Source: Escherichia phage vB_EcoS_Zar3M. From it: a stretch of DNA of 45,901 nt. This document shows positions 1 to 45,901 of this stretch, piece after piece. Below the pieces are notes generated by a model. The model was not told where the DNA came from. It saw only the letters and a program-made list of their open reading frames with translations, and did not search any database. Position numbers and translations under genes: made by a program. How positions within the stretch are numbered: position 1 is the first letter of the stretch; the number at the start of each line of letters is the position of its first letter. The DNA lies in sequence record NC_073065.1; one strand, 5' to 3'.

Positions 1-101
1 CAGCAGATAGCGATCAACTTTTTCATGCGCGTGATTAATATTGGTTGCATTCGGCCTGGCACCCTGCTATTTTGGTTGCACACCAACATGAGGACTGAAC
101 A

Positions 102-407
102 ATGAAAGCGGTTATCTGGAATTACGCAATGTCTGTGGCTAAGCTGTACGAAGCAAAACACACAAACGGCAACGCAGACGACGCGCGCCAGGCTGTCATC
201 CTGGCCCAGCAGGGAATCATGAACGCGTTAGACAATATGTTTGCCAGCCTGGACGAACTGGAGCCGCTGCGCGTGGCAATCCAGGACTACGCGCTTGCAT
301 TTGCCCGTGAGCGCCTGGCGTATCGCTTCGGGATCGGTGAGACGGCTGTGACGAACATCGCCCGGATTAAAGCCCAGCGCGAACTATTCGCCCAGCTTGC
401 TAAATAA
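102..407 (+). CDS. hypothetical protein (101 aa)
   Basis: Intact ORF with ATG start ~25 nt downstream of two ATTGGTTGCA motifs (41-49, 72-80); protein-like composition; no recognisable motif. Confidence 0.45.
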   Translation: MKAVIWNYAMSVAKLYEAKHTNGNADDARQAVILAQQGIMNALDNMFASLDELEPLRVAIQDYALAFARERLAYRFGIGETAVTNIARIKAQRELFAQLAK

Positions 408-416
408 GGGGTCAAA

Positions 417-686
417 ATGGGGCGTAGACGAGCAAAACAGCTTTCGTGGCGTATCCCACTGCATTGCATACGAATATGGGCTAAGAATGCGAATGCGGGG
501 GATTCTGTGTACTGGTGCTATCGCGACGACGTAAAGCCGTTGACGCAGACTCGCTACTTGCACCAGTTCGCAGCACAACACGATTTCAGGGTGCGGACTT
601 CCTTGCAACCAATGGGGATCCGTATTACATTACGCCGGAAGCCCGCCATTGAGCGGGTAGGCAAACACTGGAGACTGAGCAAATGA
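417..686 (+). CDS. hypothetical basic protein (89 aa)
   Basis: ORF with AAGGGG Shine-Dalgarno ahead of ATG; Arg/Lys-rich; function unknown. Confidence 0.4.
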   Translation: MGRRRAKQLSWRIPLHCIRIWAKNANAGDSVYWCYRDDVKPLTQTRYLHQFAAQHDFRVRTSLQPMGIRITLRRKPAIERVGKHWRLSK

Positions 687-835
687 CACCAATGCAAAGA
701 GCACTAATGGCGGGATTCTCGCAGAAGTTTATTTCAGTAGACGCCTGCATAGCTGATTATGAGATGGACAGCATCGCTACGGTATGCGATGGCGACTATA
801 AGACTGTTGACGAGATTGAGGAGACTGAGCAATGA
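683..835 (+). CDS. small hypothetical protein (50 aa)
   Basis: Unlisted short ORF; ATGA start/stop overlaps with both neighbours (683 and 832), same GGAGACTGAGCAA context before each start. Confidence 0.3.
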   Translation: MTPMQRALMAGFSQKFISVDACIADYEMDSIATVCDGDYKTVDEIEETEQ

Positions 836-1386
836 AATTACTATTCCGCCGCAAATCAGACGGCAAAATCCTTAGACCAATACAGACCCTTGTGGCACAC
901 GTCCGCTTGCACCACGCCGCGAGTGATCGGGTTTGGTGGGCAGTGAAGGGCAAAGTGCCGGAGAAATACGATATTGTCACGCATGATATCGAGCGCGGCG
1001 ATGTGCTGCGTGATATTCGCGACGGGCAGTTGTGGATCGTCGAGTATGTCGGGCTTCATGGCCTGCGTATGAAAACCGCAAGGATGCTCGCCGGTATGAC
1101 TTACTTCGGCCTTGTCAACTACGAGCGAGTAGGCCGCAAATACTGCATTCGTGACCGCCAGCCGCATGCGCGCGTGGAGTTCCGCAAGTCGCAGCCCGCC
1201 TATGCCACCTACGACGCGAGCAAAGTTATGGATCCGATCCGCCAGGCGACGCATGAGATTATTAATCGCTTCGATGCCGTGACGAACGCACAGCGCCAGG
1301 CGCGGGAATACGGCGTCGGGTTTATCCGTGTCGAACCAGACGGCAGCATGAAGGCCATCGACCCGCGCTCGGTGATTCTGAAATGA
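832..1386 (+). CDS. hypothetical protein (184 aa)
   Basis: ORF coupled to upstream gene by ATGA overlap; antisense ORF 856..1632 has non-protein-like composition. Confidence 0.5.
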   Translation: MKLLFRRKSDGKILRPIQTLVAHVRLHHAASDRVWWAVKGKVPEKYDIVTHDIERGDVLRDIRDGQLWIVEYVGLHGLRMKTARMLAGMTYFGLVNYERVGRKYCIRDRQPHARVEFRKSQPAYATYDASKVMDPIRQATHEIINRFDAVTNAQRQAREYGVGFIRVEPDGSMKAIDPRSVILK

Positions 1387-1507
1387 ATAAATGCATTNGT
1401 GATATGCTTCAGCATAACCGCTTTGAGATAGGCGGTCGGGTGTTTCGCAATTACTTCGTGGCGCGTGCATGGGCGCGCCATATTGGCAAACCAGAGGGGG
1501 CAATACG

Positions 1508-1795
1508 ATGCTACACGATTTGATATATTGGTTTGGATTGGCCAGTTGGCTATGCTTGGTCACGGCAGGGCTTGGCGCGATATGGGTATTCCTGATTTGG
1601 CCAGCGGTGGAAGCCGCCAGCATTACCCGCATGACGTTTCAGATATACAAGCGCCGTGGCATCACGGAGCACCCGACCAGGTTGCGCATGTGGTGGCTAT
1701 GGTATCGGGATATGATAGGGGGCAGGATGTTCGAGGCCGTCCGGTCGACGGGATGGGAGTGGAAAGGCGTCGGCAAGTGGTCCATTTTCGATTAA
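1508..1795 (+). CDS. small membrane protein (95 aa)
   Basis: Internal ATG at 1508 preceded by GAGGGGG; N-terminal hydrophobic stretch LIYWFGLASWLCLVTAGLGAIWVFLIW predicts a TM helix. Confidence 0.4.
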   Translation: MLHDLIYWFGLASWLCLVTAGLGAIWVFLIWPAVEAASITRMTFQIYKRRGITEHPTRLRMWWLWYRDMIGGRMFEAVRSTGWEWKGVGKWSIFD

Positions 1796-1812
1796 TTATG
1801 CAAGCGTGATAT

Positions 1813-1847
1813 AGTCCCAGTGAGCTAAAACTTACTGGGACTTTTTT
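1813..1847 (+). terminator. intrinsic terminator-like hairpin abutting holin start
   Basis: AGTCCCAGT-12 nt loop-ACTGGGACT (9-bp stem) followed by TTTTTT, then ATG at 1848. Confidence 0.5.
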
Positions 1848-2138
1848 ATGGATAAGATAAACGAGTGGCTATTTGCCATCNCATNTNTGGNTGGCGGCTT
1901 NGTNGGCGCNCNCATTCNTGGNGNGGCNACGAAAGGGCCNCNAAACTTNGTTTTATATATCGTGGTNGGCTTCCTGTGCGCCATATTTGGTGCGCCAGCT
2001 ATCGCCGAGTGGGCTGGCTTATCTGGCGAGCGCACTGTCGCCGGTTTGGGCTTCGTAACTGCAATCTTCTGGATGCCAATAGCCGCCCGGATCAGGGAGA
2101 CTATTGAGTCGTTCCGACTTCCGGGGGGCGCAAAATGA
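1848..2138 (+). CDS. putative holin
   Basis: Small protein with hydrophobic segments (VLYIV.GFLCAIFGAPAIAEW, GLGFVTAIFWMPIAA) and charged C-terminus, directly upstream of endolysin; contains n-masked bases. Confidence 0.5.
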   Translation: MDKINEWLFAIXXXXGGXXGXXIXXXXTKGXXNXVLYIVXGFLCAIFGAPAIAEWAGLSGERTVAGLGFVTAIFWMPIAARIRETIESFRLPGGAK

Positions 2139-2380
2139 TTATCTCCGTCCTGTTGTTTGTTATCATAGGGGCTTCGTCCCTGTTTAACGTGTATGCGCCG
2201 TCCGTCCAGGATGGCATTTTAGGCCGGGTGTTATATCTGCTAACGGCGATGATCTGCGTTATCGGATTGTTGCAAACGGGAGACGTATCAGACACCACCT
2301 GGACCGCGTTAATCTGGCTGTTTGCATTGCGCACGCTGCGTAATGCTGTTTTGAATGGGGTAAAACATGCGATTCAGTGA
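2135..2380 (+). CDS. small membrane protein (second holin/antiholin candidate)
   Basis: 81 aa, 2-3 predicted TM segments (MIISVLLFVIIGASSLF, VLYLLTAMICVIGLL, ALIWLFAL); ATGA overlap with holin and overlaps endolysin start. Confidence 0.45.
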   Translation: MIISVLLFVIIGASSLFNVYAPSVQDGILGRVLYLLTAMICVIGLLQTGDVSDTTWTALIWLFALRTLRNAVLNGVKHAIQ

Positions 2381-2858
2381 CAACGGTCTACGATTTACGG
2401 CAGCATGGGAGACGTTCAGCCCGATGCCGTATTTCGCGACTAAGAAAGAGCAGGCCCGCGGCCTGTACACCTGGGGTTATGGTCACACCGGAACTAACCC
2501 GCCTCGAAGCATTACCCGCGCGGAAGCGCTGGAGCTACTCAAGCGTGACGTGGCGTATGCTGAGAACTGGGTGAACAAGTACGCACATCCGAGCATCAAC
2601 CAGGCGCAATTCGACGCGCTGGTGGACCTGGTAATCAATGCGGGTCAGGGTCCGATCGTACCGGACCATATCGCTAATGACTTCGATGATGCAGTGCGAC
2701 TGGGCGACTGGGCGAAGGTCCGTGCTACTCTGCCGCAGTTCCGCAAGCAAGGCGGGGAAGTGCTTAAGGGTCTGGTCCGTCGAGCAATCGGCAGACAAGC
2801 GCTATTCGATGGTAAGCAGTGGGACGTTGCCGAGAAGATCGGACGTAACGCAGCATAA
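2367..2858 (+). CDS. endolysin, lysozyme (glycoside hydrolase family 24-like)
   Basis: N-terminal GLRFTAAWE(T)FSPMPY with catalytic Glu context and TWGYGHTG, typical of phage T4/lambda-type lysozymes; located in lysis cluster. Confidence 0.8.
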   Translation: MRFSDNGLRFTAAWETFSPMPYFATKKEQARGLYTWGYGHTGTNPPRSITRAEALELLKRDVAYAENWVNKYAHPSINQAQFDALVDLVINAGQGPIVPDHIANDFDDAVRLGDWAKVRATLPQFRKQGGEVLKGLVRRAIGRQALFDGKQWDVAEKIGRNAA

Positions 2859-2874
2859 TACGGGGTAACACAGT

Positions 2875-3288
2875 ATGTTAAAAAGTATTCTTGATCATAA
2901 CGCCGACGCGCTCGCCGCGCTGGCTAAAACCGAAGACCCAGGCGCACGCGCTATTGTAGCGGATACGATCAGCCATGCGGGGGTATTCGACGCGAAGCTG
3001 CCTAGCCCGCCGGAAAGTNANCCGGTGACAAGCGCCACCGTAACCATCACACCGGAATCCGCCGCAGTTGGTGCGAAGGCCACCGCTTCGGTTGAGGTCC
3101 AGCCACCCGACGCGACTAACAAGGCCGGGAAGTGGGTGTCGTCGAATCCCGCCTGCGCGGCAATCGATCAGACTACCGGCGAAATCACAGCCCAAACGGC
3201 GGGTAGCGCCCACATCTTTTGGGTGGCCTCAGATGGTAGCGGGGCGATGGCGTCCGCCATCTTCACCGTAACGGGGGCGGAAGAATAA
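2875..3288 (+). CDS. bacterial Ig-like (Big_2-type) domain protein
   Basis: Ser/Thr/Ala-rich beta-type sequence ...VTITPESAAVGAKATASVEVQPPDATNKAGKWVSSNPACAAIDQTTGEITAQTAGSAHIF... resembling Big_2 domains; no TM or lipobox. Confidence 0.45.
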   Translation: MLKSILDHNADALAALAKTEDPGARAIVADTISHAGVFDAKLPSPPESXPVTSATVTITPESAAVGAKATASVEVQPPDATNKAGKWVSSNPACAAIDQTTGEITAQTAGSAHIFWVASDGSGAMASAIFTVTGAEE

Positions 3289-3384
3289 ATCTACCACCGC
3301 GGTTAATTCCGGGCTTTTTATTGCTTGACTTGCAACCAACATAGAGGCCATACTGCGACCAATCAACGAGAGGAGTAGTAAACT

Positions 3385-3465
3385 ATGGCACGTAATGATA
3401 TTTGGGTTTTGGCGATCTGGACCACCGCAGCATTCATTGGCATGGTTATTTGCGAATTGCTATAA
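3385..3465 (+). CDS. small hydrophobic peptide (26 aa) upstream of phosphoesterase
   Basis: Unlisted ORF MARNDIWVLAIWTTAAFIGMVICELL with strong GAGGAG RBS; followed by GGGACCG...CGGTCCC hairpin (3479-3506). Confidence 0.3.
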   Translation: MARNDIWVLAIWTTAAFIGMVICELL

Positions 3466-3526
3466 CCCGCCACAATAGGGACCGTGGTATATTGTCCTCG
3501 GTCCCATAATCAGGAAGTGGATTAAT

Positions 3527-4669
3527 ATGCACCCGCAAACTAAAATCACCGACGAGCAATTGATCGCCGAGTTGCAATCCGGCNCNNCCNCGAAANANAT
3601 TGCGAANAANTANGGTNTTTCCCNCCNAAATGTCTACATGCNAAAANCCCNCCTGTCGAANAAAGGTNTTGGTCNCGGNAANGANGCCGTAANCCGNAAG
3701 CGNGTTGCNGNNGGNTTNGGNGTTAAGNGTGTCNCCNCCCTGGNGNGNGGAAANGGNGAAGAGGTCATGTNGNGGGTTATCACTGAGCAGGACAAGGAGC
3801 GCCAGCTTGAGGCAATGCGCGCCGTTGTCGAGGGTATGAACAGCGAAATCAAACCGGCAGCACCCGTAAGCGCCCCGCCGGTCCCGATCCATGCGCTCGA
3901 CCTACTCAACCTGTACACCGTGTCCGACTTCCACCTGGGCATGTTGGCCTGGGGCGAGGAGACTGGCGAAGACTGGGATATGGCGATTGCCGAAGACCTG
4001 TTCTACCGCTGGTTTGTCGAAGCCTTCGCACGCGCACCGGACGCAGGCACTGCCGTAATTAATATCCTCGGTGATATGGCCCACTTTGATAGCCTCGATG
4101 CCGTCACTCCCGCCAGCGGTCACGTACTGGACGCGGATACCCGCTACCAGAAACTGGTCCGATACATGATTCGCATGGTGCGCAACGTGGTAGACCTGGC
4201 GCTGCAGAAACACCACAAAGTCAAACTGCTAATCGTCCAGGGGAATCATGACGAGTCGGGCATGATTTGGCTGGCTGAAATGTTCCATACTCTGTACGAG
4301 AACGAGCCACGCGTCGATGTGGATACGTCCCCGGACGTATACAAAATGGTGCAGCACGGCAAGACCACGCTGTTCTTCCACCACGGGCACAAAGCGCGCT
4401 TCGATGCCATCGAAACCGTCATGATTTCAAAATTCAGACAGGCTTTCGGGTCCAGCGAGTACAGCTACGCGCATGTAGGCCACTTGCACCACCAGAAGAT
4501 TGTAGAATCCCGCAACATGATTGTTGAACAACACCGGACCCTCGCAGCGAAAGACGCATATGCCAGCCGCGGCGGTTGGATGTCCGGTCGTAGTGCCAAC
4601 GTAATCACCTATAGCGCCAACTACGGCGAAGTAGCGCGCCTGACCATTAGCCCGGAAATGTTGAAATGA
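3527..4669 (+). CDS. metallophosphoesterase (calcineurin-like) with N-terminal HTH-like extension
   Basis: Calcineurin-type motif series DFHLG, GDMAH, QGNHDE, HHGH, GHLHH; N-terminal ~60 aa (ITDEQLIAELQSG...) looks like a helix-turn-helix; n-masked patch 3586-3775. Confidence 0.7.
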   Translation: MHPQTKITDEQLIAELQSGXXXKXIAXXXGXSXXNVYMXKXXLSXKGXGXXXXAVXXKXVXXXXXVKXVXXLXXGXXEEVMXXVITEQDKERQLEAMRAVVEGMNSEIKPAAPVSAPPVPIHALDLLNLYTVSDFHLGMLAWGEETGEDWDMAIAEDLFYRWFVEAFARAPDAGTAVINILGDMAHFDSLDAVTPASGHVLDADTRYQKLVRYMIRMVRNVVDLALQKHHKVKLLIVQGNHDESGMIWLAEMFHTLYENEPRVDVDTSPDVYKMVQHGKTTLFFHHGHKARFDAIETVMISKFRQAFGSSEYSYAHVGHLHHQKIVESRNMIVEQHRTLAAKDAYASRGGWMSGRSANVITYSANYGEVARLTISPEMLK

Positions 4670-4923
4670 TTAGACAAGTATTCATGAGCACGCAGGCGGA
4701 CCGCCTGAAGGAACTACGCAAACAACTGGAAGGATTGCGCCGATTCGAACGAACGGCAGCGGCAATCGGCATGTCTATCAGCGAGCGGATCGAGATACTA
4801 TCGCAAATACGCTACACAGAAGGCGCTATACGCGAAGTAGAAAGCATGTTAACCGATACTACGGTCGCGCCGTTTAACCCTCCTAGCCCGCCGATTTGGT
4901 GGGCTTTTTTGTGCCTGTTATAA
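4666..4923 (+). CDS. hypothetical protein (85 aa)
   Basis: ORF starting by ATGA overlap with phosphoesterase stop; alternative start at internal Met (MSTQADRL...); predicted helical. Confidence 0.4.
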   Translation: MIRQVFMSTQADRLKELRKQLEGLRRFERTAAAIGMSISERIEILSQIRYTEGAIREVESMLTDTTVAPFNPPSPPIWWAFLCLL

Positions 4924-4993
4924 TCCCCTTAGATGGCAGGGCCGTCTCCTATGTTGCCGATGGTCGGCGCATATGCACAAAAGGGCTTATATC

Positions 4994-5545
4994 ATGGCAG
5001 AAATCAAAGTTAAGGGCCGTCGCGCTAAACTGGACGGACGAGTAGCAGTTACCCCGCGCCGTAAACCAGGCGAGCAAACAGAACATACCAATCTCGGGCC
5101 GGAGATCGAATACGGCAAGCGCCGCAGAGGTGGCAAATGTGGACGCCCTACCGACTACCGTTCCGTGTATTGTGACCAACTTCGACGCTATTTCGCCGAT
5201 GCCGTAGCCTGGCAAGTTAACTACTCCGACAAGGGTGCTGCGCAAGTAATTCCCCGCAACATGATGCCTACCTTTGGTCGCTTCGCCGCAAAGATTGGCG
5301 TAGGCGTCGCATGCCTTTATCGCTGGGCGCGCGCACATGAGGAGTTCGCCGAGGCAATGGCTGACGCTATGGAGCTACAGAAAACCTTCCTGATGGAAGC
5401 TGGCGGCGTGACCATCGCGGCGGGCTTCGCTACCTTCCTGCTTAAAGCCAACCACGGCGTCCGGGACGATGTACCGCTGGATGACGACGAAGATGATAAC
5501 GGCGACGTCGTTGTGGAACCTACCGGCAAAGGTCAGGGTGATTAA
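4994..5545 (+). CDS. terminase small subunit (putative)
   Basis: Directly upstream of and overlapping terminase large subunit (TAATG); basic N-terminus, HTH-like segment RFAAKIGVGVACLYRWARAHEEF, acidic C-terminal tail. Confidence 0.55.
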   Translation: MAEIKVKGRRAKLDGRVAVTPRRKPGEQTEHTNLGPEIEYGKRRRGGKCGRPTDYRSVYCDQLRRYFADAVAWQVNYSDKGAAQVIPRNMMPTFGRFAAKIGVGVACLYRWARAHEEFAEAMADAMELQKTFLMEAGGVTIAAGFATFLLKANHGVRDDVPLDDDEDDNGDVVVEPTGKGQGD

Positions 5546-6930
5546 TGCGTAACTATGCGGCAGAACATCGCGCCCTTGAACGAGCGATCGCAAAGCGAAA
5601 CAGACCGCCGCGCCCGACACGCGTTGCGCAGGCCGTCCGCCTTTACCAGCCTGATTGCCTTCCGCACCAGGTGGAACTACTGCGCGACACGAAGACTAAA
5701 ATCATCGGCCTGTGTTCCGGCTTCGGTGGCGGTAAGTCATGGGTCGCGGCGAGAAAGGTCATCCAGCTTTTAACACTAAACCCCGGTCATGATGGCATCG
5801 TAACAGAACCGACTATTCCCCTCCTGGTTAAAATCATGTACCCGGAATTGGAAAAGGCATTCGACGAGGCGGGCTTCAGGNGGAAGTTTAACAAGCAGGA
5901 CAAGATTTATAGCGTGCTGGTGAAAGGCAAGTGGACGCGCGTAATCTGTGAGTCAATGGAAAACTACACCCGCCTAATCGGGGTCAACGCCGCGNGGNTT
6001 GTTGCCGATGAGTTNGATACCACNAAACAAGACGTCGCAATGGNGGCTTACCACAAATTGCTTGGTNGTCTGNGTGCTGGNTTGGTGCGCCAGTTCGTCA
6101 TCGTGTCCACGCCTGAAGGCTTCCGGGCGATGTATCAGATTTTCGAAGTGGAGAAGGATAGCCAAAAACGTTTGATCCGGGCGAAGACTACCGATAATCA
6201 CCACTTACCGGCAGACTTTATCGACACTCTGCGCAGCCAGTACCCTGCTAACCTGATTGATGCGTACCTGAACGGTATGTTTGTCAACCTTACGTCGGGC
6301 GCGGTATACAAGATGTTCAATCGTGAGGAGAACGCCAGCACCGAAGAAGTGCAGCCGGAAGACACGCTGATTATCGGGATGGACTTTAACGTCACGAAAA
6401 TGGCGGCGGTCGTGTACGTCAGACGGCAGCGCATCACCGAAAACAAGGAGTTCCGCGACGAGATTCACGCAGTGGATGAATTCGTGGACCTGTTCGATAC
6501 CCCGGCTATGATTGAGGCGATCGAGGAGCGCTACCCCGATCATTGTGCTGCCGGTCGGGTCGTCGTTTACCCGGATAGCAGTGGCAAGTCTCGTAAGACT
6601 GTTAACGCATCGTCGTCCGATATAGCGCAACTGGAAGACGCAGGCTTCGAGGTGGAATACGACAGCGTTAACCCACCTGTGAAAGACCGATTGATCGCGA
6701 TGAATACGATGATGTGCAACTCGAAGGGCGTGCGCCAGTATTTTGTCAACCTGGATAAATGCCCTACACTAGCGAAATGTCTGGAACAGCAGGTTTACGA
6801 CCTGAAGAAAGGCGAGCCGGATAAAACCGCCGGTGTGGACCACATGAACGATGCCGCGGGTTATCCAATTGCGCACCTGTTCCCAGTGATTCGTCCGATC
6901 GCCGTTGTTCCAACTGTAGACTTCTACTAA
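5545..6930 (+). CDS. terminase large subunit
   Basis: Walker A GFGGGKS, Walker B-like VADE, C-terminal nuclease-type region; position between small subunit and portal. Confidence 0.85.
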   Translation: MRNYAAEHRALERAIAKRNRPPRPTRVAQAVRLYQPDCLPHQVELLRDTKTKIIGLCSGFGGGKSWVAARKVIQLLTLNPGHDGIVTEPTIPLLVKIMYPELEKAFDEAGFRXKFNKQDKIYSVLVKGKWTRVICESMENYTRLIGVNAAXXVADEXDTXKQDVAMXAYHKLLGXLXAXLVRQFVIVSTPEGFRAMYQIFEVEKDSQKRLIRAKTTDNHHLPADFIDTLRSQYPANLIDAYLNGMFVNLTSGAVYKMFNREENASTEEVQPEDTLIIGMDFNVTKMAAVVYVRRQRITENKEFRDEIHAVDEFVDLFDTPAMIEAIEERYPDHCAAGRVVVYPDSSGKSRKTVNASSSDIAQLEDAGFEVEYDSVNPPVKDRLIAMNTMMCNSKGVRQYFVNLDKCPTLAKCLEQQVYDLKKGEPDKTAGVDHMNDAAGYPIAHLFPVIRPIAVVPTVDFY

Positions 6931-6940
6931 GGAAACGACC

Positions 6941-8461
6941 ATGACCGTTAACGTTGACAACCAGCACCCGCTCTATGCGCGCATCGCGCCCGAGTGGAAA
7001 ATGATCCGTGACTGTGTAGCGGGGGAGCGCGCCGTTAAGGCGTGCGGCCCCTTATACCTGCCACACCCAGCCAGTGGCGACAACACTGACCCGAAATCAC
7101 GGGCGCGGTATAAGGCGTACAAGCAACGCGCTGTATTCCTGAACGCCACCGCCCGCACACTTAACGCGCTGTTAGGCGTTGCCTTTGCTAAACCGGTGAG
7201 TCTTGACCTTTCCGGGGCGATGGCTGACCTGATTGACGACGTAGACGGCAGCGGTATGCCGCTGCCGCAACTCCTGCGCGGTGCTATGTCTGAAGTTCTG
7301 CAATCAGGCCGTGCGGGCTTTATGGTCGACTACGACCGTCAGGCGCATTTTGATGAACTGGGTAACGTAGTGCCGCAGACAGCCGCCGAGATGGCGTCAC
7401 ACCGCCCGCTTATCCGCCTGTACACGGCAGAACAGATCATCAACTGGCGGCAGACCCACGGCGTCGATACGCTAATTGTGCTGAAGGAAACGGACGAAAT
7501 CAGCACTGAAGACCCGGACGACTTCGCAAACCACGAAGTAACAATCTGGACCGAGCTTCGCATGATTAACGGTGCAGCACACGCCCGCCGCTGGTACTAC
7601 AACGCCGACACGTCCGAGGTGCAAATGGACTTGCCGCGTGGATTCACCCGCACCGACCTGGTGCCGCTGGTGGATGCTACCGGTAAGGCGCTGACACAAC
7701 TTCCGTTTTGCTGGTGTGGCGCGGTGGACAACAACGCAACGCCAGACGCCGCTCCGCTGGCAGATATCGCATCCATCAACATTAAGCACTACAACGCCGA
7801 AGCGGACGTCGCCGAGATTGCGCACATCGTGGGCCAACCTACCCTGGTAGCAACTGGCTTGACTCAATCATGGGCGGACAAAAACCTGAAAGGCGGCATC
7901 GCGCTCGGAGCGACTAAGGGCGTTATTCTGGGTCAGAACATGGACGCTAAACTGATTCAGGCCGAGGAGCGCAACTTGTCGGTCGCACTGTGTGAGCGAC
8001 GCGAATTGCAAATGGCTAAACTTGGCGCGGCCCTGGTCGAGAAGGGGACCGCACCTAAGACGGCAACCGAGGCGGCCTATGATGCGCAGACTGATAACAG
8101 TATCCTGTCGCTTATTGCCGGTAACGTTGAGAAGGCTTTCAACCGCGCGTTGCAAATTGTCCAACTATTCACGGGCGACACCGCCGACCAGCGCGTAACG
8201 CTGAATAAGTTCTACACAGAAATCACGGTTGATGCGCAGCTTATGACCGCGATGATGTCGGGTGTGCAGACTGGCACGGTCCGCCTGGCGGATTTCATCA
8301 AGTGGATGATGGCGCAGGGCGTCATCGACGACTCGCAAACCGTCGAGCAGGTGGAAGACGAATTGCGAAATCAGAATCCATTGCCTCAAATGTCCCCCGA
8401 TGCGGTAGAATCTACCGAAGAAGACCCGGACAAGGTAGCGGACAATGGCGAAGACAATTAA
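6941..8461 (+). CDS. portal protein
   Basis: 506-aa protein immediately after terminase, acidic C-terminus; portal-like size and position. Confidence 0.75.
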   Translation: MTVNVDNQHPLYARIAPEWKMIRDCVAGERAVKACGPLYLPHPASGDNTDPKSRARYKAYKQRAVFLNATARTLNALLGVAFAKPVSLDLSGAMADLIDDVDGSGMPLPQLLRGAMSEVLQSGRAGFMVDYDRQAHFDELGNVVPQTAAEMASHRPLIRLYTAEQIINWRQTHGVDTLIVLKETDEISTEDPDDFANHEVTIWTELRMINGAAHARRWYYNADTSEVQMDLPRGFTRTDLVPLVDATGKALTQLPFCWCGAVDNNATPDAAPLADIASINIKHYNAEADVAEIAHIVGQPTLVATGLTQSWADKNLKGGIALGATKGVILGQNMDAKLIQAEERNLSVALCERRELQMAKLGAALVEKGTAPKTATEAAYDAQTDNSILSLIAGNVEKAFNRALQIVQLFTGDTADQRVTLNKFYTEITVDAQLMTAMMSGVQTGTVRLADFIKWMMAQGVIDDSQTVEQVEDELRNQNPLPQMSPDAVESTEEDPDKVADNGEDN

Positions 8462-9548
8462 TCAATATATGGCGGATCGCATGATCCGCCGTCACATCTT
8501 CACCCAGCGCCTGAGCAATGACCAGGCGCGGAGGGTGCTGGCTATGTGGGAGAAGTTCCGGCCCGCTTTACTGGGTAAGTTGACCGAGTTACTTGATGGG
8601 AAAAAGTCCATGAGCAACAAGGCACTTACCACACTTTTAACGCAACTCGACAAGACCGTCAAAACGGAACTGCGCACCGAGTTTAAGGCGCTGGCTGAAA
8701 GCCTTCAGGAGTTCGCCGACACCGAGGCTGATTATCTTGCCGATACATTAACGGCGGCGATCCAGCCCGCGGTCGCCGTGCCGGCTGTCGAGGTGGTGGG
8801 TATTGTGACCGGCGCGCAGATCGCAGCGACTGCAATGAAAAACCCGTTCCAGGGTAATACGATGATGCAATGGCCTGACTCACTTTCCGAGTGGACCCGG
8901 ACGCAGATCGGCAATCAGGTGCGCGCTGGATTCATCCAGGGCAAGCCGACGATGGAAATTATTGCGGACGTGAGGCGCGCGCTCGGCGGTCGTAGTGCGC
9001 AAGCAATCTCAAGCGTTGTTAAGTCCGCGGTCAACCACTATGCGGCGACCGCCCGCGAATTAATGGTAAAAGCTAATGACGATATTCTCGAAGGTCGCCA
9101 ATGGTTGGCTACATTGGACACGCATACTTCTCCCATGTGCCAGCTACGCGATCGCCTGTTTTATCCGGTTGATGTTACTCCAGACACCAAAGGCAAGCGC
9201 GGCGGGAAAGTGGTGGCGGGATCACAATATGGCGCTGGTCCGGGCAAGCTGCATTATTGCTGCCGTTCGACGGAGACGTGGAAAGTCAAAGGTATGGAAG
9301 ATTGGCCCAGTGGTAAGCGTCCGGCACTGAAGGCTGACGCAGGCAGATTGCTGAGTGAGCAGGTCGACGCGCAGACTGATTTCTTCTCATGGGTGCAGCG
9401 CCAGCCGCGCCATATTCTGGAGGAACTATATGGGGTGCAGCGCGCAGACCAGATTATGCGAGGCGTGAAAGTGCCGAAGATGTTCACCGATACGGGCGAA
9501 CTAATGACTATTGCGCAGCTTAAAAACAGGGGGCTATGGCGTGATTAA
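8445..9548 (+). CDS. head morphogenesis protein (Mu F / SPP1 gp7-like minor head protein)
   Basis: 367 aa following portal with overlapping start; conserved-looking segment ...WLATLDTHTSPMCQLRD... typical of Mu F-like proteins. Confidence 0.7.
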   Translation: MAKTINQYMADRMIRRHIFTQRLSNDQARRVLAMWEKFRPALLGKLTELLDGKKSMSNKALTTLLTQLDKTVKTELRTEFKALAESLQEFADTEADYLADTLTAAIQPAVAVPAVEVVGIVTGAQIAATAMKNPFQGNTMMQWPDSLSEWTRTQIGNQVRAGFIQGKPTMEIIADVRRALGGRSAQAISSVVKSAVNHYAATARELMVKANDDILEGRQWLATLDTHTSPMCQLRDRLFYPVDVTPDTKGKRGGKVVAGSQYGAGPGKLHYCCRSTETWKVKGMEDWPSGKRPALKADAGRLLSEQVDAQTDFFSWVQRQPRHILEELYGVQRADQIMRGVKVPKMFTDTGELMTIAQLKNRGLWRD

Positions 9549-9870
9549 ATACGCGGCGATCGGACTGGTTATAGGTCTGGCAGTTGGATTCTGGCAGGGT
9601 GATTCCTACCGCGCAGGCGTAGTGGNGGNGGNGGCGCAANAAGNGCAAGCCCAANCCCAACGGCAGCAAANTAAAGTTGTGGAGCGCTCCGTGCAGGCCG
9701 AACAGGCCCGCGACGTGGAATACCGGACTATCACGAAAGAGGTTGTTAAATATGTTACGCGCCCTAACCGCCCTGATTGTAGTTTTGATGCTGAGCGCGT
9801 GCGGATCAAGCAGCGTGCCGTTGATGCCGCTAACGGAGTCGGCACTGCGACCGCCGTGCAAGTTCGATAA
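9541..9870 (+). CDS. i-spanin (Rz-like)
   Basis: GTG start after ACAGGGGG; N-terminal TM (IKYAAIGLVIGLAVGFW) followed by charged coiled-coil-like periplasmic region; contains an embedded +1-frame lipoprotein gene. Confidence 0.55.
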   Translation: MIKYAAIGLVIGLAVGFWQGDSYRAGVVXXXAQXXQAQXQRQQXKVVERSVQAEQARDVEYRTITKEVVKYVTRPNRPDCSFDAERVRIKQRAVDAANGVGTATAVQVR

Positions 9871-9982
9871 CCCGTCTGCGGACCCCGACGAAGATTTGAT
9901 GATTGACGTGAAAAATATGGAATGCGGGGCGAAGCTGAGGGCGCAAGTGCTGGATTTGCAGAAAATAATTCTGGGGCCGTGA
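9752..9982 (+). CDS. o-spanin (Rz1-like outer-membrane lipoprotein)
   Basis: ATG inside Rz in another frame; signal peptide plus lipobox LSAC (MLRALTALIVVLMLSACGSS), Pro-rich mature part; extends past Rz stop. Confidence 0.55.
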   Translation: MLRALTALIVVLMLSACGSSSVPLMPLTESALRPPCKFDNPSADPDEDLMIDVKNMECGAKLRAQVLDLQKIILGP

Positions 9983-9997
9983 TGGCCCCCTTTTATT
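9974..9997. terminator. bidirectional intrinsic terminator
   Basis: GGGGCC-GTGAT-GGCCCC followed by TTTTATT on + strand and AT-rich tail on - strand; lies between convergent Rz1 (+) and 9996..10760 (-). Confidence 0.6.
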
Positions 9998-10760
9998 AGC
10001 GCGGAATACCGCAGATTTCGTTTAACGTCTTCACGTCCAGCGCCACCGCCGTGGACTTCGGCTTATCCGGGTATGGAATAAACTGTTCAACTTCAGGCCA
10101 CGCCTTGATCAGCTTCTTATCGGTATTGTGCATATCAAGCACGCCGGTAACGGTTAGTTTGAACGCGTCATACTTAGCACGCAACTCACGTCGGGCATTG
10201 TCGTTACGGTCCAGGCGCTTGCAGAAATCATGATCCGCCGGGAAATCCGCACGACAGCGCGGCTTATAGATCGGCAGCGCTTTCCCATCCTCGTCCACTT
10301 CGCACACAGAAGCCAGCATTACTTCTTCGAACCCAGGTACAATATCGCCGAGATCGGGAGATAGCTTATTCATGTATTTATATTCCCAGTATCCGCGATG
10401 TACTCGGTATTGTCGTCCGTCACCGCTCAATGACAGTGTGCGCACATTTCCGCCTGCGTTGATTTCGAAAGTGGCGTCGTAAACGCTGCCGATGCCTTTT
10501 GGGCGGTCAGCGTTATAACTATACGTCGCCTTGTTGGTGTATACGCTTACTCCGTACATCTGCGACGGGTCGTCGCCGATTGCTTTAATGCGCGCGAGTA
10601 GCTCGGCGAAAGTGCGAATGCCTTCCGGCATACAGTCCAGCGTAATGGCGTACGCCAGGTCGCGCGAGTCCATCATGATGGATTTGGCTTCGGTCGCGAT
10701 TTCATGGTCGCGCAGGATGTTAGCCAGGATCAGGTTTTTAATGTCTTTTGTCAGTCTCAT
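9996..10760 (-). CDS. hypothetical protein (254 aa), reverse-strand moron gene
   Basis: Intact ORF on opposite strand inside late structural operon; protein-like composition; no motif I can name. Confidence 0.5.
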   Translation of the reverse strand: MRLTKDIKNLILANILRDHEIATEAKSIMMDSRDLAYAITLDCMPEGIRTFAELLARIKAIGDDPSQMYGVSVYTNKATYSYNADRPKGIGSVYDATFEINAGGNVRTLSLSGDGRQYRVHRGYWEYKYMNKLSPDLGDIVPGFEEVMLASVCEVDEDGKALPIYKPRCRADFPADHDFCKRLDRNDNARRELRAKYDAFKLTVTGVLDMHNTDKKLIKAWPEVEQFIPYPDKPKSTAVALDVKTLNEICGIPR

Positions 10761-10803
10761 TTTTGTGTCCTCGTTGTTGGGGCTTTCGCCCCGTTTGGTT
10801 TAG

Positions 10804-11211
10804 TTAAAGTGCTTCTAGAATCTCGTAAAACTTATTTGCCAGCGCTTGGCGGCGTTCGAATTTTTCAGTGATAACCAATTCCGGGCGGTTAAATAGCTTT
10901 GCGTGGGTGTTCCAATTGAGGATTTCCGTTTCCATTATTTTCTTCCGGTTGTAGTCGGTGTTTTTGATGCTAAATTCCTTGATAGCGTCATTAAGAAAAT
11001 CAGTCATACACTCAACGTCTGTTCTCTTAACTTCGAACGTACGGGCCTCGATTGGGCTATTTGTGCGAAGTACGACGACTCCGCCGTGGTAGGTGTCGAC
11101 TACCATATACTTATAAGTCACCCCATCCCACTCCGGATCGAAAGGGCGCCCAAATACGTCGTCGGCTTTCCACACTTTCTGGTACGGTGTTTCTTTGATT
11201 AATGTTGGCAT
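10804..11211 (-). CDS. hypothetical protein (135 aa), reverse-strand moron gene
   Basis: Intact ORF with ATG at 11211 preceded by AAGGAAAAACAAAATG; upstream promoter-like element containing ATTGGTTGCAC-TATATT. Confidence 0.5.
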   Translation of the reverse strand: MPTLIKETPYQKVWKADDVFGRPFDPEWDGVTYKYMVVDTYHGGVVVLRTNSPIEARTFEVKRTDVECMTDFLNDAIKEFSIKNTDYNRKKIMETEILNWNTHAKLFNRPELVITEKFERRQALANKFYEILEAL

Positions 11212-11212
11212 T

Positions 11213-11300
11213 TTGTTTTTCCTTCATGTCTCTGTTGGTGTGCAACCAATATAGTGCAACCAATACGCGGATTGCAAGCGAATTTTGCGATTATTTTTAT
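11213..11300 (-). promoter_or_regulatory. promoter-like element with tandem ATTGGTTGCAC motifs and conserved 40-bp box
   Basis: On - strand reads CTTGCAA-N8-ATTGGTTGCAC-TATATT-ATTGGTTGCACACC; shares ATAGTGCAACCAAT and TGCAAG(C/T)GAATTTTGC with 30281-30320. Confidence 0.4.
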
Positions 11301-11367
11301 CGCTGATAATATTAGAAGCGTGAAGTCGAGCGGGTGGCCTGCTCTGCCACAATCCCAGGGGGATAGC

Positions 11368-12072
11368 ATGAAACTTACTAAAGCAGAATATGACGCGTTG
11401 CCGGAAGGTATGAAGGCGCTTTTTGTTGCCGATGGCGACGGGTATAAATCAACGTTCATGACCGCAGAAGAAGTACAGGCGGAAATCAAGGGTCTGAAAG
11501 ACAACAACGCTAAGCTGGTGAGCGAGAAGAAAGCANAAGCNGAACCCCNCCCNNAAGGGGNGNGCCTNGNNAAANANAAANAGGAAGCCNCCNCNCNCAA
11601 AAACGGNGACCTCGAAGCGATCGATAAGTCCTGGAAGGATAAGTTTGCGAAACACGAAGCAGATACATCGGGAAAAATCGAAGCCTACCGCAAGCAGATC
11701 CACGACCTAACCATCGGCAGCGCTGCCAAAGACCTGGCATCGAAGCTATTCGGTAAGAATGCGGGAATAATGCAACGTCACGTTATGGATCGCCTCACTC
11801 TGGAGGACGGCGAAGACGGCAGCTTGAAAGTGCGTGTCTTGCAGGATGGCAAACCGTCCGCGCTGACTATGGAAGAGCTTGAAAAAGAGTTCCGTAATAA
11901 CGCCGATTTTGCATCCGTTCTGGCTGGCACGCCAGCCGGTGGCGCGCCTAGCAAACCGACGCAGGTTGTCGAAGATGTGAAGTCGAAAATCACTATGGGC
12001 CATAGCTTCGGTATCACTGACCTTACGAAACAGGCGGGGGATATCATCGCGAAGATGGGCGACGACGAGTAA
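11368..12072 (+). CDS. scaffolding protein (putative)
   Basis: ATG at 11368 with GGGGGA RBS; charged, helical, low-complexity protein immediately upstream of major capsid gene. Confidence 0.55.
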   Translation: MKLTKAEYDALPEGMKALFVADGDGYKSTFMTAEEVQAEIKGLKDNNAKLVSEKKAXXEPXXXGXXXXKXKXEAXXXKNXDLEAIDKSWKDKFAKHEADTSGKIEAYRKQIHDLTIGSAAKDLASKLFGKNAGIMQRHVMDRLTLEDGEDGSLKVRVLQDGKPSALTMEELEKEFRNNADFASVLAGTPAGGAPSKPTQVVEDVKSKITMGHSFGITDLTKQAGDIIAKMGDDE

Positions 12073-12076
12073 GCAG

Positions 12077-12104
12077 ATCGCCCGCGAAAGCGGGCGATTT
12101 TGCT
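12077..12104 (+). terminator. intrinsic terminator after scaffold gene
   Basis: ATCGCCCGC-GAAA-GCGGGCGAT followed by TTTTGCT. Confidence 0.5.
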
Positions 12105-12169
12105 AGCGCGGAAATCTAAGGTAACATTAACGTCACTGGGCGAATGCTCACAACTCAAAGGATTTCGAT

Positions 12170-13270
12170 ATGTCTTTAACAGTGTTCCAGCGTAAACTCG
12201 TTACCGCGGTTACGCAAATGATCCCCGACAACCTGAACGTTTTCAACNCCNCCNCCAANGGCGCTGTTGTTCTCGGTACTGGTGAAGTGCTGAAGGATGT
12301 TATTGAGAAAATGTCCGTAGGCTTGATCGCCAACCTCGTTACCGACCGTAACGCCTACGCCCCTGTCGGCACTCCGGCAACCGCGAAAGTGCTGGCGCGT
12401 ATGCTGACCAACTCGGTTAACCTGTCCGCGAAAGTGGGTCCGGTGGCAATCACTAAGGCTATGATGGCTAAGATCGAAACCAACGTTAACAGCGTTGCGG
12501 CTGAGATTGCGGCACAGGCTACTCAAGCGATTATGCTGCACTACCTAAAAGCGGGTATCGGTGCGGGTAAAGCGGCGATCGAAAGCAACGCAGCAGCAAA
12601 ATACACCCAACCGGCGCGCGTNGATGGCGTTGGCGGTCGTACCTTCCCGACCCTGGCAGACTTCCCGCTGGCGGCTTCTAAGTTCGGCGATCAGGCGTCT
12701 TTGATTAAGTCCTGGTTTATGGACGGCGTTACCTGGGCAAACTTCATTGCGTACCAGGCGCTCCCTTCCGCTGAACAGGTATTCGCAATTGGCGATCTCC
12801 AGGTAATGGGCGATGGCCTGGGCCGTCGCTTCATTATCTCCGATGCCGCTGCCGATGCTATGGGTGCTGGTAACATGCTGGGTCTGGTCCCTGGCGCGGT
12901 TGCAGTCACCACCAACGGCCTCGATATGCTGGCGCAGGAGAAAGGCGGTAACGAGAACATCGAACGCTGGTGGCAGGGCGAGTTCGACTTCAACGTGGCT
13001 GTTAAAGGCTACCGTCTGAAGGCGTCCGCTCGTACCCCGATCGAAGGCGTCCGCTCGTTCAAGCTGGACGATATCACCACTTCCGCTAACTGGGAACTGG
13101 ACCAGGGCCAGGTAGACAACGCACCGGCAACCGTTCAGGATGTTGGCGCTGTTGGTGATGGCGATACTAAAGGCCGTCGTAAGACCCAGGCCGCACAGGC
13201 AGTGCCTACCCGTCACATCAAGGAAACCGCTGGCGTACTGGTTACGCTGACGGCGACCACAGCGTCCTGA
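12170..13270 (+). CDS. major capsid protein
   Basis: 366-aa Ala/Gly/Val-rich protein with strong RBS, followed by a strong terminator; position after scaffold. Confidence 0.75.
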   Translation: MSLTVFQRKLVTAVTQMIPDNLNVFNXXXXGAVVLGTGEVLKDVIEKMSVGLIANLVTDRNAYAPVGTPATAKVLARMLTNSVNLSAKVGPVAITKAMMAKIETNVNSVAAEIAAQATQAIMLHYLKAGIGAGKAAIESNAAAKYTQPARXDGVGGRTFPTLADFPLAASKFGDQASLIKSWFMDGVTWANFIAYQALPSAEQVFAIGDLQVMGDGLGRRFIISDAAADAMGAGNMLGLVPGAVAVTTNGLDMLAQEKGGNENIERWWQGEFDFNVAVKGYRLKASARTPIEGVRSFKLDDITTSANWELDQGQVDNAPATVQDVGAVGDGDTKGRRKTQAAQAVPTRHIKETAGVLVTLTATTAS

Positions 13271-13288
13271 TCTACGCACATCCCAAAT

Positions 13289-13314
13289 GGGCGGGCTTAT
13301 GCCCGCCTTTTTTA
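13289..13314 (+). terminator. intrinsic terminator after major capsid gene
   Basis: GGGCGGGC-TTAT-GCCCGCC followed by TTTTTTA. Confidence 0.6.
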
Positions 13315-13328
13315 TAGGAGCAAATAAG

Positions 13329-13829
13329 ATGTATGGCGACCCGCAAACCTTTGTTGTTTATGCCGCTGCGCGAGGCGTTGAAATTACGCTAGGCGACGCA
13401 ACGCGACACCTTACCATTGTTAATGACTTCCTTAACGGCANCNNCNGGANCGGNGAACAAGCGGACCCGACCGGAATTGACGCATGGCCCCGCGTCAACT
13501 ACCCGTCAGACGGTAAGCCGGTGCAAAACACGCTTACTGAAGATTTGGCAGTAGTTCCCGCTGGGCAAATCGTAGACTTTGCATCAATCCCCGTTGCCGT
13601 TGAGCAAGCTGTTTACCGGCTGGCGATGTTGGTGGCGGATGAGATCGATATTTCTCCGGTCGGCGATGGTAAAGAGACTATTCGCGAAACGGTCGGCCCG
13701 ATCACGATGGAATATGACCCGGCGTCGATTGGTAGCGGGGTGTCATTCCCATGGTGGGATGGCTTGTTAGGCCACTGGGTTGATTCAGGCGGCAACGCAG
13801 CGGGTAATTTTGACGTATACAGGGGGTAA
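13329..13829 (+). CDS. head-tail connector/adaptor protein (putative)
   Basis: ATG at 13329 preceded by AGGAG; position between capsid and tail genes; assignment by synteny only. Confidence 0.4.
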   Translation: MYGDPQTFVVYAAARGVEITLGDATRHLTIVNDFLNGXXXXXEQADPTGIDAWPRVNYPSDGKPVQNTLTEDLAVVPAGQIVDFASIPVAVEQAVYRLAMLVADEIDISPVGDGKETIRETVGPITMEYDPASIGSGVSFPWWDGLLGHWVDSGGNAAGNFDVYRG

Positions 13830-13830
13830 T

Positions 13831-13956
13831 ATGAATCCTGCATTACTCGCAGCTATTATCGCTGCAAATACTAAACAGCCGACGGAACAACCAGTACCAC
13901 CGGAGCCAGAACCAGTACCACCGGCACAGGAGAGCGAAGAAGATGGCAGGCTTTAA
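13831..13956 (+). CDS. small Pro/Glu-rich hypothetical protein (41 aa)
   Basis: Unlisted ORF with AGGGGG RBS, overlaps start of next gene. Confidence 0.25.
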   Translation: MNPALLAAIIAANTKQPTEQPVPPEPEPVPPAQESEEDGRL

Positions 13957-14296
13957 TTACGCAGGATTAAAGCGGAAAGTGAATCCGCTGATTAAAAAAT
14001 TCGGCATGACCGTTACGGTTACGCGTCCGGGATCGGTTGACCGTGTAGACGGCGACGAAGTGGTGATCCCGCCAACGTCGTTTGACGTCATCGGTCTTCG
14101 CGAGGAGTACAAGCCGAGCGAGATCGACGGAACGCGTATCGTTGCCGGTGATGTGAAGTTTTTATGTCGGGCGGTTGAGCAATTGCGGGTGGGCGACCTG
14201 GTTAACCTGAACGGCACTGACTACCGGGTCGTCAACCCAAACCCACTGCAACCGGCTGGCACTACCATGCTGTTTCAACTACAGCTAAGGGGCTAA
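13943..14296 (+). CDS. head-tail joining protein (putative)
   Basis: 117 aa, position in neck module; synteny-based. Confidence 0.45.
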   Translation: MAGFNYAGLKRKVNPLIKKFGMTVTVTRPGSVDRVDGDEVVIPPTSFDVIGLREEYKPSEIDGTRIVAGDVKFLCRAVEQLRVGDLVNLNGTDYRVVNPNPLQPAGTTMLFQLQLRG

Positions 14297-14297
14297 C

Positions 14298-14891
14298 ATG
14301 GCTGAAGTCTACTCATTCGCCGCCACTATTGCTACGTGGGTGGATAAGACGAAGGAGAACAACGATAAGGCGGTGCGGGCGTACGGGATGCAAATACTCG
14401 GACGCCTTATTGAGATCTCCCCGGTGGGCGACCCTCGCCGGTGGAAGATTAACAAGGATTATGCAANGGCCCNCCAGCACGCGAANAAGGTGAACNCCGC
14501 ACAGCNCCNCAAGAATGGNGGCAAACTGAAGCGCGGGCAGAAGAAGCNCGCCAGTGTGCTCATCTCATTCAAGACTAAAAACGGCAACGTCACGTTCCGA
14601 CAGCGTGGCTGGGCTGCGAAGAATTACACCGGCGGACGCTTCCGGGGAAACTGGCAGGTTACGTTCGACAGCCCGGCTGTCGGCGCTATTGACCGCGTGG
14701 ACAAGGCCGGAACGGCAACATTAGCCGCGGGGCGTGAAGTGCTGGCGCATTACGATTCCGGGGAATACGGGTCGATCTGGTTTACTAACAATGTGCCGTA
14801 TGCGCAGCGACTTGAGTATGGCTGGAGTAAACAAGCGCCTGCGGGGATTGTTCGCGTCGTAGCGGCAGAAATTAATTCGAAGGTGAAATGA
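14298..14891 (+). CDS. neck/tail completion protein (putative)
   Basis: 197 aa in head-tail joining module; coupled to next gene by ATGATG overlap. Confidence 0.45.
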   Translation: MAEVYSFAATIATWVDKTKENNDKAVRAYGMQILGRLIEISPVGDPRRWKINKDYAXAXQHAXKVNXAQXXKNXGKLKRGQKKXASVLISFKTKNGNVTFRQRGWAAKNYTGGRFRGNWQVTFDSPAVGAIDRVDKAGTATLAAGREVLAHYDSGEYGSIWFTNNVPYAQRLEYGWSKQAPAGIVRVVAAEINSKVK

Positions 14892-15313
14892 TGAGCAATA
14901 CTCTAATCCGCAAGGCGCTTAACAGCGTTGTAGAAGAATTATCGGTAAGCCTGAGCACTAACCAGCGCCCGATAAAGGTTAACTGGGAGAACGTGAGNGG
15001 CGNCCACNCCAACGGCAGCGGTGTCTACCTGGAACCGTACCTGCTTCCGGCCCCGACCCAGTTTGTGGGCTTCCAGCAGAAGGGCCGGGTCTATGCTGGC
15101 GTTTATCAGGTTGCCGTCGTGTTCCCAGCGGGAACTGGAACACAGTACGCTAGCGAACTGGCGGACGCTATCGCGACGTCGGATAAGTGGCTGGAGGTAA
15201 AGATTTCCGGCGCTGCATTCCAGCTTCAGGACGCGCCCTATACCAGTTCAGTGGTTGAGGATGTTGATCGTGCCCGCATCGTGGTCACAGTCCCCTACAC
15301 CTGTTGCGCCTGA
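14888..15313 (+). CDS. tail terminator-like protein (putative)
   Basis: 141 aa immediately upstream of major tail protein; synteny-based. Confidence 0.45.
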   Translation: MMSNTLIRKALNSVVEELSVSLSTNQRPIKVNWENVXGXHXNGSGVYLEPYLLPAPTQFVGFQQKGRVYAGVYQVAVVFPAGTGTQYASELADAIATSDKWLEVKISGAAFQLQDAPYTSSVVEDVDRARIVVTVPYTCCA

Positions 15314-15373
15314 TTTGGCGCAATTCTATGCGTGCGGTATCATTAATCCGTATATCTAAACAGGAGCGTCATT

Positions 15374-16099
15374 ATGGGTTATCAACTTCCTAACGGGTCC
15401 AGCGTCCAGATTGGGTCCGTACTGGGCAGCGGCATCGCTGTTACGGCAGCTACCAACGCCGCCGCGTCTATCTCTGACCTTACGAAAGGTTGCGTTATCA
15501 CCTGCGCGGCGTCTCATGGCCTGAAAGTTGGCGACGTGGTAATGTTCACTAAAACNCCGTGGGNCCGNGCGCTGAACCNCGCGTTCNTNGNGGGNAAAGN
15601 GGCTACCAACNACGTTNCGCTGGNGCGCTTCGACACCTCGGACGNGACCAAGTATCCTACTGGNGCGTTTGGGGNNGGCNCTTCGGGNGAAGTGGTGAAG
15701 GTGTCGAGCTTTATCGACTTCCCTTTCATTACTAACGTTGCCGTATCCGGTGGTGATCAGCAGACGACCACCTTCCAGCCGTTACAGGTGAACACCGCAA
15801 TCAGTCTGAACACCACGAAAAACCCGTTTGTTCAGACTTACACCTTCNCCCNCGACGAANAANACCCNATCCGCCCAANCCTGGAANACCNGGACGGCAC
15901 ACANAAAACCNCTGTGATTAAGTTCNCNAACCCGGCNGCGGNAAGNGGCAAAGGNGAGATCCGTATTTACCCGGNGAAGGTATCTTTCCAGAAGATTCCG
16001 TCCGCTGAAGTAAACAACGTGGAAACGGTACAAGCCACCCTGACCATGCAGTCTGATATGGTTATCTACCGTAAGGATCTGGTCGAGGCATTGTCTTGA
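15374..16099 (+). CDS. major tail (tube) protein
   Basis: 241-aa Ser/Thr/Val-rich beta-type protein, strong RBS, followed by terminator and G/GT chaperone genes. Confidence 0.7.
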   Translation: MGYQLPNGSSVQIGSVLGSGIAVTAATNAAASISDLTKGCVITCAASHGLKVGDVVMFTKXPWXXALNXAFXXXKXATNXVXLXRFDTSDXTKYPTXAFGXGXSXEVVKVSSFIDFPFITNVAVSGGDQQTTTFQPLQVNTAISLNTTKNPFVQTYTFXXDEXXXIRPXLEXXDGTXKTXVIKFXNPXAXXGKXEIRIYPXKVSFQKIPSAEVNNVETVQATLTMQSDMVIYRKDLVEALS

Positions 16100-16129
16100 T
16101 TTGGTCGCTTAAGTAGCGAGTGATAATAT

Positions 16130-16154
16130 GGGGCCAGCACGGCCCCTTTTTATT
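16130..16154 (+). terminator. intrinsic terminator after major tail gene
   Basis: GGGGCC-AGCAC-GGCCCC followed by TTTTTATT. Confidence 0.6.
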
Positions 16155-16167
16155 GGAGAATACCACA

Positions 16168-16530
16168 ATGGCTAAAGCACCNCTCTTCACACTTNNCCCN
16201 AANCCAACCTTTAAGCNGCCGNTTGNGANCCCNCNCCCNGGNGAGAANNAACCCGGNAANATNACTTTTACCGNCCGCCACCGCCCGATCGACGAGTTTT
16301 CGCAGACCATGCAGGACACTGAACGAAAGCTATCGGAATATGACGACAATGACCCGGACGGCTTTAACGTTATGGTCGAGGCCATCATGCACGTCGCAGA
16401 AGGCTGGAATCTGCCGGACGAATTTAACGCGGAGAACGTCCGCCGCCTGGTGGTCAACTATCCACGCGCGTTCGGTGTGTTCCACACGNCGTACTATCTC
16501 GAACTGANGGGGTTGNGNGAAAAAAATTAA
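16168..16530 (+). CDS. tail assembly chaperone G
   Basis: Position between major tail and tape measure genes; ends in A-rich slippery run GAAAAAAATTAA (16519-16530). Confidence 0.6.
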   Translation: MAKAXLFTLXXXPTFKXPXXXXXXXEXXPXXXTFTXRHRPIDEFSQTMQDTERKLSEYDDNDPDGFNVMVEAIMHVAEGWNLPDEFNAENVRRLVVNYPRAFGVFHTXYYLELXGLXEKN

Positions 16531-16844
16531 TTGNGGNGGNGCGACNCTTTTNTGGCCCNCCNCCNCCCNCCNAANATTTAGCCNCAAGTTTNTGGGGNGN
16601 GGCCCCCGAAGATGTTTGTCCNCCTGTTGCACTATGGCCCGACAACGCGAAGATAGTCGCAGTCTTCACAGATTGCTCCACGCAATGGCGCACCGGATTT
16701 GGTGGCGCATACGGCATCGACTACGGCATGCTGGAGTGGTTATTTAAGATGCACGGTATCGAAAACGAGCAGCGCGCGTTTAAAGATATCAAGCTGATGG
16801 AACGAATCGCGCTTGATGAGATGGCGCAGCAGAACCCAGCATAG
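16168..16844 (+). CDS. tail assembly chaperone GT (predicted -1 frameshift fusion product)
   Basis: Slippery A_AAA_AAT at 16521-16527; the -1 frame reads ...EDVCPPVALWPDNAKIVAVFTDCSTQWRTGFGGAYGIDYGMLEWLFKMHG... (gpT-like motif) to TAG at 16842-16844; segment is heavily n-masked. Confidence 0.5.
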
Positions 16845-16846
16845 TG

Positions 16847-17160
16847 AAGNGGGACGTCTCCCTTTTTCCCGCCCTNCAAAACTNCATACCTNCTCAATTC
16901 CNCTGCATAAACNCAAAACGGGNCAGGNGGGNCNNCCCNCTTTNTCCCNCCCCNCAAATGCGCATACCTATGCAGTTTTAATGCATAAAGTAAGCGGGAC
17001 AGAAAGCGGGACAGAAAANNGGGGGGAAAAAGNGGGANAGCACCCCGTCCCCGCCAGTGCTGCCGCGGTTTTCAGCCGATCGGGACAGGCGGGACAACCC
17101 CCAGTNTTTCANACTAGACGGGGGTCAACGGCCCCCCTCGTNTGAGACTGAANAAGGTTT
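16847..17160. repeat. iteron-rich non-coding element, copy A (GCGGGACA octamers plus conserved stem-loop)
   Basis: At least 5 direct GCGGGACA-type boxes (16994, 17006, 17032 masked, 17080 variant, 17089), inverted CGTCCCCGC, stem-loop AGACGGGGG...CCCCCCTCGT flanked by CAGTCT/AGACTG; about 35 bp nearly identical to 45620-45655. Confidence 0.6.
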
Positions 17161-17218
17161 GTTTTAAAATCGCTGATACAATATCCATCGGCAACTGCAT
17201 AAAAAAGGGGACTGCATA

Positions 17219-19861
17219 ATGGCAGATCAAGCGGCAGGCATCACGCTGAAGGCTGATGTTGCACAAATCAGAACGGCAAATACTGTGCTGGACTCCTTCG
17301 CACAGAAATCCGAGAACACAGAAAACAAGGTTAAGAAATTAAACGACACCCTCGGCAAATCCAAAAAGGTGACGAGTGACGCCGCGGGCGGAATGGAGAA
17401 GCTCGCGACTGAATCGCAGCGCGCAGCCGATGGNANGACAAAACAGGNGCGNCTTGCCAACAGGTTAGGCATGTCGACCAAAAACCTGGGCTTTGCCTCG
17501 CGTAACGCCGCATTCCAGTTACAGGATATCGCAGTTACGCTTGAGATGGGGATGCCTGTTCACCGCGTCATGCTTCAGCAGTTACCGCAGCTAACTGGGG
17601 CGTTCGGCGGACTGGGTAACACGCTGCGTTTTGTTGCGGGCTTCCTCGGCCCAGTAGGGGTCGGCCTTGCCGCCGTAACGGCAACGTTAGGCGTGGGCGT
17701 GGCAATTACGTCCCGCGCGGAGAACCAGATCGCCNCGCTTAACAAGACGCTGGCACTTTCCGGTAACATTTCCGGCCTGACGGCAAACCAGATCCTGGTG
17801 CTATCTGAGAACGCCGNGCGCNNGGGNGGGNNGTTCCGCAANANGNGNGACACAANCCNGGCGNNGGNGGNGGNGGGTGTGAAAGNGGGNGGNGACTTCG
17901 GCGCACTGGNGAAAGTGGTGAATGACTTTGCGAAGGTGTCCAGCCAGCCGATCGAGGATGTGGTCGCGGCGGTGGCGAAGCTGTCAACCGACCCGGTAGG
18001 CGGCTTGCGAGCATTGGCTGATAAGTATCACGTCGTAAACGAAGCGCAGATCCAGCAGGTGCAGTCGCTTGTGGATATGGGTCGCGAGACAGACGCGGTT
18101 GCGTTGGCTAACAAAACCGCCGCAGCGTCGTTTACGACTATGACCAACGATATTAAGTCCAACATGGGTACGCTTGAGCGTTCGATGAACGTAGTCACAT
18201 CGGCAGCGAAATCCATGTGGGATGCCATCCTGGATGTTGGACGCGCGCAGTCCTCGAATGAGTCCGAGATGAAAGCGCGTGAGTCATTGCAGCGACTGAC
18301 CACGGCTTACTATGCCGAGATGAAAGCGGTAAACGCTGCCGGTGGGGTGATGACCGAAGCGCAGAAAGCGCGTATTAACATGCTTTACAGCGAACTGGTC
18401 GCCCAGGAGAAGGTGGTGGCGTCGCTCACCCTGCGCAACCGTGCCGAGCGGGACAACNCCCGCCCCNGGGAANAAGNNNNAAAGGNGAANGAANAGGCAA
18501 ACCNCACCGCCCGCNNCCNCGCCGCGTTTGNGAAGGAGTACGCAACCAACGCGAAGCGGCGAGCCGACGAGATCGCCCGCCTCAATTTGCTGAATAAGCG
18601 CGGTGTTATTAACGAGAAAGAGCTTGCCGAGGCGGTGAAGCAGGTAAACGAGCGTTACAAAGACCCCGCCCCGAAGAAGGCCGCCGCTGTTCGAGTCGAT
18701 GCCGGGCTGAAAATGCTGGAAGTCGCGCGAAGCGAATTAGCCCAGCTTCGTGAGTCTGGAAAGCAGATCGAAGCCAACTCTTCGACGCAGACCCGCACGC
18801 AACGCGCGCAAGCGGCCCTTAACAAGCTGATTGCCGACAACGAGCAGTTAATCGCTGCGAGCAAAGAAAGGGCGCTGACGGCAGCAGAGAAGCAGCAAAT
18901 GGTCGGGTTCGGAGGCGTTAAATCTGTACGCGAGCAGATCGTCGAAGAAGCCAAATTGCTGGACGCGAAAGAGAAGCAGGTCAAGGCGCACGCGCAGATC
19001 GACGCCTTCGTTAAGAACCAGAACGCCGAGCTAAAAGCCACCGCGGCGGGCTATGCGCTTTCCACTCGCGAAGCGGCTAACCTGCGCGAAGAATTGCAGC
19101 TAATTGACCGCCTTAAGCGGGTGGGCGCTAGTGATACCGATATTGATCTGGCGGTGTCTAAGCTGCGCGAAGTGCAGGAAGCACAGACCGGTGCTAACGC
19201 CTCGCTATGGGATGGATTAAGCCGCGGGCTTAAGGATAGCGTTGATGAAATGGGTAACGGCTATACGCAGATGGCGTCACTAACAAAATTCACGTTCGGC
19301 GCTATGCAGGACACGATGAACGAGTTTTTCGAGACTGGCAAGCTGAACGCAAAGGATATGGTTAAGTCCATCCTGAGCGAATTAATCAAGCTGGCTACAT
19401 CGCAGGCGTTCAAGTCCATCGTTAGCGCTTTNGGNGGNGNNGGNGGAAAAAANGGNTTNTTNGGNGNTNTNTTNNCCNGCCNGACTAANAANGNGGNNGG
19501 NGGNGNGNNCGNNGGGGGNAATCTCGCGGCCTNTTNGGGGNAAGTGGTAAGCCNNCCTNCCTTTTTNNGTTNCGGNGTCCNGGNGTTCGCTAAGGGTGCT
19601 GGATTGATGGGGGAGGCTGGACCCGAGGCCATCATGCCGCTGAAGCGCGGGCCAGACGGTAAACTGGGAGTTGCCGCTGCCGGTGGGGTCGGTGGGATGA
19701 TTGTAACGACCAACGTTAATATGGGTACCGGTAAGACGGATACCAGTGTGAGCGGACCGGACCCACGCACCGCGCAGGCGTTCGGAAAGCAAATCACCGA
19801 GTCGGTCAAGGCCGAGATTGTGAAGGCGACGAAACCGGGTGGTGTACTTTACAAACNATGA
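17219..19861 (+). CDS. tape measure protein
   Basis: 880-aa helical Ala/Gln/Lys-rich protein with Gly-rich hydrophobic C-terminal region; downstream of G/GT. Confidence 0.85.
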   Translation: MADQAAGITLKADVAQIRTANTVLDSFAQKSENTENKVKKLNDTLGKSKKVTSDAAGGMEKLATESQRAADXXTKQXXLANRLGMSTKNLGFASRNAAFQLQDIAVTLEMGMPVHRVMLQQLPQLTGAFGGLGNTLRFVAGFLGPVGVGLAAVTATLGVGVAITSRAENQIAXLNKTLALSGNISGLTANQILVLSENAXRXXGXFRXXXDTXXAXXXXGVKXXXDFGALXKVVNDFAKVSSQPIEDVVAAVAKLSTDPVGGLRALADKYHVVNEAQIQQVQSLVDMGRETDAVALANKTAAASFTTMTNDIKSNMGTLERSMNVVTSAAKSMWDAILDVGRAQSSNESEMKARESLQRLTTAYYAEMKAVNAAGGVMTEAQKARINMLYSELVAQEKVVASLTLRNRAERDNXRPXEXXXKXXEXANXTARXXAAFXKEYATNAKRRADEIARLNLLNKRGVINEKELAEAVKQVNERYKDPAPKKAAAVRVDAGLKMLEVARSELAQLRESGKQIEANSSTQTRTQRAQAALNKLIADNEQLIAASKERALTAAEKQQMVGFGGVKSVREQIVEEAKLLDAKEKQVKAHAQIDAFVKNQNAELKATAAGYALSTREAANLREELQLIDRLKRVGASDTDIDLAVSKLREVQEAQTGANASLWDGLSRGLKDSVDEMGNGYTQMASLTKFTFGAMQDTMNEFFETGKLNAKDMVKSILSELIKLATSQAFKSIVSAXXXXXGKXXXXXXXXXXXTXXXXXXXXXGXNLAAXXGXVVSXPXFXXXXVXXFAKGAGLMGEAGPEAIMPLKRGPDGKLGVAAAGGVGGMIVTTNVNMGTGKTDTSVSGPDPRTAQAFGKQITESVKAEIVKATKPGGVLYKX

Positions 19862-19865
19862 TAAA

Positions 19866-19896
19866 ATGGCCCTCACTACAACGTGGGGGCTTTTTT
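19866..19896 (+). terminator. terminator-like hairpin between tape measure and tail tip genes
   Basis: GGCCC-N12-GGGGC stem followed by TTTTTT, immediately before ATG at 19897. Confidence 0.4.
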
Positions 19897-20496
19897 ATGT
19901 CACAAGGCACAATCACTCTAACGAACGGAAGTAAGACCGTCACGGGCGCGGGAACGGCGTTCCTGAGCGAGATCGGGAAGGTCCGCGTATTTACCCGCAT
20001 CGACGGCAACGACTACACCGGAAAAATTGCGGCATTCAACTCTGACACTGTCATCACCCTGGCTGATAACTGGGCAGGCCCGACAAAAGCCGGTGCGGCT
20101 TATGAGCTAATCNAAGCGCACNACCCNCGGNNAAGCGAANGGCCTTATTNCTGGCANATGCAATTGCAAGGCGGNGGAGACGTGCAGTTGGCTTTCCGGN
20201 CCGNGGAATTGCAATTTGGTAATGGTTACGGTCANAACATCGCTGACGGCCCGAACGCCGAAACGAAACAGTTCCCCGTGCAATTCATCGGACTGACTAC
20301 TGACAAGTGGTGCGACCCTAAACTGGTTTACAACTTCCTTCGCGGGCACTTCGTCAAGCCGTTTGTCGTCACCGCGCCGGATGGCGAAACAGGTTTATTC
20401 GTGGTCGAGCGTTCGAGCTTGTCGTACACAGACAACGGGCATAACACGGCAACGGTGTCCGCCACCCTTAAGACTGCTATTGGATTCGTAAGATGA
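19897..20496 (+). CDS. minor tail protein (gpM-like position) with fibre-like N-terminal domain
   Basis: First gene after tape measure; N-terminus MSQGTITLTNGSKTVTGAGTAF resembles the N-terminus of tail fibre 27312..29135 (MAAGTLSVTNNSKAVVGVGTTF). Confidence 0.5.
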   Translation: MSQGTITLTNGSKTVTGAGTAFLSEIGKVRVFTRIDGNDYTGKIAAFNSDTVITLADNWAGPTKAGAAYELIXAHXXRXSEXPYXWXMQLQGXGDVQLAFRXXELQFGNGYGXNIADGPNAETKQFPVQFIGLTTDKWCDPKLVYNFLRGHFVKPFVVTAPDGETGLFVVERSSLSYTDNGHNTATVSATLKTAIGFVR

Positions 20497-21281
20497 ATAA
20501 ACTATATCGTGAGGCGACGCGCTTTGACCCATCGGGCCGCGTTCGCCTGATTCACATTGACGCGCAGGACGTGGAGCCTGGCGACGGCGCGATCGGCGCG
20601 GGCCATCACTATTTTCACTACTGCTTTATCCCGCACACTGCCGAAGATATTGCCNCNGNGGGNGGNGNNGNGNANAANNNAAAACCNAAANCCNTNTTNT
20701 TNGGNGGGNNGGNGTTNNAATTTTGGCCCTTNNATNTNTCCNGCCTTAACTTCNCCNCANCAACGGCANCANAACCNCAGCTAACCATCGTTGATATTGG
20801 CGGCATAATCACCCGGNTGTCGCTGAATCACGACCAGCTACTGGGCGCGAAGGTTGAGATCATTGATACGTTCGCGAAGTTCCTGGATAACGGATCGGAC
20901 CCAGACCCAACGCAAAAACGTGTCCAGGAGTATTACATAGACTCACAGGTAGGGCGCAATCCGGGCAAGCAGATCACCTTCGCGCTATCCTCCCCCGCGG
21001 ATATGGAGGGGCAAGTAGTACCACGCCGCCAGATCATGAACATGTGCGAATGGGCGCTCAATGGGAAGTACGCCAGCGGTGACGGTTGCACATGGAACCT
21101 TGCGCAGCCCGGAATCAAGTATTACGACGAGCGCGGAAACGAAGTCATCTCGATGACTATGGACCGATGCGGTGGATGCTTGTCGGACTGCTATCTTCGT
21201 TTTGGACAAGGTCTTGCGGATCCAAAAGCCGCAGTGTTGGACTTCGGCGGTTTTCCTGGGTCGAAATTGATTAAGGGGTAG
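20493..21281 (+). CDS. minor tail protein L (lambda gpL-like)
   Basis: Cys-rich C-terminal half (CEWALNG...GDGCTW...CGGCLSDCYLRF...FGGFPG) typical of gpL family; ATGA coupling. Confidence 0.7.
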   Translation: MNKLYREATRFDPSGRVRLIHIDAQDVEPGDGAIGAGHHYFHYCFIPHTAEDIAXXXXXXXXXKXKXXXXXGXXXXFWPXXXSXLNFXXXTAXXXQLTIVDIGGIITRXSLNHDQLLGAKVEIIDTFAKFLDNGSDPDPTQKRVQEYYIDSQVGRNPGKQITFALSSPADMEGQVVPRRQIMNMCEWALNGKYASGDGCTWNLAQPGIKYYDERGNEVISMTMDRCGGCLSDCYLRFGQGLADPKAAVLDFGGFPGSKLIKG

Positions 21282-21283
21282 TC

Positions 21284-22024
21284 ATGTTGACGAAAAAGGT
21301 TAAAAGTGATATCGCCNCACACGTTGCGGCATGTNTGCCGGAANAANCCNGNGGGNNGGTNGTCNTGGGGGGNCGNAAGNAAGTNTTCANCCCGTGCCNG
21401 AACGTCTTCGAAGACCCGACCGGCGTGCGCTCGCGCAAAGACGCTTTCACGATTAGTGATATGGCCTGGATGGATGCCGAGGATATGGGCGACGTCGTGC
21501 GTGTAGTCCACTCGCACCCAGGTCAGCGCGAGTTAACCCCGTCGTTGGGCGACGTTAACGGATGCAACGGCAGCGGCGTCGTCTGGACCATCACTAACGA
21601 ATATGGCGACTTTATCGAGATCGACCCGGAAGACCCGCCGCTGGTGGGTCGCAGATTTGTTCTCGGAATTACGGATTGTTATGGCCTCGTTATGGACTGG
21701 CATAAAAAGCAGGGCGTAAACCTGCCAGACTTCCGCGTACCGTACAACTGGTGGGAGACAGGCGAAAACCTGTATATGGACAATTGGTATGGAGCGGGCT
21801 TCCGGGAGTGTGCGGAGAATACGCCAGGGGCGATGGTCATCATGCAGATTAGCGCGCCAGTGCCTAACCATGCCGGAATCTACCTTCCGGGCAACCAACT
21901 ACTACACCATATCTACGGCAGCCTGTCGAGCGTGATCCCCTTCCGGGCAGGATTTTTCCGCGACAATGTGGTTAAATGGGTACGACATAAAGACCTACCG
22001 GGGAATATCACAGAATGGCAATGA
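21284..22024 (+). CDS. tail protein K (lambda gpK-like; JAB/MPN plus NlpC/P60 domains)
   Basis: JAMM-type VHSHP motif and NlpC/P60-type Cys in GITDCYGLV; position between L and I. Confidence 0.75.
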   Translation: MLTKKVKSDIAXHVAACXPEXXXGXXVXGXXKXXFXPCXNVFEDPTGVRSRKDAFTISDMAWMDAEDMGDVVRVVHSHPGQRELTPSLGDVNGCNGSGVVWTITNEYGDFIEIDPEDPPLVGRRFVLGITDCYGLVMDWHKKQGVNLPDFRVPYNWWETGENLYMDNWYGAGFRECAENTPGAMVIMQISAPVPNHAGIYLPGNQLLHHIYGSLSSVIPFRAGFFRDNVVKWVRHKDLPGNITEWQ

Positions 22025-22632
22025 CCACATTTAAATTGTACGGCGTCTTAGGACGTCGTTTTGGTAAAGTGCATAAGCTGGATTGCTTCACACCGGGCGA
22101 GGGTATCACCGGCCTGTGCGTTAAGTTACCCGGCTTACAGGACTTTCTAATGTCGGCCCACCTGGACAACATGATGTTCAAAGTGCGCAAGGGCAATCAC
22201 ACCATGACCGGCTATGATGAGCTGGGCGNGTTCCACGGCGACCGCGTAGTGACCATCNCNCCGGTTATGNNGGGNGNAAAAAGNGGNNNGGGCCAATTNN
22301 TGGGGGGGGNNGNGNTNGNGGNGGGGNNGTTNTNCGCCCCNGCNCTTGCNCCCCCCCCTTTTGGGGNTTNGGNNGCAACNGCNNCCNCTNTCGGTNCGGN
22401 GACGTTTTCGTTCGGCATGTCGCTTGCGATGGGCGGTGCTATGCAATTACTGTCGCCACAACCGAAAGGATTGCAGACCCGGCAGGACGTGGATAACAAA
22501 GCGTCGTACGCGTTCGGCGGACCGGTAAACACAACCGCGCAAGGCACGGCACTTGGTGTATTATGGGGCGAGCGTGAGATCGGCGGCGCTATTATTTCCG
22601 CCGGAATCGTAACCGAGGACTTGAACGAATGA
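22015..22632 (+). CDS. tail assembly protein I (lambda gpI-like)
   Basis: Position between K and J; N-terminal TTFKLYGVLGRRFGKVHKLD ubiquitin-like region; Gly-rich n-masked centre. Confidence 0.6.
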   Translation: MAMTTFKLYGVLGRRFGKVHKLDCFTPGEGITGLCVKLPGLQDFLMSAHLDNMMFKVRKGNHTMTGYDELGXFHGDRVVTIXPVMXXXKXXXGQXXGGXXXXXGXXXAXXLXPPPFGXXXAXXXXXGXXTFSFGMSLAMGGAMQLLSPQPKGLQTRQDVDNKASYAFGGPVNTTAQGTALGVLWGEREIGGAIISAGIVTEDLNE

Positions 22633-25600
22633 CGATTATCTACGACGTCACAGGGCATAAAGGCGGNGGCGGCAAACAGCACACCCCGCAGGAAACGCCG
22701 GANANCCNGCNTTCCCTGGCTAAAANCCGCATNTTGCTTGCGCNNGGGGNNGGGGAATTCGAAAGTATTACCNGCGCCNGCGAATTGNGGCNGNGTGTAT
22801 ACCTGGNCGGCACGCCGANCCAGAACGCCGACCTGTCTGAAAACTTCCCNGGCGCGCGCGTGGAGTTCCGCCCCGGTACACAGCACCAGGATGTGATCCA
22901 CGGATTTTCAGCGGTGGAAAGTGAGCAATCCGTCGGCGTAAAACTGGAAAACGGCACGCCGTGGGTGCGCCAGATTAACGACACCAGTCTTGACGCCGTG
23001 CGCATTCGTGTTGGTATCCCGGCCCTGTACACCAACGAAGATAATGGCGACCTGGTGGGCGGGCGCATCGACTATAAAATCGTTGTGTACACAGATAACG
23101 CCGACCCGCGCGAGTTCAACTTCGCTGCCGTTGGTAAAACAATGTCGCTGTATGAGCGCGACCACCGCATCGAATTACCGCCGAACGTGAACACCGGCTG
23201 GCGCGTGGAAGTGCACCGCACAACGGCAGATTCCACATCGGCGAAAGTGGTGAACGATATCCGGGTGCAATCAATCACTGAGATTATCGACGCCCGCCTG
23301 CGCTACCCGCAAACCGCGCTGTTGTTCGTGGAGTTCGACGCTAAAGCGTTCCAGAACATCCCGCGCGTATCCATTAAGTGCAAAGGCCGCAAAGTGCTGG
23401 TCCCGAACAACTACGATCCGATCAACCATACCTATTCGGGCGACTGGGATGGCACGTTTAAACGCGCGTGGACGGATAACCCTGCGTGGCACTGGTACGA
23501 TATTTGTATTACGGAGCGCTTCGGCCTCGGTCGCCGGATCAAACCGCAAATGCTGAACCGGTACGCGCTCTACCAGATTGCGAAGCGCTGCGATCAACTG
23601 GTCAGCGACGGCAACGGCGGGCAGGAAATACGATTTAAGAATGATATGTACATCCAGTCGCAGACAGACGCCTGGACCGTGCTTAAGGATTTAGCAGCTA
23701 TCTTTGCCGGTATGACCTGGTGGGGCAACCAGATGTTGAATATCGTAAGTGACCAGCCGGTCGCAGCGGTATCGCACACTATCACCAACGCCTCGGTTAT
23801 TGATGGCAGATTCGACTACGCGTCAGGGAGCCAGAAAACTCGCTATTCCACGTTCGCGGTAGCATACGGCAACCCTAAGAACCACTACGACGATGCCATC
23901 GCAACGGGACAGCGTGTCGAACTGGTACGCCGCCATAAGATTAACCGTCTGGATATTACGGCGATCGGCTGTACGCGTGAATCAGAAGCGCAACGCCGGG
24001 GGCACTGGGCGCTAATCTCCAACCAGCTTGACCAGCAAGTTAGCTTTAAGGTTGGCATGGAAGGACTATTCTTTATTCCTGGTAGTGTAGTCGCGATCGC
24101 CGATACAAACATTTCTGGCGGCTTCGAGACACGCGGCGGTCGCCTGTTGTCGGACCCCGGCACGCGTACCGTGCTTAACACGGACAGCGAAATCACGTTC
24201 CNCCCAGGTGATAAATTCCTGGTACGCACCGATAGCGGTAATGTGGAGACTCGCGAGATCGCCAGCGTCAACGGCAACAAGGTTACGCTAAAAACCGCAC
24301 TGGACGCCGACCCGATTCCAGACCAGCCGTTTTGCGTTGATGGCGACGATATCCAGTTGCAGAAGTTCCGCATAACCGACCTGGAATATGACGACTCTAC
24401 CAGCACTTTTTCGGTGCGCGGGATCGAGTACAACGACAGCAAGTATGATGCCGTTGATAATGGCGCGCGCCTTGATCCGGGTATCTTCACGCAAGTGCCA
24501 GACGGTGTAATGAAGGGGCCAGAGTCCGTGACCATCACTCCGTCGCAGATTTCATCGCAAGGCCAGCTAATCACCAACGTGGATATTGTTTTCCCGCCGG
24601 TGAAAGATGCCGTGGTGTATGAAATACAGTGGCGACGCACCAGCTTGCAGAATATGGCGGTCCAGTGGGGAAACGACTGGGTAAACATCCCCCGCACGGC
24701 ATCGAACGGCGCTCACATCCCTAACGTGTTCTCCGGTAACTACCAGGCACGCGTCCGCGCGATCGGTATGGGCGAGATTTCGTCCCCGTGGGTGTCGTCC
24801 GCTATCACGCCGGTGGAAGGTCGTCTCGGCGGTCTTAACGCNCCTATCNTCNCCAACGCGNTTTNGGGCCNCCNCCAAATTTTNTGGAAGNGGNGCCANA
24901 ANAACNCCNCGNNGGATATTTCGTACACCGAGCTTGAGGTCCGCAAGACGGGTGAAACGGAATGGAAGTTCCTAACCAACGTCCCATACCCCGGGTCGGA
25001 GTATGCGCAAACGTCGCTGGAGTTCGGCATCTATCAGCAGTTGCGCGCCCGTGTCGCGGATAAAATCGGCAACCTGTCGGACTGGTCGGCCCCGTTTGAG
25101 GGGCAGGTGAGTGACAAAGTTGACGAGTATATGAAGGGGCTTGATGACGCGTTCTTGACTTCCGAGGATGGTAAACACTTCCAGGAAGCAATAGACACGA
25201 TCCCGCAGGGTATTTACGAGGCGATGCTCACCGACGCGCAGCAATTGTTCAACGCCCGCGCNGAGTATAAAGGGATTTATGCGGAAATAACGGTGGCATA
25301 TAACGTGGCGGCGGACGCCCACAAGGCGGTCGCGCAACTTGAGACGTTGATCGGCACTCGTCTTGACGATGCAGAAGCGTCGATCCACACGTTGCAGACC
25401 GCGCAAAGCACGCATGAACAAGCGTTCGCCCAGTATCAACAAACGGTTGCCGCTAAGTTCGGGGAGCAGGAATCNGCNATNCAGCAGGTGCAAACGGCAA
25501 CGGCAGACGTAGCGGGCGCGCTGGCGGAGTACAAGACCCAGGTCGCGGCACAGTTCGGTCAGCAGTCCGCCGCTATCGAGCAGAAGATGACGTCCACGTT

Positions 25601-26051
25601 TAACCATGCCGGTGGCAACGCCACATACCGCCTTAAGGCTGGCGTGACGTATAACGGGACTTACTACGATGCCGGTATGCAGCTTTCAGTTGTTGCGGAA
25701 GGTGGCGAGGTTAAATCCCGCATCGCGTTCAAGGCGGACCAGTTCTACATCATGCACCCATCTAACGGGTCGCTTTCGTCCGCGTTTATCGTGGACGGCG
25801 GCGCGGTGTATATTGACACGGCACGCATCAAGGACGCGACTATCAACTTCGCGCAGATCACGGACACGCTGCAATCGAATAACTATGACGGCTACTCGCG
25901 TGGCTGGCGCTTAGGGAAAGACGGAACGTTTATCAACCTGGGAACCGGTAACGGTGGCGGGGCGATGAAAATGACGAATGACACAATCAGCGTAAAGGAT
26001 TCTAACGGAGTTTTGCGAGTTCAGATTGGTAAAATCACGGGGGGTTGGTGA
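22629..26051 (+). CDS. host specificity / tip attachment protein J
   Basis: 1140-aa protein after gpI with ATGA coupling; size, position and beta-rich sequence as in lambda J-type central fibre proteins. Confidence 0.8.
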   Translation: MTIIYDVTGHKGXGGKQHTPQETPXXXXSLAKXRXLLAXGXGEFESITXAXELXXXVYLXGTPXQNADLSENFXGARVEFRPGTQHQDVIHGFSAVESEQSVGVKLENGTPWVRQINDTSLDAVRIRVGIPALYTNEDNGDLVGGRIDYKIVVYTDNADPREFNFAAVGKTMSLYERDHRIELPPNVNTGWRVEVHRTTADSTSAKVVNDIRVQSITEIIDARLRYPQTALLFVEFDAKAFQNIPRVSIKCKGRKVLVPNNYDPINHTYSGDWDGTFKRAWTDNPAWHWYDICITERFGLGRRIKPQMLNRYALYQIAKRCDQLVSDGNGGQEIRFKNDMYIQSQTDAWTVLKDLAAIFAGMTWWGNQMLNIVSDQPVAAVSHTITNASVIDGRFDYASGSQKTRYSTFAVAYGNPKNHYDDAIATGQRVELVRRHKINRLDITAIGCTRESEAQRRGHWALISNQLDQQVSFKVGMEGLFFIPGSVVAIADTNISGGFETRGGRLLSDPGTRTVLNTDSEITFXPGDKFLVRTDSGNVETREIASVNGNKVTLKTALDADPIPDQPFCVDGDDIQLQKFRITDLEYDDSTSTFSVRGIEYNDSKYDAVDNGARLDPGIFTQVPDGVMKGPESVTITPSQISSQGQLITNVDIVFPPVKDAVVYEIQWRRTSLQNMAVQWGNDWVNIPRTASNGAHIPNVFSGNYQARVRAIGMGEISSPWVSSAITPVEGRLGGLNXPIXXNAXXGXXQIXWKXXXXNXXXDISYTELEVRKTGETEWKFLTNVPYPGSEYAQTSLEFGIYQQLRARVADKIGNLSDWSAPFEGQVSDKVDEYMKGLDDAFLTSEDGKHFQEAIDTIPQGIYEAMLTDAQQLFNARXEYKGIYAEITVAYNVAADAHKAVAQLETLIGTRLDDAEASIHTLQTAQSTHEQAFAQYQQTVAAKFGEQEXXXQQVQTATADVAGALAEYKTQVAAQFGQQSAAIEQKMTSTFNHAGGNATYRLKAGVTYNGTYYDAGMQLSVVAEGGEVKSRIAFKADQFYIMHPSNGSLSSAFIVDGGAVYIDTARIKDATINFAQITDTLQSNNYDGYSRGWRLGKDGTFINLGTGNGGGAMKMTNDTISVKDSNGVLRVQIGKITGGW

Positions 26052-26054
26052 TAT

Positions 26055-26076
26055 AGGGGCTTCGGCCCCTTCTATT
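26055..26076. terminator. bidirectional terminator between J (+) and reverse operon (-)
   Basis: AGGGGC-TTCG-GCCCCT hairpin with T-rich tail; flanked by convergent stops. Confidence 0.5.
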
Positions 26077-26689
26077 AATCGTATTTAGCCGCATCTATTG
26101 CGAGTATGGATGGTGAATAATAAACGCCGAGCGGCCCTGGTGTGTGGGCGACTTGCTTAGATATCGAATAAATGCTTGTTCCGGATGCGCCGGATTGTGA
26201 TTCATAAATCGCGTGCCCACCAATCTGAGGGGTGGGAACCGAGTTTATTGCCGTTTGTTGTGGCGATACGGCACATGTATACCCCAGATTAACATCAAAA
26301 GACAGACCATTTATCGGTATTTGGTGGGCCTCCAGCGGCAGCATTTTCCCGTGGTACACCATATTCCCAGCAGAATTATAGAATGCGATCCCGTAGTCTC
26401 CTGGCGGGGTAACCATATCACTAAAAGCATAAACCTTAATCCATCCGGGATTGTCGGTCTTGTCTAGCCGGAGCGCATGGTAACCCCCGTTATTTATGTG
26501 AGAGAATGCGGTGTACGCTCGCCCGCCCATCCTCACAAAGAAAAAGCACACGCGATCGAATGGTATTGGCGTTGTAAAAACAGAACCGCTATACACCCCC
26601 ATATCACCGCGACTTATTAAATTAACAGGCGTAAAATCCGGGCTTAACCAAATGGACCCATCCGGCTTTGTGATCTGCATTCCGTACAT
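26075..26689 (-). CDS. hypothetical protein (204 aa), Gly/Tyr/Ser-rich
   Basis: Intact ORF; ATG one nt after upstream stop (TAAcATG); third gene of reverse-strand lipoprotein operon. Confidence 0.45.
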   Translation of the reverse strand: MYGMQITKPDGSIWLSPDFTPVNLISRGDMGVYSGSVFTTPIPFDRVCFFFVRMGGRAYTAFSHINNGGYHALRLDKTDNPGWIKVYAFSDMVTPPGDYGIAFYNSAGNMVYHGKMLPLEAHQIPINGLSFDVNLGYTCAVSPQQTAINSVPTPQIGGHAIYESQSGASGTSIYSISKQVAHTPGPLGVYYSPSILAIDAAKYD

Positions 26690-26690
26690 G

Positions 26691-26969
26691 TTACCCCCAA
26701 TACGTATATATAAATCTTGATTCGCCAGCGTTAAAGCCGCTCCAGGAGACAGTGTTGTCGCTTACGGATATTGATGGCGCACCCCAAGATGTGCCGTTCC
26801 AGGTATGCGTACCAACGTAACCTGCCTTTAAACTTTTCCCCGGCGGACGGTTGTGATACGTCTTGCTCCCGGATGGTTGTGTGAATTTGTCAAGAAAAAA
26901 AACCGGCGTTAACAGGCCTGTGACGTCACGACCATGTTCGTCATAAATCGCGTACCCATAGTTACTCAT
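26691..26969 (-). CDS. hypothetical protein (92 aa)
   Basis: ATG at 26969 preceded by GGAG; 8-nt ATGAGTAA overlap with lipoprotein gene stop. Confidence 0.4.
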   Translation of the reverse strand: MSNYGYAIYDEHGRDVTGLLTPVFFLDKFTQPSGSKTYHNRPPGKSLKAGYVGTHTWNGTSWGAPSISVSDNTVSWSGFNAGESRFIYTYWG

Positions 26970-27231
26970 TTCTACACTCCACAATTTCAAATTTATCTTC
27001 GCTTTGCCATCTGTGAACGAAAGTTACAAATTTCTGTGATGGGGCTACTCGGTATTGTTTTTCGCCAAATCGGTTTTCACGCACCGCGTTTAGTTTAACA
27101 GGGTAGCTATCGTTTACGGGGAATGTTTTAACCGCATATTGGCCTACGCAATCGATAGCCTTGTAGTTGCCGTCTGGCGATGCGGAGCAACCGGACAAAA
27201 GAACCGCACAAATCATAATTAAAGTTTTCAT
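26962..27231 (-). CDS. small outer-membrane lipoprotein (Cor/Llp-like superinfection exclusion candidate)
   Basis: ATG at 27231 with AGGAG RBS; signal peptide plus lipobox MKTLIMICAVLLSGCSASP; divergent from tail fibre gene. Confidence 0.55.
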   Translation of the reverse strand: MKTLIMICAVLLSGCSASPDGNYKAIDCVGQYAVKTFPVNDSYPVKLNAVRENRFGEKQYRVAPSQKFVTFVHRWQSEDKFEIVECRNE

Positions 27232-27311
27232 GGTATCATCTCCTATATTTGGTTGAGTTTTAGTATTACACCGCTCGATCAAGAATGCAACCAATTTACG
27301 AGGATTTAGCT

Positions 27312-29135
27312 ATGGCAGCGGGCACACTATCCGTAACGAATAACAGCAAGGCGGTTGTAGGGGTCGGGACAACGTTTACCGCGTTTAACGCTGGCGACTT
27401 CTTAACGCTGGTGGTAGGGCAAGTCCCCTACACCGTAGCAATCGCGTCCGTTGAAAGCGAAACCGCGCTTACGCTGGTGTTACCGTTCGACGGCCCAACG
27501 GCAACCGGCCTTGCGTGGGATGGCGTTAAGCGCGATACCATGTCACTGGCGACGATGGGCGTAACCGTACAGGCACAGAAAGCATTGCGCTTGATGCTTG
27601 CAGATGAAAACAACTGGCGTGCAATCTTCGGCGACGCTGAAGAAATAACCGTGACGTTGCCTAACGGGCAGGTAATGCAGGGTATGTCATGGGGATATCT
27701 GTCGCAGTTGATGAAACAGGTCGACCCAGTTGAGATGCGCAACCTGCAACAGCAAGCCGCCGCATCTGAAGCAGCCGCGCAGGGATACCGGAACGAGGCC
27801 GAAGGCTTCAAGACCGAGACGGCGGGCATTCGCGACGCCACCAATCAGATTAAGGCGGATACGCAGGCGATCCACGACGCCACTAATACCATCAAGACGC
27901 AGACTGACCTGATTAAGACTGATACTCAGGCCATCAAGGACCAGACGAACCAGATCAAGACTGACACCGGCGTTATTCGTGACGAAGCCAATATGGCGAA
28001 GACTGACGCGCAGGCCGCCAGCGCTGCCGCGCAGGGATTTCGCGATCAGGCCGAAGAATGGGCGCAAAGCGTAAACCCCGACAATCTGCTAACCAAATCC
28101 GGCAACCTCGCCGGGCTTGCGGACAAAAGTGCGTCGTGGGCTAACCTTATGCCGTCAGGACCGCTTCGCGTAGGTGCGGACCCCGTAAACACCCTGGACG
28201 CTGCGACTAAAGGGTGGGTGTGGCGCGGTCTTGATGACGTGGGGCTTTGGGGTTTACGCAATAACTACGCTTCAGAACCCGCAGGGGGTGCAGAAGTATA
28301 CGGCGGGCGCTTTGACTCCTCTGTGAACGTCGCAGGGACCGAAAAATACAGAATGTCGATACAGCTTCAGGGGCGTAATAACGTAGACGCCTGGACACGT
28401 TTGGCGACCGCTGACGTCCGCAGCATGGCGAACGCGGCGACGTGGGACTTTAAATATGATGGCAAGATTATTTTCAATAAGGGATTGAGTCCATCGTCCA
28501 CCTCGGCGTCGCCAGGTAATACCTACGTAACCCTTGCGAATACATGGATGGACAGCCAATACTCGGGACACGTCGGCTTTGTTGGAGGCGGGGCGGGGAC
28601 GAGTGGTGGCGGGTGGCGTAACTTTATTTCGTTCGGCGCGCTGATCCACCCGCCCACCGGTAACTCGCACCCCCATGCTATGATTGCGCAGGTCTTTGAT
28701 TATGATTTGGCGTCCGGGACACAGCCTAACGGCGATAGCGTTCGAAACACTACATTCAACCCCGAAGCATACGATATCACCTTCGGCAACAACTTAGGGA
28801 CTGTTAACTATATTTTCGCAAAGTCCCCGGTATCCGATAGGGCGCTGAAGCATGATATCGCCCGGATCGATACTCAAGTTGCGTACGATAACGTTATGAC
28901 TATGGAGTACTCGTCCTTTGTTTATAACTACGACAAAAAAGAGACGGTTAGACGTGGTTTTATCGCGCAGCAGTTGGAAGAGATCGACCCGCAGTATGTC
29001 CGCAAGTACACCAACGCAACCGGTAAAGAGTTTCTGGCATTAGATGAAAACGTCCTACTACTTGACCTAATCGCGACTGTTCAGCATTTGGCGGCGAAGG
29101 TTGAGGCGTTAGAAAGTAAGTTAGCGGAGAAATGA
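27312..29135 (+). CDS. tail fibre protein with C-terminal intramolecular chaperone (peptidase S74-like) domain
   Basis: ATG at 27312 with AGGA RBS; coiled-coil heptad-like repeats (IKADTQAIHDATNTIKTQTDLIKTDTQAIKDQTNQIKTDTGVIRDEANMAKTDAQ); C-terminus DRALKHDIARIDTQVAYDNVMTMEYSSFVYNY...GFIAQQLEEIDPQYV typical of auto-cleaving chaperone domains. Confidence 0.75.
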   Translation: MAAGTLSVTNNSKAVVGVGTTFTAFNAGDFLTLVVGQVPYTVAIASVESETALTLVLPFDGPTATGLAWDGVKRDTMSLATMGVTVQAQKALRLMLADENNWRAIFGDAEEITVTLPNGQVMQGMSWGYLSQLMKQVDPVEMRNLQQQAAASEAAAQGYRNEAEGFKTETAGIRDATNQIKADTQAIHDATNTIKTQTDLIKTDTQAIKDQTNQIKTDTGVIRDEANMAKTDAQAASAAAQGFRDQAEEWAQSVNPDNLLTKSGNLAGLADKSASWANLMPSGPLRVGADPVNTLDAATKGWVWRGLDDVGLWGLRNNYASEPAGGAEVYGGRFDSSVNVAGTEKYRMSIQLQGRNNVDAWTRLATADVRSMANAATWDFKYDGKIIFNKGLSPSSTSASPGNTYVTLANTWMDSQYSGHVGFVGGGAGTSGGGWRNFISFGALIHPPTGNSHPHAMIAQVFDYDLASGTQPNGDSVRNTTFNPEAYDITFGNNLGTVNYIFAKSPVSDRALKHDIARIDTQVAYDNVMTMEYSSFVYNYDKKETVRRGFIAQQLEEIDPQYVRKYTNATGKEFLALDENVLLLDLIATVQHLAAKVEALESKLAEK

Positions 29136-29140
29136 GAATA

Positions 29141-29164
29141 AGGGGCCATACGGCCCCTTTTTTA
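29141..29164. terminator. bidirectional intrinsic terminator between late (+) and replication (-) operons
   Basis: AGGGGCC-ATAC-GGCCCCT followed by TTTTTT; convergent stops on both sides. Confidence 0.65.
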
Positions 29165-29737
29165 GTTTGAGTTTTCCCAGTCCATTTTGCGCCGCACCAG
29201 CGGGCTTTCAAAGTATTCCTTGCCCTCAACTTCCACCAAAGGCCAGTCGTTCACAATCACGTACGGCTCCGCGATATCCTCAATCACGCCGTGCGCGCTT
29301 TGCGGCCCTAACGACACACCAACCAGGATAACCCCGGCAACTCGACGAGTGAGATACTCGCGAGCGCAACGTGCCTCAACCAGCCCCCTACGGATGCCGC
29401 TGGTGGCCTTAACCTCGTACGCCCAAACGGCATCAATCATATGTTCCCGGAAGTCGGGACCAGACTTTACCTTGCGTTTGCCGACCATGATAATATCGCC
29501 GCGGTCGATAGTGTTAGCGCTAAACAGGCCGGTACGCATTAGCAAACCTTGAGGGATACAGCTACGCCCGCCCGCCTGCCCTTCTAGGTACATGCCCGCA
29601 AACATCTCACCCAGCACACCTACAAGGCGGCTTTGTTTGCACGCGTCAGACTTTAAGCGCCACTGTTCAAACTCTATGCTTGCGATCATTGCTGCGAGGT
29701 GGAATTGTTTACCGGTTATTTCATATTCGCCGTACAT
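29162..29737 (-). CDS. hypothetical protein, possible PD-(D/E)XK nuclease
   Basis: GPDF...(18 aa)...YEVKA resembles a PD-(D/E)xK core; weak assignment. Confidence 0.35.
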   Translation of the reverse strand: MYGEYEITGKQFHLAAMIASIEFEQWRLKSDACKQSRLVGVLGEMFAGMYLEGQAGGRSCIPQGLLMRTGLFSANTIDRGDIIMVGKRKVKSGPDFREHMIDAVWAYEVKATSGIRRGLVEARCAREYLTRRVAGVILVGVSLGPQSAHGVIEDIAEPYVIVNDWPLVEVEGKEYFESPLVRRKMDWENSN

Positions 29738-29778
29738 TGTGAATCCCTCATTGATGCGGGCCGAAGCCCGCGATTAAA

Positions 29779-30231
29779 TTATTTAAGTGCGCCAGTCACC
29801 AGTGTTTTTTCCATGTTGCGGAAATCTTCCGGCGTCATGAGGATTTTGGACCCATCTTCGCCGGTGAGCACGACCATAGGCCGGGCGTCTTGATCTGCGG
29901 TGGGGCAACCTTTGAGGCTTTCAAACTGTTCTGCCGTTGTGTCGATCTGAATCTCGTCATGCACGGGCATGTAAGACTCGCCCAGCAGGGAGGCATACGC
30001 CACCAGGTCCACGATGTTATCTTCCTGGTGCTTACGGTGCTGTCGCACCAGCTTCAGGCAGATCAGGAAGGTCCAGGCTTCTTGCTCGGTCAGGTCGCGA
30101 CCGGTAAGCGCGTTAAACACGGCAGCGATTTGCTTAGCGCTGCGTTCCTCTTTCGCGTTGTCATAGCCGTTTTCTTTTCCGCGCTGTTCCATAGTGGTGG
30201 CGGCGTTTTTGCAGTATTCGTATGCTTTCAT
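29779..30231 (-). CDS. hypothetical protein (150 aa), all-alpha acidic
   Basis: Intact ORF with AAAAAGGAAAACACCATG start context; upstream promoter-like box with palindrome GCAACCAATTTATTGGCTGC. Confidence 0.45.
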   Translation of the reverse strand: MKAYEYCKNAATTMEQRGKENGYDNAKEERSAKQIAAVFNALTGRDLTEQEAWTFLICLKLVRQHRKHQEDNIVDLVAYASLLGESYMPVHDEIQIDTTAEQFESLKGCPTADQDARPMVVLTGEDGSKILMTPEDFRNMEKTLVTGALK

Positions 30232-30294
30232 GGTGTTTTCCTTTTTCGGGGAGGCCGTATTGCCTCCCTGCGCGTTAACTATAGTGCAACCAAT

Positions 30295-30765
30295 TTATTG
30301 GCTGCAAGTGAATTTTGCAACGTTTATTGCGTAAATATTCGGGACCAGATCNNTGNNCGCCCGACGAATTGCCGCGATGTTCTTCTCGCAATCTTCAATG
30401 ATGACCAGTTCCGACACGTCCGCATAGCAGACCATTTTGAACACGGCGCACGCCTTAAACTCAGGCGGTGGGGTGTCGTCCAGCATGTGGCGCATAAACA
30501 ACCGACCGACAGGGAAGACCTCCAGTTGCTCGGCGGTAGTCTCCCAGCATTCTCGCTGCCGGTTTGTCAGATACGCGATCTCGAAGCCTTGCTCTTTATA
30601 CATGCTCAACAGCGGCAGCATATCCATGTTAAGGTCTTCGCGTACGTGCGCTTTGTGCCACTTCGCCCAAAATGTTGATTTGGTTTTTATACCTGGAACC
30701 AGGTCGGCGCGTGCATCACTCGAACCATTAATAACGCCATCAAGATCACAAATCAGTAGTTTTAT
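30295..30765 (-). CDS. HAD-superfamily hydrolase (phosphatase/nucleotidase-like), non-ATG start
   Basis: HAD motif I KLLICDLDGVI lies 46 codons upstream of the first ATG (30627); motif II IAYLTNRQ, motif IV-like IIEDCEKN; only in-frame start is ATA at 30763-30765 overlapping the upstream TAA. Confidence 0.5.
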   Translation of the reverse strand: MKLLICDLDGVINGSSDARADLVPGIKTKSTFWAKWHKAHVREDLNMDMLPLLSMYKEQGFEIAYLTNRQRECWETTAEQLEVFPVGRLFMRHMLDDTPPPEFKACAVFKMVCYADVSELVIIEDCEKNIAAIRRAXXDLVPNIYAINVAKFTCSQ

Positions 30766-30986
30766 TGTAAGCTCTCAATAAGGGTGTATCGGACGCTGCG
30801 CGCGGAAAACTTGTTACACACAAGATGCCAACGGGCGGTTATGACCAGCCAGCCGGTAAGATCCAGGCCCAGGATATATTCTGGACGTGACACGCGCTTC
30901 ACACGATCGCGGCGCGGGTCGATGTTATAGTCTATTTGCATTCGGACTACTACCGCAGGGTCGCGGTTAACGATTAAGATATTCAT
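30762..30986 (-). CDS. hypothetical protein (74 aa)
   Basis: Intact ORF between Dam and HAD genes; overlaps both. Confidence 0.4.
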   Translation of the reverse strand: MNILIVNRDPAVVVRMQIDYNIDPRRDRVKRVSRPEYILGLDLTGWLVITARWHLVCNKFSARSVRYTLIESLQ

Positions 30987-31452
30987 GTAGTACTCCTTCG
31001 CTCATTATTTCAATTCGTGCGCTGCCGATTGGCGGCGCTTCGTCAAAGATTATCAATTGCTGGCACTTGTTATTGCTCGGCCCGACTTCACCGGTGACAG
31101 CGTGTATAAATCTAATCCGCCAGTCCAGAAGAATTATCAGGTTTGCCGCCTTCCGGGCCAGCTTCGCCCACTTCGTCGACGTGTCCTGATTCAGTAGCAT
31201 GACAGTCTGGCGTCCGTGCGCCGCGCATTCCACCCACGGCAGCGGATCGGAATACGGCGGGTTGCACCACTTCCACCCTTTCAACTCTGCCCAGTCCACA
31301 TCAAGCGCGCTGTGCTCTGCCGTGAAGTAACGCGGTAGCAGATGATTGGCGTCGCTTGCCGCCATATCGTAACGGAATCGGTACTTCCGACGAAGCGGTT
31401 TAAATAAAGCTGGCGGCGTGCGCCAGCTATCTTTTTGCTTATTCTTCTGCAT
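30967..31452 (-). CDS. DNA N6-adenine methyltransferase (phage Dam-type)
   Basis: N-terminal WRTPPALF, DMAASDANHL and NPPY catalytic motif (WCNPPYSD), matching the small phage T1-type Dam family. Confidence 0.7.
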   Translation of the reverse strand: MQKNKQKDSWRTPPALFKPLRRKYRFRYDMAASDANHLLPRYFTAEHSALDVDWAELKGWKWCNPPYSDPLPWVECAAHGRQTVMLLNQDTSTKWAKLARKAANLIILLDWRIRFIHAVTGEVGPSNNKCQQLIIFDEAPPIGSARIEIMSEGVLHEYLNR

Positions 31453-31903
31453 GACCTGGATCTATCGCATAAAGTGGACTCTTATTGCCGGTTTTCATAA
31501 CGCGCTGGACGCGCTTTGACTCCTCGGCGCTCAGTTGGCGCGCATTCGTGTATAACCTGCCGTTTGTATGTATGCGCCACGCTATCAGCACCAGATCTTT
31601 CCGGTCGATCTTAGACTGGCGGCCCTTCGGTCGCACGTACGCCTCGGCCCGTTTGCAATGCTCGCGCAGACCTTCGGCAGTGATGCGGTTTAGTTGAACG
31701 GTGGTTGTGTACCCGGTGCGCTGCATAATACCCATCAACTCATACAGCAGTTCGAAGCGCTCCTCTAATTCCTTGCGCGCCTTCTCCTCGCCTTCATATC
31801 GCGCATGATAGGTGTCTGCCAGCGCGCTAACACGTTCGGCCTGTTCTCGGGCTTCGAGGCATTGCGCGGCCCAGTATGCTTTNTCGAAAAATAATGATCT
31901 CAT
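31439..31903 (-). CDS. hypothetical protein (154 aa)
   Basis: Listed ORF begins at TTG; likely true start is ATG at 31903 (GGAGACGACACATG). Helical, charged protein. Confidence 0.45.
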   Translation of the reverse strand: MRSLFFXKAYWAAQCLEAREQAERVSALADTYHARYEGEEKARKELEERFELLYELMGIMQRTGYTTTVQLNRITAEGLREHCKRAEAYVRPKGRQSKIDRKDLVLIAWRIHTNGRLYTNARQLSAEESKRVQRVMKTGNKSPLYAIDPGHAEE

Positions 31904-31990
31904 CGTGTCGTCTCCAGGTATTAAAAAAGGGCGTCCAAACCGGACACCCTCAATATAACGCAACCAATATGATTATGCAACCAATTTACG
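31904..31990 (-). promoter_or_regulatory. promoter-like region with two ATTGGTTGC motifs
   Basis: On - strand: CGTAAATTGGTTGCATAATCATATTGGTTGCGTTATATT then RBS; shares 17/18 nt (ATGCAACCAATTTACGA) with 27285-27302. Confidence 0.4.
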
Positions 31991-32303
31991 AATAAAAGTT
32001 CGGGTCGCGTGCGACGTCTACCAGGTAAAGGTTACTTATGCGGTTGCCGTAGTGCCCTGGAGTGCGCTGGCGGCACACAACGGCGAAGCCGGGAGGGATT
32101 GTATTGCCCGTCTCAATAATCCACGCGACGCGTGCGCCAGACAGCGTCTTTCCGTTGCATTCGATACGTGTTCCGCCATCGGCAGTATTGATGTTGCCAA
32201 TCTTGCAGCCGGTGGACTTCAGACGGATGACGCCGGTTTTGCTGTCGTAGGTGAATAGCTGGTTAGTCATTGCGACCGAAAAGTCGATGGCTTCGAATGT
32301 CAT
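31986..32303 (-). CDS. HNH endonuclease-like protein (intact copy)
   Basis: Pattern LFTYDSKTG...GKTLSGARVAWIIETG..IPPG...NRISNLYLV resembles HNH_3-type phage endonucleases, though the canonical DH dyad is not obvious; ATGA overlap with methyltransferase. Confidence 0.45.
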   Translation of the reverse strand: MTFEAIDFSVAMTNQLFTYDSKTGVIRLKSTGCKIGNINTADGGTRIECNGKTLSGARVAWIIETGNTIPPGFAVVCRQRTPGHYGNRISNLYLVDVARDPNFYS

Positions 32304-32995
32304 TTTAAATTTTCCTCGTTAACCGCTATCGCGAAGCCGCGCGGAGTGAGCGACCGGATTAATTTTGTGCGGGCTGATTTGCCTCCGAGGCGACTATACT
32401 GCTTCGAGTACCCTTTTTCAACGAAAACAGGTCTCTTCTCTGGCATACGGAAGCCGTTGCCGGTCCATAAGCAGGTCAGCTTCGGATATGAATCGCGAGC
32501 GTTGATGTATTCCGGGAAGAGCGGGTGTACGTCATCCTCCGGCAGATATCCCCCATACTCCCACGGGTCGAATGAGTGATCCGGCTTGCGCCACTGGGTG
32601 GAAAGCACACTGCGCGGATTCTCAATCATATATGGCACTTCAAAGAAGTCACCTAAGTAAGCGGCAATCTTCGCGGNGCGCACCGCCTTAAGCTGAAAGG
32701 CAGGGTCTTTAGCACGCTTGCGAGGGAAAGCGGGTGCACCGCTCACTGCCAGATCCGTACACGGCGGGAATGCATAAATGATATCCGGCGTGCCGAAATC
32801 ACCATTCATCGCGCGGTCCACGAAGTCCAGATCGATAAACTCATTACGATATCGGATACCGCGCCCATAAATCCGGTAGTCCAGGTACGAGCCGTGATCG
32901 GCTTCGGAGTAGTTGAAGCAATAACACTTATGCCCCATCTCGGCAGCACGCTCAATCATCAAGCCGCTGCCGTCGAATAATGACCAGATAATCAT
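32300..32995 (-). CDS. DNA (cytosine-5)-methyltransferase-like protein, copy 1
   Basis: Motif I-like SLFDGSG, PC motif AFPPCTDLAVSG, ENV-like MIENP; 231 aa (short for a C5-MTase). Confidence 0.6.
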   Translation of the reverse strand: MIIWSLFDGSGLMIERAAEMGHKCYCFNYSEADHGSYLDYRIYGRGIRYRNEFIDLDFVDRAMNGDFGTPDIIYAFPPCTDLAVSGAPAFPRKRAKDPAFQLKAVRXAKIAAYLGDFFEVPYMIENPRSVLSTQWRKPDHSFDPWEYGGYLPEDDVHPLFPEYINARDSYPKLTCLWTGNGFRMPEKRPVFVEKGYSKQYSRLGGKSARTKLIRSLTPRGFAIAVNEENLK

Positions 32996-33264
32996 ATGCG
33001 CGCCTTTTTAGCTTTCATGTATTCCATCAAGTCGTCCTGGATATCTCGCTTACTGTCTCGACGCTCTGCGACCAGTTCATCCAGTGTGCCGCGCGCCTGG
33101 ATAATGTAGACGAATACCGGACGAGGGTGTCCGGCTTGCATCTGGCGAACTGGCCCGATACGTTCAACTGCCCGTCTCAATAATCCACGCGACGCGTGCG
33201 CCAGACAGCGTCTTTCCGTTGCATTCGATACGTGTTCCGCCATCGGCAGTATTGATGTTGCCAA
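32992..33264 (-). pseudogene. helicase 3' fragment (duplication-derived ORF)
   Basis: C-terminal 57 aa identical to helicase C-terminus (ERIGPVRQMQAGHPRPVFVYIIQARG...KAKKARI); N-terminal part is out-of-frame junction sequence. Confidence 0.5.
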
Positions 33265-33367
33265 TCTTGCAGCCGGTGGACTTCAGACGGATGACGCCGG
33301 TTTTGCTGTCGTAGGTGAATAGCTGGTTAGTCATTGCGACCGAAAAGTCGATGGCTTCGAATGTCAT
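33164..33367 (-). pseudogene. truncated HNH endonuclease-like gene (duplication-derived)
   Basis: First 66 aa identical to 31986..32303, truncated at the duplication junction and lacking the NRISNL region. Confidence 0.5.
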
Positions 33368-34059
33368 TTTAAATTTTCCTCGTTAACCGCTATCGCGAAG
33401 CCGCGCGGAGTGAGCGACCGGATTAATTTTGTGCGGGCTGATTTGCCTCCGAGGCGACTATACTGCTTCGAGTACCCTTTTTCAACGAAAACAGGTCTCT
33501 TCTCTGGCATACGGAAGCCGTTGCCGGTCCATAAGCAGGTCAGCTTCGGATATGAATCGCGAGCGTTGATGTATTCCGGGAAGAGCGGGTGTACGTCATC
33601 CTCCGGCAGATATCCCCCATACTCCCACGGGTCGAATGAGTGATCCGGCTTGCGCCACTGGGTGGAAAGCACACTGCGCGGATTCTCAATCATATATGGC
33701 ACTTCAAAGAAGTCACCTAAGTAAGCGGCAATCTTCGCGGNGCGCACCGCCTTAAGCTGAAAGGCAGGGTCTTTAGCACGCTTGCGAGGGAAAGCGGGTG
33801 CACCGCTCACTGCCAGATCCGTACACGGCGGGAATGCATAAATGATATCCGGCGTGCCGAAATCACCATTCATCGCGCGGTCCACGAAGTCCAGATCGAT
33901 AAACTCATTACGATATCGGATACCGCGCCCATAAATCCGGTAGTCCAGGTACGAGCCGTGATCGGCTTCGGAGTAGTTGAAGCAATAACACTTATGCCCC
34001 ATCTCGGCAGCACGCTCAATCATCAAGCCGCTGCCGTCGAATAATGACCAGATAATCAT
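33364..34059 (-). CDS. DNA (cytosine-5)-methyltransferase-like protein, copy 2
   Basis: Identical to 32300..32995; ATGA overlap with full-length helicase stop. Confidence 0.6.
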   Translation of the reverse strand: MIIWSLFDGSGLMIERAAEMGHKCYCFNYSEADHGSYLDYRIYGRGIRYRNEFIDLDFVDRAMNGDFGTPDIIYAFPPCTDLAVSGAPAFPRKRAKDPAFQLKAVRXAKIAAYLGDFFEVPYMIENPRSVLSTQWRKPDHSFDPWEYGGYLPEDDVHPLFPEYINARDSYPKLTCLWTGNGFRMPEKRPVFVEKGYSKQYSRLGGKSARTKLIRSLTPRGFAIAVNEENLK

Positions 34060-35480
34060 ATGCGCGCCTTTTTAGCTTTCATGTATTCCATCAAGTCGTC
34101 CTGGATATCTCGCTTACTGTCTCGACGCTCTGCGACCAGTTCATCCAGTGTGCCGCGCGCCTGGATAATGTAGACGAATACCGGACGAGGGTGTCCGGCT
34201 TGCATCTGGCGAACTGGCCCGATACGTTCAACGATCTGCGAAAAGTGCTCAAAGTTCCAGGTATCGGNGAAGATTGCCNGGNGNTGTCCTCCGTCCTGCA
34301 AGTTAAGGCCGTGGCCTGCCGATGCCGGGTGTGCAAACATGATGGGGATCTCGCCTCTGTTCCACGCTTCCATATCCTTATTGCCCTGCTTACCTTTACC
34401 CAACGCAACGCCGTGCGGAAATTTCTTCTTAAGACGTGCCAGGTCATGCTTGTACTGATACGCAACGAGCAACGGCGCACCGTTCAACTCCTCCACGATA
34501 CTTTCCAGCGCGTCCAGCTTCGCGTCGTGAATCTTCACCCACTCGTCGGTCCGTTCGCCGTCTTCGTCCACCTTATACACGGCACCGGACGCAAGCTGAA
34601 GGCACTTGATGGTCTTCGACGCAGCGTTCGCCGCCTCTACGGTCCCGCTTTCCAGTTCTGCAAATAGCTCCGCTTCAAACTGATCGTAAATCTTGCGGGC
34701 TTTCTTCGGCAGGTCCACAACAACCGGCGTATAGATTGGCTTGTCGCATCCGAAGTATTCAGCCGCGTCAACGGTTAGTGATACGTCAGACAGGCGTTGT
34801 TGTATTTCTTTCTCGGAGTTCTTTAGCGGAGCGTGCTGCATCGTGAAGCTGCCAGGCTTAACAGGCTTGCTAATGAACCAGCGATCGGTGAATGCCTTAT
34901 AGCTACTGCCGAGGCGTTCGCCACCGTCGACAAACCACGTCTGACCCCATAAGTCTTTCAGCCCGTTTGGTGCTGGTGTGCCTGTAAGGTTAATCCAGCG
35001 CTTGACGTGTTTATGTGCAATCGCTGCCAGTGCGCGGGCGCGCTTGCTCCCCTGCTTGCTACGATAGCCTTTCAGCTTAGTCGATTCATCGGCAACAACG
35101 ACCGTAAAGGGCCACGCATCGCCGTAATATTCGACCAGCCACTCGACCACATCGTAGTTAACACAAACCACGTTAGCGTCGCTATCAAGCGCGGCAATAC
35201 GGTCCTTCTCCGGTCCGGTGCCGTCTACGACCAGCAGGGNTGAGAACCNCCATTTCTCCTGTTCCGGGGGCCATGTACCCGACGCAACACGCAGCGGGGC
35301 CAGCACCAGTACGCGGTCCTCATGATGGGACAGGATGCCAGTCTGGAACATTTTGTTCAGCGCCCACATTGTCGCGCCGGTTTTACCCGACCCCATTGTC
35401 GCCCAGATATTGCATCGCTTATGCTTGAGGATGAACGCGGTAATCAACTTCTGATATTCGCGGCGTCGGAATCGTGCCAT
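34056..35480 (-). CDS. SNF2/DEAD-like superfamily 2 helicase
   Basis: Walker A MGSGKTG, DEAH-like VVVADEST, C-terminal helicase domain; likely start is ATG at 35480 (MARFRRREYQ), not the upstream listed start. Confidence 0.75.
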   Translation of the reverse strand: MARFRRREYQKLITAFILKHKRCNIWATMGSGKTGATMWALNKMFQTGILSHHEDRVLVLAPLRVASGTWPPEQEKWXFSXLLVVDGTGPEKDRIAALDSDANVVCVNYDVVEWLVEYYGDAWPFTVVVADESTKLKGYRSKQGSKRARALAAIAHKHVKRWINLTGTPAPNGLKDLWGQTWFVDGGERLGSSYKAFTDRWFISKPVKPGSFTMQHAPLKNSEKEIQQRLSDVSLTVDAAEYFGCDKPIYTPVVVDLPKKARKIYDQFEAELFAELESGTVEAANAASKTIKCLQLASGAVYKVDEDGERTDEWVKIHDAKLDALESIVEELNGAPLLVAYQYKHDLARLKKKFPHGVALGKGKQGNKDMEAWNRGEIPIMFAHPASAGHGLNLQDGGXXXAIFXDTWNFEHFSQIVERIGPVRQMQAGHPRPVFVYIIQARGTLDELVAERRDSKRDIQDDLMEYMKAKKARI

Positions 35481-35484
35481 GTCT

Positions 35485-35703
35485 TTATTCCGCCTTTTTC
35501 CAGACTTCGGTTTCACTGTTCCAGTTCCTTTTTGTGGCGTCGTAGTTGGTGGCGTGTCCGATGTGGACACCGGTAGCCCGGAAGCTCTTAAATTTTTGCC
35601 AGCACACCGTCAACGGCAGCGGATCATTCATGCCCGCGATAAACCATACGCGATCGCCCGGTTTACATTCGCCCAGCTTGGTGAGTCGGTAATGTTCTTT
35701 CAT
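35485..35703 (-). CDS. hypothetical protein (72 aa)
   Basis: ATG with GGGAGA RBS right after a terminator-like hairpin; stop 5 nt before helicase start. Confidence 0.4.
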   Translation of the reverse strand: MKEHYRLTKLGECKPGDRVWFIAGMNDPLPLTVCWQKFKSFRATGVHIGHATNYDATKRNWNSETEVWKKAE

Positions 35704-35721
35704 CGTCATGTCTCCCAAAAA

Positions 35722-35745
35722 TGGCGGGACAAGCCCGCCGTATTA
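35722..35745 (-). terminator. terminator-like hairpin (- strand)
   Basis: On - strand GGCGGGC-TTGT-CCCGCC followed by ATTTTT, just after the stop of 35747..35920. Confidence 0.4.
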
Positions 35746-35746
35746 A

Positions 35747-35920
35747 TTATTTTTGTTCTGCACGGTAGCGGCGCTGCCGTTCGCGCTCTTTCTTATTGCG
35801 GCACGATTTGCACTCTGCCCGATACCCGTCTGGACTGCGCGCAGTCTTACCGGTGTATTTGTGGAACTGGGATAGCGGCTTTACACAGCCGCAATTACTA
35901 CAACGTTTTTCTTCAATCAT
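35747..35920 (-). CDS. small zinc-ribbon protein (57 aa)
   Basis: ATG at 35920 with AGGA RBS; Cys4 pattern CSNCGC...CKSC and basic C-terminus; the longer listed ORF has a hydrophobic non-coding-like N-extension. Confidence 0.4.
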   Translation of the reverse strand: MIEEKRCSNCGCVKPLSQFHKYTGKTARSPDGYRAECKSCRNKKERERQRRYRAEQK

Positions 35921-35960
35921 CTCTAAAATCCTCGATATGGCTAACCGGCACACTATACCG

Positions 35961-36239
35961 TTATGCGACCAATTCAGCAACCAATAAATCGCAGTCGGAT
36001 ATGTTGTCGATAACGCGAACGTCAGCACCGCGGCGGGCCATTCGCTCATGTTCACGTACCTGGTGCGGCTTCGGTTTTCCTCCGGGGCGCTTCACTTCGA
36101 CGAACACTATTTTGCCGTTGATGATAATAATCAGGTCGGGCGCACCCGCGCGCCCCTCCCATGCCAGTTTGCGGCAGAATCCGCCTACCTCTTTCACCCG
36201 TCGCTTCAGGTGACTTTGAATCTTGCCCTCTGGTGTCAT
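35961..36239 (-). CDS. VRR-NUC domain nuclease
   Basis: Motif GAPDLIIIINGKIVFVEVKRPGG (PD...E-V-K); start at 36239 or at 36311 overlapping polymerase 3' end. Confidence 0.6.
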   Translation of the reverse strand: MTPEGKIQSHLKRRVKEVGGFCRKLAWEGRAGAPDLIIIINGKIVFVEVKRPGGKPKPHQVREHERMARRGADVRVIDNISDCDLLVAELVA

Positions 36240-36270
36240 AATCTTATTCCCGTCAAAAGCAACATTTCCG

Positions 36271-38562
36271 TTACTTGCGGTAGCGATACATGCAATCGCC
36301 TTCGGCGGCAAGTGGGAAGCCTTTCGCCCATACAGGCAGGTCGCACATCAGCGCGCAAAGCTCCTCGGTCGTGTAGTCGTCGGTGTCGGGCACTTCTGTG
36401 ATCAATTCATCATGCACCGACAGGACGATTTCATACCCCGCAGCTTCAACGCCGGGCATGGACCATGCGAGAATATCGCGACACAACGCCTGCACTATGT
36501 TCTCCGTAAGTTTGCCGCCGTAGGTATACTGGAAGCCCCACTGGCGCGTCGTCTGATTCTCGCCCTGGTATTTGATGCGGGTGCTGGTACGCTTCTTGCC
36601 GGTGTCTTCGTCAATCTCGGTCGTGACAGACAGTGCGATGCCTGGGTAGCTCATGATGCGCCCTGACGGCAACTCAATTTTAAGCCACCACCCTGCCGCG
36701 TTCGGGTCGTCGCGCTCCTCNTCAAAGGTNGGGTNGTGCTTCGCCTTCGTACGGACAATNTTGNGCGCTTTCCTGCCGNCCGGGCGAACGTTCGCGCCAG
36801 CCCAGTATGCTTTGCCCGGATTGCGGATTGCACACAACACCGCGTCCTCAAGCTCGGCCCAAAAGGCTACCGTCATCGGGTGAGCCTCACGCCACATACG
36901 TTTGATCGCGTCACAAGTAAGCCATACGTTTTTCGGCAGTATGTAAGTAGGGCGCTCGTCCTTCTTGCCCGGCTTCGGCGGGCGCTTCGCTTCGTTAATG
37001 CGGGCGTACTCATAACCACGTTTCGCCGCCGCCCAAATGTGATCCGGGAACGTGCCTTTCATCACGTCCNCCATAGTGTAAAGGTCGAGGCCCAGGTTTT
37101 TAGCGAACTGCAAGAACGCCGCGACACCNCCNCCATAGCCCAGTCCCAATTCNCNCGCCTTACCGATCTGGCGCAAGTCTTTGCGGTTGGCTTTAATGTA
37201 GTCCGGGTCCAGGCCGAACATCTTACCGGCAGTCTCACAATAGATATCGCGACCGGCCTTAAACACCATGAGCGCTGTTTTCTCGCCAGCGATCCAGGCA
37301 AGGCCACGCCCTTCCACGTTGGAGTAGTCCGCTACGACAAACTTCTTACCCTTCGCCGGAATAATGCACCCGCGAACGGTCGAGGCTGTTAGCTTAGATA
37401 TGTCATACGCCCAGTGCGCTGTCCCGCGTAACAGGGAGTTTATGCCGTTGGTAAGCATGTGCGACCTGACCCAGAAAGAGACGTCGCTTTCGCCTTCGCG
37501 GCGCTTAATCTTACCTTCGTGGTCGTCGCTATACTCGCCGCGTGCCAGGTTTTGAGGCTGGAAGCCTTTACCGGCCCAGCGTAGCGTGCGCTTTGCGCCG
37601 CCATACTGAAGACACCCACGACGGCGACCATCGGCAGACAGCCCATTAACGAGCGGATTGTATTTAGTCGATGCCGTTGATGACGCGCCGAGGCGCATTT
37701 CGATAAGCGCTTTGCCTTCGTCTGGGAAGTCCGGGTCTTCAAGCAGGTCGTTTAGCGTGGATTTCTGCGCGTTGTGTATCGTGAATGCTGGCGCAATATC
37801 ACGCAGGATTGGCAGGAAGTCATTGCCAGTCAGCTTACCGCCAAATCGCTCCCAGGCTTCTTCCTTCAATTCTTCCTTATGCGCCTGCACCGCTTTGATC
37901 GCGGCGTTCGCCAGGTCAACGTCCACATAGAAGCCGCGGTCGTTGATCAACTGGTCGATAAGCAGGATTTCATCTTCCTTCGGAGTATTACCCCAGTCCG
38001 GTATGCGCCAGTAGACTTCACGCATTGCGATAATATCCAGCGCGGCATATCGCAAAAATTTGGCCCATTCTTCCGGGTGAGTCTCGCGGGNGTAGCGGCG
38101 GATTTTGTAGGTCTTAGGGGTAGGCTTACAGAACCGTTTAATCAGCGCCTTGCCTGCCTTATCCTTCGCGTGCTCTGCGTCAACGCCCAGCACCTGACAT
38201 TGCATATCGAGGCTGCCCGGCAGCGCGTGCCGAAAGGCCATAATCATGGTATCTTCGATCTGGCTTACCGGCAGGTCGATTCCCCACTTCTCACGGATAA
38301 CCAGGCGGTCAAACAGGAGGCCGTTAGCCATCACTATTTTTGCTTTNTTGCGGGATACATGGCGGAGCGCCTTGCGCAGTTCACGCGGCATTGTGGGGGA
38401 TTCAGTGCAATCCCATGTCTGCACGCGGCCCTCGTCGATGGCGTATGTGCAAATCATAATCTCGGTGGTTGGGTGCTCTGAGTAGGCGTACGCCCCAACT
38501 TTCTTCAGGTCCACCCCGCTAAATGTCTCGGTGTCGAGAAACAGGCGTTCGAAGTCTTTCAT
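36271..38562 (-). CDS. DNA polymerase I (family A) with 3'-5' exonuclease domain
   Basis: N-terminal Exo I motif FLDTETFSG; 763 aa with family A polymerase-like C-terminal half; n-masked patches inside. Confidence 0.9.
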   Translation of the reverse strand: MKDFERLFLDTETFSGVDLKKVGAYAYSEHPTTEIMICTYAIDEGRVQTWDCTESPTMPRELRKALRHVSRXKAKIVMANGLLFDRLVIREKWGIDLPVSQIEDTMIMAFRHALPGSLDMQCQVLGVDAEHAKDKAGKALIKRFCKPTPKTYKIRRYXRETHPEEWAKFLRYAALDIIAMREVYWRIPDWGNTPKEDEILLIDQLINDRGFYVDVDLANAAIKAVQAHKEELKEEAWERFGGKLTGNDFLPILRDIAPAFTIHNAQKSTLNDLLEDPDFPDEGKALIEMRLGASSTASTKYNPLVNGLSADGRRRGCLQYGGAKRTLRWAGKGFQPQNLARGEYSDDHEGKIKRREGESDVSFWVRSHMLTNGINSLLRGTAHWAYDISKLTASTVRGCIIPAKGKKFVVADYSNVEGRGLAWIAGEKTALMVFKAGRDIYCETAGKMFGLDPDYIKANRKDLRQIGKAXELGLGYXXGVAAFLQFAKNLGLDLYTMXDVMKGTFPDHIWAAAKRGYEYARINEAKRPPKPGKKDERPTYILPKNVWLTCDAIKRMWREAHPMTVAFWAELEDAVLCAIRNPGKAYWAGANVRPXGRKAXXIVRTKAKHXXTFXEERDDPNAAGWWLKIELPSGRIMSYPGIALSVTTEIDEDTGKKRTSTRIKYQGENQTTRQWGFQYTYGGKLTENIVQALCRDILAWSMPGVEAAGYEIVLSVHDELITEVPDTDDYTTEELCALMCDLPVWAKGFPLAAEGDCMYRYRK

Positions 38563-38729
38563 TGCTTTATCCTCACTACGGCGTCAGCGCTGCCGATCAT
38601 GGAGAAGATGCCGTCGGACAGGGCGATTTCTTCGCCGTTGTTGCGAATCTCGGCAACTGTGAAATATTCCCCCAGTAGCTTGGACCATACTTGCATTCCG
38701 ACTTTTACTTCGCTGGCTTTAATACGCAT
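38559..38729 (-). CDS. small hypothetical protein (56 aa)
   Basis: Unlisted ORF with AGGA RBS after terminator; ATGA overlap with polymerase start. Confidence 0.3.
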   Translation of the reverse strand: MRIKASEVKVGMQVWSKLLGEYFTVAEIRNNGEEIALSDGIFSMIGSADAVVRIKQ

Positions 38730-38741
38730 TTTTCATTGTCC

Positions 38742-38769
38742 TATTAAAAAGCCCGCATTAAGCGGGCTT
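38742..38769 (-). terminator. intrinsic terminator (- strand) after DUF2815 gene
   Basis: On - strand AAGCCCGC-TTAAT-GCGGGCTT followed by TTTTTAATAG. Confidence 0.55.
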
Positions 38770-38787
38770 GAATAGTGGGCTTTGCCC

Positions 38788-39573
38788 TTAACGGCGGCGA
38801 CGTTTACGTGGTGCTTCGTCTTCGTCGTCTTCGTCCTCATCTTCGTCATCGCGGGNCTTGCGGCGTTTGCGAGGTTTTTCATCTTCCTCATCGTNGTCGT
38901 CATCGCGGGGCTTGGATTTCTTGGACTTGCGCGGCTTGTCATCCTCATCATCGTCATCACGACGTTTTGACTTCTTAGCCTTGCGCGGTGCTTCGTCTTC
39001 GTCGTCGTTGTCCAGGTCTTCGTCGGAACATGAAGACCCGCCACCTCCGAAGGCTTCGCCGTCTTCACGGAATCGCAGACCCAGCAAGCCCGCCCCGAGT
39101 CCCTTGCCGTTGGTATTGTTCCACGCCCAAATATCAAGTGACACGTTGCAATAACAACCGGAGTAGATCTCCTGGCCTTCGATCTCGTCGCCTTCTACGG
39201 TCAGACCTTGTTCAGTCTGCTTCTCGCCGAGTGACGTTTGAATGATAGGCTGTTTGAACGATTTGGCGTTGATATACAACATGCCTTCGAATTCTTCGGT
39301 AACTTCATCGCGCTCGTCGCCGTCGCGAACTGCACATTCCTTAGAATCCTGGGCGTAGTGGCGGTCCATCCACTTATCGGCATTCTTCTCAGATTTCAGC
39401 TTGTCGGTGAGCACTGCACGCGCTGCCGCTTCCACTTTGTCCACCTGCGGATCTTCTTTATCAAGAAGAATCACGGCACGGTATGCCGGTTTTTGTCCAT
39501 CCTGTTTAGGGGTATCACGTTCCCAAATTTTCAGGAAGCATACGCGCACATTTTTCAGGTTGNCTTTANCCAT
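38788..39573 (-). CDS. DUF2815-type phage SSB-like protein with charged repeat C-terminal tail
   Basis: N-terminal region resembles DUF2815 proteins found beside DUF2800 and PolA in phage replication modules; C-terminal ~90 aa alternate acidic runs with KPRKSKKSK-type basic blocks. Confidence 0.55.
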   Translation of the reverse strand: MXKXNLKNVRVCFLKIWERDTPKQDGQKPAYRAVILLDKEDPQVDKVEAAARAVLTDKLKSEKNADKWMDRHYAQDSKECAVRDGDERDEVTEEFEGMLYINAKSFKQPIIQTSLGEKQTEQGLTVEGDEIEGQEIYSGCYCNVSLDIWAWNNTNGKGLGAGLLGLRFREDGEAFGGGGSSCSDEDLDNDDEDEAPRKAKKSKRRDDDDEDDKPRKSKKSKPRDDDXDEEDEKPRKRRKXRDDEDEDEDDEDEAPRKRRRR

Positions 39574-39663
39574 TTTCCAATTCCTCNTTTTCACATNTNT
39601 NGGGGTTNTTNTGNGCCNCCCCNNCCGGCTTGGTTNNCAATTTACTTGGTTGCGCCTGAGCGG

Positions 39664-39906
39664 TCAAGCATTTTCATTAAAAAGATTTCTGGTAACGTAG
39701 TTGGTGGTGTTNTCNNNCCNNCTTAACGGNGGGNGGNCNCCATGTCTCGCGATCCACGCCACGGCAATGGTGCTGTAACCATCGTCCAGCCATTGGGTTG
39801 GATGACGAATCATCCAGGCCACCATTAAGACGCCTTGCACGCAATGCAGGATAAAGCCCAGCGCGCCGAGCAAAAACATCAATAAGATTGCGAATACTTT
39901 ATTCAT
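39664..39906 (-). CDS. small membrane protein (80 aa)
   Basis: Two hydrophobic segments (VFAILLMFLLGALGFIL, VLMVAWMI); start overlaps DUF2800 stop by 8 nt (ATGAATAA); n-masked 3' end. Confidence 0.35.
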   Translation of the reverse strand: MNKVFAILLMFLLGALGFILHCVQGVLMVAWMIRHPTQWLDDGYSTIAVAWIARHXXXXPLXXXXNTTNYVTRNLFNENA

Positions 39907-41329
39907 TGCTTAAGTCCTCGTCAGTAGCTACAGACCACGCAGGGCGCGGGTCGTCGATGGGTGCTAATACCGGTTTAGCGGGTGCGCGCGTGATTTTATC
40001 ACACAACTTTGCCCACACTTTCGGCTTCTCGTCCTTCAATACCTTCTCGGCATCAGTAGGGCTGAGTAATGTTTCTTTGTACATCACGTCGCGCTTGATC
40101 CGGGCCTTCGTGAAGATCTCAATCACTTCGCTCTCGTCCGCCCACTTGCGGATTCCTTCCTTACCGGCAACCATCTTGAGGCCCAGCGATTCNCCATCAC
40201 CCNCCATTACGGCCTTNAACNCCGCGGNCNCGANAGCCTTGNTNTGNTGGCGCNTTGNGNCAANACCTTCANAANCCTTNCGCNGTTCCNCCNCNCCCAN
40301 NGCNCNGGGGGGGNCTTTTTTTTTNCCCCNCTCCCCNCGNGGNNCCCCTTTGGGGGNTNNGGGGGCCATNTTGNGGNCGTGATTGGCGCATTCTTCCTCT
40401 GTCGAAATACTCACGTCGTCGCCCAGGTCTTCGTCTGTTGCCGTTGGTGGGGCCATAGTGTCGATTGCAGCCTTAGCGCGGGCGCTACACTGATCCGCAA
40501 ATCTGCACCATTGACACGCATCAACGCTCGGTCGGAAGTCGGCACGGGTGAGTCCCTTTTTGCCGCGGTCGTACGCTTCCAGGGCGGCGATAGCACGCTT
40601 GGACGCAAACTTCGCGAATATCTCCAGGGCTTCTACCGAAATATCCCACTCCGACGCCCCGCCGCAATACGGCTGGAAGATAACCAGGCGCACGGTCGTA
40701 ATGTCGTACATAGTTTTCAGCTTGCGCAGCAGGCCCAGCGCATACAACATAAGCTGTTTGTTTTCTTTCGCCTCGACCTTATGCCGCCCCGTCTTCAGGT
40801 CGCCAACAATCAGCATGTACGTGCCGTCGGTCTTCTTCATGACCATGACCATATCCGCAGTGCCGAACGTCTTAACCCGGTTGCCGTCGATCTCGAAGCC
40901 AGAGTGTAGGACGCGGGTAAGATCGGCGCGCATCTCAAGCTGAACAAACTCCGCCACTTCGAGGAGCGGTCGCCAGTGGTCGATGTATGCGTCGCACTGT
41001 TTCACCATGTCGTCGTTGACCAGCACGCCGCCTTTCGGTGCTTTCGGGTGCGCCTTCACCGGCCCCTTACCTTCGTTCTCGACGTAACACCCTTTGTACG
41101 TCTTCGCGGTTATCAGCTTTTCACCGGCGATAATGCGGTTGAGCACGACTTCAGATACAGTGTGCATACTCGTACCGTTAATCGCCGCTTGCCCGGATTC
41201 GTTCGGGATACCTTGTTCTACCACCAGGGCGGCTGGGCAACCCATCCATTTTTTAGCACCGGATGGGCCGAGTAATGAATGCTCCGTGTTGCTACCGGAT
41301 TGCGTTTTACGTTTTGGTTTAATCGCCAT
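39899..41329 (-). CDS. DUF2800-type PD-(D/E)XK nuclease (Cas4-like, Cys cluster)
   Basis: N-terminal LLGPSGAKKWMGCPAA and C-terminal CQWCRFADQC Cys cluster, as in Cas4/RecB-like phage exonucleases. Confidence 0.65.
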   Translation of the reverse strand: MAIKPKRKTQSGSNTEHSLLGPSGAKKWMGCPAALVVEQGIPNESGQAAINGTSMHTVSEVVLNRIIAGEKLITAKTYKGCYVENEGKGPVKAHPKAPKGGVLVNDDMVKQCDAYIDHWRPLLEVAEFVQLEMRADLTRVLHSGFEIDGNRVKTFGTADMVMVMKKTDGTYMLIVGDLKTGRHKVEAKENKQLMLYALGLLRKLKTMYDITTVRLVIFQPYCGGASEWDISVEALEIFAKFASKRAIAALEAYDRGKKGLTRADFRPSVDACQWCRFADQCSARAKAAIDTMAPPTATDEDLGDDVSISTEEECANHXXXMAPXXPKGXXXGEXXKKKXPPXXXXXXEXXKXXEGXXXXRXXXKAXXXAXXKAVMXGDXESLGLKMVAGKEGIRKWADESEVIEIFTKARIKRDVMYKETLLSPTDAEKVLKDEKPKVWAKLCDKITRAPAKPVLAPIDDPRPAWSVATDEDLSNE

Positions 41330-41517
41330 TATTCCACCCTTGAAAATTGAGCAATGTAATAGTCGTGTTTAACATTGGCCCGCTTCGCGGCTTCGTTCAT
41401 GGTAGCCGCCAGTCCTCGAGCTTGCATCCAGCAGCAATTCCAGTTTTGATTCATAACAATTTCTGGTTGCTCGTCGCCGGTAATACGGCAACGAAATAAA
41501 ACAAAGAATATAGCCAT
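41329..41517 (-). CDS. hypothetical protein (62 aa)
   Basis: Short ORF in operon context; stop overlaps DUF2800 start. Confidence 0.3.
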   Translation of the reverse strand: MAIFFVLFRCRITGDEQPEIVMNQNWNCCWMQARGLAATMNEAAKRANVKHDYYIAQFSRVE

Positions 41518-41769
41518 TTATTTTGTCTCCCAGCGGTCAATTGTTTTTGCTTCGGATGCAACTGCGAAGCGAACATATTCCAGATTGGAATCCGCCCAAA
41601 TATAAAAGTCGGGGTTAGTAAAGGTGGTGCGCTTAATTTGCGCGGGGGTGTTACGGCGTTTATCTATTACGGCAACGCGTGACTGAAAGCTGCCGATGCG
41701 TTCGAATAGCCAATAGTACGGGCGCTGGTCGCGGGAGTCCACCGCCTCGATTAGCGTGAAGCGTGCCAT
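41518..41769 (-). CDS. hypothetical protein (83 aa)
   Basis: ORF with AGAGGACGAGACAATG start context immediately after a terminator. Confidence 0.4.
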   Translation of the reverse strand: MARFTLIEAVDSRDQRPYYWLFERIGSFQSRVAVIDKRRNTPAQIKRTTFTNPDFYIWADSNLEYVRFAVASEAKTIDRWETK

Positions 41770-41782
41770 TGTCTCGTCCTCT

Positions 41783-41809
41783 AAAAATAGGCCCGCAGAT
41801 TAGCGGGCC
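41783..41809 (-). terminator. intrinsic terminator (- strand)
   Basis: On - strand GGCCCGC-TAATCT-GCGGGCC followed by TATTTTT. Confidence 0.5.
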
Positions 41810-41817
41810 GGAATATA

Positions 41818-41943
41818 TTAATCTTCACCGCCGAGTTGTCTATAAACCTCGTCCGGGTCGTCGCCTCTTTCTTCGCAGAAGGCGGTGAACGCCGCCCAAT
41901 TTTCTGCTATGAAATCGAGCATGATTCTCATTTCATAGTCCAT
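41818..41943 (-). CDS. small acidic hypothetical protein (41 aa)
   Basis: Unlisted ORF MDYEMRIMLDFIAENWAAFTAFCEERGDDPDEVYRQLGGED between acidic repeat protein and terminator. Confidence 0.25.
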   Translation of the reverse strand: MDYEMRIMLDFIAENWAAFTAFCEERGDDPDEVYRQLGGED

Positions 41944-41947
41944 GATA

Positions 41948-42463
41948 TTAATCTTCCAGTTCGAAATAGGTTTCGACGATTTCTTTTAGCTCTTTGTGGA
42001 AGTCTTCGACGTCGTCATCTTCCAGCTTGGCGATTGATTTGATCTCGAACGATTCCAGCAGGTCGTCGAATTCGTCGTTCGCATCGTCGTCATCACCACC
42101 GGCGATAATCGCGGCATACTGTTTGATTTCGTCGCGCATCTCCGCCAGCGGATCGGCATCTTTCTTACCTTTGCCTTTCGCCGGTGCTTTCTTAGACTTA
42201 GCCGGTTTTTCGTCTTCGGCATCGTCGTCGTCATCTTCTACGACTTCTTTTTTAGCCTTACCTTTCGCCGGTGCTTTTTTAGCTTTAGCCGGTTTTTCGT
42301 CTTCGGCGTCATCGTCGTCATCTTCGACAACTTCTTTTTTGGCCTTAGACGGCTTCTTGTCTTCCTGTTTACCAACGGCAGCGCCAACGGTTTCATAATG
42401 CTTTGCAATGGTTTCCAGTGCTACTACGCCGCGAGTGATCAGGTTTACGATTTGCTCAAACAT
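41948..42463 (-). CDS. highly charged tandem-repeat protein (171 aa)
   Basis: ATG at 42463 with GGAGATATACATG; contains a 2x tandem repeat KKEVVEDDDDDAEDEKPAK(A/S)KKAPAKGK (DNA direct repeat about 60 bp at 42200-42330) plus acidic C-terminal region. Confidence 0.5.
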   Translation of the reverse strand: MFEQIVNLITRGVVALETIAKHYETVGAAVGKQEDKKPSKAKKEVVEDDDDDAEDEKPAKAKKAPAKGKAKKEVVEDDDDDAEDEKPAKSKKAPAKGKGKKDADPLAEMRDEIKQYAAIIAGGDDDDANDEFDDLLESFEIKSIAKLEDDDVEDFHKELKEIVETYFELED

Positions 42464-42699
42464 GGTATATCTCCGATTGGTTAAGTTTAGGTGTCGGCAG
42501 TTAACTTCGTCGGTGGCCTTAACATATTGCCAGGTTACGCGTTCTCCCGTTCGGGTAGTGGACCTGGTTATATAATCACGGTTGGGAATCCTGACACTTC
42601 GATCCGGCCCCTGCGTTGCCCCTCTCCAGTTTGCGTCCTGCATCCTGTCGACGGAGTGAATGATAGATTGGTTGGAGGAGGGGTGTCAACAACTAATTT

Positions 42700-42734
42700 C
42701 AAAAAAAAAAGCGCCGAGGCAAAATGCGACGGCG
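42700..42734 (-). terminator. intrinsic terminator (- strand) inside the divergent control region
   Basis: On - strand GCGCCG-N12-CGGCGC followed by T10 (plus-strand A10 at 42701-42710); no - strand gene lies upstream. Confidence 0.5.
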
Positions 42735-42754
42735 CTAACCAATAAGAGACAATG

Positions 42755-42795
42755 AGACGGGAATTATTATTACACGCGTGCGCGACCGTTTCAAT
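42755..42795 (-). promoter_or_regulatory. sigma70-like promoter (- strand) firing into the terminator at 42700-42734
   Basis: On - strand TTGAAA-N17-AATAAT; predicted start about 50-60 nt upstream of the T10 tract. Confidence 0.35.
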
Positions 42796-42805
42796 ATCCA
42801 AAGGA

Positions 42806-42834
42806 TTTGACACCGTGCAGTTTTGGGTGTAGTT
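42806..42834 (+). promoter_or_regulatory. sigma70-like promoter for regulator/primase operon
   Basis: Perfect -35 TTGACA (42806-42811), 17-nt spacer, weak -10 TAGTTT; about 30 nt upstream of ATG at 42867. Confidence 0.4.
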
Positions 42835-42866
42835 TCGTTGGTCATTAACCAACTGAGGGCTGAATT

Positions 42867-43196
42867 ATGAATATCAAAGAAGCAATTGAAGTGTTATCTA
42901 ATGCAATCCGCGGCGAAGCGGGTAAATCCTGGTATTACACAAATGCGGTGGATACTCTGTTATTTGAAGTCGTCCGATTACGCAGTGCTGAGAAGGAGTT
43001 ACGCGCGAAGCTGGAACTACTCAATGGTACGGCAGCCAGCAAGCTGCAAAAGCANAATGAAGAAATGGAAGAATACAAAAAGCAGGTTATCCGTTTGCGC
43101 GACGAAGGGAAATCATGGGCGATGATTGCAGAGCTAACCGGAATTAATCAGAGCACCGTGCGATCCTGGGTACGCAATAATAAAACCTCTAAGTAA
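42867..43196 (+). CDS. helix-turn-helix DNA-binding regulator (109 aa)
   Basis: C-terminal HTH-like GKSWAMIAELTGINQSTVRSWVRNN; N-terminal coiled-coil-like region; first gene of + operon. Confidence 0.5.
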   Translation: MNIKEAIEVLSNAIRGEAGKSWYYTNAVDTLLFEVVRLRSAEKELRAKLELLNGTAASKLQKXNEEMEEYKKQVIRLRDEGKSWAMIAELTGINQSTVRSWVRNNKTSK

Positions 43197-43206
43197 GGNA
43201 ACGGCA

Positions 43207-45471
43207 ATGNGCTTAATTAAATTCGCAGTAANACGACCCGCTAAAAAAGGNGAAAAAGCCAGGGCGGAAAANTTCCAGATGACTACCGATGAGTTTTTCG
43301 AATTTATCAACGATGCGAAAGAAATCTCCTCGGTGCATATCAACAAGACGGAAGATAAAGCGGAGTATGCGCGCCGCAAGCGTAAGGCCGATGGCATTGT
43401 GGCTTATACCAGTGATGGGCTGCGCCGCAAGACCAGTGCCGTGGATCGCTCGATCCTGTTCTTCGATATGAACCGTACCGACACCCGCACCTTGCGCCGC
43501 TGCCGTAAGGCGTTCATCGACGCGGGTCTTGAACACGTATTTCACACCACCACCGGCGACCGCCACCCGCTGAAGGGCGGCACGCGTTGCGCCCGTTTCC
43601 TGGTGCTAACGGATAAGCCCGTACCGGCGGAAGACCTGGGCCGCGTACAGTATGCACTATTACACCAACTCGGCCTGTCAGATGTGGACTTCGATGATTG
43701 CACGAAAGACACAAACCGCCTTATGTACCTGCCTCACCNGCAATCGGTTGTTAAGTGTCACTACGGCAAACGTGCCCGCGTCCGTCGTCTGATTCGCCTG
43801 GCGGATAAGCNGGGNGNGGAAAAAGAGGAAGTACGCCGCGAATTAACCCAGGGCGATGACGGCGTGGNGGACGGCATTNTGGNTTGGTGNTTCCAGGNAG
43901 GATTCGAACCGCTGTCGTCCGGTCGTGGTTATGAAGTGCCGTGCCCGAACGAACACCTGCACAGTGGTGAAGGGTCCACCGCTATCATGGTCAAGGATGG
44001 CGAGATCCGTTTCAAGTGTATGCACACTGGCAACGAGTGTTGCTCGGAACTGAACAGACACCAGCACCTGGCGCTACGTCTTATCGGGATACCGGACCAC
44101 CTGAACGTCGAACCACACAACATGTCTCGTAAGCAAATCGCCGCCATTCTCCCCGGACTGGACGACGAGGAAGTGGAATCGTGCTATGCGCATATAGTTG
44201 ATGCGGTCGGTGACGGCGACGAGTACGGCGTATGTACCGACGCGGACCTGGATAACGAACCGGTCGCACTGTTCAGTAAGCACGACCCGATCATCGAGGG
44301 GTTGATTAACTTCAAATCGACCTGGTATATGGCTGGCGAATCGAACATCGGTAAATCGTTCTACGTGCTGGGCCAAATGGGTGCGGTTGCCNCGGGGATT
44401 CCGTTCGGNGGTGCGAAGGTCGTCCAGTCTCATTGCTTCTATTTCGACGCGGAAGGTGGTGAAGCCTCCAACCAGCGTAAGGAAGCATTGCAGATCAAAT
44501 ATGAGCACGACCTGGACAAGCTGCACATTATCGATCTGCAATCACGCGGCTGGGATATCACCAGCAAATCCGGCTTGCGTGAAGTTATCAGCTTCATCAA
44601 CCGCACCGCTAACGGCGAACCGGTTGGCCTGGTGGCCTTCGACTCCCTCAACCAGACTGTTGCGTTGCGGTCCGCCGATGCTAAACCGTTCGACGAGAAC
44701 AACGCCAGCGATATGGGTGAAGTGGTCAAAGCGCTGAAGGCCATTGCGGAAAAGACCGGCGGCAGTGCTGGCGTCATCCACCACCCGGCGAAGGGCGCAA
44801 ACGGCAGCAGATCCCCCCGCGGGTCCGGCGCGCTGCATGGTGCTGTTGATTCTGCGTTCTTCCTTGAGCAACCGGACGACAACCAGCCGGGCCAGTTGAA
44901 CCTGTATCACGAAAAGGCACGTAACGGCATCAAGCAAGCGCCGCGCGGCTTCGTCCTGCTCAAGTGCAAGGTTAAGGNGGATCTCCGCAAGNCCGAAGCG
45001 TTCGAAGCCCNCCAGTCCNCCNGCACCGGGCCGGACTTTGGCGACGTCGTTGCCGGTTGGGACGTCAAGCCAATTGCCTCCACGCCACGCGACGAGACTC
45101 TTTACCTCGTNCCGGTCGCCCTGGCNCCGTTCNCTNTTGAGNNGGNGAAGGCCGNGGGNAAANNAGCCGTTAANNAANAAAANNCCNCNGGACCNCGCAA
45201 NNAGAAANANAAAGTGCTTTATGCGGCACTGGAAAAACTGATGGAAGATAACCCGGACCATACCGGATTCAGTAAATCGGCAATTGTCCGCCAGGCTGGG
45301 CTTGCGAAAGGGGGCACATCGACGAAGGCAATAGACGATATGGTGGAGCGCGGCGTGCTAGGTTTTTATACAGATCCGCACACTGGGGCCATCTATGGGT
45401 CGTCGAATATCGTCATCAAAACAAATATACCCATCACGCTTTCGGCGACCGATGATGATTTAAAAGATTAA
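43207..45471 (+). CDS. primase-helicase (primase-like N-terminal domain, zinc-binding region, P-loop RecA/DnaB-like ATPase)
   Basis: Cys/His cluster CPNEHLH...CMHTGNEC; Walker A GESNIGKS and Walker B-like LVAFDS; N-terminal domain has phage/plasmid primase-like features; several n-masked patches. Confidence 0.7.
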   Translation: MXLIKFAVXRPAKKXEKARAEXFQMTTDEFFEFINDAKEISSVHINKTEDKAEYARRKRKADGIVAYTSDGLRRKTSAVDRSILFFDMNRTDTRTLRRCRKAFIDAGLEHVFHTTTGDRHPLKGGTRCARFLVLTDKPVPAEDLGRVQYALLHQLGLSDVDFDDCTKDTNRLMYLPHXQSVVKCHYGKRARVRRLIRLADKXXXEKEEVRRELTQGDDGVXDGIXXWXFQXGFEPLSSGRGYEVPCPNEHLHSGEGSTAIMVKDGEIRFKCMHTGNECCSELNRHQHLALRLIGIPDHLNVEPHNMSRKQIAAILPGLDDEEVESCYAHIVDAVGDGDEYGVCTDADLDNEPVALFSKHDPIIEGLINFKSTWYMAGESNIGKSFYVLGQMGAVAXGIPFXGAKVVQSHCFYFDAEGGEASNQRKEALQIKYEHDLDKLHIIDLQSRGWDITSKSGLREVISFINRTANGEPVGLVAFDSLNQTVALRSADAKPFDENNASDMGEVVKALKAIAEKTGGSAGVIHHPAKGANGSRSPRGSGALHGAVDSAFFLEQPDDNQPGQLNLYHEKARNGIKQAPRGFVLLKCKVKXDLRKXEAFEAXQSXXTGPDFGDVVAGWDVKPIASTPRDETLYLXPVALXPFXXEXXKAXXKXAVXXXXXXGXRXXKXKVLYAALEKLMEDNPDHTGFSKSAIVRQAGLAKGGTSTKAIDDMVERGVLGFYTDPHTGAIYGSSNIVIKTNIPITLSATDDDLKD

Positions 45472-45546
45472 TTTGTGCGCGCATTGGTTGCCGATTTGGG
45501 AATTCCGATATGATTAAAAGATTAATTTGTGCGCGCATTGGTTGCC
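45457..45546. repeat. two ~35-bp direct repeats each containing ATTGGTTGCC
   Basis: TGATT(T)AAAAGATTAATTTGTGCGCGCATTGGTTGCC at 45457-45490 (overlapping primase stop) and 45510-45546; third ATTGGTTGCC at 45572-45581. Confidence 0.6.
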
Positions 45547-45619
45547 ATTTTTAGTGTTTTTATCTGGTCGTATTGGTTGCCGTGTAGTGTGTATATAATG
45601 AATAGTTATGCAATAAAAC

Positions 45620-45790
45620 TGCATAAAGTGAGCGGGACAGAAAGCGGGACAAACAAGGGGCGGGACAAAGCGGGACAGCGCCCCCGTCCCGCCCCGGATG
45701 GCGCGGCCTAGAGAGGAGCGGGACAGCGGGACAAAACCCCAGTCTTTCAGACTAGACGGGGGTCGATGGCCCCCCTCGTCTGAGACTGAA
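45620..45790. repeat. iteron-rich non-coding element, copy B (GCGGGACA octamers plus conserved stem-loop)
   Basis: Six direct GCGGGACA boxes (45632, 45644, 45660, 45670, 45718, 45726) and inverted CGTCCCGC (45685-45692); stem-loop CAGTCTTTCAGACTAGACGGGGGTCGATGGCCCCCCTCGTCTGAGACTG; homologous to 16980-17156. Confidence 0.65.
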
Positions 45791-45901
45791 TAAAATCCGG
45801 GGATTGCAAATTACACGGNAGCATNACGCGAAGTGCGGTCGCGGATGAACTAGGCAACCAATGCAAACCGCATTACGCTGAGTGAAAAATGCGGTTTGCA
45901 G

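Follow-up and report, generated by a model that had tools for sequence, protein, structure and literature searches.

The motif ATTGGTTGCA (9-10 bp) is found within the core of almost every promoter of the window, which is the whole stretch of 45,901 nucleotides analysed here, and also beside the probable replication origin. The window corresponds to the full genome of an HK578-like Dhillonvirus. As the best explanation, held tentatively, the motif is considered a putative operator that is present in nearly all sigma70-type promoter cores of this virulent Dhillonvirus and next to its origin iterons. No description of the motif was found in the literature searched, nor were transcription start sites, data on binding or data on the timing of expression found there for any Dhillonvirus.

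An analysis of all k-mers against a third-order Markov model, carried out over the whole window, has revealed that ATTGGTTGC is the top 9-mer (13 copies versus 0.42 expected, p = 1e-15) and ATTGGTTGCA the top 10-mer. The exact form TTGGTTGCA was present in 9 copies, with 0.47 expected, and none of 100 shuffled sequences reached 9. When up to one mismatch to the 10-mer was allowed, 20 copies were found, compared with 3.15 expected and a maximum of 8 in the shuffles. Eleven of the 13 exact ATTGGTTGC copies were located in the intergenic 7.5% of the window (binomial p = 3e-11), and one further exact copy (35977) occupies the last codons of a gene, directly 5' of the next gene. The over-represented intergenic motif reported in a preliminary description of this DNA was therefore borne out by enrichment counts, shuffles and positional analysis, and neither in the window nor in its relatives was the motif equally frequent in coding sequence. 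The positions given in that description were accurate within 1-6 nucleotides, with 45477 and 45533 now corrected to 45483 and 45537, and its list of copies was incomplete, lacking those at 604-613 (intragenic), 3354-3363, 30297-30306, 35964-35973 and 42667-42676.

Table. Motif-bearing promoters, associated genes and elements of the origin-like region in the window.
Feature	Position	Strand	Description
P40	40..80	+	Two forward copies, 40-49 (ATTGGTTGCA) and 71-80 (TTTGGTTGCA), kept in 17 unique orthologous sequences; -35 TTGCAT 45-50 from copy 1, 17-bp spacer, -10 TATTTT 68-73; copy 2 over -10/start site, palindrome TTGGT-N5-ACCAA 72-87; rightward operon from 102
Intragenic copy	604..613	-	Exact motif inside gene 417..686 (+); invariant in 15 unique orthologues
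P3332	3325..3363	+	TTGACT 3325-3330, 18-bp spacer, CATACT 3349-3354; both copies reversed, 3331-3340 abutting -35 and 3354-3363 just past -10; serves small ORF at 3385 and phosphoesterase-terminase-structural operon
P11256	11234..11277	-	TTGCAA 11272-11277, 18-bp spacer, TATATT 11248-11253; copy 11255-11264 abuts -10 (register -11), copy 11241-11250 over -10/start site (+3), palindrome 11234-11249; for 10804..11211
P27287	27262..27295	-	-35 TTGCAT from copy 27286-27295, 17-bp spacer, -10 AATACT 27262-27267; drives 26962..27231 and downstream genes
P30286	30278..30307	-	-35 TTGCAG from reversed copy 30297-30306 (+ strand), 18-bp spacer; forward copy 30285-30294 in spacer, abuts -10 TATAGT 30278-30283, forms inverted pair 30286-30305 with reversed copy
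P31977	31952..31985	-	-35 TTGCAT from copy 31976-31985, 17-bp spacer; second copy 31959-31968 in spacer, abuts -10 TATATT 31952-31957
P35977	35952..35985	-	-35 TTGCTG from copy 35976-35985; copy 35964-35973 in 17-bp spacer; -10 TATAGT 35952-35957; drives 35747..35920 (Lar-like zinc-ribbon protein) and helicase operon
P39645	39639..39667	-	TTGACC-17-TAAATT; variant copy CTTGGTTGCG 39645-39654 (+ strand) reversed in spacer, abuts -10; for ssDNA-binding protein gene 38788..39573
P_L, leftward early promoter	42660..42689	-	TTGACA-18-TATCAT, 11/12 consensus matches; motif 42667-42676 (ATTGGTTGG in window) reversed in spacer, abuts -10
P_R, rightward promoter	42807..42853	+	TTGACA-17-TAGTTT 42807-42835; palindrome GTTGGT-CATTA-ACCAAC 42837-42853 starts ~29 nt 5' of HTH start codon; for HTH and primase-helicase genes
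HTH protein, 109 aa	42867..43196	+	Pfam HTH_23 / Sigma70_r4_2; first gene of P_R operon
Primase-helicase	43207..45471	+	AAA_25 core; divergent C-terminal domain, winged-helix-like from sequence alone
Three direct repeat units	45460..45586	+	Each ends in ATTGGTTGCC: 45483-45492, 45537-45546, 45572-45581
Probable replication origin (SO-1 'region B')	45600..45735	+	Conserved core GAATAGTTATGCA 45600-45612, then at least 7 AGCGGGACA iterons 45628-45735
Inverted copy	45853..45900	-	ATTGGTTGCC 45853-45862, far side of region B

Fifteen of the 20 motif copies in the window sit within promoter cores in fixed registers, the register being the motif start relative to the -10 start. Four promoters carry the motif at register -28, where its TTGC forms the -35 (copies 40, 27287, 31977 and 35977); copies 11256, 30286 and 31960 abut the -10 at register -11, copies 71 and 11242 lie over the start site at +3, and copy 35965 is at -16. 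Both orientations were seen, usually with two copies per promoter, and in several promoters the TTGCA end of the motif acts at the same time as a weak -35. The orientation with the downstream gene that had been attributed to the motif holds for 13 of the 20 copies and fails for 7; these exceptions are informative because most of them are reversed in or beside promoters that fire in the opposite direction. The four TATA(T/G)T boxes next to the motif and the inverted pair GCAACCAAT-TT-ATTGGCTGC at 30286-30305 were found as previously described. Two roles had been proposed, a promoter class with a specific upstream element and an operator for a phage regulator. The first is not supported, the motif being located inside the promoters, in at least four registers, and reversed within the spacer of the three that have a canonical TTGAC-type -35 (P_L, P39645 and P3332). 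The second fits the data, as in sigma70-like promoters the copies overlap the -35, the -10/start site or the spacer. A terminator hairpin (31951-31927) starts directly past the P31977 -10.

The conservation of the motif was analysed in about 25 related genomes. Variable columns amounted to 8.2% in the motif and to 44% in the flanking non-coding DNA (p = 1e-22), a constraint exceeding that on the inferred -10 and -35 hexamers (23% and 21% variable, respectively, versus 45%; p = 0.002 and 0.004). The same top k-mer was found at the same positions in PTXU06, CEC_Kaz, KarlBarth, SO-1, HK578 and 14 IMG/VR genomes. The P_L site reads ATTGGTTGC in 17 of 18 aligned relatives, and the copy at 604..613 is at the same place in SO-1, HK578 and IMG/VR loci; the plus strand of this copy displays TTGCAA-17-TACATT, which may act as an internal promoter of 683..835. 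The architecture persists in the divergent phage L022, where two reversed copies in tandem fill the P_L spacer, the -10 of P_R is followed by an exact copy, and two orthologous promoters retain both the -35 copy and the spacer copy (the P31977 and P35977 layouts). Beyond the Dhillonviruses, the TTGGYTG form of the motif is present in related Guernseyvirinae without the HTH protein. GTTGGTTGC is carried by Serratia phage Otaku and by seven IMG/VR contigs that form a clade with helicases 49-50% identical; both are enriched in the motif, and more distant clades have it as TGTTGGCTG.

The HTH protein encoded at 42867-43196, of the sigma-region-4/LuxR-like type, is the best local candidate and the most likely binder in Dhillonviruses: its gene comes first in the P_R operon, its HTH is invariant across relatives, and its own promoter has a motif copy or the palindrome at the start site. 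Among the HTH-positive Dhillonvirus and sister-clade genomes read at P_R, a motif copy was present at the start site of this promoter in all except HK578 and L276, and in the sister clade the palindrome is conserved in its right half only. The palindrome TTGGT-N5-ACCAA occurs three times in the window (0.05 expected), with the N5 spacing only and always just past a -10. It was found 69 times in 763 kb of HTH-positive loci and never in 394 kb of HTH-negative loci, a co-occurrence that is a lineage-level correlation among related genomes and not a set of independent events. In the structural model of the protein, which is confident (pLDDT 87.5), residues 21-61 form a long helix and residues 65-108 a three-helix HTH at the C-terminus; across relatives the last 60 residues hardly vary, while the N-terminus diverges. 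This was the sole DNA-binding domain detected by Pfam among 20 window proteins scanned, mostly products of small genes beside motif-bearing promoters, and a fold search with the protein gave generic HTH matches only (E > 0.8). Otaku, the clade with 49-50% helicase identity and more distant motif-bearing clades are devoid of the HTH_23 protein and encode an unrelated XRE-type HTH in the same slot; the HTH protein can therefore be neither the ancestral nor the sole binder, and the motif predates this protein, which had been put forward for EMSA. No motif copy was found in the promoter of the XRE-type regulator of L279.

Four motif copies flank the iteron array just 3' of the primase-helicase gene, an arrangement that had previously gone unnoticed; the cluster of three begins 12 nucleotides past the stop codon. 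A hairpin with a 13-bp stem (45862-45900) adjoins the inverted copy. Otaku, the 49% clade, L297 and W5 have equivalent clusters, whose position is at, or within, the 3' end of the helicase gene; in Otaku, a 120-bp stretch of this gene contains four copies, which fall in three reading frames, and a lineage-specific insertion holds two of them. The motif could be primarily an origin element, bound by a replication protein conserved in Dhillonvirus and Guernseyvirinae, for example a primase-helicase domain or a different conserved early protein. Promoter copies would then couple initiator occupancy to transcription, as DnaA boxes do, or mark transcription-activated loading sites. This alternative, rather unlikely, is favoured by the cluster at or just past the primase-helicase 3' end, the sole positional feature common to every clade, which is always beside iterons and the conserved core GAATAGTTATGCA, as well as by the genomes that have the motif without an HTH_23 gene. 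The C-terminal domain of the primase-helicase is predicted to be winged-helix-like, this protein is a rival candidate binder, and plasmid pRN1 has the same layout (small repressor, primase-helicase and origin 3' of the gene; PMC4234260). However, the helicase C-terminal domain is only 21-27% identical between clades that share the motif, and no DNA-binding family beyond AAA_25 was detected in the helicase. The family-2 iterons (GCGGGACA, ACTCGCAA, GGGGGAGA, CGGACAA and others) are clade-specific and track the variable domain far better than the motif does, and the primase-helicase is likely to be the binder of these clade-specific iterons. An origin role alone would also leave unexplained the fixed promoter-core registers of 15 of the 20 copies.

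With lower probability, the motif may be an activator site that replaces or assists sigma70 region 4 at a poor -35, through a MotA-like or class II activator that would redirect the RNA polymerase of the host to the promoters of the phage. The motif coincides exactly with the -35 in at least five promoters, the -10 boxes are good, and the hexamers TTGCAT, TTGCAA, TTGCTG and TTGCAG match TTGACA at 3 of 6 positions only; in addition, the HTH of the candidate protein is closest to sigma70/ECF region 4. This protein, however, is devoid of any sigma region 2, and neither MotA nor AsiA homologues were detected among the proteins scanned. The position varies (-28, -16, -11 and +3) with both orientations, and positions typical of repression are seen for copies that lie in the spacer, cover the start site or belong to promoters with a consensus TTGACA.

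It is considered improbable that TTGGYTG is the site of an Enterobacterales host protein exploited by the phages, such as a GntR-type regulator or CspA acting on a Y-box. The half-site of the GntR-type regulators PdhR and ExuR/UxuR is ATTGGT, and the CspA Y-box is ATTGG; both may be likened to the motif, whose core is conserved in Escherichia, Sodalis, Serratia and Salmonella phages with different small regulators. Nevertheless, no site with ATTGGT-N3-ACCAAT (up to 2 mismatches) or with the N2 spacing was found, N5 being the only one, and most copies are single, asymmetric and extended to TGCA, which the host boxes lack. ATTGG is not conserved, as other clades have G as the first base; position 6 changes from T to C between clades, as expected of a co-evolving phage factor. 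Some promoters are clearly paralogous over ~40 nucleotides (P11256 and P30286 share GCAAAATTC(G/A)CTTGCA...ATTGGTTGCACTATA, and P40 and P11242 share TTGGTTGCACACCAACA), but the motif is far better conserved than the promoter DNA around it, the -10 and -35 hexamers included, persists in divergent phages with unalignable flanks, and occurs in both orientations, in several coding frames in Otaku and in non-promoter arrays, so that a by-product of promoter duplication or a hitch-hiking -35-like sequence without function of its own, already disfavoured, is very improbable.

If the motif is an operator, a protein bound to it would be a competitor of sigma region 4 at the -35, would occupy the spacer or would obstruct the start site. 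Repression would therefore be the most likely effect, in the form of negative feedback or of a timed shut-off of the transcription of early and middle genes, and the replication operon would in this way be autoregulated. This sign of regulation is judged from the position of the motif only, and activation would be an equally good role for the copies at the -35. Originally, the motif was probably part of the origin region, where a factor shared with Guernseyvirinae recognised it; its multiplication into promoter cores would have come later, in the Dhillonvirus lineage.

Several known systems share part of this organization. The C1 operators of the temperate phage P1 (17 bp, ATTGCTCTAATAAATTT) are also short, asymmetric, single or paired in either orientation, and overlap the promoters of many operons; the phage analysed here is virulent, its site has 9-10 bp, its binder is putative, and no sequence or protein relationship exists. 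In iteron plasmids (RepE of F, pi of R6K, RepA of pSC101), direct repeats adjoin the initiator gene and are part of the origin or flank it. Direct repeats are likewise found here at the origin by the putative initiator gene, whereas the motif also covers about ten other promoters, no Rep_3-type protein is present, and the second, clade-specific family AGCGGGACA is a better candidate for the true initiator iterons. The DnaA box TTATCCACA is an asymmetric 9-mer present in both orientations at the origin and in promoters, coupling a replication factor to transcription; the motif is distributed in the same way but differs in sequence, and an initiator as its binder is putative. The T4 MotA box is confined to one position (-30) and a single orientation, unlike the at least four registers and both orientations of the motif; as in sigma appropriation, a phage element stands in for a good -35 in front of a good -10, and a phage protein would bind at the usual place of sigma region 4. 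Regulators of the NarL/LuxR/GerE type activate or repress according to position; they resemble the candidate in a sigma-region-4-related HTH and in short half-sites, single, direct or inverted, at variable positions, a similarity that is weak (fold-search E > 0.8, below curated cut-offs), and the 109-aa helix and HTH protein has no receiver or ligand domain. The plasmid pRN1, with its orf56/orf904 system, is archaeal and its proteins are unrelated, and copies dispersed over other promoters are not described in the part of the report considered; in a layout comparable to that of the phage, a small DNA-binding repressor gene is directly 5' of the primase-helicase gene, and both an upstream promoter and an origin 3' of the replication gene are needed (PMC4234260).

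The genome in the window is complete and collinear and belongs to a Dhillonvirus, a virulent E. coli siphophage of the HK578-like group. Over the terminase-portal region it is 99.5% identical to phage CEC_Kaz_2018, with 155 phage records matching, and its gene coordinates coincide with those of vB_EcoS_PTXU06 (93.7% of the bases identical at the same offset); the PTXU06 annotation served as gene map. The intergenic share on this map is 7.5%, and the sequence includes 577 N. An unbiased scan of all k-mers, with expectations from a third-order Markov model, has revealed ATTGGTTGC as the top 9-mer (13 copies against 0.42 expected) and ATTGGTTGCA as the top 10-mer. With at most one mismatch ATTGGTTGCA occurs 20 times, when 3.15 copies are expected and shuffled sequences reach a maximum of 8, and TTGGTTGCA is present in 9 copies (0.47 expected). 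Eleven of the 13 exact copies of ATTGGTTGC are intergenic (p = 3e-11). The same 9-mer ranks first in PTXU06, CEC_Kaz_2018, SO-1 and HK578, and motif copies occupy equivalent positions in all Dhillonvirus genomes fetched. When 11 of the 12 motif-bearing regions were aligned, with 5-17 distinct orthologous sequences each and leaving out the coding copy at 605, 8.2% of the motif columns were variable compared to 44% of the flanking non-coding columns (Fisher p = 1e-22). The motif is a real, strongly conserved cis-regulatory word. The over-representation claimed in the preliminary description is therefore borne out by copy counts, intergenic location and conservation in relatives, and its coordinates were right within a few bases; five copies had been missed. 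Neither Rfam matches nor tRNAs were found in the window, and hence none overlaps a motif copy.

Ten promoters of sigma70 type, named P_L, P_R or by position, were located in the window as -35-like and -10-like hexamers separated by 16-18 bp upstream of a gene start. The strict consensus scan was passed by P_L (11 of 12 matches to the consensus) and P39645 only, the remaining -35 hexamers being TTG-only. The -10 and -35 hexamers are variable in 23% (p = 0.002) and 21% (p = 0.004) of their columns, respectively, compared to 45% of the other non-coding columns, and this conservation above background supports the inferred promoters as real; the constraint on the motif is stronger than that on either hexamer. 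Most of these promoters contain two motif copies and some contain one. The copies sit inside the promoters, not upstream of them, and the forward ones occupy a few registers; the upstream promoter element first proposed is not supported. In the three promoters with a canonical TTGAC-type -35 (P_L, P39645 and P3332) the motif is reversed in the spacer. As the hexamer TTGCAA reads the same on both strands, reversed copies are also able to provide a -35-like sequence, which is the case at 30297 and 605. Genes of all kinds are found downstream of the motif-bearing promoters.

Coordinates of the motif copies, promoters and other features. Register is the motif start relative to the start of the -10 hexamer, for forward-oriented copies.
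Feature	Position (strand)	Register or form	Remarks
Copies providing part of the -35	40, 27287, 31977, 35977; 45572	-28; -29 for 45572	Motif TTGC is the first four bases of the -35 (TTGCAT or TTGCTG); spacer 17 bp
Copy within the spacer	35965	-16	
Copies abutting the -10	11256, 30286, 31960	-11	ATTGGTTGC-NN-TATANT
Copies overlapping -10 and start site	71, 11242	+3	
Copies missed earlier	604-613, 3354-3363, 30297-30306, 35964-35973, 42667-42676		
P40			Small rightward genes and lysis cassette
P3332			Terminase and structural operon
P11256, P27287			Leftward morons
P30286, P31977, P35977, P39645			DNA-metabolism operons
P_L	42689-42660		DNA-metabolism operon
P_R palindrome	42837-42853	GTTGGT-N5-ACCAAC	Past the -10 of P_R
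HTH protein gene	42867-43196 (+)		First gene of the P_R operon
Lar-like protein gene	35747-35920 (-)		
Acidic protein gene	41948-42463 (-)		First gene of the P_L operon
Conserved early protein gene	41518-41769		
Iterons, region B	45628-45735	AGCGGGACA(A/G)	At least seven direct copies
Iterons, SO-1 'region A'	16989-17012	AGCGGGACA(A/G)	Two tandem copies
13-nt core	45600-45612	GAATAGTTATGCA	Between motif copies and iterons
Hairpin at region B edge	45862-45900	TGCAAACCGCATT...AATGCGGTTTGCA	Perfect 13-bp stem, no T-run
Terminator hairpin	31927-31951 (-)		Strong
Leader	72-90; 11231-11249 (-); 42845-42853	ACACCAACA or AACCAAC	Also in W5 (L004) near 24520
Methyltransferase duplication	32300-32995 and 33364-34059		100% identical, tandem
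Dispersed 8-mer	e.g. 1340, 6423, 15012, 23124, 35613, 44801	ACGGCAGC/GCTGCCGT	24 copies

Other features were noted along the transcription units. The terminator hairpin starts directly after the -10 of P31977, an overlap by which upstream read-through would terminate and P31977 transcripts would lack the 5' arm of the hairpin. The leader sequence lies just 5' of the ribosome-binding site of several operon first genes and is also found in Salmonella phage W5, where the motif does not occur in its Dhillonvirus form. An ancestral element of the 5'-UTR, with a role perhaps in enhancing translation, is a possible reading of this leader. The duplicated region contains a C5-cytosine methyltransferase gene and appears as two genes in the PTXU06 annotation as well. 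In most of the related loci examined, Guernseyvirinae included, the dispersed 8-mer (2.8 copies expected in the window; 18 of 24 on the + strand) belongs to the most enriched words of its length, and it is not a simple codon or peptide effect because it occurs in all three reading frames, sense and antisense.

Among the 20 window proteins scanned with Pfam, a DNA-binding domain was found only in the 109-aa product encoded directly upstream of the primase-helicase gene. This HTH protein matches HTH_23 with 29.7 bits (cut-off 24.6) and Sigma70_r4_2 with 27.1 bits (cut-off 25.7), and its nearest NCBIfam family, below the cut-off, is ECF sigma region 4. Homologues agree almost completely over the C-terminal 60 residues, HTH included, and their N-terminal 45 residues cannot be aligned. 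The AlphaFold model predicts one long helix followed by a three-helix HTH (pLDDT 87.5), an architecture that, in 109 residues, would not make a complete sigma factor with regions 2 and 4. A Foldseek search with this model led no further: its matches were all small HTH domains of generic kind (DeoR, resolvase/Hin, LuxR, sigma region 4) with weak E-values. The promoter of the HTH gene itself, P_R (TTGACA-17-TAGTTT), carries a site, as autoregulation would have it: in the majority of Dhillonvirus loci its palindrome is positioned at -29 relative to the start codon of the HTH gene. Palindromes of the TTGGT-N5-ACCAA type occur in the window with N5 spacing only, three against 0.05 expected, each just after a -10. 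Counted over every fetched locus, 69 exact palindromes fall in the 763 kb of HTH-encoding loci and none in the 394 kb of loci without HTH. The palindromic form and the P_R copy track HTH_23, and the single motif is also present in clades without this domain. Three syntenic, divergent phages of a sister clade with an HTH homologue (L022, L024, L026) retain the motif and the promoter architecture. In each of them an exact copy, reversed, follows immediately on the -10 of P_R, and L022 has its P_L spacer filled by two tandem reversed copies. The HTH protein is the best candidate binder in Dhillonviruses.

Two further products deserve mention. The Lar-like protein is a 57-aa CxxC...CxxC zinc ribbon with a very basic tail (pI 9.8), 50-55% identical in Serratia phage Otaku and W5 and among the best-conserved small early proteins, and it is a possible nucleic-acid binder. 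The first gene of the P_L operon encodes an extremely acidic 171-aa protein (pI 4.5) with repeated KKEVVEDDDDDAEDEKPAK units, which may be a DNA mimic or a host-takeover protein.

Enrichment, location, registers, conservation and lineage-level co-occurrence are observations; that a protein binds, which protein this is and in which direction it regulates are inferred. The reading that we favour, with slightly less than even confidence, is that the motif is the operator of a predicted sequence-specific regulator, most plausibly the HTH protein, acting in negative feedback. The operator already proposed in the preliminary description is partly supported, in that the copies overlap core promoter elements, are conserved and occur in either orientation; the word predates the neighbouring regulator. 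A sequence-specific protein would bind the 9-10 bp word, and since this word lies over the -35, takes up the spacer or lies over the start site, binding would exclude or stall the host RNA polymerase; the outcome would be negative feedback on almost all phage promoters, that of the replication operon included. The HTH protein could bind the N5 palindromes as a dimer, and paired single sites as single HTH domains or cooperatively.

The adjacent HTH protein is younger than the motif. In Otaku (Guernseyvirinae; primase-helicase 45% identical) the top 9-mers are TTGGTTGCA and GTTGGTTGC, no homologue of the HTH protein is present, and the protein in its slot is an unrelated XRE/Cro-type HTH (hhalign probability 0.1%). 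Four Otaku copies share a 120-bp stretch inside the primase-helicase gene, at its 3' end; as they occur in three reading frames and two of them are in an insertion absent from relatives, selection on DNA and not on protein is argued. A comparison of clades by a search anchored on the primase-helicase revealed both motif and HTH at 68% helicase identity or more. The clade at 49-50% has GTTGGTTGC without the HTH, the upstream gene encoding an XRE-type regulator in the one member read (L279), and in several clades at 37-45%, W5 included, copies of TGTTGGCTG form a cluster about the stop codon of the helicase gene. Otaku and W5 show far less of the regular placement in promoter cores, and therefore the multiplication of the motif into promoters appears to be a feature of the Dhillonvirus lineage.

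Four further copies, all ATTGGTTGCC, are located in a stretch of 530 bp that separates the primase-helicase gene from gene 102; it is annotated as repeat 'region B' in the SO-1 GenBank record and is probably a replication origin. Three are in direct repeat units, the first 12 nt past the primase-helicase stop codon, and the fourth is inverted on the far side of the region, adjoined by a perfect hairpin; a conserved core, GAATAGTTATGCA, and at least seven AGCGGGACA iterons lie between them. This array would link the HTH protein, or an ancestral factor, to the origin. The core is kept in region B of the window, L022, L297 and W5, down to about 43% helicase identity, and might act at the origin in unwinding or as a promoter. 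The AGCGGGACA repeat is over-represented as well. Region B also holds an inverted GGGGCGGGAC/GTCCCGCCCC pair, and the other iteron location, 'region A', is between the tail-chaperone and tape-measure genes.

A first alternative is a site for a replication factor, with promoter copies coupling replication to transcription, which we consider rather unlikely. As in origin iterons, the direct repeats adjoin or lie within the gene for the putative initiator, the primase-helicase, and this location is conserved across relatives. The motif does not co-vary with the C-terminal domain of this protein, its core being kept across clades whose domains are 21-27% identical, and this domain, too divergent between motif-sharing clades, was dropped as binder on that ground; co-variation with it is seen for AGCGGGACA and the counterparts of this second repeat family. 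Every clade has a motif-type 'family 1' repeat beside a clade-specific iteron family (GCGGGACA, ACTCGCAA, GGGGGAGA, AGGGATAA, CGGACAA and others), the second family being the expected co-evolver of the very divergent C-terminal domain, which its sequence suggests to be winged-helix-like. The AGCGGGACA family is swapped clade by clade, TCCGACAA being a further counterpart, like true initiator iterons.

An activator site serving as a surrogate -35 is distinctly unlikely: some forward copies supply part of the -35, and the others lie in the spacer, against the -10 or over the start site. Slightly more doubtful again is an ancient cis-element of the replication module, common to Dhillonvirus and Guernseyvirinae and served by a conserved reader not so far recognised as a DNA binder, whose word would later, in the Dhillonvirus lineage, have been taken over by a newly acquired, stand-alone sigma-region-4-like protein. 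Candidate readers would be a domain of the primase-helicase or the conserved, very basic Lar-like zinc-ribbon protein, and, as the word doubles as -35, the sigma-region-4-like protein would compete directly with host sigma70 at nearly every phage promoter. If true, a virulent siphophage would here possess a transcription switch that is genome-wide and coupled to replication, and this would be a case of non-orthologous replacement of a regulator with retention of its operator. The conserved 83-aa early protein was discarded as a common binder, having no detectable family and being missing from some motif-bearing loci. A host-factor site is very improbable, since GntR-type boxes (PdhR ATTGGT-N3-ACCAAT; ExuR/UxuR N2) have a spacing found at no motif site, where palindromes are N5 only; and beside its conservation and location, a motif without function of its own is scarcely credible.

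Several other readings were discarded. For a sigma54 site (TGGCAC-N5-TTGCA) the GG-to-GC spacing is wrong at every motif site. A 5'-UTR hairpin (UUGGU-N5-ACCAA) has no Rfam match, and the RNA would lack its left arm because the start sites inferred from the -10 are inside or after that arm. Strand polarity relative to region B, of KOPS or Chi type, was set aside, the orientation being opposite at equivalent sites in Otaku. A scan of IMG/VR with the single pattern ATTGGTTGC-NN-TATANT gave mostly chance single matches, and a motif-pair scan gave long 27-nt arrays in unrelated contigs, two of which were examined and are 27-nt tandem repeats. Such contigs of 27-80 kb (L153, L161, L191, L222 and others) carry a 27-nt unit that includes ATTGGTTGCC and is repeated about 14-15 times. 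In L222, whose ORFs were read, the array is within a 314-aa ORF and encodes the peptide repeat SAATNTG(Y/D/N)(Q/W/R), and the arrays are therefore taken as coincidence.

Dhillonviruses are common E. coli phages, present in the BASEL collection and used in therapy candidates and in studies of defence systems. A search of the accessible literature returned nothing on their transcription control or start of replication, whether a description of the motif, promoters, transcriptome or start-site data, or an origin, and likewise nothing relevant on Jersey-like origins; prior traces were limited to three features in the HK578 record, annotated as consensus promoters, and to the repeat regions marked in the SO-1 record. 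What the motif offers is a concrete set of about ten promoters open to testing, together with a candidate for a global regulator and its operators and a putative origin holding two families of repeats. These could be used in phage engineering, for promoter choice and safe insertion sites, and in reading time-resolved expression and defence-trigger experiments. A word older than its neighbouring regulator is also a small, tractable case of how a regulatory network survives the replacement of its regulator.

The closest functional parallels to the motif are the dispersed asymmetric operators of phage P1 C1, the iteron and inverted-repeat operator logic of plasmid Rep proteins, DnaA boxes and NarL-type heptamers. 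The T4 MotA box differs in needing one position, about -30, and one orientation, whereas the motif is found at -28, -16, -11 and +3 and in reversed copies; among the subset of window ORFs scanned, no MotA- or AsiA-like protein was matched in Pfam, PHROG or NCBIfam. Plasmid pRN1 (PMC4234260) encodes a small repressor and a primase-helicase with the origin downstream, and to that extent the layout of small regulator gene, primase-helicase and downstream origin is common to the window. The motif is an undescribed example of a familiar type of system, an operator or iteron site.

Follow-up and report, generated by a model that had tools for sequence, protein, structure and literature searches.

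A two-locus lysis system in Escherichia phage vB_EcoS_Zar3M with a predicted Rz-like spanin pair behind the head morphogenesis gene

The lysis genes of Escherichia phage vB_EcoS_Zar3M lie at two loci and very probably form the standard four-function lysis system of Dhillonviruses in an inherited layout, with homologous spanins in the Guernseyvirinae. This reading draws on the identity of the genes, their topology signals, and their conservation and synteny; their biochemical roles and the membrane fusion would follow the lambda paradigm. The two-locus layout is already known and is the annotated norm of HK578-like phages and their relatives.

The window analysed, a stretch of 45,901 nt (NC_073065.1), represents the genome of a Dhillonvirus (HK578-like E. 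coli siphovirus) and is colinear with that of vB_EcoS_PTXU06. Within a phage genus that has been sampled heavily, Zar3M is ordinary. The window contains 577 N, including 16 within the first holin gene and 7 within the i-spanin gene, and both ORFs are intact in relatives without N at those sites. A gene hidden by the N runs was rejected because N-free relatives show identical ORFs there, and so was a hiding place near the endolysin, since just 2 N occur from the endolysin gene to position 3526.

The first locus lies near the left end of the window, before the terminase, where PHROG and Pfam matches recover the two holins and the GH24-type endolysin of the original prediction. Holin candidate 1 (1848-2138, plus strand, 96 aa) matches phrog_2359 'holin' (E 3.3e-22) and has two to three hydrophobic segments, with TM segments at residues 34-52 and 64-82. 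Holin candidate 2 (2135-2380, plus strand, 81 aa; phrog_2508 'holin', E 1.1e-26) has TM segments at residues 1-19 and 28-46, and its gene shares 4 nt with holin 1 and 14 nt with the endolysin gene. Neither holin has a match in Pfam, both being identified via PHROGs, and the L-h 1M record annotates them as 'holin-like class II' and 'holin-like class I', respectively. The endolysin (2367-2858, plus strand, 163 aa) belongs to the GH24 (T4-lysozyme) family. Residues 14-139 match Pfam Phage_lysozyme (PF00959) with 75.6 bits against a cutoff of 22.3, and the protein also matches phrog_7 endolysin (E 4.7e-35). The match to the solved endolysin 8HP8 is full-length from residue 3 (E 3.3e-31) and aligns Glu15 ('AAWE'), the putative catalytic residue, with the Glu of 'AAFE' in 8HP8. 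The hydropathy scan found no hydrophobic or TM segment in this protein, hence no signal or SAR segment, and we predict an enzyme of the canonical, holin-dependent GH24 / Phage_lysozyme class. The PTXU06 and L-h 1M records shorten the endolysin to a downstream ATG. Directly upstream of holin 1, the terminator scan located a hairpin with a 12-bp stem and a T6 tract (1813-1842, plus strand; -19.8 kcal/mol, z -6.9), the 3' arm of which covers the holin 1 ribosome-binding site. This hairpin is conserved in L-h 1M and in PTXU06, where it is annotated as a terminator, and it would mark where the lysis transcription unit begins.

In lambda the spanin genes directly follow the endolysin to form a contiguous cassette. 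In Zar3M that position is occupied instead by a gene for an Ig-like (Big_2) protein (2875-3288, plus strand; PF02368, E 2.5e-10; phrog_215 'structural protein with Ig domain'), the last gene before the gap between the two loci. The Ig-like protein has no TM segment and no lipobox, and it is never called a spanin in the annotations of the best 60 of 155 related records. We rejected it as an outer-membrane disruptor, given its Big_2 domain, its lack of an anchor and its matches to structural/decoration-type PHROGs. The hairpin after position 3288 is weak in Zar3M (-5.8 kcal/mol, z -0.25). Downstream of the endolysin, nothing is annotated as a spanin among the best 60 of 155 matching records. A lipobox scan of every ATG, GTG and TTG start, covering the two strands along the entire window, found no candidate between positions 1 and 12000 besides 9752 (and its TTG variant at 9743), and a second spanin beside the endolysin was rejected on this basis; scan and annotations thus agree with the earlier claim that no spanin adjoins the endolysin. 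Further lipobox candidates at 37459 and 41133 are short ORFs, neither of them near lysis genes. A Cor-like exclusion lipoprotein (26962-27231, minus strand) also carries a lipobox; it was rejected as a u-spanin of the T1 gp11 type because it has no C-terminal hydrophobic segment and matches phrog_1119, a Cor exclusion family. The lipobox and anchor scan of the window turned up no u-spanin-like lipoprotein anchored at its C terminus.

The spanin pair lies 6,682 nt from the endolysin, in line with the predicted split of about 6.7 kb, and follows the head morphogenesis gene (8445-9548, plus strand; phrog_241 head morphogenesis, E 8.9e-116). The i-spanin gene (9541-9870, plus strand, 109 aa; phrog_2536 'Rz-like spanin', E 1.2e-34) starts at a GTG within the head morphogenesis gene, giving an 8-nt overlap that ends with the stop of that gene (9548); a GGGGG Shine-Dalgarno sequence precedes the GTG. 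This GTG start with its Shine-Dalgarno sequence is conserved in seven of eight Dhillonviruses, with ATG at that codon in L-h 1M; overlap, Shine-Dalgarno and relatives' start codons all favour the GTG start originally proposed, and the gene is probably translationally coupled to the head morphogenesis gene. The protein has an N-terminal membrane anchor at residues 1-18 followed by a periplasmic domain with a single Cys (C80). Residues 1-17 (MIKYAAIGLVIGLAVGF) have a mean hydropathy of 1.95, with Lys3 on the N side. The anchor scores 2.05 in a 15-residue window (residues 1-15) and 1.95 in a 17-residue window; the 19-residue window gives 1.52, marginally below the threshold of 1.6, because residue 19 is Gln. 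No hydrophobic segment occurs beyond this anchor, and a single N-terminal TM anchor (N-in, C-out) is predicted. The i-spanin is 109 aa long in Zar3M, HK578, PTXU06 and L-h 1M, and 102 aa in SO-1, BEK2-2, GeorgBuechner and LM40P1. The motif EVVKY..P.R..C.FD..RV.K is common to the i-spanins of Dhillonvirus, Kagunavirus and Cornellvirus.

The o-spanin gene (9752-9982, plus strand; phrog_5672 'Rz-like spanin', E 7.3e-25, and phrog_1267, E 3.7e-11) encodes a 76-aa precursor and a mature lipoprotein of 60 aa that is proline-rich (7 Pro). It is preceded by an AAGAGG Shine-Dalgarno sequence, and its signal comprises Arg3, a hydrophobic core and the lipobox L-S-A-C with Cys17 and a Gly at +2. This position lacks the Lol-avoidance Asp, so sorting to the outer membrane is predicted. 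The lipobox, Cys36 and Cys58 are conserved in eight Dhillonviruses and in FSL SP-031. The gene is read in the +1 frame with respect to the i-spanin gene and overlaps it by 119 nt, an 'overlapped' architecture, and neither frame is interrupted in eight Dhillonvirus genomes with nucleotide identities of 77-98%. C80 of the i-spanin and C36 and C58 of the o-spanin are invariant in alignments that include the Kagunavirus and Cornellvirus homologues, and these periplasmic cysteines may be available for homotypic intermolecular disulfide bonds. The homology E-values and the conserved dual frames in eight genomes place the lysis-gene assignments well beyond chance.

A GC-rich hairpin terminator (9973-9989) follows the pair and holds the o-spanin stop codon in its loop. 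A bidirectional terminator had been proposed here. The hairpin itself stands, folding on both strands (-13.2 kcal/mol on the plus strand, -13.8 on the minus strand), and a convergent minus-strand gene ends at 9996; the bidirectionality holds only in part, as a U-tract directly follows the stem on the plus strand only. The PTXU06 record annotates the hairpin as a terminator, and the HK578 record does so for each strand. Hairpin scans suggest that the structures at 1813-1842, 4885-4905 and 9973-9989 delimit transcription units and that the spanin genes are the last of a terminase-portal-head morphogenesis late unit closed by the 9973-9989 hairpin. A variable minus-strand island lies beside the spanin genes, with Nmad5 in Zar3M and a different gene in SO-1.

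This arrangement could be read as a regulatory device, in which the Dhillonvirus-specific fusion of the spanins with the head morphogenesis gene at its 3' end (GTG start, 8-nt overlap, no promoter of their own) ties spanin dosage to head-gene translation; the hairpin over the ribosome-binding site of holin 1 would contribute as well. Control of the lysis functions would then act through RNA and translation, in a manner not described for lambda-like cassettes. We consider this improbable.

In the standard four-function model that we prefer, the holin pair (1848-2380) would accumulate in the inner membrane and trigger holes, through which the soluble GH24 endolysin (2367-2858) would leave to degrade the peptidoglycan. 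[quoted passage not shown] Spanins need no linkage to the holin and endolysin genes because their action begins only once the wall has been degraded and they do not determine when lysis happens. The layout of Zar3M illustrates this point and fits spanins that act after the holin trigger rather than timing it.

The spanin function of the 9541-9982 pair is predicted from homology within a bioinformatically defined family and from topology signals. The pair could instead be a non-spanin membrane protein and lipoprotein, for example a superinfection-exclusion or virion-assembly accessory, with the outer membrane disrupted otherwise or not at all. Its location among head genes would suit such a role, and phages do encode exclusion lipoproteins, such as the Cor-like protein of this window; moreover, no Pfam model matches either protein, and we found no experimental test of any Jersey-family spanin in the literature searched. 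However, the pair bears the full spanin signature of a type II anchor, a lipobox without Asp at +2, a +1 overlap, periplasmic Cys that are conserved, and a mature o-spanin rich in proline. Both proteins have strong PHROG spanin matches and belong to the curated Jersey family, and the window offers no alternative candidate, in particular no u-spanin-like lipoprotein. We thus regard a non-spanin role as very unlikely and retain the Rz/Rz1-like identity first proposed for the pair, which the PHROG families, the anchor, the lipobox and the +1 overlapped frames support.

Of 156 matching phage records, 155 cover at least 80% of the spanin locus and have it at this position, and among the best 60 of these the match nearly always spans the head morphogenesis gene too. 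The nucleotide identity of the spanin pair is 92.7% to HK578 and 83.6% to SO-1. HK578, SO-1, YD-2008.s, the BASEL phages and others among the matches listed annotate an i-/o-spanin or Rz-like spanin, the BASEL phages labelling the first gene as i-spanin. In many Dhillonvirus records, among them those of the closest relatives PTXU06, L-h 1M and CEC_Kaz_2018, the spanin genes are labelled 'hypothetical', and the PTXU06 record omits the i-spanin entirely. The present assignment is therefore of value for annotation; it has little significance beyond that, as the spanin position is the norm of the genus and the pair falls in a curated database family.

The same conservation bears on the origin of the split, which the original prediction had taken as uncommon and suggestive of modular shuffling. 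That view did not hold up: the locus is the same in 155 of 156 records, and homologues occur at the same interval in two Guernseyvirinae genera. These two observations indicate a split inherited as synteny across genera, not one produced by recent module shuffling. A recent modular rearrangement in which the spanin pair was, for instance, transposed from a cassette of the lambda type might be suspected from the position of the spanins at the end of an operon beside the variable island and from the mosaic region just 3' of the endolysin, which is at least 80% covered in only 13 of 155 Dhillonvirus records. Nothing supports a recent version, though, and its probability is slight: the spanin position is identical in 155 of 156 records, spanins only 33-39% identical share one interval in the two Guernseyvirinae genera, and the GC content at 9-10 kb (0.546) shows no discontinuity with the neighbouring bins (0.53-0.59). 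The interval shared across diverged genera means that any move predates their divergence.

The inherited two-locus system can be compared with several known ones. Kongari et al. (2018, BMC Bioinformatics 19:326, PMC6139136) place HK578, SO-1, EP23, JL1, SSL-2009a and EK99P-1 in the 'Jersey' overlapped spanin family, with two constant Cys in the o-spanin and, in the subfamily from EP23 to SO-1, an i-spanin with two helices and one beta strand. This short subfamily has the same +1 overlapped layout, i-spanins of 102-109 aa and conserved Cys in both partners, and nothing of substance separates it from the Zar3M pair. Homology of both Zar3M partners to those of HK578, SO-1, K1H and FSL SP-031 likewise points to Jersey family membership. 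The i-spanin is about 33-35% identical to Guernseyvirinae homologues, with tblastn matches to K1H and FSL SP-031 at 34-35% identity over 87% (E 4e-6 to 5e-7), and the o-spanin matches its Cornellvirus and Kagunavirus homologues by BLASTP at 35-39% identity (E 4e-13 and 2e-15). In Kagunavirus Snoke and Cornellvirus FSL SP-031 the interval is the same: the homologous spanins lie between head morphogenesis and scaffold genes, and FSL SP-031, like Zar3M, has a holin-holin-endolysin block upstream of the terminase. K1H and the Jersey-like Salmonella phages are grouped with these two under the Guernseyvirinae layout. The Guernseyvirinae spanins, however, come after the minus-strand insert, with their own ATG and Shine-Dalgarno sequence, at the head of the scaffold-capsid unit, whereas those of Dhillonviruses come before it, with a start that overlaps the stop codon of the head morphogenesis gene. 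In FSL SP-031 the two spanin genes share only 8 nt, as against 119 nt in Zar3M, and such an overlap is classed as 'separated' (PMC6139136). Published descriptions give the same two-locus picture for Dhillonvirus P78 (holins ORF31/32, endolysin ORF33, spanin ORF40) and Kagunavirus Golestan (lysis genes ORF66-68 versus ORF7/8). T4 (pseT.3/pseT.2; PMC6139136) and P1 (mlp/ppfA; PMC9025707) are further described cases in which the spanins are not linked to the holin and endolysin. Both phages resemble Zar3M in keeping the spanins in a transcription unit separate from holin and endolysin, but their spanin families are unrelated to the Zar3M pair; in T4 the holin and endolysin are unlinked even from each other, and the spanin pair has a separated architecture. 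With the S-R-Rz/Rz1 cassette of lambda, Zar3M has in common the four functions, a holin and endolysin just upstream of the terminase, an o-spanin in the +1 frame and, presumably, the mechanism. It differs from lambda in having two holin genes in place of one dual-start gene, an endolysin of the T4 lysozyme type where lambda R is a transglycosylase, and a spanin pair that is overlapped and distant from the endolysin, whereas in lambda the spanins come right after it and Rz1 is fully embedded.

The left end of the window carries two holin candidates and an endolysin on the plus strand. Holin 1 (1848-2138, 96 aa) and holin 2 (2135-2380, 81 aa) match PHROG holin families 2359 (E 3.3e-22) and 2508 (E 1.1e-26), respectively, and each contains at least two strongly hydrophobic segments. 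The 163-aa product of 2367-2858 matches the Pfam family Phage_lysozyme (PF00959) with 75.6 bits against a gathering score of 22.3, and gives a full-length alignment to the solved endolysin 8HP8 (E 3.3e-31). No hydrophobic segment was found in this protein, which is thus predicted to be a soluble, holin-dependent GH24 endolysin. The Pfam match starts at residue 14 of the ORF and the 8HP8 match at residue 3, with Glu15 included. Annotation of the start at the equivalent of 2424, as in the Dhillonvirus relatives PTXU06 and L-h 1M, removes Glu15; ATG 2367 is most likely the true start.

A hairpin followed by a T6 tract at 1813-1842 (-19.8 kcal/mol, z -6.9) ends 5 nt 5' of the holin 1 ATG. The sole Shine-Dalgarno-like motif for holin 1, GGGA at 1837-1840, is located within the 3' arm of this hairpin, which may occlude the start region. 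The junction (1813-1850) is kept in PTXU06 and L-h 1M. It leaves no space for a promoter between the hairpin and holin 1, so the lysis genes must be transcribed through the terminator. Just 5' of the terminator and holin, an ORF of 108 aa (1469-1795) encodes a protein with hydrophobic residues 18-36 and a match to phrog_2531, of unassigned function; it may add a further membrane protein to the lysis region.

The gene next after the endolysin (2875-3288, plus strand) encodes an Ig-like Big_2 protein that may be a Hoc-like decoration protein. Neither a membrane anchor nor a lipobox was found in it, and its first 48 residues match phrog_11068, a family without assigned function. The 3' part of the region is mosaic among Dhillonviruses, with coverage of 2859-3526 reaching 80% in only 13 of 155 records. 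The hairpin annotated after this gene in PTXU06 is weak in the window (-5.8 kcal/mol, z -0.25). A phosphoesterase or exonuclease-like gene (3527-4669), the small (4973-5545) and large (5545-6930) terminase genes, the portal gene (6941-8461) and the head morphogenesis gene (8445-9548) separate this block from the spanins.

The i-spanin gene (9541-9870, plus strand) starts at a GTG located 8 nt within the 3' end of the head morphogenesis gene and preceded by a GGGGG Shine-Dalgarno sequence. This start is supported by the codon present there in eight Dhillonvirus genomes, GTG in seven, the window included, and ATG in L-h 1M. The 109-aa product matches PHROG 2536, 'Rz-like spanin' (E 1.2e-34), and comprises an N-terminal hydrophobic anchor, MIKYAAIGLVIGLAVGF (mean hydropathy 1.95), and a single cysteine at position 80. 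The o-spanin gene lies in the +1 frame of the same strand, from ATG 9752, which an AAGAGG Shine-Dalgarno sequence precedes, to 9982, and overlaps the i-spanin gene by 119 nt in an 'overlapped' spanin architecture. Its product, 76 aa long, has PHROG matches to the spanin families 5672 (E 7.3e-25) and 1267 (E 3.7e-11). A classical lipoprotein signal, MLRALTALIVVLMLSA-C17 with Gly at +2, precedes a mature protein of 60 residues that includes 7 prolines and 2 additional cysteines. Alignments of the eight Dhillonvirus genomes indicate that both frames, the lipobox, the i-spanin cysteine and the two o-spanin cysteines are conserved down to 77.5% nucleotide identity. On sequence grounds, the products of 9541-9982 are confirmed as a putative i-spanin/o-spanin pair. 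They belong to the Jersey spanin family, for which no experimental test of any member was found in the literature searched.

We performed a search for another spanin. A scan for a lipobox behind a hydrophobic core, from all start codons on both strands, revealed none in the first 12 kb besides the spanin locus. The DNA 3' of the endolysin matches 155 related records, and in the 60 of these that were listed no spanin is annotated there. The single other plausible lipoprotein gene, at 26962-27231 on the minus strand (89 aa, MKTLIMICAVLLSGC...), was rejected as a spanin, as its product, a match to the Cor superinfection-exclusion family (phrog_1119, E 2.8e-07), has no anchor at the C-terminus. 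The original prediction is thus confirmed in its observations: the gene identities, the GTG start overlapping the morphogenesis gene, and the split itself, with no spanin beside the endolysin.

The predicted bidirectional terminator behind the spanins stands in part. A GC-rich hairpin at 9973-9989, with the o-spanin stop codon in its loop, has a stability of -13.2 kcal/mol on the plus strand, where a U-tract follows, and of -13.8 kcal/mol on the reverse strand. Terminators are annotated on both strands at the equivalent position of HK578. Because the reverse-strand U-tract is interrupted, termination in both directions is plausible only. A convergent gene ends beside the hairpin, at 9996. It belongs to a minus-strand island (9996-11211) between the spanins and the scaffold gene, comprising a gene for nucleotide modification associated domain 5 (Nmad5, PF18757, E 2.2e-56) and an ORF of 135 aa that matches no PHROG. 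At this site SO-1 has gp07, annotated as a RusA-like resolvase with a record note of putative DNA polymerase III beta subunit, Snoke has a sliding clamp and FSL SP-031 a PAPS reductase.

Transcription units were deduced from hairpins alone (1813-1842, 4885-4905 and 9973-9989), and the lysis mechanism from established knowledge and the lambda paradigm cited in Kongari 2018 (PMC6139136). Holins would build up in the inner membrane and then trigger, and the soluble endolysin would exit through the holes to degrade the murein. Complexes of i-spanin and o-spanin, pre-threaded through the wall meshwork as disulfide-linked homodimers, would be freed by loss of the wall, draw the inner and outer membranes together and destroy the latter. 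As spanins would have no role in lysis timing, their position at the end of the late structural operon should be functionally neutral, provided that they are made late.

A megablast search with 1800-10000 gave matches to 158 phage records, of which 94 reach a query coverage of at least 80%. Almost all of the 158 are Escherichia or Shigella phages from Dhillonvirus, a genus of HK578-like siphoviruses. vB_EcoS_PTXU06 (MK373789) is colinear with the window at matching coordinates; the nearest relatives by sequence are CEC_Kaz_2018 (98.5%) and L-h 1M (96.9%). Ambiguous positions (N) number 577 in the window and fall into 51 patches; holin 1, for example, contains 16, 3584-3773 contains 40 and 19432-19584 contains 43. 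Over the two stretches that were aligned, PTXU06 and L-h 1M agree with each other at most of the N sites, and the patches look like a record-quality feature (low-quality base calls or masking) rather than population variation.

Matches to the 442-nt spanin locus occur in 156 phage records, coverage is at least 80% in 155 of these, and among the matches listed it nearly always overlaps a head morphogenesis, capsid-and-scaffold or minor capsid gene. An i-spanin/o-spanin pair or Rz-like spanin is annotated in HK578, SO-1, YD-2008.s, slur05, BMA1 and McMelon, and in the BASEL phages GeorgBuechner, Oekolampad, PaulFeyerabend and KarlBarth. Annotation of the locus is incomplete in close relatives: the i-spanin CDS (9541-9870) is wholly absent from the PTXU06 record, and the o-spanin is called in L-h 1M (locus at 10233-10674) and BEK2-2 as a truncated 52-aa ORF beginning past the lipobox. 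Records labelled 'Campylobacter phage A144' (MG065648.1) and 'Acinetobacter phage NJ01' (OQ221563.1) are 93% identical to the Dhillonvirus spanin locus; probably either the hosts were mislabelled or the records are contaminated. Kongari 2018 (PMC6139136) lists HK578, SO-1, EP23 and JL1 in the 'Jersey' overlapped spanin family, and describes a shorter subfamily, 'EP23 to SO-1', as well as two o-spanin cysteines that are constant. Published gene lists place holins at ORF31/32, endolysin at ORF33 and spanin at ORF40 in Dhillonvirus P78, and the corresponding two groups at ORF66-68 and ORF7/8 in Kagunavirus Golestan; the distance passes without comment in both descriptions. The split layout is thus already known and is the genus norm.

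The original interpretation is only partly supported: the gene identities and the split are right, but the rarity of the split and modular shuffling are not borne out. A tblastn search with the i-spanin matched 672 records; among them, Kagunavirus, Cornellvirus and Jersey-like Salmonella phages share about 33-35% identity with it. The Kagunavirus and Cornellvirus o-spanins are 35-39% identical to that of the window, with an identical cysteine pattern. In the Center for Phage Technology annotation of Kagunavirus Snoke, the i- and o-spanin genes are flanked by capsid morphogenesis and decoration genes on one side and by the scaffold gene on the other. Cornellvirus FSL SP-031 has two holins, an endolysin, small ORFs, terminase, portal and head morphogenesis genes, followed by a Hoc-like protein, a minus-strand insert, the spanins, scaffold and major head protein. 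As homologous spanins occur in a split layout across the three genera, the split predates the divergence of Dhillonvirus, Kagunavirus and Cornellvirus, and the evidence speaks against shuffling. In Dhillonvirus the spanins are joined to the morphogenesis unit at its 3' end and precede the variable minus-strand island, whereas those of the Guernseyvirinae are downstream of the island and have start signals of their own. Spanins are likewise unlinked to the holin and endolysin in T4 (Kongari 2018, PMC6139136) and in P1 (PMC9025707).

Follow-up and report, generated by a model that had tools for sequence, protein, structure and literature searches.

A protein of phage T1, gp16 (ST16), carries the annotation 'DNA repair exonuclease', and the genes for host-DNA degradation in T1 and TLS have been reported as still unidentified (PMC11447400). 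T1 mutants in which this degradation is defective are reported to transduce more often (Roberts and Drexler 1981, cited in PMC11447400). In the mycobacteriophage A10ZJ24, a protein resembling metallophosphoesterases (MPEs), Gp48, disrupts host genomic DNA and is proposed to act on it early; it offers a functional precedent only, alike at the level of the superfamily, and an HTH is not mentioned in the abstract of that report (PMC12287305). Two further kinds of system are relevant to the DNA upstream of such genes. Leader-peptide attenuators of the trp/his type have a short ORF and then a stable hairpin upstream of the gene, an arrangement that recurs here with an ORF whose translation is predicted. 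Phage morons and small membrane accessory proteins (for example the T4 Imm superinfection-immunity family) combine a promoter and a small membrane-protein gene between conserved genes, as here, and their presence likewise varies among close relatives.

The window, by which we mean the whole 45.9-kb stretch of DNA analysed, is a Dhillonvirus (HK578-type coliphage). Phage L-h 1M shows 97% DNA identity to it and PTXU06 is collinear with it. The region 3,289-4,669 is the border between the lysis module and the packaging module. A preliminary description had noted a promoter-like box, a small ORF, a hairpin and a 380-aa gene in this region, and each was found where it had been placed; what was made of them held for the coding ORF, the hairpin and the HTH-MPE fusion, and found no support for attenuation or for a cos/Nu1 or packaging role. 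With moderate confidence, we favour the reading that two separate units meet at this border, a micropeptide cassette and an HTH-phosphoesterase operon driven by the promoter-like element P2, rather than a single regulatory device. The following features, with coordinates computed directly from the window, are referred to below.

3297..3320, plus strand: remnant of an intrinsic terminator at the end of the lysis module, crippled in the window.
3325..3354, plus strand: P1, a sigma-70-type promoter-like site from a consensus scan (TTGACT, 18-nt spacer, CATACT).
3385..3465, plus strand: gene for a 26-aa single-pass hydrophobic micropeptide, with a Shine-Dalgarno motif and a coding signature; predicted product MARNDIWVLAIWTTAAFIGMVICELL.
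3478..3505, plus strand: imperfect inverted repeat/RNA hairpin, with arms of 10 nt each (3478-3487 and 3496-3505) and an 8-nt loop.
3485..3493, plus strand: P2, the extended -10 promoter-like motif TGGTATATT in the hairpin loop, with a predicted start near 3500.
3527..4669, plus strand: HTH-metallophosphoesterase of 380 aa, with the Shine-Dalgarno motif AGGAAG at 3512-3517.
4666..4923, plus strand: small ORF overlapping the MPE stop codon (ATGA), matching PHROG 20931 (1e-41, residues 1-63).
4885..4911, plus strand: strong intrinsic terminator closing the two-gene MPE unit (-15.1 kcal/mol, z = -3.4, then TTTTTT).
4916..4924, plus strand: consensus extended -10 motif TGTTATAAT between that terminator and terS, a sequence match only.
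4973-5545, plus strand: terminase small subunit, TerS (PHROG 3064, 1.5e-71).
5545-6930, plus strand: terminase large subunit, TerL (Pfam Terminase_6N and Terminase_6C).

The upstream edge of the region is a degenerate version of a signal that is intact elsewhere. PTXU06 has an annotated terminator at the site matching window positions 3297-3320, with a fold of -15 kcal/mol (z = -3.7), whereas the window sequence folds at only -5.8 kcal/mol (z = -0.1) because of substitutions in the 5' arm. The sequence of this lysis terminator, AGCCCGG..CCGGGCTTTTT, is kept in most relatives. An Rfam scan of positions 3200-5100 (E <= 1) returned a single sub-threshold sRNA match, on the opposite strand at the downstream terminator.

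The putative promoter P1 follows directly, with TTGACT at 3325-3330, TGCAACCAAC at 3331-3340 and CATACT at 3349-3354. Its score of 9/12 is not significant alone, as three such sites were seen in the 2.8 kb scanned against 2.0 expected, and the TGCAACCAAC motif has no meaningful recurrence elsewhere in the window. P1 is conserved among Dhillonviruses that have the micropeptide cassette. Comparison with three relatives that have neither (L006, L008 and L015) shows that P1 and the micropeptide ORF come and go jointly, by one indel; the exceptions are L010 and L107, which have P1 only, and L083, which has the ORF only. The ORF itself has the Shine-Dalgarno motif GAGAGGAG at 3368-3375, with its ATG 9 nt further on, and is the sole hydrophobic ORF of 18-40 aa with such a motif on the plus strand of the 45.9-kb window. 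On its pN/pS ratios, 0.20 in frame as compared with 0.76 and 4.5 off-frame, we take it to be a real coding gene under purifying selection. That the small ORF is translated, as had been proposed, is very likely because of the strong Shine-Dalgarno motif, the 26-codon length kept in 22 of 23 copies and this low in-frame ratio.

The micropeptide ORF is present in 107 of 157 phage records holding the region and absent from the other 50; it is also absent from 12 of 23 unselected IMG/VR and metagenome loci in which the phosphoesterase gene is still intact. Judged by this distribution, the gene is an optional cassette and, because it is optional, not an obligatory leader. Like a moron, the cassette has its own promoter-like site and a variable presence between conserved neighbours. 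It differs from the morons cited above in that the peptide has merely 26 aa, with no known family in Pfam and PHROG profile searches, and in lacking a terminator of its own, unless the hairpin serves; downstream of the ORF there is only that hairpin, which has no U-tract and whose occurrence correlates with an upstream ORF. We propose that the first unit would be a moron-like optional cassette made up of P1, a strong ribosome-binding site and the 26-codon gene for a single-pass membrane micropeptide. A minus-strand ORF is annotated across the micropeptide in JL1, PC2 and CEC_Kaz_2018; we rejected this candidate, which in the window is split in two pieces.

The hairpin that follows is real and stable, as had been claimed: its arms are 90% complementary and its folding energy is -17.9 kcal/mol (z = -3.9 relative to shuffles). 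The model offered to account for it was that translation of the leader controls the hairpin and attenuates the phosphoesterase, which in turn acts at DNA ends during packaging. It can be seen that the ORF, predicted to be translated, stops 13 nt before the hairpin, as would suit attenuation. Against the model, the trp/his-type hallmarks of a U-tract terminator, antiterminator pairing and regulatory codons are all missing. No U-tract comes after the stem, which is followed by AUAAUCAGGAAG, and a terminator scan of the plus strand finds none here. The 186-nt leader folds no better than shuffles (z = -0.65), with no helix to compete as an antiterminator, and a search of the 26-aa ORF for a regulatory codon run was negative. 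The hairpin ends 6 nt ahead of the phosphoesterase Shine-Dalgarno motif, so that the ribosome-binding site is free of sequestration. Moreover, unlike in those attenuators, the leader is dispensable in relatives, the P1 and ORF cassette being missing from about one third of Dhillonvirus records that retain the phosphoesterase gene, and the best-conserved part of the hairpin is the loop, TG[G/A]TATATTG, and not the stem. We conclude that the combined attenuation and packaging model is extremely unlikely; the part of it that concerns packaging is taken up below.

All 41 of the 41 Dhillonvirus sequences compared, 7 of them without the stem, have the loop sequence TG[G/A]TATATTG, in which the sole variable base is the unconstrained n of TGnTATAAT. 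The window motif TGGTATATT agrees with TGnTATAAT at 8 of 9 consensus positions and 7 of the 8 specified ones. In genomes that lack the cassette, P2 is the only -10-like element remaining between the terminator and the ATG, and several Jersey/Kaguna-like relatives have a similar TGGTTAAAT about 30 nt before the ATG. No recognisable -35 element accompanies P2, and the rest of the genome has no further copy of the motif. We read the conserved loop as an extended -10 promoter and not as an attenuator, and the second unit would most likely be driven from it. Since P2 sits in the loop of the palindrome, transcripts that start there (near 3500) would exclude the hairpin; P1 or read-through transcripts alone would include it.

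A promoter in the loop leaves one pattern unexplained, which hints at a role for the stem in RNA. The stem persists (-7 to -19.5 kcal/mol) in 34 of 34 Dhillonvirus sequences with an ORF or P1 directly upstream, and is lost (-6.2 kcal/mol or weaker) in 7 of 7 relatives in which the lysis terminator directly abuts. The hairpin could thus act on upstream transcripts as a stabiliser, pause site or weak terminator, in this way marking or insulating the 3' end of the message for the micropeptide or another upstream ORF, and this could coexist with P2. The stability of the fold agrees with such a role, as does covariation slightly above that of shuffles: among 24 distinct relatives 80.8% of stem cells are paired, with weak covariation, and 5 of 500 shuffles attain the observed score. 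However, the U-tract is missing, and at 10 bp the stem falls short of what RNase III needs. Most changes in the stem lack compensation, energies range from -19.5 to -2.8 kcal/mol among relatives, and the stems of several ORF-bearing genomes are weak (-7 to -11 kcal/mol). There is no strand asymmetry, with 9 G.U cells against 16 A.C cells and so no G.U excess on the plus strand. Some three lineages that are independent of one another underlie the association, for which allele recombination about an invariant loop could account; L163 has one arm of each type. We therefore regard a function in RNA as possible but on the unlikely side.

The same palindrome could be read as DNA, as an operator to be bound by the HTH at the N-terminus of the phosphoesterase, which would thereby repress the promoter of its own gene. 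The inverted repeat is unique in the window genome and centred on a -10-like motif, the predicted start site of relatives from other genera is covered by short inverted repeats of other sequence, and SO-1 gp58 and AV129 carry the annotation 'transcriptional regulator'. However, the recognition helix of the HTH, RNVYMRKARLSKKG, does not differ between genomes whose palindrome is perfect and those in which both arms are broken, and the changes in the arms are neither symmetric nor compensated. This weakens the case for an autoregulatory operator to the point where we consider it very improbable. A recurring phage promoter or operator motif was rejected, since GTGGTATATTGT, TTGACTTGCAACCAAC and the palindrome recur in the window no more than by chance, and so was a general terminator-promoter overlap design, for which a relaxed pattern was seen 33 times against about 45 estimated by chance. 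Motifs of the form TGATAnAnT adjoin three real terminators (1807, 16121 and 19859) and may simply be terminator A-tracts.

The second unit begins with the 380-aa protein, in which an HTH at residues ~9-45 is followed by a beta-hairpin and helix (64-107) and an MPE domain (~123-380). Residues 20-83 are partly X in the window because of 40 N bases at 3584-3773. All five MPE motifs (DxH, GD, GNH[DE], H and GHxH) are present, as D134-x-H136, G182-D183, G-N240-H241-D242, H285/H286 and G318-H319-x-H321, and these residues are invariant or nearly so in 58 diverse homologs. Pfam gathering scores were not reached for Metallophos (22.3 bits against a cut-off of 27) or Metallophos_2 (19.4 against 21.5), and the sub-threshold matches are consistent, 16 of the 58 family members matching Metallophos at E < 0.01. 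The structure model is confident and has a beta-sandwich phosphoesterase fold. Its HTH helices lie at 9-17, 22-29 and 33-45 (pLDDT 93-95), and across the family the HTH is matched by the profiles Sigma70_r4_2 (9 members, best 1.5e-9), HTH_1 (10 members) and GerE (2.4e-8), with the limitation that the window copy is partly N-masked and a close homolog, P0001, alone gives no Pfam HTH match. A family profile matched GerE (PDB 1fse) at E = 0.03; otherwise PDB searches with the protein and with the profile of 58 homologs were marginal, returning designed repeat proteins and SbcD (E = 0.54). These profiles and the model, together with the motifs and the nuclease-like fold, bear out the description of the protein as a fusion of an HTH to a metallophosphoesterase.

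The nearest folds are those of PolD DP1, Mre11 and SbcD, all of the nuclease branch. The likeness to Mre11/SbcD and archaeal PolD DP1 is structural, at only 13-17% sequence identity, and for Mre11/SbcD it is not significant by sequence. PolD DP1 has an OB fold where the phage protein has its N-terminal HTH, and family-specific conserved loops (TPxSGHxLDADxR and EQHxTLAAxDAYASRGG) set the phage protein apart from Mre11/SbcD and DP1. Because the modelled fold is nearest to DNA nucleases, it is reasonable to suppose that the phosphoesterase acts on DNA. The enzyme would belong to the nuclease branch as a binuclear phosphoesterase of the Mn/Fe type, with its HTH as a tether to DNA, and we infer that it may process or degrade DNA, possibly host DNA for nucleotide salvage, and would be no packaging factor. 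Nine large ORFs were scanned and among them there was no SMC-, Rad50- or SbcC-like partner; four had no Pfam match, and the content included DNA polymerase A, a PD-(D/E)XK nuclease (DUF2800), an SNF2 helicase, an AAA_25 primase-helicase and a tail-fibre chaperone domain protein. NCBIfam and PADLOC searches gave nothing meaningful and no defence-system match.

The protein aligns with T1 gp16 over its full length (45% identity, E = 2e-109) and with the PHROG 704 profile over residues 5-380 of 380 (6e-145). On these alignments it is an ortholog of T1 gp16 within the PHROG 704 family, and the two proteins share their HTH-linker-MPE layout and their length. Both genes are bracketed by terminators and come after a small hydrophobic ORF. 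Gene 16 follows Dam, precedes HNH, holin and endolysin genes and is translationally coupled to upstream ORFs; the window gene, unlike that of T1, stands between lysis genes and terminase and probably has its own promoter. The family comprises 4674 clusters at 50% identity and occurs in 2059 of 50,697 phage records (about 4%). The ten host genera that are commonest in the tblastn matches of the family do not include Mycobacterium. We found no characterised member in the literature, and publications on Dhillonvirus or Drexlerviridae with phosphoesterase or transcriptome yielded annotation mentions only. Labels are inconsistent, ranging from 'DNA repair exonuclease', 'transcriptional regulator' and 'wHTH protein' even to 'oxidoreductase'. 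Very large and unstudied, the family provides a concrete candidate for the T1-like host-DNA degradation function.

The surroundings of the gene in other phages bear on its possible role. Outside Dhillonvirus, genes for Dam, Dcm, VRR-NUC, RecE-like and AAA_24 proteins are found near the phosphoesterase, and HAD_PNKP or polynucleotide kinase is encoded directly downstream in Jersey-like phages, Jedunavirus, Erwinia S2, Ec_L1 and AAS23. As read from these gene neighbourhoods, the context is DNA/nucleotide metabolism, with repeated linkage to genes for polynucleotide kinase/phosphatase and dNMP kinase. The packaging half of the attenuation model draws on the position of the gene, directly upstream of terS and terL in Dhillonvirus, and on the AAS23 homolog gp38, which mass spectrometry detected in a preparation of virions (PMC8004638), a finding that would agree more with a role in the virion than with one in metabolism only. 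However, the orthologs in T1-like, Jersey-like, lambdoid-like and T7-like relatives lie amid DNA-metabolism or lysis genes and not beside terminase, so that the adjacency is, across the contexts compared, specific to Dhillonvirus.

Within the window, too, the unit is set off from the terminase genes. The ORF that overlaps the end of the phosphoesterase gene is annotated with 64-70 aa in relatives and has 85 aa in the window because the frame continues through the terminator at 4885..4911. The second unit would thus be a two-gene operon encoding the HTH-metallophosphoesterase and a protein of ~65-85 aa, with intrinsic terminators on both sides. Because a consensus extended -10 motif stands at 4916-4924, between this terminator and terS, the packaging genes may have their own transcription start. 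The terminase looks like a headful type because of weak TerS matches to P22 gp3 and Sf6 and a T4-type TerL. The terminator before terS, the headful-looking terminase and the orthologs that lie elsewhere argue against the cos/Nu1-like or packaging role that had been suggested. In large part, then, the outcome for this locus is one of cleaning up, with an ordinary phage module architecture.

The succession of a small membrane peptide and this enzyme is not confined to Dhillonvirus. In 74 of 80 T1-like (Drexlerviridae) loci (~93%), a hydrophobic ORF of 22-29 aa with an ATG start ends 1-18 nt before the start of the phosphoesterase gene, and, of the six exceptions, three can be put down to the threshold, a pseudogene or a wrongly set start. 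The pN/pS of these T1-type ORFs is 0.36-0.48 in frame as compared with 0.6-1.7 off-frame, and such ORFs are rare by chance, with 6 on the plus strand of the window and 17 on that of T1. In the equivalent slot of Jersey-like phages, 28 of 46 loci have an Imm_superinfect membrane protein of 59-68 aa. These observations would suit a functional pairing of micropeptide and HTH-phosphoesterase from T1-like phages to Dhillonvirus, by way of anchoring, regulation, counteraction or translational coupling. Yet the enzyme is intact without the peptide in about a third to a half of Dhillonviruses, in Rogunavirus e4/1c, in TLS and in many other lineages, and the slot holds unrelated membrane proteins according to lineage, as would fit a hot-spot for insertion of accessory genes. 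Furthermore, a gap of 61 nt that contains a probable promoter separates the two Dhillonvirus genes, and homology of the T1-type and Dhillonvirus peptides is not demonstrable at 23-29 hydrophobic residues. We consider a functional pair unlikely.

A stronger version, to which we give little credence, is that a membrane micropeptide of ~25 aa and the HTH-phosphoesterase form a conserved module in which the enzyme is the T1-type host-chromosome-degrading nuclease and the micropeptide controls or complements it. Its scope would be the small virulent enterobacterial siphoviruses, taking in ~93% of the sampled T1-like loci and between half and two thirds of Dhillonviruses. If it were true, the phosphoesterase would lie behind the classical T1-type degradation of the host chromosome and reuse of its nucleotides.

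The small hydrophobic ORF before gene 16, at 40740-40811 of NC_005833, is not annotated in the T1 RefSeq record, and annotators of Dhillonvirus genomes often leave the micropeptide out or call an ORF on the wrong strand. Adding a micropeptide gene before the phosphoesterase would correct many phage annotations in a small way and might open a path to the function of phage micropeptides.

All of the elements listed in the preliminary description are present in the window, and they are set out here with their neighbours.

Features around the phosphoesterase gene
1848-2380, two holins
2367-2858, endolysin
2875-3288, fusion of a gp57-like protein with a Big_2 domain, after the endolysin
3325-3354, promoter-like site TTGACT-18-CATACT (P1)
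3385-3465, plus strand, 26-codon ORF (ATG at 3385; product MARNDIWVLAIWTTAAFIGMVICELL), with a strong Shine-Dalgarno sequence, GAGAGGAG, 9 nt ahead of the ATG
3478-3487 / 3496-3505, inverted repeat (-17.9 kcal/mol, z = -3.9)
3512-3517, phosphoesterase ribosome-binding site AGGAAG; the hairpin ends 6 nt before it
3527-4669, plus strand, 380-aa HTH-metallophosphoesterase
4666-4923, small ORF (PHROG 20931), after the phosphoesterase
4885-4911, intrinsic terminator (-15.1 kcal/mol)
4973-5545, TerS
5545-6930, TerL; the portal gene is next

The interval 3300-4950 matched 157 phage records, nearly all of them Dhillonvirus (HK578-type E. coli siphoviruses). Phage L-h 1M is 97% identical to the window, and PTXU06 is collinear with it. 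The window contains 577 single N bases scattered in clusters (3584-3773 and about 50 others), and the 40 within 3584-3773 leave residues 20-83 of the 380-aa protein partly unreadable; wherever a clean sequence was required, the orthologs of PTXU06 and PNS1, which share 97% identity, stood in for it. Within the phosphoesterase gene the N bases fall on positions that are invariant in relatives and on variable ones alike, which suggests masked or low-quality base calls and not polymorphism within a population. The gene at 2875-3288 joins the N-terminus (~48 aa) of the short gp57 protein (PHROG 11068), a protein of 55 aa in the majority of Dhillonviruses, to an Ig-like domain of the Big_2 type; the fused form is labelled 'major tail protein' in some records. 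It can also be seen that the lysis-module terminator at 3297-3320 is crippled in the window by 5'-arm substitutions (AAGCCCGG to CACCGCGG), with -5.8 kcal/mol against -15 kcal/mol in PTXU06. Either the variant is genuine and permits read-through, or the consensus of this N-rich assembly is wrong here.

The 26-codon ORF is a real gene, but an optional one. It is exactly 26 codons long in 22 of 23 Dhillonvirus copies, its variable sites in these 23 copies number 7/2/10 at codon positions 1/2/3, and pN/pS is 0.20 in frame compared with 0.76 and 4.5 in the other frames. It is also the sole hydrophobic ORF of 18-40 aa with a Shine-Dalgarno sequence on the plus strand of the window. The ORF segment is present in 107 of the 157 records holding the region, and in the relatives compared P1 and the ORF act as a single indel: at three loci (L006, L008 and L015) the lysis-module terminator abuts the sequence just 5' of the hairpin, while one relative (L010) has kept the promoter alone, another (L083) the ORF alone, and two (L009 and L014) have a different ORF at the site. 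As close relatives have lost this cassette with the downstream gene intact, we conclude that it is not an obligatory leader. A minus-strand 60-66-aa 'hypothetical protein' is annotated across the cassette (equivalent to ~3290-3475) in CEC_Kaz_2018, PC2 and JL1 (L073, L080 and L081). We rejected this candidate: the window breaks its frame into two parts and, since the coding signature lies on the plus-strand ORF, the annotation is probably an artefact.

Small hydrophobic genes in the same place were found in other phages. In T1 (NC_005833) a 23-aa hydrophobic ORF, MKLYFAVVLTPLISFSVMYFIIM (40740-40811), unannotated in the RefSeq record, overlaps the ST17 stop codon (ATGA) and stops 10 nt short of the gene 16 ATG. 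Among 80 T1-like loci from IMG/VR Drexlerviridae (L169-L248), 74 have a hydrophobic ATG-initiated ORF of 22-29 aa ending 1-18 nt before the ortholog. Of the six exceptions, one is a pseudogene, one narrowly misses the threshold and one has a mis-set start. In TLS the slot holds an HNH-type insert, and in e4/1c it is empty. Small hydrophobic ORFs of the T1 type rarely occur by chance, and their pN/pS is 0.36-0.48 in frame compared with 0.6-1.7 off-frame. Of 46 Jersey-like loci, 28 have an Imm_superinfect protein of 59-68 aa at this position. The supposed leader peptide is thus one case of a recurring pattern, a small membrane-protein gene directly before the phosphoesterase. The two products could form a functional pair, although the frequent absence of the peptide speaks against a strict requirement; alternatively, accessory genes for membrane proteins could preferentially insert there.

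Attenuation-type control by leader peptide and hairpin, as previously suggested, is not supported: no U-tract follows the hairpin at 3478-3505, the leader as a whole is no more stably folded than its shuffles (z = -0.65), the 26-codon ORF has no regulatory codon run, and the cassette is dispensable. Rfam gave no match. In 24 distinct relatives 80.8% of stem cells are paired with only slight covariation (5 cells in 3 pairs), and the count of 9 G.U against 16 A.C cells indicates no bias towards pairing in plus-strand RNA. Across 41 Dhillonvirus sequences the stem varies in energy between -19.5 and -3.2 kcal/mol, while TG[G/A]TATATTG in the loop is unvarying bar one base, which is the n left free in the extended -10 consensus TGnTATAAT. 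Where the cassette is missing, no other -10-like element lies between the strong terminator and the ATG, TGGTTAAAT lies at the same distance, ~30 nt from the ATG, in several Jersey/Kaguna-like relatives, and the consensus TGTTATAAT follows the next terminator, ahead of terS. On these grounds we read 3485-3493 as a putative promoter, P2, whose predicted transcripts would begin inside the 3' arm and so lack the hairpin. A promoter alone does not explain one association: all 34 Dhillonvirus sequences that have an ORF or P1 immediately upstream keep the stem, and all 7 in which the terminator abuts have lost it. The hairpin may thus be an RNA-level element on upstream transcripts, as a 3' end or insulator; however, the association spans about three lineages and may reflect recombination of alleles around the invariant loop. 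It is less likely that the palindrome is an operator for the phosphoesterase's own HTH, as the recognition helix is identical whether the palindrome is intact or broken, and the palindrome is unique within the genome.

The phosphoesterase is a member of an already catalogued, uncharacterised family. PHROG 704 ('DNA repair exonuclease') spans its full length (6e-145), Pfam Metallophos matches it marginally below threshold, and T1 gp16 (ST16) is 45% identical over the full length. The family comprises 4674 clusters (50% identity, E <= 1e-3), with lengths mostly of 370-420 aa among the best 150 of the 4674 representatives, and occurs in 2059 of 50,697 phage records, the hosts including Escherichia, Klebsiella, Salmonella, Vibrio, Campylobacter and Rhodobacter, among others. 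In 58 diverse members D134, H136, G182, D183, N240, H241, H286, G287, G318 and H321 are invariant and D242, H285 and H319 nearly so, and these residues constitute the five metallophosphoesterase motifs; W83 and T194 do not vary either. Many members match HTH families (Sigma70_r4_2, 1.5e-9; GerE, 2.4e-8; HTH_1, 10 members), and a search of the PDB with the family profile touches GerE (E = 0.03). In the AlphaFold2 model (mean pLDDT 90.4) a three-helix HTH at residues 9-45 is followed by a flexible link, a beta-hairpin and helix at 64-107, and the MPE domain at 123-380. There was no characterised phage protein among the named BFVD matches, no match for the phosphoesterase in NCBIfam or PADLOC, and no Rad50/SbcC partner among the nine large ORFs scanned.

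The observations of the preliminary description are confirmed and its interpretation holds in part; the suggested packaging role, like the attenuator, is not supported. Between the unit and terS lie the 4885-4911 terminator and a probable promoter, and the gene's position is not conserved: elsewhere orthologs occupy DNA- and nucleotide-metabolism settings.

Settings of the ortholog in other genomes
T1 and T1-like loci: after Dam, before HNH, holin and endolysin
Jersey-like phages: flanked by the Imm_superinfect gene and HAD_PNKP phosphatase
Jedunavirus, Erwinia phage S2, Ec_L1 and AAS23: adjoining polynucleotide kinase
Erwinia phage S2: after 5'-3' exonuclease and endonuclease VII
Lambdoid-like contig: closing the replication-gene cluster, directly before the antiterminator Q gene
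Further setting: after a RecE-like gene (DUF3799) and an AAA_24 gene

Judged by gene order, the shared theme is DNA and nucleotide metabolism, not packaging, and the linkage to polynucleotide kinase/HAD_PNKP is conserved. Such a gene lies directly downstream in several unrelated lineages (L094-L096, L099 and L017, that is Jedunavirus, Erwinia S2, Ec_L1, AAS23 and Jersey-like), and on each side in Jedunavirus. The Jersey-like P-loop protein next after HAD_PNKP has no Pfam match, and its N-terminal sequence suggests a dNMP kinase; AAS23 has a dNMP kinase gene in the corresponding place (PMC8004638). Cutting against the metabolic theme, the homolog gp38 of this Pantoea phage (L099 498-1622) was detected by mass spectrometry of a virion preparation (PMC8004638), which raises the possibility that the phosphoesterase is virion-associated.

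On balance we lean slightly towards an account in which P1 would give the accessory micropeptide and P2 the HTH-phosphoesterase along with the small ORF that accompanies it, the two forming an insulated unit; the putative enzyme, part of the phage DNA-metabolism set, would hold DNA through the HTH and cut or trim it at the binuclear centre. We infer that it may serve host-DNA breakdown for nucleotide salvage on four grounds: its fold is nuclease-like, its gene is linked to those for polynucleotide kinase and a probable dNMP kinase, a mycobacteriophage MPE that disrupts host DNA offers a precedent (PMC12287305), and the T1 and TLS genes for host-genome degradation are stated to be still unidentified (PMC11447400). 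The locus itself is of modest interest; somewhat more attaches to the pairing of micropeptide and phosphoesterase genes across the family and to the candidate connection with breakdown of host DNA.

Some further observations were made in the window. The 4666-4923 ORF, 64-70 aa in relatives, reaches 85 aa here by extending through the terminator hairpin. A 109-aa ORF (42867-43196) that opens the rightward gene arm matches PHROG 9366 at 7e-59, a 'transposase' label that looks doubtful since the phage is a virulent siphovirus. Strong intrinsic terminators (-20 to -23 kcal/mol) at 1807-1846, 16121-16150 and 19859-19897 are each directly preceded by TGATAnAnT, an extended -10-like motif that could be a compact terminator-promoter overlap or merely the terminator A-tract.

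Follow-up and report, generated by a model that had tools for sequence, protein, structure and literature searches.

The window analysed here, the whole stretch of 45,901 nucleotides of Escherichia phage vB_EcoS_Zar3M (NC_073065.1), is assigned to Dhillonvirus, the HK578-like siphoviruses of E. coli, and its nearest relative is vB_EcoS_PTXU06. Between Rz/Rz1 and the head scaffolding gene it carries two intact ORFs on the reverse strand, an arrangement described in a first-pass annotation and confirmed by coordinates and neighbours (Table 1). Both left-hand ORFs are labelled Rz-like spanins in the annotation of relatives, and after the scaffold gene comes the gene for the major capsid protein (Pfam Gp13-like, E = 2e-60). 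Each reverse-strand ORF has a Shine-Dalgarno sequence (GAGG, AAGGA) 9-10 nt 5' of it. Chance ORFs are unlikely: the 254-aa product has a Pfam match with E = 2e-56, and the 135-aa product has full-length homologues. An Rfam search gave no match inside the cassette.

Table 1. Features of the reverse-strand locus and its neighbours (window coordinates).
Feature	Position	Strand	Description
i-spanin ORF (Rz)	ends 9870		left neighbour of the cassette
Rz1	9752-9982	+	76-aa ORF overlapping the i-spanin ORF; lipobox LMLSAC
Bidirectional intrinsic terminator	9973-9989	both	GGGGCC-N5-GGCCCC hairpin; shared by the Rz1 gene (+) and the Nmad5 operon (-)
nmad5	9996-10760	-	254 aa, ATG start; intact, without N
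Junction between the ORFs	10761..10803	-	GAAA-loop hairpin (10778-10793), then Nmad5 ribosome-binding site; 3' boundary of the slot
orf135	10804-11211	-	135 aa, ATG start; intact, without N
Operon 5' leader	11212..11247	-	GGTTGCACACCAACA, then orf135 ribosome-binding site
Two tandem exact copies of TATTGGTTGCAC	11240..11265	-	14-nt spacing; direct repeat D2
Sigma-70-type promoter-like site	11277..11248	-	TTGCAA-18-TATATT; scan score 9/12
Head scaffolding gene	11368-12072		right neighbour of the cassette

The longer protein, in which the first-pass annotation found no assignable motif, is a full-length member of the Nmad5 family (PF18757). In a Pfam profile search it scores 191.6 bits, above the gathering score of 27, with residues 1-253 aligned to profile positions 1-206 of 206, and it also matches PHROG 1965 (E = 7e-61). 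All signature motifs of the family are present, namely the N-terminal MRLT..I...I..N, T-x-x-K-L-x-x-A-W-P-E, and the C-terminal L-N-x-x-[CI]-G-[LI]-P; across 91 representative Nmad5 clusters, the matches stop no more than a few residues short of the C-terminus. Foldseek against BFVD returns significant matches to Nmad5 proteins alone. The profile-HMM and structure-prediction searches that had been proposed as checks place the 254-aa protein in Nmad5 and leave the 135-aa protein without a family in Pfam, PHROG, NCBIfam or PADLOC; NCBIfam likewise holds no family for the 254-aa protein, and the PADLOC defence-family HMMs match neither protein at E up to 1.

Nmad5 occupies the same position in about 148 Dhillonvirus records, and a narrow alignment of the family finds no relatives in 185,579 representative bacterial genomes. 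In distant lineages, some relatives form islets on the opposite strand within head modules that represent three head-gene types, which indicates that the Nmad5 unit is old rather than a recent insertion. Other members of the family lie in early replication or recombination operons or in lambdoid pL operons.

The left boundary is a GC-rich hairpin between convergent genes, followed by a T-rich tract on each strand, as expected of the bidirectional terminator that had been proposed. A terminator scan calls both strands, with a free energy of about -14.5 (+) and -15.0 (-) kcal/mol, and the same hairpin is annotated as a terminator in the PTXU06 record MK373789. The forward-strand tail is CTTTTATT; the reverse-strand tract is interrupted (AGAATTATTT), and leftward termination is predicted.

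The right boundary is a promoter-like site whose score alone is at chance level (2 sites found versus 2.7 expected in shuffles). The site and the leader are conserved in 10 of 10 IMG/VR Dhillonvirus loci; the site is still recognisable in one relative at 65% identity and is kept across slot alleles and in genomes in which the slot between leader and nmad5 is empty. In the empty-slot phages it leads directly into the Nmad5 start codon. Thus, the claim that the two genes have a promoter of their own stands as far as the presence and conservation of the site are concerned, but the site belongs to Nmad5 and not to the pair as such. Its build, TTGCAR-N6-ATTGGTTGCAC-TATAnT, recurs at window position 30284, and the start of the operon leader is also found after another promoter, at window positions 70-96.

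The tandem copies of TATTGGTTGCAC overlap the promoter spacer, the -10 hexamer, and the predicted transcription start. This repeat motif is phage-wide, with 14 matches at up to two mismatches against 3.2 expected (none of 100 shuffles reaches 14). On the gene map, TTGGTTGCA has nine exact copies, every one of them intergenic. The TTGGTTGCA motif is also found ahead of the reverse-strand locus that follows the tail-tip gene, and it has copies that are not oriented as in a promoter; early expression from it was therefore dropped as a proposal.

The interval between leader and nmad5 has the properties of an exchangeable slot. Insertion takes place directly after ACCAACA of the leader; in empty-slot phages, the leader runs on as ...ACCAACAACGAGGACACACAAATG into nmad5. 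At the other end, the junction AACTAAACCAAACGGGGCGAAAGCCCCAACAACGAGGACACAAAAATG is identical behind three unrelated slot genes. It contains a GAAA-loop hairpin (CGGGGCGAAAGCCCC on the reverse strand; -11.5 kcal/mol) without a U tract, which a scan reads as a terminator-like site on the forward strand. Some Dhillonviruses have nothing in the slot; in others it is occupied by any of at least four genes that are unrelated to one another. With record counts at 80% identity or more, these are the 135-aa gene (5), a gene for a protein of PHROG 24635 with about 104-122 aa (about 61), one for a beta-clamp-like protein of a single domain (about 16), and an ORF of 53 aa (4). The comparison shows promoter, leader, nmad5, and terminator to be fixed in the genus, and the leader-nmad5 interval to be a site of exchange close to the promoter, bounded by conserved junctions.

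With a probability of roughly 65%, the locus is the Nmad5 operon of Dhillonvirus, a short leftward unit opposing the head-gene operon. The predicted promoter and the bidirectional terminator are found where the first-pass annotation had placed them, and with these the pair makes up a self-contained, divergently oriented transcription unit, in line with the self-contained reverse-strand cassette described there. The transcription scheme can be drawn from sequence features. A host-type promoter, overlapped by two copies of the phage-wide motif, would start leftward transcription; the transcript would comprise, in order, the 5' leader, the 135-aa gene, the GAAA-loop hairpin, and nmad5. Transcription would end at the hairpin shared with Rz1, which would also end the oncoming Rz1 transcript. 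A search for a Dhillonvirus phage transcriptome found none.

Functional information on Nmad5 comes from the defence system Tmn. In the Dhillonviruses SM_A8 and SM_S22, Nmad5 is dispensable for growth, the cloned protein is harmful to E. coli, and the substitution K216E gives escape from Tmn, whereas deletion of nmad5 does not (Yamashita et al. 2025, Commun Biol, PMC11846954). Once the numbering is reconciled, the window protein aligns with those of SM_A8 and SM_S22 and has the wild-type K216, which lies within the family signature T-x-x-K-L-x-x-A-W-P-E. The motif is identical in the three phages, and the published K216E route of escape should therefore transfer to the phage of the window. The trigger of Tmn in T2 is RIIB, an early protein whose binding and activation are separable (PMC13001434); Nmad5 as an analogue of RIIB by homology was rejected (hhalign probability 0.3%). 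Cassettes of this architecture had been said to encode, commonly, host-takeover, anti-defence or exclusion functions. The locus is indeed relevant to defence, as Tmn escape mutations fall in the Nmad5 of sister phages, but no function can be assigned to orf135. The phage also carries a homologue, 79% identical, of a presumed anti-Tmn gene.

The name Nmad5 derives from a gene-neighbourhood association with base-modification genes. This neighbourhood does hold in Yuavirus, where, as in M6-like phages, Nmad5 lies beside genes for a 5-hmdU DNA kinase, a thymidylate-synthase-like protein, and other members of the cluster. In the window, nmad5 lies among spanin, scaffold, and capsid genes, the gene map contains no kinase, aGPT-Pplase or hydroxymethylase genes for hypermodification, and the closest methyltransferases are about 20 kb from nmad5. 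Membership in the family stands without modification neighbours, since the association is contextual and not a sequence criterion.

On the strength of the name and of the Yuavirus cluster, Nmad5 could be a DNA base-modifying enzyme, with Tmn sensing or being affected by modified phage DNA, a reading adopted by the Tmn paper (PMC11846954). It is nonetheless unlikely, because deletion of nmad5 leaves the phage Tmn-sensitive and escape is obtained by K216E only (PMC11846954), and because no hypermodification pathway accompanies the gene in Dhillonviruses, lambdoid phages, and Guernseyvirinae. In the BASEL collection, moreover, Dhillonviruses are less resistant to type I/II restriction than the 7-deazaguanine-modified Queuovirinae. 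The protein itself also tends to argue against catalysis. Among 40 diverse members, L217, W221, P222, L246, N247, and G251 are invariant and G104, G113, P229, and P253 nearly so, without an invariant catalytic set; five polar positions (R2, N14, T213, E223, and N247) are 78-100% conserved, so that sequence alone would still allow a catalytic role. The structure model has no relative in the PDB and no enzyme-like fold, although it is only of moderate quality (pLDDT 74, from an alignment of 18 mostly close sequences), so that a fold match may have been missed. A second homologue search, started from a member at 35% identity, added only two more sequences and limits the depth of the alignment.

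Nmad5 is thus more plausibly a non-enzymatic accessory protein than a DNA-modifying enzyme. It would bind a partner via its conserved helical core and the C-terminal L-N-x-x-C/I-G-L/I-P tail. The partner would most likely belong to the sphere of replication or host takeover, and chemical modification of DNA would not be expected.

The product of orf135 is acidic (pI 5.75), and its full-length homologues, at 52-92% identity, are found in Escherichia, Serratia, and Erwinia phages. They are confined to PTXU06, HK578, SM_W22, the Serratia Opt-148 group, Erwinia Snitter, and four metagenomic clusters. In the phage collection, only three distinct Dhillonviruses carry the gene, and close relatives lack it or have a replacement. 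A low-confidence AlphaFold model shows N-terminal strands and three C-terminal helices. A weak match to Cas10d was lost in the profile search and was discarded.

In lambdoid phages, a moron is a promoter-gene-terminator unit placed between conserved genes, and the cassette had been described as classic moron architecture. The description suits orf135, which is sporadic, GC-poor (45.1%, against 52.4% for nmad5 and 54.4% for the genome), and present in unrelated phages, but it does not suit the cassette as a whole. Presence or absence at one site among close relatives is seen for orf135 and not for nmad5, and only orf135 is distinct in composition; a promoter and a terminator of its own are a property of the two-gene unit as a whole and not of orf135. 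Because Nmad5 is fixed in the genus while orf135 is rare in an exchangeable slot, the classic meaning of moron applies to orf135 only. Expression from a prophage state does not apply to it, as Dhillonvirus is treated in the literature as lytic.

That the two genes are instead a recent self-contained insertion, mobile in one piece between phages, is quite unlikely. Besides its own promoter-like site and terminator and a GC content slightly under the genome mean, the unit coincides with a block, 9982-11253, that has no substitutions relative to PTXU06 and spans exactly terminator to promoter, its left edge being the terminator, whereas the flanks differ by about 5%. However, nmad5 keeps its position in the Dhillonvirus records cited above, among them species only 63-65% identical. 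The same arrangement is met again in lineages whose portal and capsid families differ, and sporadic distribution is limited to orf135. The block itself may be an artefact of the window assembly: the window aligns with PTXU06 without gaps over 45.9 kb, its N's are concentrated in variable stretches, and the substitutions in those stretches are mostly third-codon.

From the occupancy of the slot, empty or filled by unrelated genes between conserved junctions, it follows that the 135-aa gene is imported cargo that uses the nmad5 promoter and does not work jointly with Nmad5. That the two form a cognate pair, be it toxic Nmad5 with its antidote or two subunits of one activity, is suggested by the adjacency and predicted co-transcription of the genes and by the reported toxicity of Nmad5 cloned alone (PMC11846954), yet it has very little probability, as most Dhillonviruses have the slot empty or filled with unrelated genes and the Serratia and Erwinia loci of the orf135 homologues have no annotated Nmad5 within about 3.5 kb. 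As an accessory factor, the 135-aa protein most likely serves host takeover or counter-defence, by a mechanism that cannot be assigned.

A role of Nmad5 in building the head or packaging DNA would account for its repeated opposite-strand embedding beside portal, MuF, scaffold, and capsid genes in head modules of three head-gene types. It is highly improbable given that the nmad5 deletion mutant is viable, that the predicted host-type promoter directs transcription of the gene against that of the late operon, that many family members reside in replication or lambdoid pL operons, and, as weak evidence, that the 24 phage proteins detected when lysates of Dhillonvirus EE09 were analysed include none with the size or position of Nmad5.

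A wider synthesis is tentative, and it is doubtful that its three parts hold jointly. In siphovirus head modules, a non-enzymatic Nmad5 would anchor an early counter-defence islet on the opposite strand; the slot would swap cargo by recombination at fixed junctions, with ACCAACA of the leader at one end and the GAAA hairpin at the other; and the 135-aa cargo would be a new anti-defence or host-takeover protein, with Nmad5 contacting the Tmn sensing pathway.

These results turn two "hypothetical protein" labels into a genus-wide Nmad5 operon with an exchangeable cargo slot. They also call into question the label "DNA modification enzyme", on which the sole functional paper on nmad5 is based. 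The slot, together with the larger island of the 62-kb lineage, offers compact, well-bounded sites in which to seek host-takeover or anti-defence genes.

The Nmad5 of Yuavirus and M6-like Pseudomonas phages belongs to the same Pfam family, and its C-terminal ~80 residues are 35-38% identical to those of the Dhillonvirus protein. However, it is shorter (about 186 aa), lacks the central beta insertion of the Dhillonvirus protein, and lies within a 5-hmdU kinase and thymidylate-synthase-like cluster, genes that are absent here. RIIB of T2/T4 and Nmad5 are both non-structural proteins in which a single substitution alters the outcome with Tmn (PMC13001434, PMC11846954). In contrast, they have no sequence relationship, and loss of RIIB gives escape while loss of Nmad5 gives none.

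With lambdoid morons, orf135 shares a sporadic distribution, a distinct composition, and a place between conserved sequences; unlike them, it borrows the nmad5 promoter, and the hairpin downstream of it has no U tract. The closest comparison is with SM_A8 and SM_S22, whose Nmad5 proteins are 89-90% identical to that of the window, have the same length of 254 aa, lie at the same place between Rz1 and the scaffold gene, and share K216 and the entire TDKKLIKAWPE motif. The three phages differ in the slot, which is empty in SM_S22, holds a 104-aa PHROG 24635-type gene in SM_A8, and carries the rare 135-aa gene here.

The 254-aa reverse-strand protein in the head region of the window is Nmad5, matching Pfam PF18757 over its full length (E=2e-56) and also PHROG 1965 (E=7e-61). 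The first-pass annotation saw no assignable motif in either reverse-strand product, which does not hold for Nmad5 and stands for the 135-aa orf135 protein, for which profile searches of four libraries return no family. Both genes are intact, free of N's, and equipped with an upstream Shine-Dalgarno sequence, and the pair lies between Rz/Rz1 and the scaffold gene, as first described. Genes for terminase, portal (DUF4055), and head-morphogenesis protein precede Rz/Rz1 and the two reverse genes, after which come scaffold and major capsid protein (Gp13-like). A bidirectional terminator had been proposed, and a hairpin scoring as a terminator on both strands is indeed located in the 13 bp that separate the Rz1 and nmad5 stop codons. 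The proposed promoter-like element is likewise found. By itself, this site is not above chance (2 sites found versus 2.7 expected); it carries weight because it is conserved, not from its score.

Positions of features in the window and in comparison loci
Feature	Position	Strand	Remark
nmad5	9996-10760	-	254 aa
orf135	10804-11211	-	135 aa
Hairpin	9973-9989	both	scored as terminator each way
Promoter-like site TTGCAA-18-TATATT	11277-11248	-	hexamer scan
TATTGGTTGCAC, two tandem copies	11240-11265
TTGGTTGCA intervals	39-81, 603-614, 3330-3341, 11240-11265, 27285-27296, 30284-30307, 31958-31986, 35975-35986, 45571-45582
Motif copies	39, 70		promoter-like hexamers supplied or adjoined
Motif copy	27285		before reverse locus after tail-tip gene
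Motif copy	30284		promoter-like hexamers supplied or adjoined
Motif copies	31958, 31975		before presumed anti-Tmn homologue and Dam methylase
Motif copy	35975		before gene located where Bas85 and SM_S22 have an annotated Lar-like restriction-alleviation gene
154-aa gene	31439-31903	-	CDS0035 homologue
Substitution-free versus PTXU06	9982-11253		exactly terminator to promoter
Substitution-free versus PTXU06	26970-29940, 35185-35960, 41395-42163
Tandem duplication, 1,064 bp	32105-33168 / 33169-34232		100%
Tandem repeat, 102 bp	42159-42260 / 42246-42347		88%
Dispersed repeat, 188 bp	16969-17155 / 45607-45793		79%
SM_S22 nmad5 (CDS0006)	L028:1506-2510		deposited as 334 aa
Clamp-like gene, Shigella phage EP23 type	L009:2353-2919		172 aa
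Nmad5 island, 62-kb contig	L023:6892-12322	opposite	5.4 kb; 15 small genes, most without a family

Searching with 3.5 kb around the cassette hits 157 phage records, almost all from Escherichia phages in the genus Dhillonvirus; the top match is vB_EcoS_PTXU06 (MK373789, 45,904 bp), where the coordinates are identical. By tblastn, 142 phage records contain Nmad5 at ≥80% identity and a further six at 60-80%, all of them Dhillonvirus-type genomes, and in the annotated examples it lies between the spanin and scaffold genes. Thus, nmad5 is a fixed gene of the genus rather than a sporadic insertion.

In Dhillonviruses with an empty slot, the order is TTGCAA-18-TATATT-GGTTGCACACCAACAACGAGGACACACAAATG, the ATG of which is the nmad5 start. 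The window shares this promoter and the leader's first 15 nt, after which come, in turn, a ribosome-binding site, orf135, the junction AACTAAACCAAACGGGGCGAAAGCCCCAACAACGAGGACACAAAAATG, and nmad5. This 3′ junction, including a GAAA-loop hairpin, is also found after two other unrelated genes. The promoter is therefore nmad5's own, and the cargo genes are exchanged between flanks that are conserved. At ≥80% identity, the approximate numbers of records are about 61 for PHROG 24635 (about 104-122 aa), about 16 for a single-domain beta-clamp-like protein, 4 for a 53-aa ORF, and 5 (representing 3 phages) for orf135; the remaining records are empty or unclassified. The earlier reading of the cassette as a moron is thus half right, in that it applies to orf135, a sporadic and swapped cargo, and not to nmad5, which is fixed in the genus and owns the promoter. 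The unit itself belongs to the ordinary, conserved content of Dhillonvirus genomes and carries a rare accessory gene. The defined cargo slot may be new, being absent from the literature consulted in a search that did not specifically target it. The clamp-like occupant resembles DnaN beta-clamp, matching PHROGs 3007 and 947 and, under the cut-off, Pfam PF02767 (E=7e-4); its relatives occur widely among siphoviruses of Salmonella, Klebsiella, and Vibrio.

The orf135 product is soluble and acidic (pI 5.75), and its gene has a GC content of 45.1% versus 54.4% for the genome. Homologues with 52-56% identity lie directly after the tail-tip gene in the Serratia phage Opt-148 group, and another is found in Erwinia phage Snitter amid small ORFs without known function; Nmad5 is not annotated within about 3.5 kb of the homologue at either locus. 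The structure model is poor (pLDDT 68), with N-terminal strands and three C-terminal helices. Being sporadic, mobile, compositionally foreign, and promoter-proximal, orf135 fits an accessory host-takeover or counter-defence gene.

The tandem 12-mer TATTGGTTGCAC at the cassette promoter occurs, at up to 2 mismatches, in 14 copies in the window versus 3.2 expected, and the 9-mer TTGGTTGCA has nine exact copies, all between genes. The latter is often paired and either gives a TTGCAY -35 hexamer or occupies the spacer against a TATAnT -10; several motif copies supply or adjoin promoter-like hexamers ahead of other units, and two TTGGTTGCA-type copies lie within the 154-aa gene's promoter region. 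The motif may be a promoter family or a regulator binding site. It links the cassette to a phage-wide regulatory scheme; we do not think that it fixes the time of expression.

The window aligns with PTXU06 without gaps across 45,901 nt, with 2,326 non-N substitutions, most at third-codon positions, and its 577 N's cluster inside variable stretches. The cassette and a few other blocks are free of substitutions, which suggests either recent recombination tracts in a mosaic genome or a reference-guided (population) consensus in which a PTXU06-like reference filled uncovered variable regions. The conclusions are independent of such an artefact because the cassette occurs independently in PTXU06, HK578, SM_W22, and two IMG/VR contigs. 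Elsewhere, the perfect 1,064-bp duplication holds a 231-aa gene, annotated in two copies in PTXU06 as well (PTXU06_00046 and 00048), whose counterparts in Bas85 and SM_S22 are labelled DNA methyltransferase; the duplication may be genuine or an assembly artefact. The imperfect 102-bp repeat, upstream of the region before the helicase-primase operon, could be origin iterons, and the 188-bp repeat is separate.

Dhillonvirus mutants that escape the Tmn defence have been isolated, with the causal change given as K216E in SM_A8 Nmad5 and as K296E in SM_S22 (Yamashita et al. 2025, PMC11846954). SM_A8 Nmad5 has 254 aa and is 89% identical to the window protein in an alignment of the three proteins, whereas the deposited SM_S22 start is premature by 80 codons, giving an overlap with the scaffold gene; K296 is therefore K216. 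This lysine is present in the window protein inside the identical segment NTDKKLIKAWPE. Deletion of nmad5 is tolerated, yet does not confer Tmn escape, and cloning of the gene failed, apparently through toxicity (PMC11846954). The 154-aa protein of the window is 79% identical to SM_S22 CDS0035, mis-annotated as "DNA ligase", which is presumably the published anti-Tmn "ORF35" since this locus, flanked by the Dam methylase and HNH genes, holds CDS0035 in SM_S22 and lacks it in SM_A8. If so, the two elements of the published interplay with Tmn are both present in the window phage.

Nmad5 is probably not an enzyme. An exhaustive phmmer search gives 91 representative clusters of stand-alone proteins of about 110-250 aa, bar a few short fragments, with matches that stop at most a few residues short of the C-terminus. 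Among 40 diverse aligned members, L217, W221, P222, L246, N247, and G251 are invariant and G104, G113, P229, and P253 nearly so; the best-conserved polar positions are R2, N14, T213, E223, and N247, and position 216 is lysine in 62%. This pattern looks more like a fold-and-interface signature than an active site. In the AlphaFold model (pLDDT 74, pTM 0.74), N- and C-terminal helices form a helical core; the model also has a small beta insertion, which is variable, and a short helix at the C-terminus. The window genome shows no hypermodification pathway, only DNA methyltransferase genes of two kinds located about 20 kb from the cassette, and the BASEL study describes Dhillonviruses as resisting type I and II restriction far less well than do the 7-deazaguanine-modified Queuovirinae. 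Sensing by Tmn of an Nmad5-made modification also fits poorly with the finding (PMC11846954) that deletion does not phenocopy K216E. The argument for a non-enzymatic Nmad5 may be new, as it is absent from the literature consulted.

In other phages, Nmad5 heads an exonuclease, SSB, and DNA polymerase operon (Klebsiella phage VLCpiS11a), is flanked by helicase and Holliday-junction resolvase (Bas97), sits between nun and cIII of the pL operon (mEp235), falls within the thymidine-hypermodification cluster (Yuavirus), or adjoins a helicase-primase or thymidylate-synthase-like gene (IMG/VR contigs). A 62-kb contig (L023; Logan SRR25399844, 61,978 bp) encodes a full-length homologue with 35% identity. 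Its portal (Phage_portal_3) and capsid (PF09950) differ from those of the window, yet the topology is the same: terminase, portal, MuF, and a DUF2514-family gene, read as a spanin, precede an opposite-strand Nmad5 island, followed by a Pa193_gp24-family gene where the scaffold would lie and then by the capsid gene. The island is led by a near-consensus promoter, TTGACG-17-TATATT, and a second contig (L026) agrees with this arrangement. With a third head type (PHROG 264 capsid and protease), Nmad5 and one small gene converge on the capsid gene. Since it is seen with different head types, a reverse-strand Nmad5 inside the head module is old and recurrent.

Follow-up and report, generated by a model that had tools for sequence, protein, structure and literature searches.

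Paired iteron and hairpin modules in Dhillonvirus genomes, beside the primase-helicase gene and in the tail operon, as candidate sites of replication initiation

The window analysed here, the whole 45,901-nucleotide stretch of DNA from Escherichia phage vB_EcoS_Zar3M, is the genome of a Dhillonvirus. A 2-kb query around the module in region A (defined below) finds matches of 80-95% identity in 157 phage records; almost all of these are Dhillonvirus phages of Escherichia, and CEC_Kaz_2018 is the nearest match (93%). The gene order is that of Sodalis phage SO-1 and of HK578. Structural and tail genes occupy the + strand and a replication block the - strand; after this block follow a small helix-turn-helix (HTH) gene and then the primase-helicase gene, both on the + strand. 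A tRNA/tmRNA scan of the window gave no match. The genes that frame our analysis are:

4973-5545: small terminase gene.
16120-16530, + strand: tail assembly chaperone G (Pfam Phage_TAC_4, E 1.4e-14).
16120..16844, + strand: chaperone G plus T extension frame, stop codon at 16842-16844 (from the translation and from synteny with SO-1 gp15/gp16).
17219..19861, + strand: tape measure protein gene, the downstream border of region A (from annotations of relatives).
42867..43196, + strand: 109-aa HTH protein (Pfam HTH_23 and Sigma70_r4_2), just upstream of the primase-helicase gene.
43207..45471, + strand: primase-helicase gene, 754 aa (PHROG 3228 'replicative helicase-primase'; Pfam AAA_25).
45205..45468, + strand: predicted C-terminal winged-helix domain of the primase-helicase, a candidate iteron reader.

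An earlier note on this DNA described a 374-bp non-coding block that splits the chaperone G/GT genes from the tape measure gene. The block is indeed there: the T frame stops at 16842-16844 and the tape measure open reading frame starts at 17219. We refer to this gap as region A. Its parts are:

16845..17218, + strand: region A, the 374-bp non-coding gap, bordered upstream by the chaperone T stop codon; homologue of the SO-1 'region A' repeat_region 11214-11597.
16849..16873, no strand assigned: unit 1, a degenerate, partly masked palindromic iteron set (GnGGGAC GTCTCCC TTTTT CCCGCC).
16918..16949, no strand assigned: unit 2, ACGGGnCA GnGGGnC, then inverted (GT)CCC(G) CTTT nTCCCn.
16978..17153, + strand: shared module, copy A (from the alignment to copy B).
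16994..17013, + strand: iteron pair 1, GCGGGACA at 16994 and 17006, spacing 12.
17019..17055, no strand assigned: iteron pair 2, a degenerate GGGGGGAA, then GnGGGAnA at 17032-17039, with an inverted iteron, GTCCCCGCC, alongside at 17047-17055.
17080..17096, + strand: iteron pair 3, TCGGGACA at 17080 and GCGGGACA at 17089.
17102..17150, + strand: long imperfect hairpin, copy A, CAGTnTTTCAnACTAGACGGGGGTC-AAC-GGCCCCCCTCGTnTGAGACTG.
17174..17182, + strand: putative extended -10-like element, TGATACAAT, 37 bp before the tape measure start codon.

Unit 2 repeats unit 1 in tandem at a distance of about 79 bp. Relatives display the same plan, in which two tandem units of about 79 bp precede the shared module and each unit consists of a palindromic four-site set followed by TGCATA boxes. 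In these relatives unit 1 reads GCGGGAC-AAG-CGGGAC followed by GTCCCG-TTTT-GTCCCGC, and in one of them (L007) the two units are 78% identical. The record of phage jat carries a repeat_region at the equivalent of unit 2. At the other end of the gap, CTGATACAAT is invariant in 9 genomes as part of the conservation of the extended -10-like element, which occurs in copy A only. That region A starts with a hairpin annotated as a terminator and ends with this conserved element is a point against reading it as an origin of replication.

The second block, region B, lies directly past the primase-helicase gene:

45472..45901, + strand: region B, a non-coding stretch that runs across the window end up to the first open reading frame at 102 (SO-1 'region B' repeat_region 40178-40657).
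45484..45580, + strand: three ATTGGTTGCC boxes (45484, 45538 and 45573), upstream of module B.
45600..45612, + strand: GAATAGTTATGCA box, common to the equivalent regions of Cornellvirus and of a JGI metagenome contig.
45616..45790, + strand: shared module, copy B, with six direct GCGGGACA (45632, 45644, 45660, 45670, 45718 and 45726) and one inverted copy (45685-45692).
45740..45788, + strand: long imperfect hairpin, copy B, 269 bp past the primase-helicase stop codon.

The ATTGGTTGCC boxes are part of a separate, mostly intergenic motif that is found genome-wide. We make no claim that the GAATAGTTATGCA box is a DnaA box, as it matches TTATNCACA at 7-8/9 positions with a mismatch in the conserved CACA. 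A TATAAT upstream of module B is not conserved. The AT content of the flanks reaches 63-70% over 30 bp against a genome mean of 45%, with no long AT tract. The lack of a strong AT-rich unwinding element is a point against an origin, as is a GC skew that follows the coding strand; because the skew profile merely mirrors the coding strand, it is uninformative on the position of an origin.

The alignment of copy A (16982-17155) to copy B (from 45620) spans 175 bp with 80.6% identity. The two copies lie 28.6 kb apart in the same orientation, in agreement with the homologous second copy that the earlier note had placed about 28.5 kb away. Its observation that the stem-loops differ only in the loop is likewise borne out: the hairpin arms at 17102-17150 and 45740-45788 are identical, and the loop reads AAC in copy A and GAT in copy B. 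Both hairpins fold better than shuffled sequences (DNA -13.4 kcal/mol, z -3.3 to -4.0). Inside the module we found one-base indels between genomes, a sign that it is non-coding.

The window contains 12 exact copies of the octamer GCGGGACA, with 1.8 expected; none of 100 shuffles reached this count, and 9 of the 12 fall in the two blocks (three in copy A, at 16994, 17006 and 17089, and six in copy B). With one mismatch allowed, we counted 51 occurrences against 47 expected. The octamer enrichment that had been anticipated thus stands for the exact form and falls away genome-wide for the one-mismatch form, so that the iteron signal amounts to two clusters. Because copy A is heavily n-masked, we took the iteron counts for the regions from unmasked relatives. 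In these, CGGGAC occurs about 10 times forward and 3-4 times reverse in region A, and 6 times forward and once reverse in region B. The direct octamers and inverted copies first described in the gap are present; the motif proper is the heptamer CGGGACA, which occurs in pairs with a spacing of 9-12 bp.

Both copies could be followed through the genus, as the earlier note had suggested. The module is present in all 157 Dhillonvirus records, in 328 places, with at least two per record among the records listed. We compared 20 copies taken from 10 genomes: neither the iterons nor the hairpin arms CAGTCTTTCAGACTAGAC and CGTCTGAGACTG change, and variation is seen in the apical G5/C5 stem and the loop of the hairpin. 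In IMG/VR, the exact hairpin arm was found only in contigs of 42-45 kb, 11 of the 18 matched contigs carrying it twice and the remaining 7 having one exact match. A metagenomic relative whose primase-helicase is just 66% identical retains the iterons and the hairpin, and the sole change in its hairpin falls within a bulge. The feature is real, strongly conserved and non-coding. A weak sign in the alignments hints that copies A and B may evolve in concert within a genome.

The existence of the blocks is already on record. The RefSeq entry of SO-1 (NC_013600) names 11214-11597 "region A" and 40178-40657 "region B", describes them as mutually similar, and annotates them as repeats of direct, inverted and palindromic type. 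SO-1 is a member of this genus, and its two regions are our two elements, at matching positions, given there as an annotation note only. Our literature searches found no paper that analyses the SO-1 regions or Dhillonvirus origins.

Conservation of this kind bears on the idea that copy A is a duplicated remnant or a selfish repeat with no function of its own. The presence of only two copies per genome would suit such an idea, as would phage TH11, in which region A is further tandemly duplicated. Yet position and sequence are conserved in 157 of 157 records, copies of A are better conserved between genomes (87.7%) than copies of B (82.0%), and, without selection, recombination would remove direct repeats of 175 bp. 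A copy also sits in the same chaperone-to-tape-measure gap of a phage of a different genus, eiAU-183. We find this explanation hardly credible.

The constant neighbour of region B, the primase-helicase, matches AAA_25 (RepA/DnaB-like) as its only Pfam family, and PHROG 3228 spans the entire protein. As a single sequence it has no match in the PDB, and no D5_N, SF3 or Toprim match was found in it; on these grounds we rejected homology to the P4 alpha protein. A profile of the family matches RSF1010 RepA (1g8y) weakly (E 0.087). DxD and SGDRH motifs in the N-terminal domain only suggest a primase of the archaeo-eukaryotic type. The C-terminal 88 residues are predicted to form a winged helix, with generic matches. 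This domain is the most divergent part of the enzyme, with 24-31% identity between lineages as opposed to 45-48% overall; it is about 30% identical to its counterpart in Klebsiella phage VLCpiS11a and cannot be aligned with that of eiAU-183.

Homologues of the primase-helicase with 42-48% identity occur in other siphovirus lineages. In each lineage that we examined, the non-coding stretch past the primase-helicase stop codon contains an array of direct and inverted short repeats, whose motif is lineage-specific (GGGGAGA, AGGGATA, CGCCCCG or TTGCGAG):

Cornellvirus FSL SP-031: GGGGAGA, 6 direct and 1 inverted; one array only.
JGI metagenome contig L052: AGGGATA; the array ends in a hairpin.
Contigs L051 and L053: arrays of the TTGCGA type and the GTGCGGAA type.
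Klebsiella phage VLCpiS11a: TTGCGAG; two copies.
Edwardsiella phage eiAU-183: CGCCCCG; two copies.

In four of the six lineages, the four in which a hairpin was looked for, a GC-rich one closes the array. As in Dhillonvirus, it lies directly past the primase-helicase gene in FSL SP-031, L052 and VLCpiS11a; in eiAU-183 we found no hairpin after that gene, and the hairpin is present in the tail-gene copy only. The six hairpins that we tested all have folding z values between -3.2 and -4.4. Their cores are related: Dhillonvirus and eiAU-183 have GACGGGGG...CCCCTCGTC in common, eiAU-183 and L052 have GAGGA..GGGGTG...CCACCCC..TCCTC in common, and Cornellvirus carries a looser variant, GAGGA..GGGTGGG...CCCCCACC..CCCTC.

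Three lineages (Dhillonvirus, eiAU-183 and VLCpiS11a) possess a distal copy among the late genes, in each case as a direct repeat oriented with transcription. In VLCpiS11a the second copy spans about 290 bp at 78% identity and lies between the head-morphogenesis and spanin genes; the stems of its two hairpins differ in sequence and pairing is kept. In eiAU-183 the second site is again the chaperone-to-tape-measure gap, here about 1.1 kb long, which has a 52-bp segment, 88% identical, in common with the post-helicase region. The chaperone and tape measure genes overlap in VLCpiS11a and FSL SP-031, so the gap between them is specific to Dhillonvirus and Eiauvirus. Because Cornellvirus has one array only, the distal copy is no universal requirement. 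The Kagunavirus and Jerseyvirus genomes (L015-L017) were uninformative, with repeats of only 30-48 bp and a different gene order.

Comparison of the lineages suggests that the iteron sequence changes together with the predicted winged-helix domain. In the model that we derive from this, the variable winged helix would pair with the variable iterons, and the conserved core of the enzyme with the conserved core of the hairpin. The co-variation fails to single out the winged helix, however, because the small protein encoded upstream also differs between lineages: it is HTH_23/sigma-region-4-like in Dhillonvirus and an unrelated HTH of the Cro/C1 type in the others. The predicted C-terminal winged helix of the primase-helicase would most likely be the iteron reader, with the 109-aa HTH protein as the alternative candidate.

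The HTH protein is central to a different account of the blocks, namely that they serve as transcriptional punctuation or control, ending the upstream transcript and restarting or regulating the late genes that follow. CGGGACA would then be an operator or activator site for a phage regulator such as this sigma-region-4-like protein, which matches Sigma70_r4_2 and HTH_23; CGGGACA resembles a -35 hexamer. Both copies lie exactly between co-oriented genes and are oriented as transcription, a point against an origin that a role at the transcript level predicts likewise, and the second copy is always inside a long late operon. The palindrome of unit 1, a hairpin with a T-run that opens region A, was called a rho-independent terminator by the annotators of HK578; the invariant TGATACAAT stands before the tape measure start; and the TTGGTTGC boxes around region B overlap -35 elements of sigma-70-like type. 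Against this, our scans found no intrinsic terminator on the + strand in either block, and the long hairpin is directly followed by AATAAA or AATAAGG, hence by no U-run. Consensus scans for promoters and terminators revealed no element common to both copies. The TATAAT above module B is not conserved, and the extended -10-like element is confined to copy A. Operators would also not require as many as six to ten sites, set in tandem pairs and palindromes, along with an invariant 49-nt hairpin, and the array constantly follows the primase-helicase gene, even in Cornellvirus with its single array. We consider this account unlikely.

The hairpins raise the further prospect that the module is transcribed and works at the RNA level, whether in cis or as a small RNA; examples would be a hairpin for RNase III processing or for stabilisation, an antiterminator of the put type, or a sponge for a protein. 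RNase III sites of phage T7 are hairpins about two helical turns long with internal loops, and the Dhillonvirus hairpin has these same properties. When folded as RNA, the + strand is more stable than its shuffles (z -2.5) and surpasses the - strand (z -1.5), all lineages keep the same orientation relative to transcription, and the preserved pairing between the differing stems of VLCpiS11a is what an RNA element would display. Rfam, by contrast, yields no family at the gathering score and only microRNA-like noise at E-values up to 10. With invariant hairpin arms, the genus offers no covariation; inverted iterons and palindromic four-site units are features of double-stranded DNA; and no conserved promoter lies directly upstream. 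The lineage motifs have no RNA-level feature in common either: the GGA triplet is absent from TTGCGAG and CGCCCCG, which led us to drop the idea of a CsrA sponge. An RNA element strikes us as distinctly improbable. Transcriptional or RNA roles are possible, especially for copy A, and the roles are not exclusive: initiator binding and punctuation of tail-gene transcription may both fall to copy A.

The blocks might instead serve in packaging, as a pac region that the small terminase subunit recognises. Sites of the pac and cosB kinds typically contain short motifs in several copies; the genus packages by a headful mechanism with a preferred pac site and has permuted genomes; and several records, including the window, are linearised about 107 bp past hairpin B, with one ending at the hairpin. 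The record starts are inconsistent, however, as others begin about 900 bp or about 4.8 kb past the module, and they may reflect convention or assembly breaks at the repeats. With two direct sites at a distance of 28.6 kb, two series of packaging would begin; the gene for the small terminase (4973-5545) lies about 5 kb away; and it is the primase-helicase gene that accompanies the array across lineages. Headful packaging and the related lineage with only the helicase-adjacent copy weaken the packaging site that the earlier note had offered as an alternative, and we regard it as very unlikely. Headful packaging also led us to reject a cos site.

The reading that we favour, and hold to be somewhat more probable than all others together, is that of an iteron-type replication origin beside the initiator gene with a distal second copy, by analogy with ori/crr of phage P4 or oriL/oriR of phage SPP1. 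The most likely function would then belong to a known class. From the repeats, their conservation, their lineage-specific motifs, the hairpins and the predicted winged-helix fold, we infer which protein binds and that replication starts there. The two blocks would be the cis-acting sites of phage replication initiation, with region B, directly past the primase-helicase gene, as the origin. A phage protein would bind the pairs of CGGGACA heptamers, which are spaced about one helical turn apart. Next to them lies the hairpin-forming sequence, which the enzyme's conserved core would recognise and on which several bound subunits would build the helicase ring. At the hairpin the duplex would open and the first primer would be synthesised. 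Region A, with the same module and two further palindromic iteron units, would provide a second binding region, which may act as a required cis partner (as P4 crr does), as a second origin, or as a fork barrier, comparable to what has been proposed for SPP1 oriR.

The likeness to P4 that the earlier note had drawn holds for the layout and fails for the enzyme. In both phages, short direct and inverted iterons lie in two separated cis regions, and one protein combines primase, helicase and C-terminal winged helix (the last predicted here). In the satellite phage P4, the alpha protein binds ori as well as crr. P4 crr consists of tandem repeat units that contain iterons, and the distal region A is likewise built of iteron-bearing tandem units. 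P4 alpha carries its primase, hexameric helicase and C-terminal winged helix in a single polypeptide (PMC2777425). Its helicase, however, belongs to superfamily 3 and is not homologous to the RepA/DnaB-like AAA_25 enzyme found here; the iteron sequences differ; the two regions are spaced about 4.5 kb apart in P4 as opposed to 17 or 28.6 kb here; and the conserved 49-nt hairpin in each module sets the present phages apart. Because its enzyme is not homologous, the phage is no member of the P4 family, yet by analogy it appears to work as that family does.

The positions of the two blocks resemble those in SPP1, a Bacillus siphovirus of about 44 kb that also packages by the headful mechanism and has two origin-like repeat regions. 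In SPP1, oriL is part of the replication module, and oriR, some 13 kb from it on the circular map, sits in a non-coding segment among the late structural genes, whose conserved order it breaks; the origin binder at oriR has been proposed to stall forks and thereby to trigger the switch from theta to sigma replication (PMC6316719). The division between one repeat region in the replication module and one among the late genes is the same here, and the second copy of VLCpiS11a, among the head genes, occupies the place that corresponds to oriR. By contrast, SPP1 employs a separate origin-binding protein (gp38), a loader and a DnaB-type helicase, its oriL lies inside gene 38, and the phage has marked AT-rich unwinding elements. 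The small neighbour of the primase-helicase here is an HTH_23 protein. A third parallel is the plasmid pRN1, in which the gene for a primase-helicase-winged-helix protein (ORF904) is directly followed by a conserved stem-loop, the essential part of the origin, and for which similar cases in phages have been noted (PMC4234260). The conserved stem-loop directly downstream of such a gene is common to both systems (the winged helix again being predicted here); pRN1 differs in its 100-nt stem-loop, in having no identified iterons and a superfamily 3 helicase, and in its single copy.

A doubtful proposal, to our minds, is that the module represents an undescribed, self-contained mode of initiation, in which a fusion of primase, RepA-like helicase and winged helix reads the iterons and loads itself at the hairpin, with the obligatory copy in the tail operon acting in a late switch or in coupling. 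The variable winged helix would read the heptamers and the conserved core would recognise the hairpin. The tail-operon copy would be a programmed fork barrier or a second origin that times the switch to concatemer synthesis; alternatively, it might couple replication to the expression of the tape measure and distal tail genes.

An iteron-type origin with a distal partner would matter for several reasons. Among E. coli siphoviruses isolated for phage therapy and biocontrol, Dhillonviruses rank with the commonest, and they are included in the BASEL reference collection, and the two modules would provide a defined target for engineering minimal replicons and phagemids. Such an assignment would also explain why the linkage of chaperone and tape measure genes, otherwise universal, is broken in Dhillonvirus and Eiauvirus, and it would yield a natural series of initiator-iteron specificity swaps in which origin recognition by winged helices can be studied. 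Beyond the existing database entry, our analysis adds the lineage-specific iterons, which appear to co-vary with the predicted winged-helix tail, and the recurrent second copy among late genes; these two features make the hypothesis directly testable. For sequencing practice, assembly breaks and recombination are likely to occur at the two 175-bp direct repeats.

Besides the CGGGACA iterons, a second short motif stands out across the genome. In a k-mer count, (A)TTGGTTGC(A/C) and its complement were the top over-represented 8- and 9-mers, with about 18–22 copies, including those at the following window positions:

41, 72, 39646, 45484, 45538 and 45573, plus strand: (A)TTGGTTGC(A/C)
605, 3332, 11242, 11256, 18542, 21891, 27287, 30286, 31960, 31977, 35977 and 45854, minus strand: (A)TTGGTTGC(A/C)

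In Sodalis phage SO-1, 15 of the 21 copies are intergenic and they are frequently paired. The sites coincide partly with sigma-70-like −35 elements, as at window 45–73, where we find TTGCAT-N17-TATTTT, and in Edwardsiella phage eiAU-183, where the motif lies at TTGCAT-N17-TATAGT. Because the motif is common to Dhillonvirus, Eiauvirus and the Klebsiella phage VLCpiS11a, we read it from sequence as an element, separate from the CGGGACA iterons, that probably serves as a conserved early promoter or operator.

Region B, the stretch that follows the primase-helicase gene, holds a further conserved box, (G)TGAATAGTTATGCA, which is kept across lineages with differing iterons:

window 45600–45612: (G)TGAATAGTTATGCA
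13781–13813 in Cornellvirus (L014): (G)TGAATAGTTATGCA
about 3810–3845 in a JGI metagenome contig (L052): (G)TGAATAGTTATGCA

Cornellvirus and the metagenome contig carry two such boxes each. The box could be a host-factor site, and its fit to the DnaA box consensus is imperfect. In every lineage examined, region B also contains one or two copies of the octamer ACGGCA(A/G)C after the hairpin. This octamer is strongly over-represented and biased to one strand, with most copies inside genes: the whole SO-1 genome has 37 copies on the plus strand versus 16 on the minus strand, with about one expected per variant, and it is also among the top k-mers of another comparison phage (L007). Possible readings are a polar signal, for instance a site for primase or recombination, and a codon-usage effect.

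The window and three other records (Pandora71, SP1 and vB_EcoS-101114B2) are opened at one point, about 107 bp past the region B hairpin, the HH3 record ends exactly at the hairpin, and the eiAU-183 record is linearised inside its own chaperone-to-tape-measure gap. Such shared linearisation points may be assembly breaks at repeats, a common convention, or preferred physical ends. Compared with its relatives, the window seemingly lacks about 3–4 bases (TCA/TCAC) where ends 1 and 45901 join. In Escherichia virus TH11, whose record is flagged UNVERIFIED, region A, the chaperone-to-tape-measure gap, is present as a tandem duplication (15561–15734 and 16076–16249; period 515 bp).

Two further repeats lie within the window:

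32105–33168 and 33169–34232: exact tandem duplication of 1064 bp, 100% identity
42159–42347: tandemly repeated segment of about 87 bp (88% identical) inside a minus-strand 231-aa ORF (41948–42643); the observation of this repeat and its word clusters also covers 38804–39024

The 1064-bp duplication, which could be genuine or an assembly artefact, doubles a neighbouring ORF and a 231-aa ORF (32300–32995 and 33364–34059) that occupies the cytosine methyltransferase position of relatives. The product of ORF 41948–42643 is PHROG 3127, and the gene adjoins the divergent early promoter region. Its tandem repeat, together with the plus-strand clusters of the words CGTCATC and CTTCGTC that accompany it, suggests that this ORF encodes a repetitive protein.
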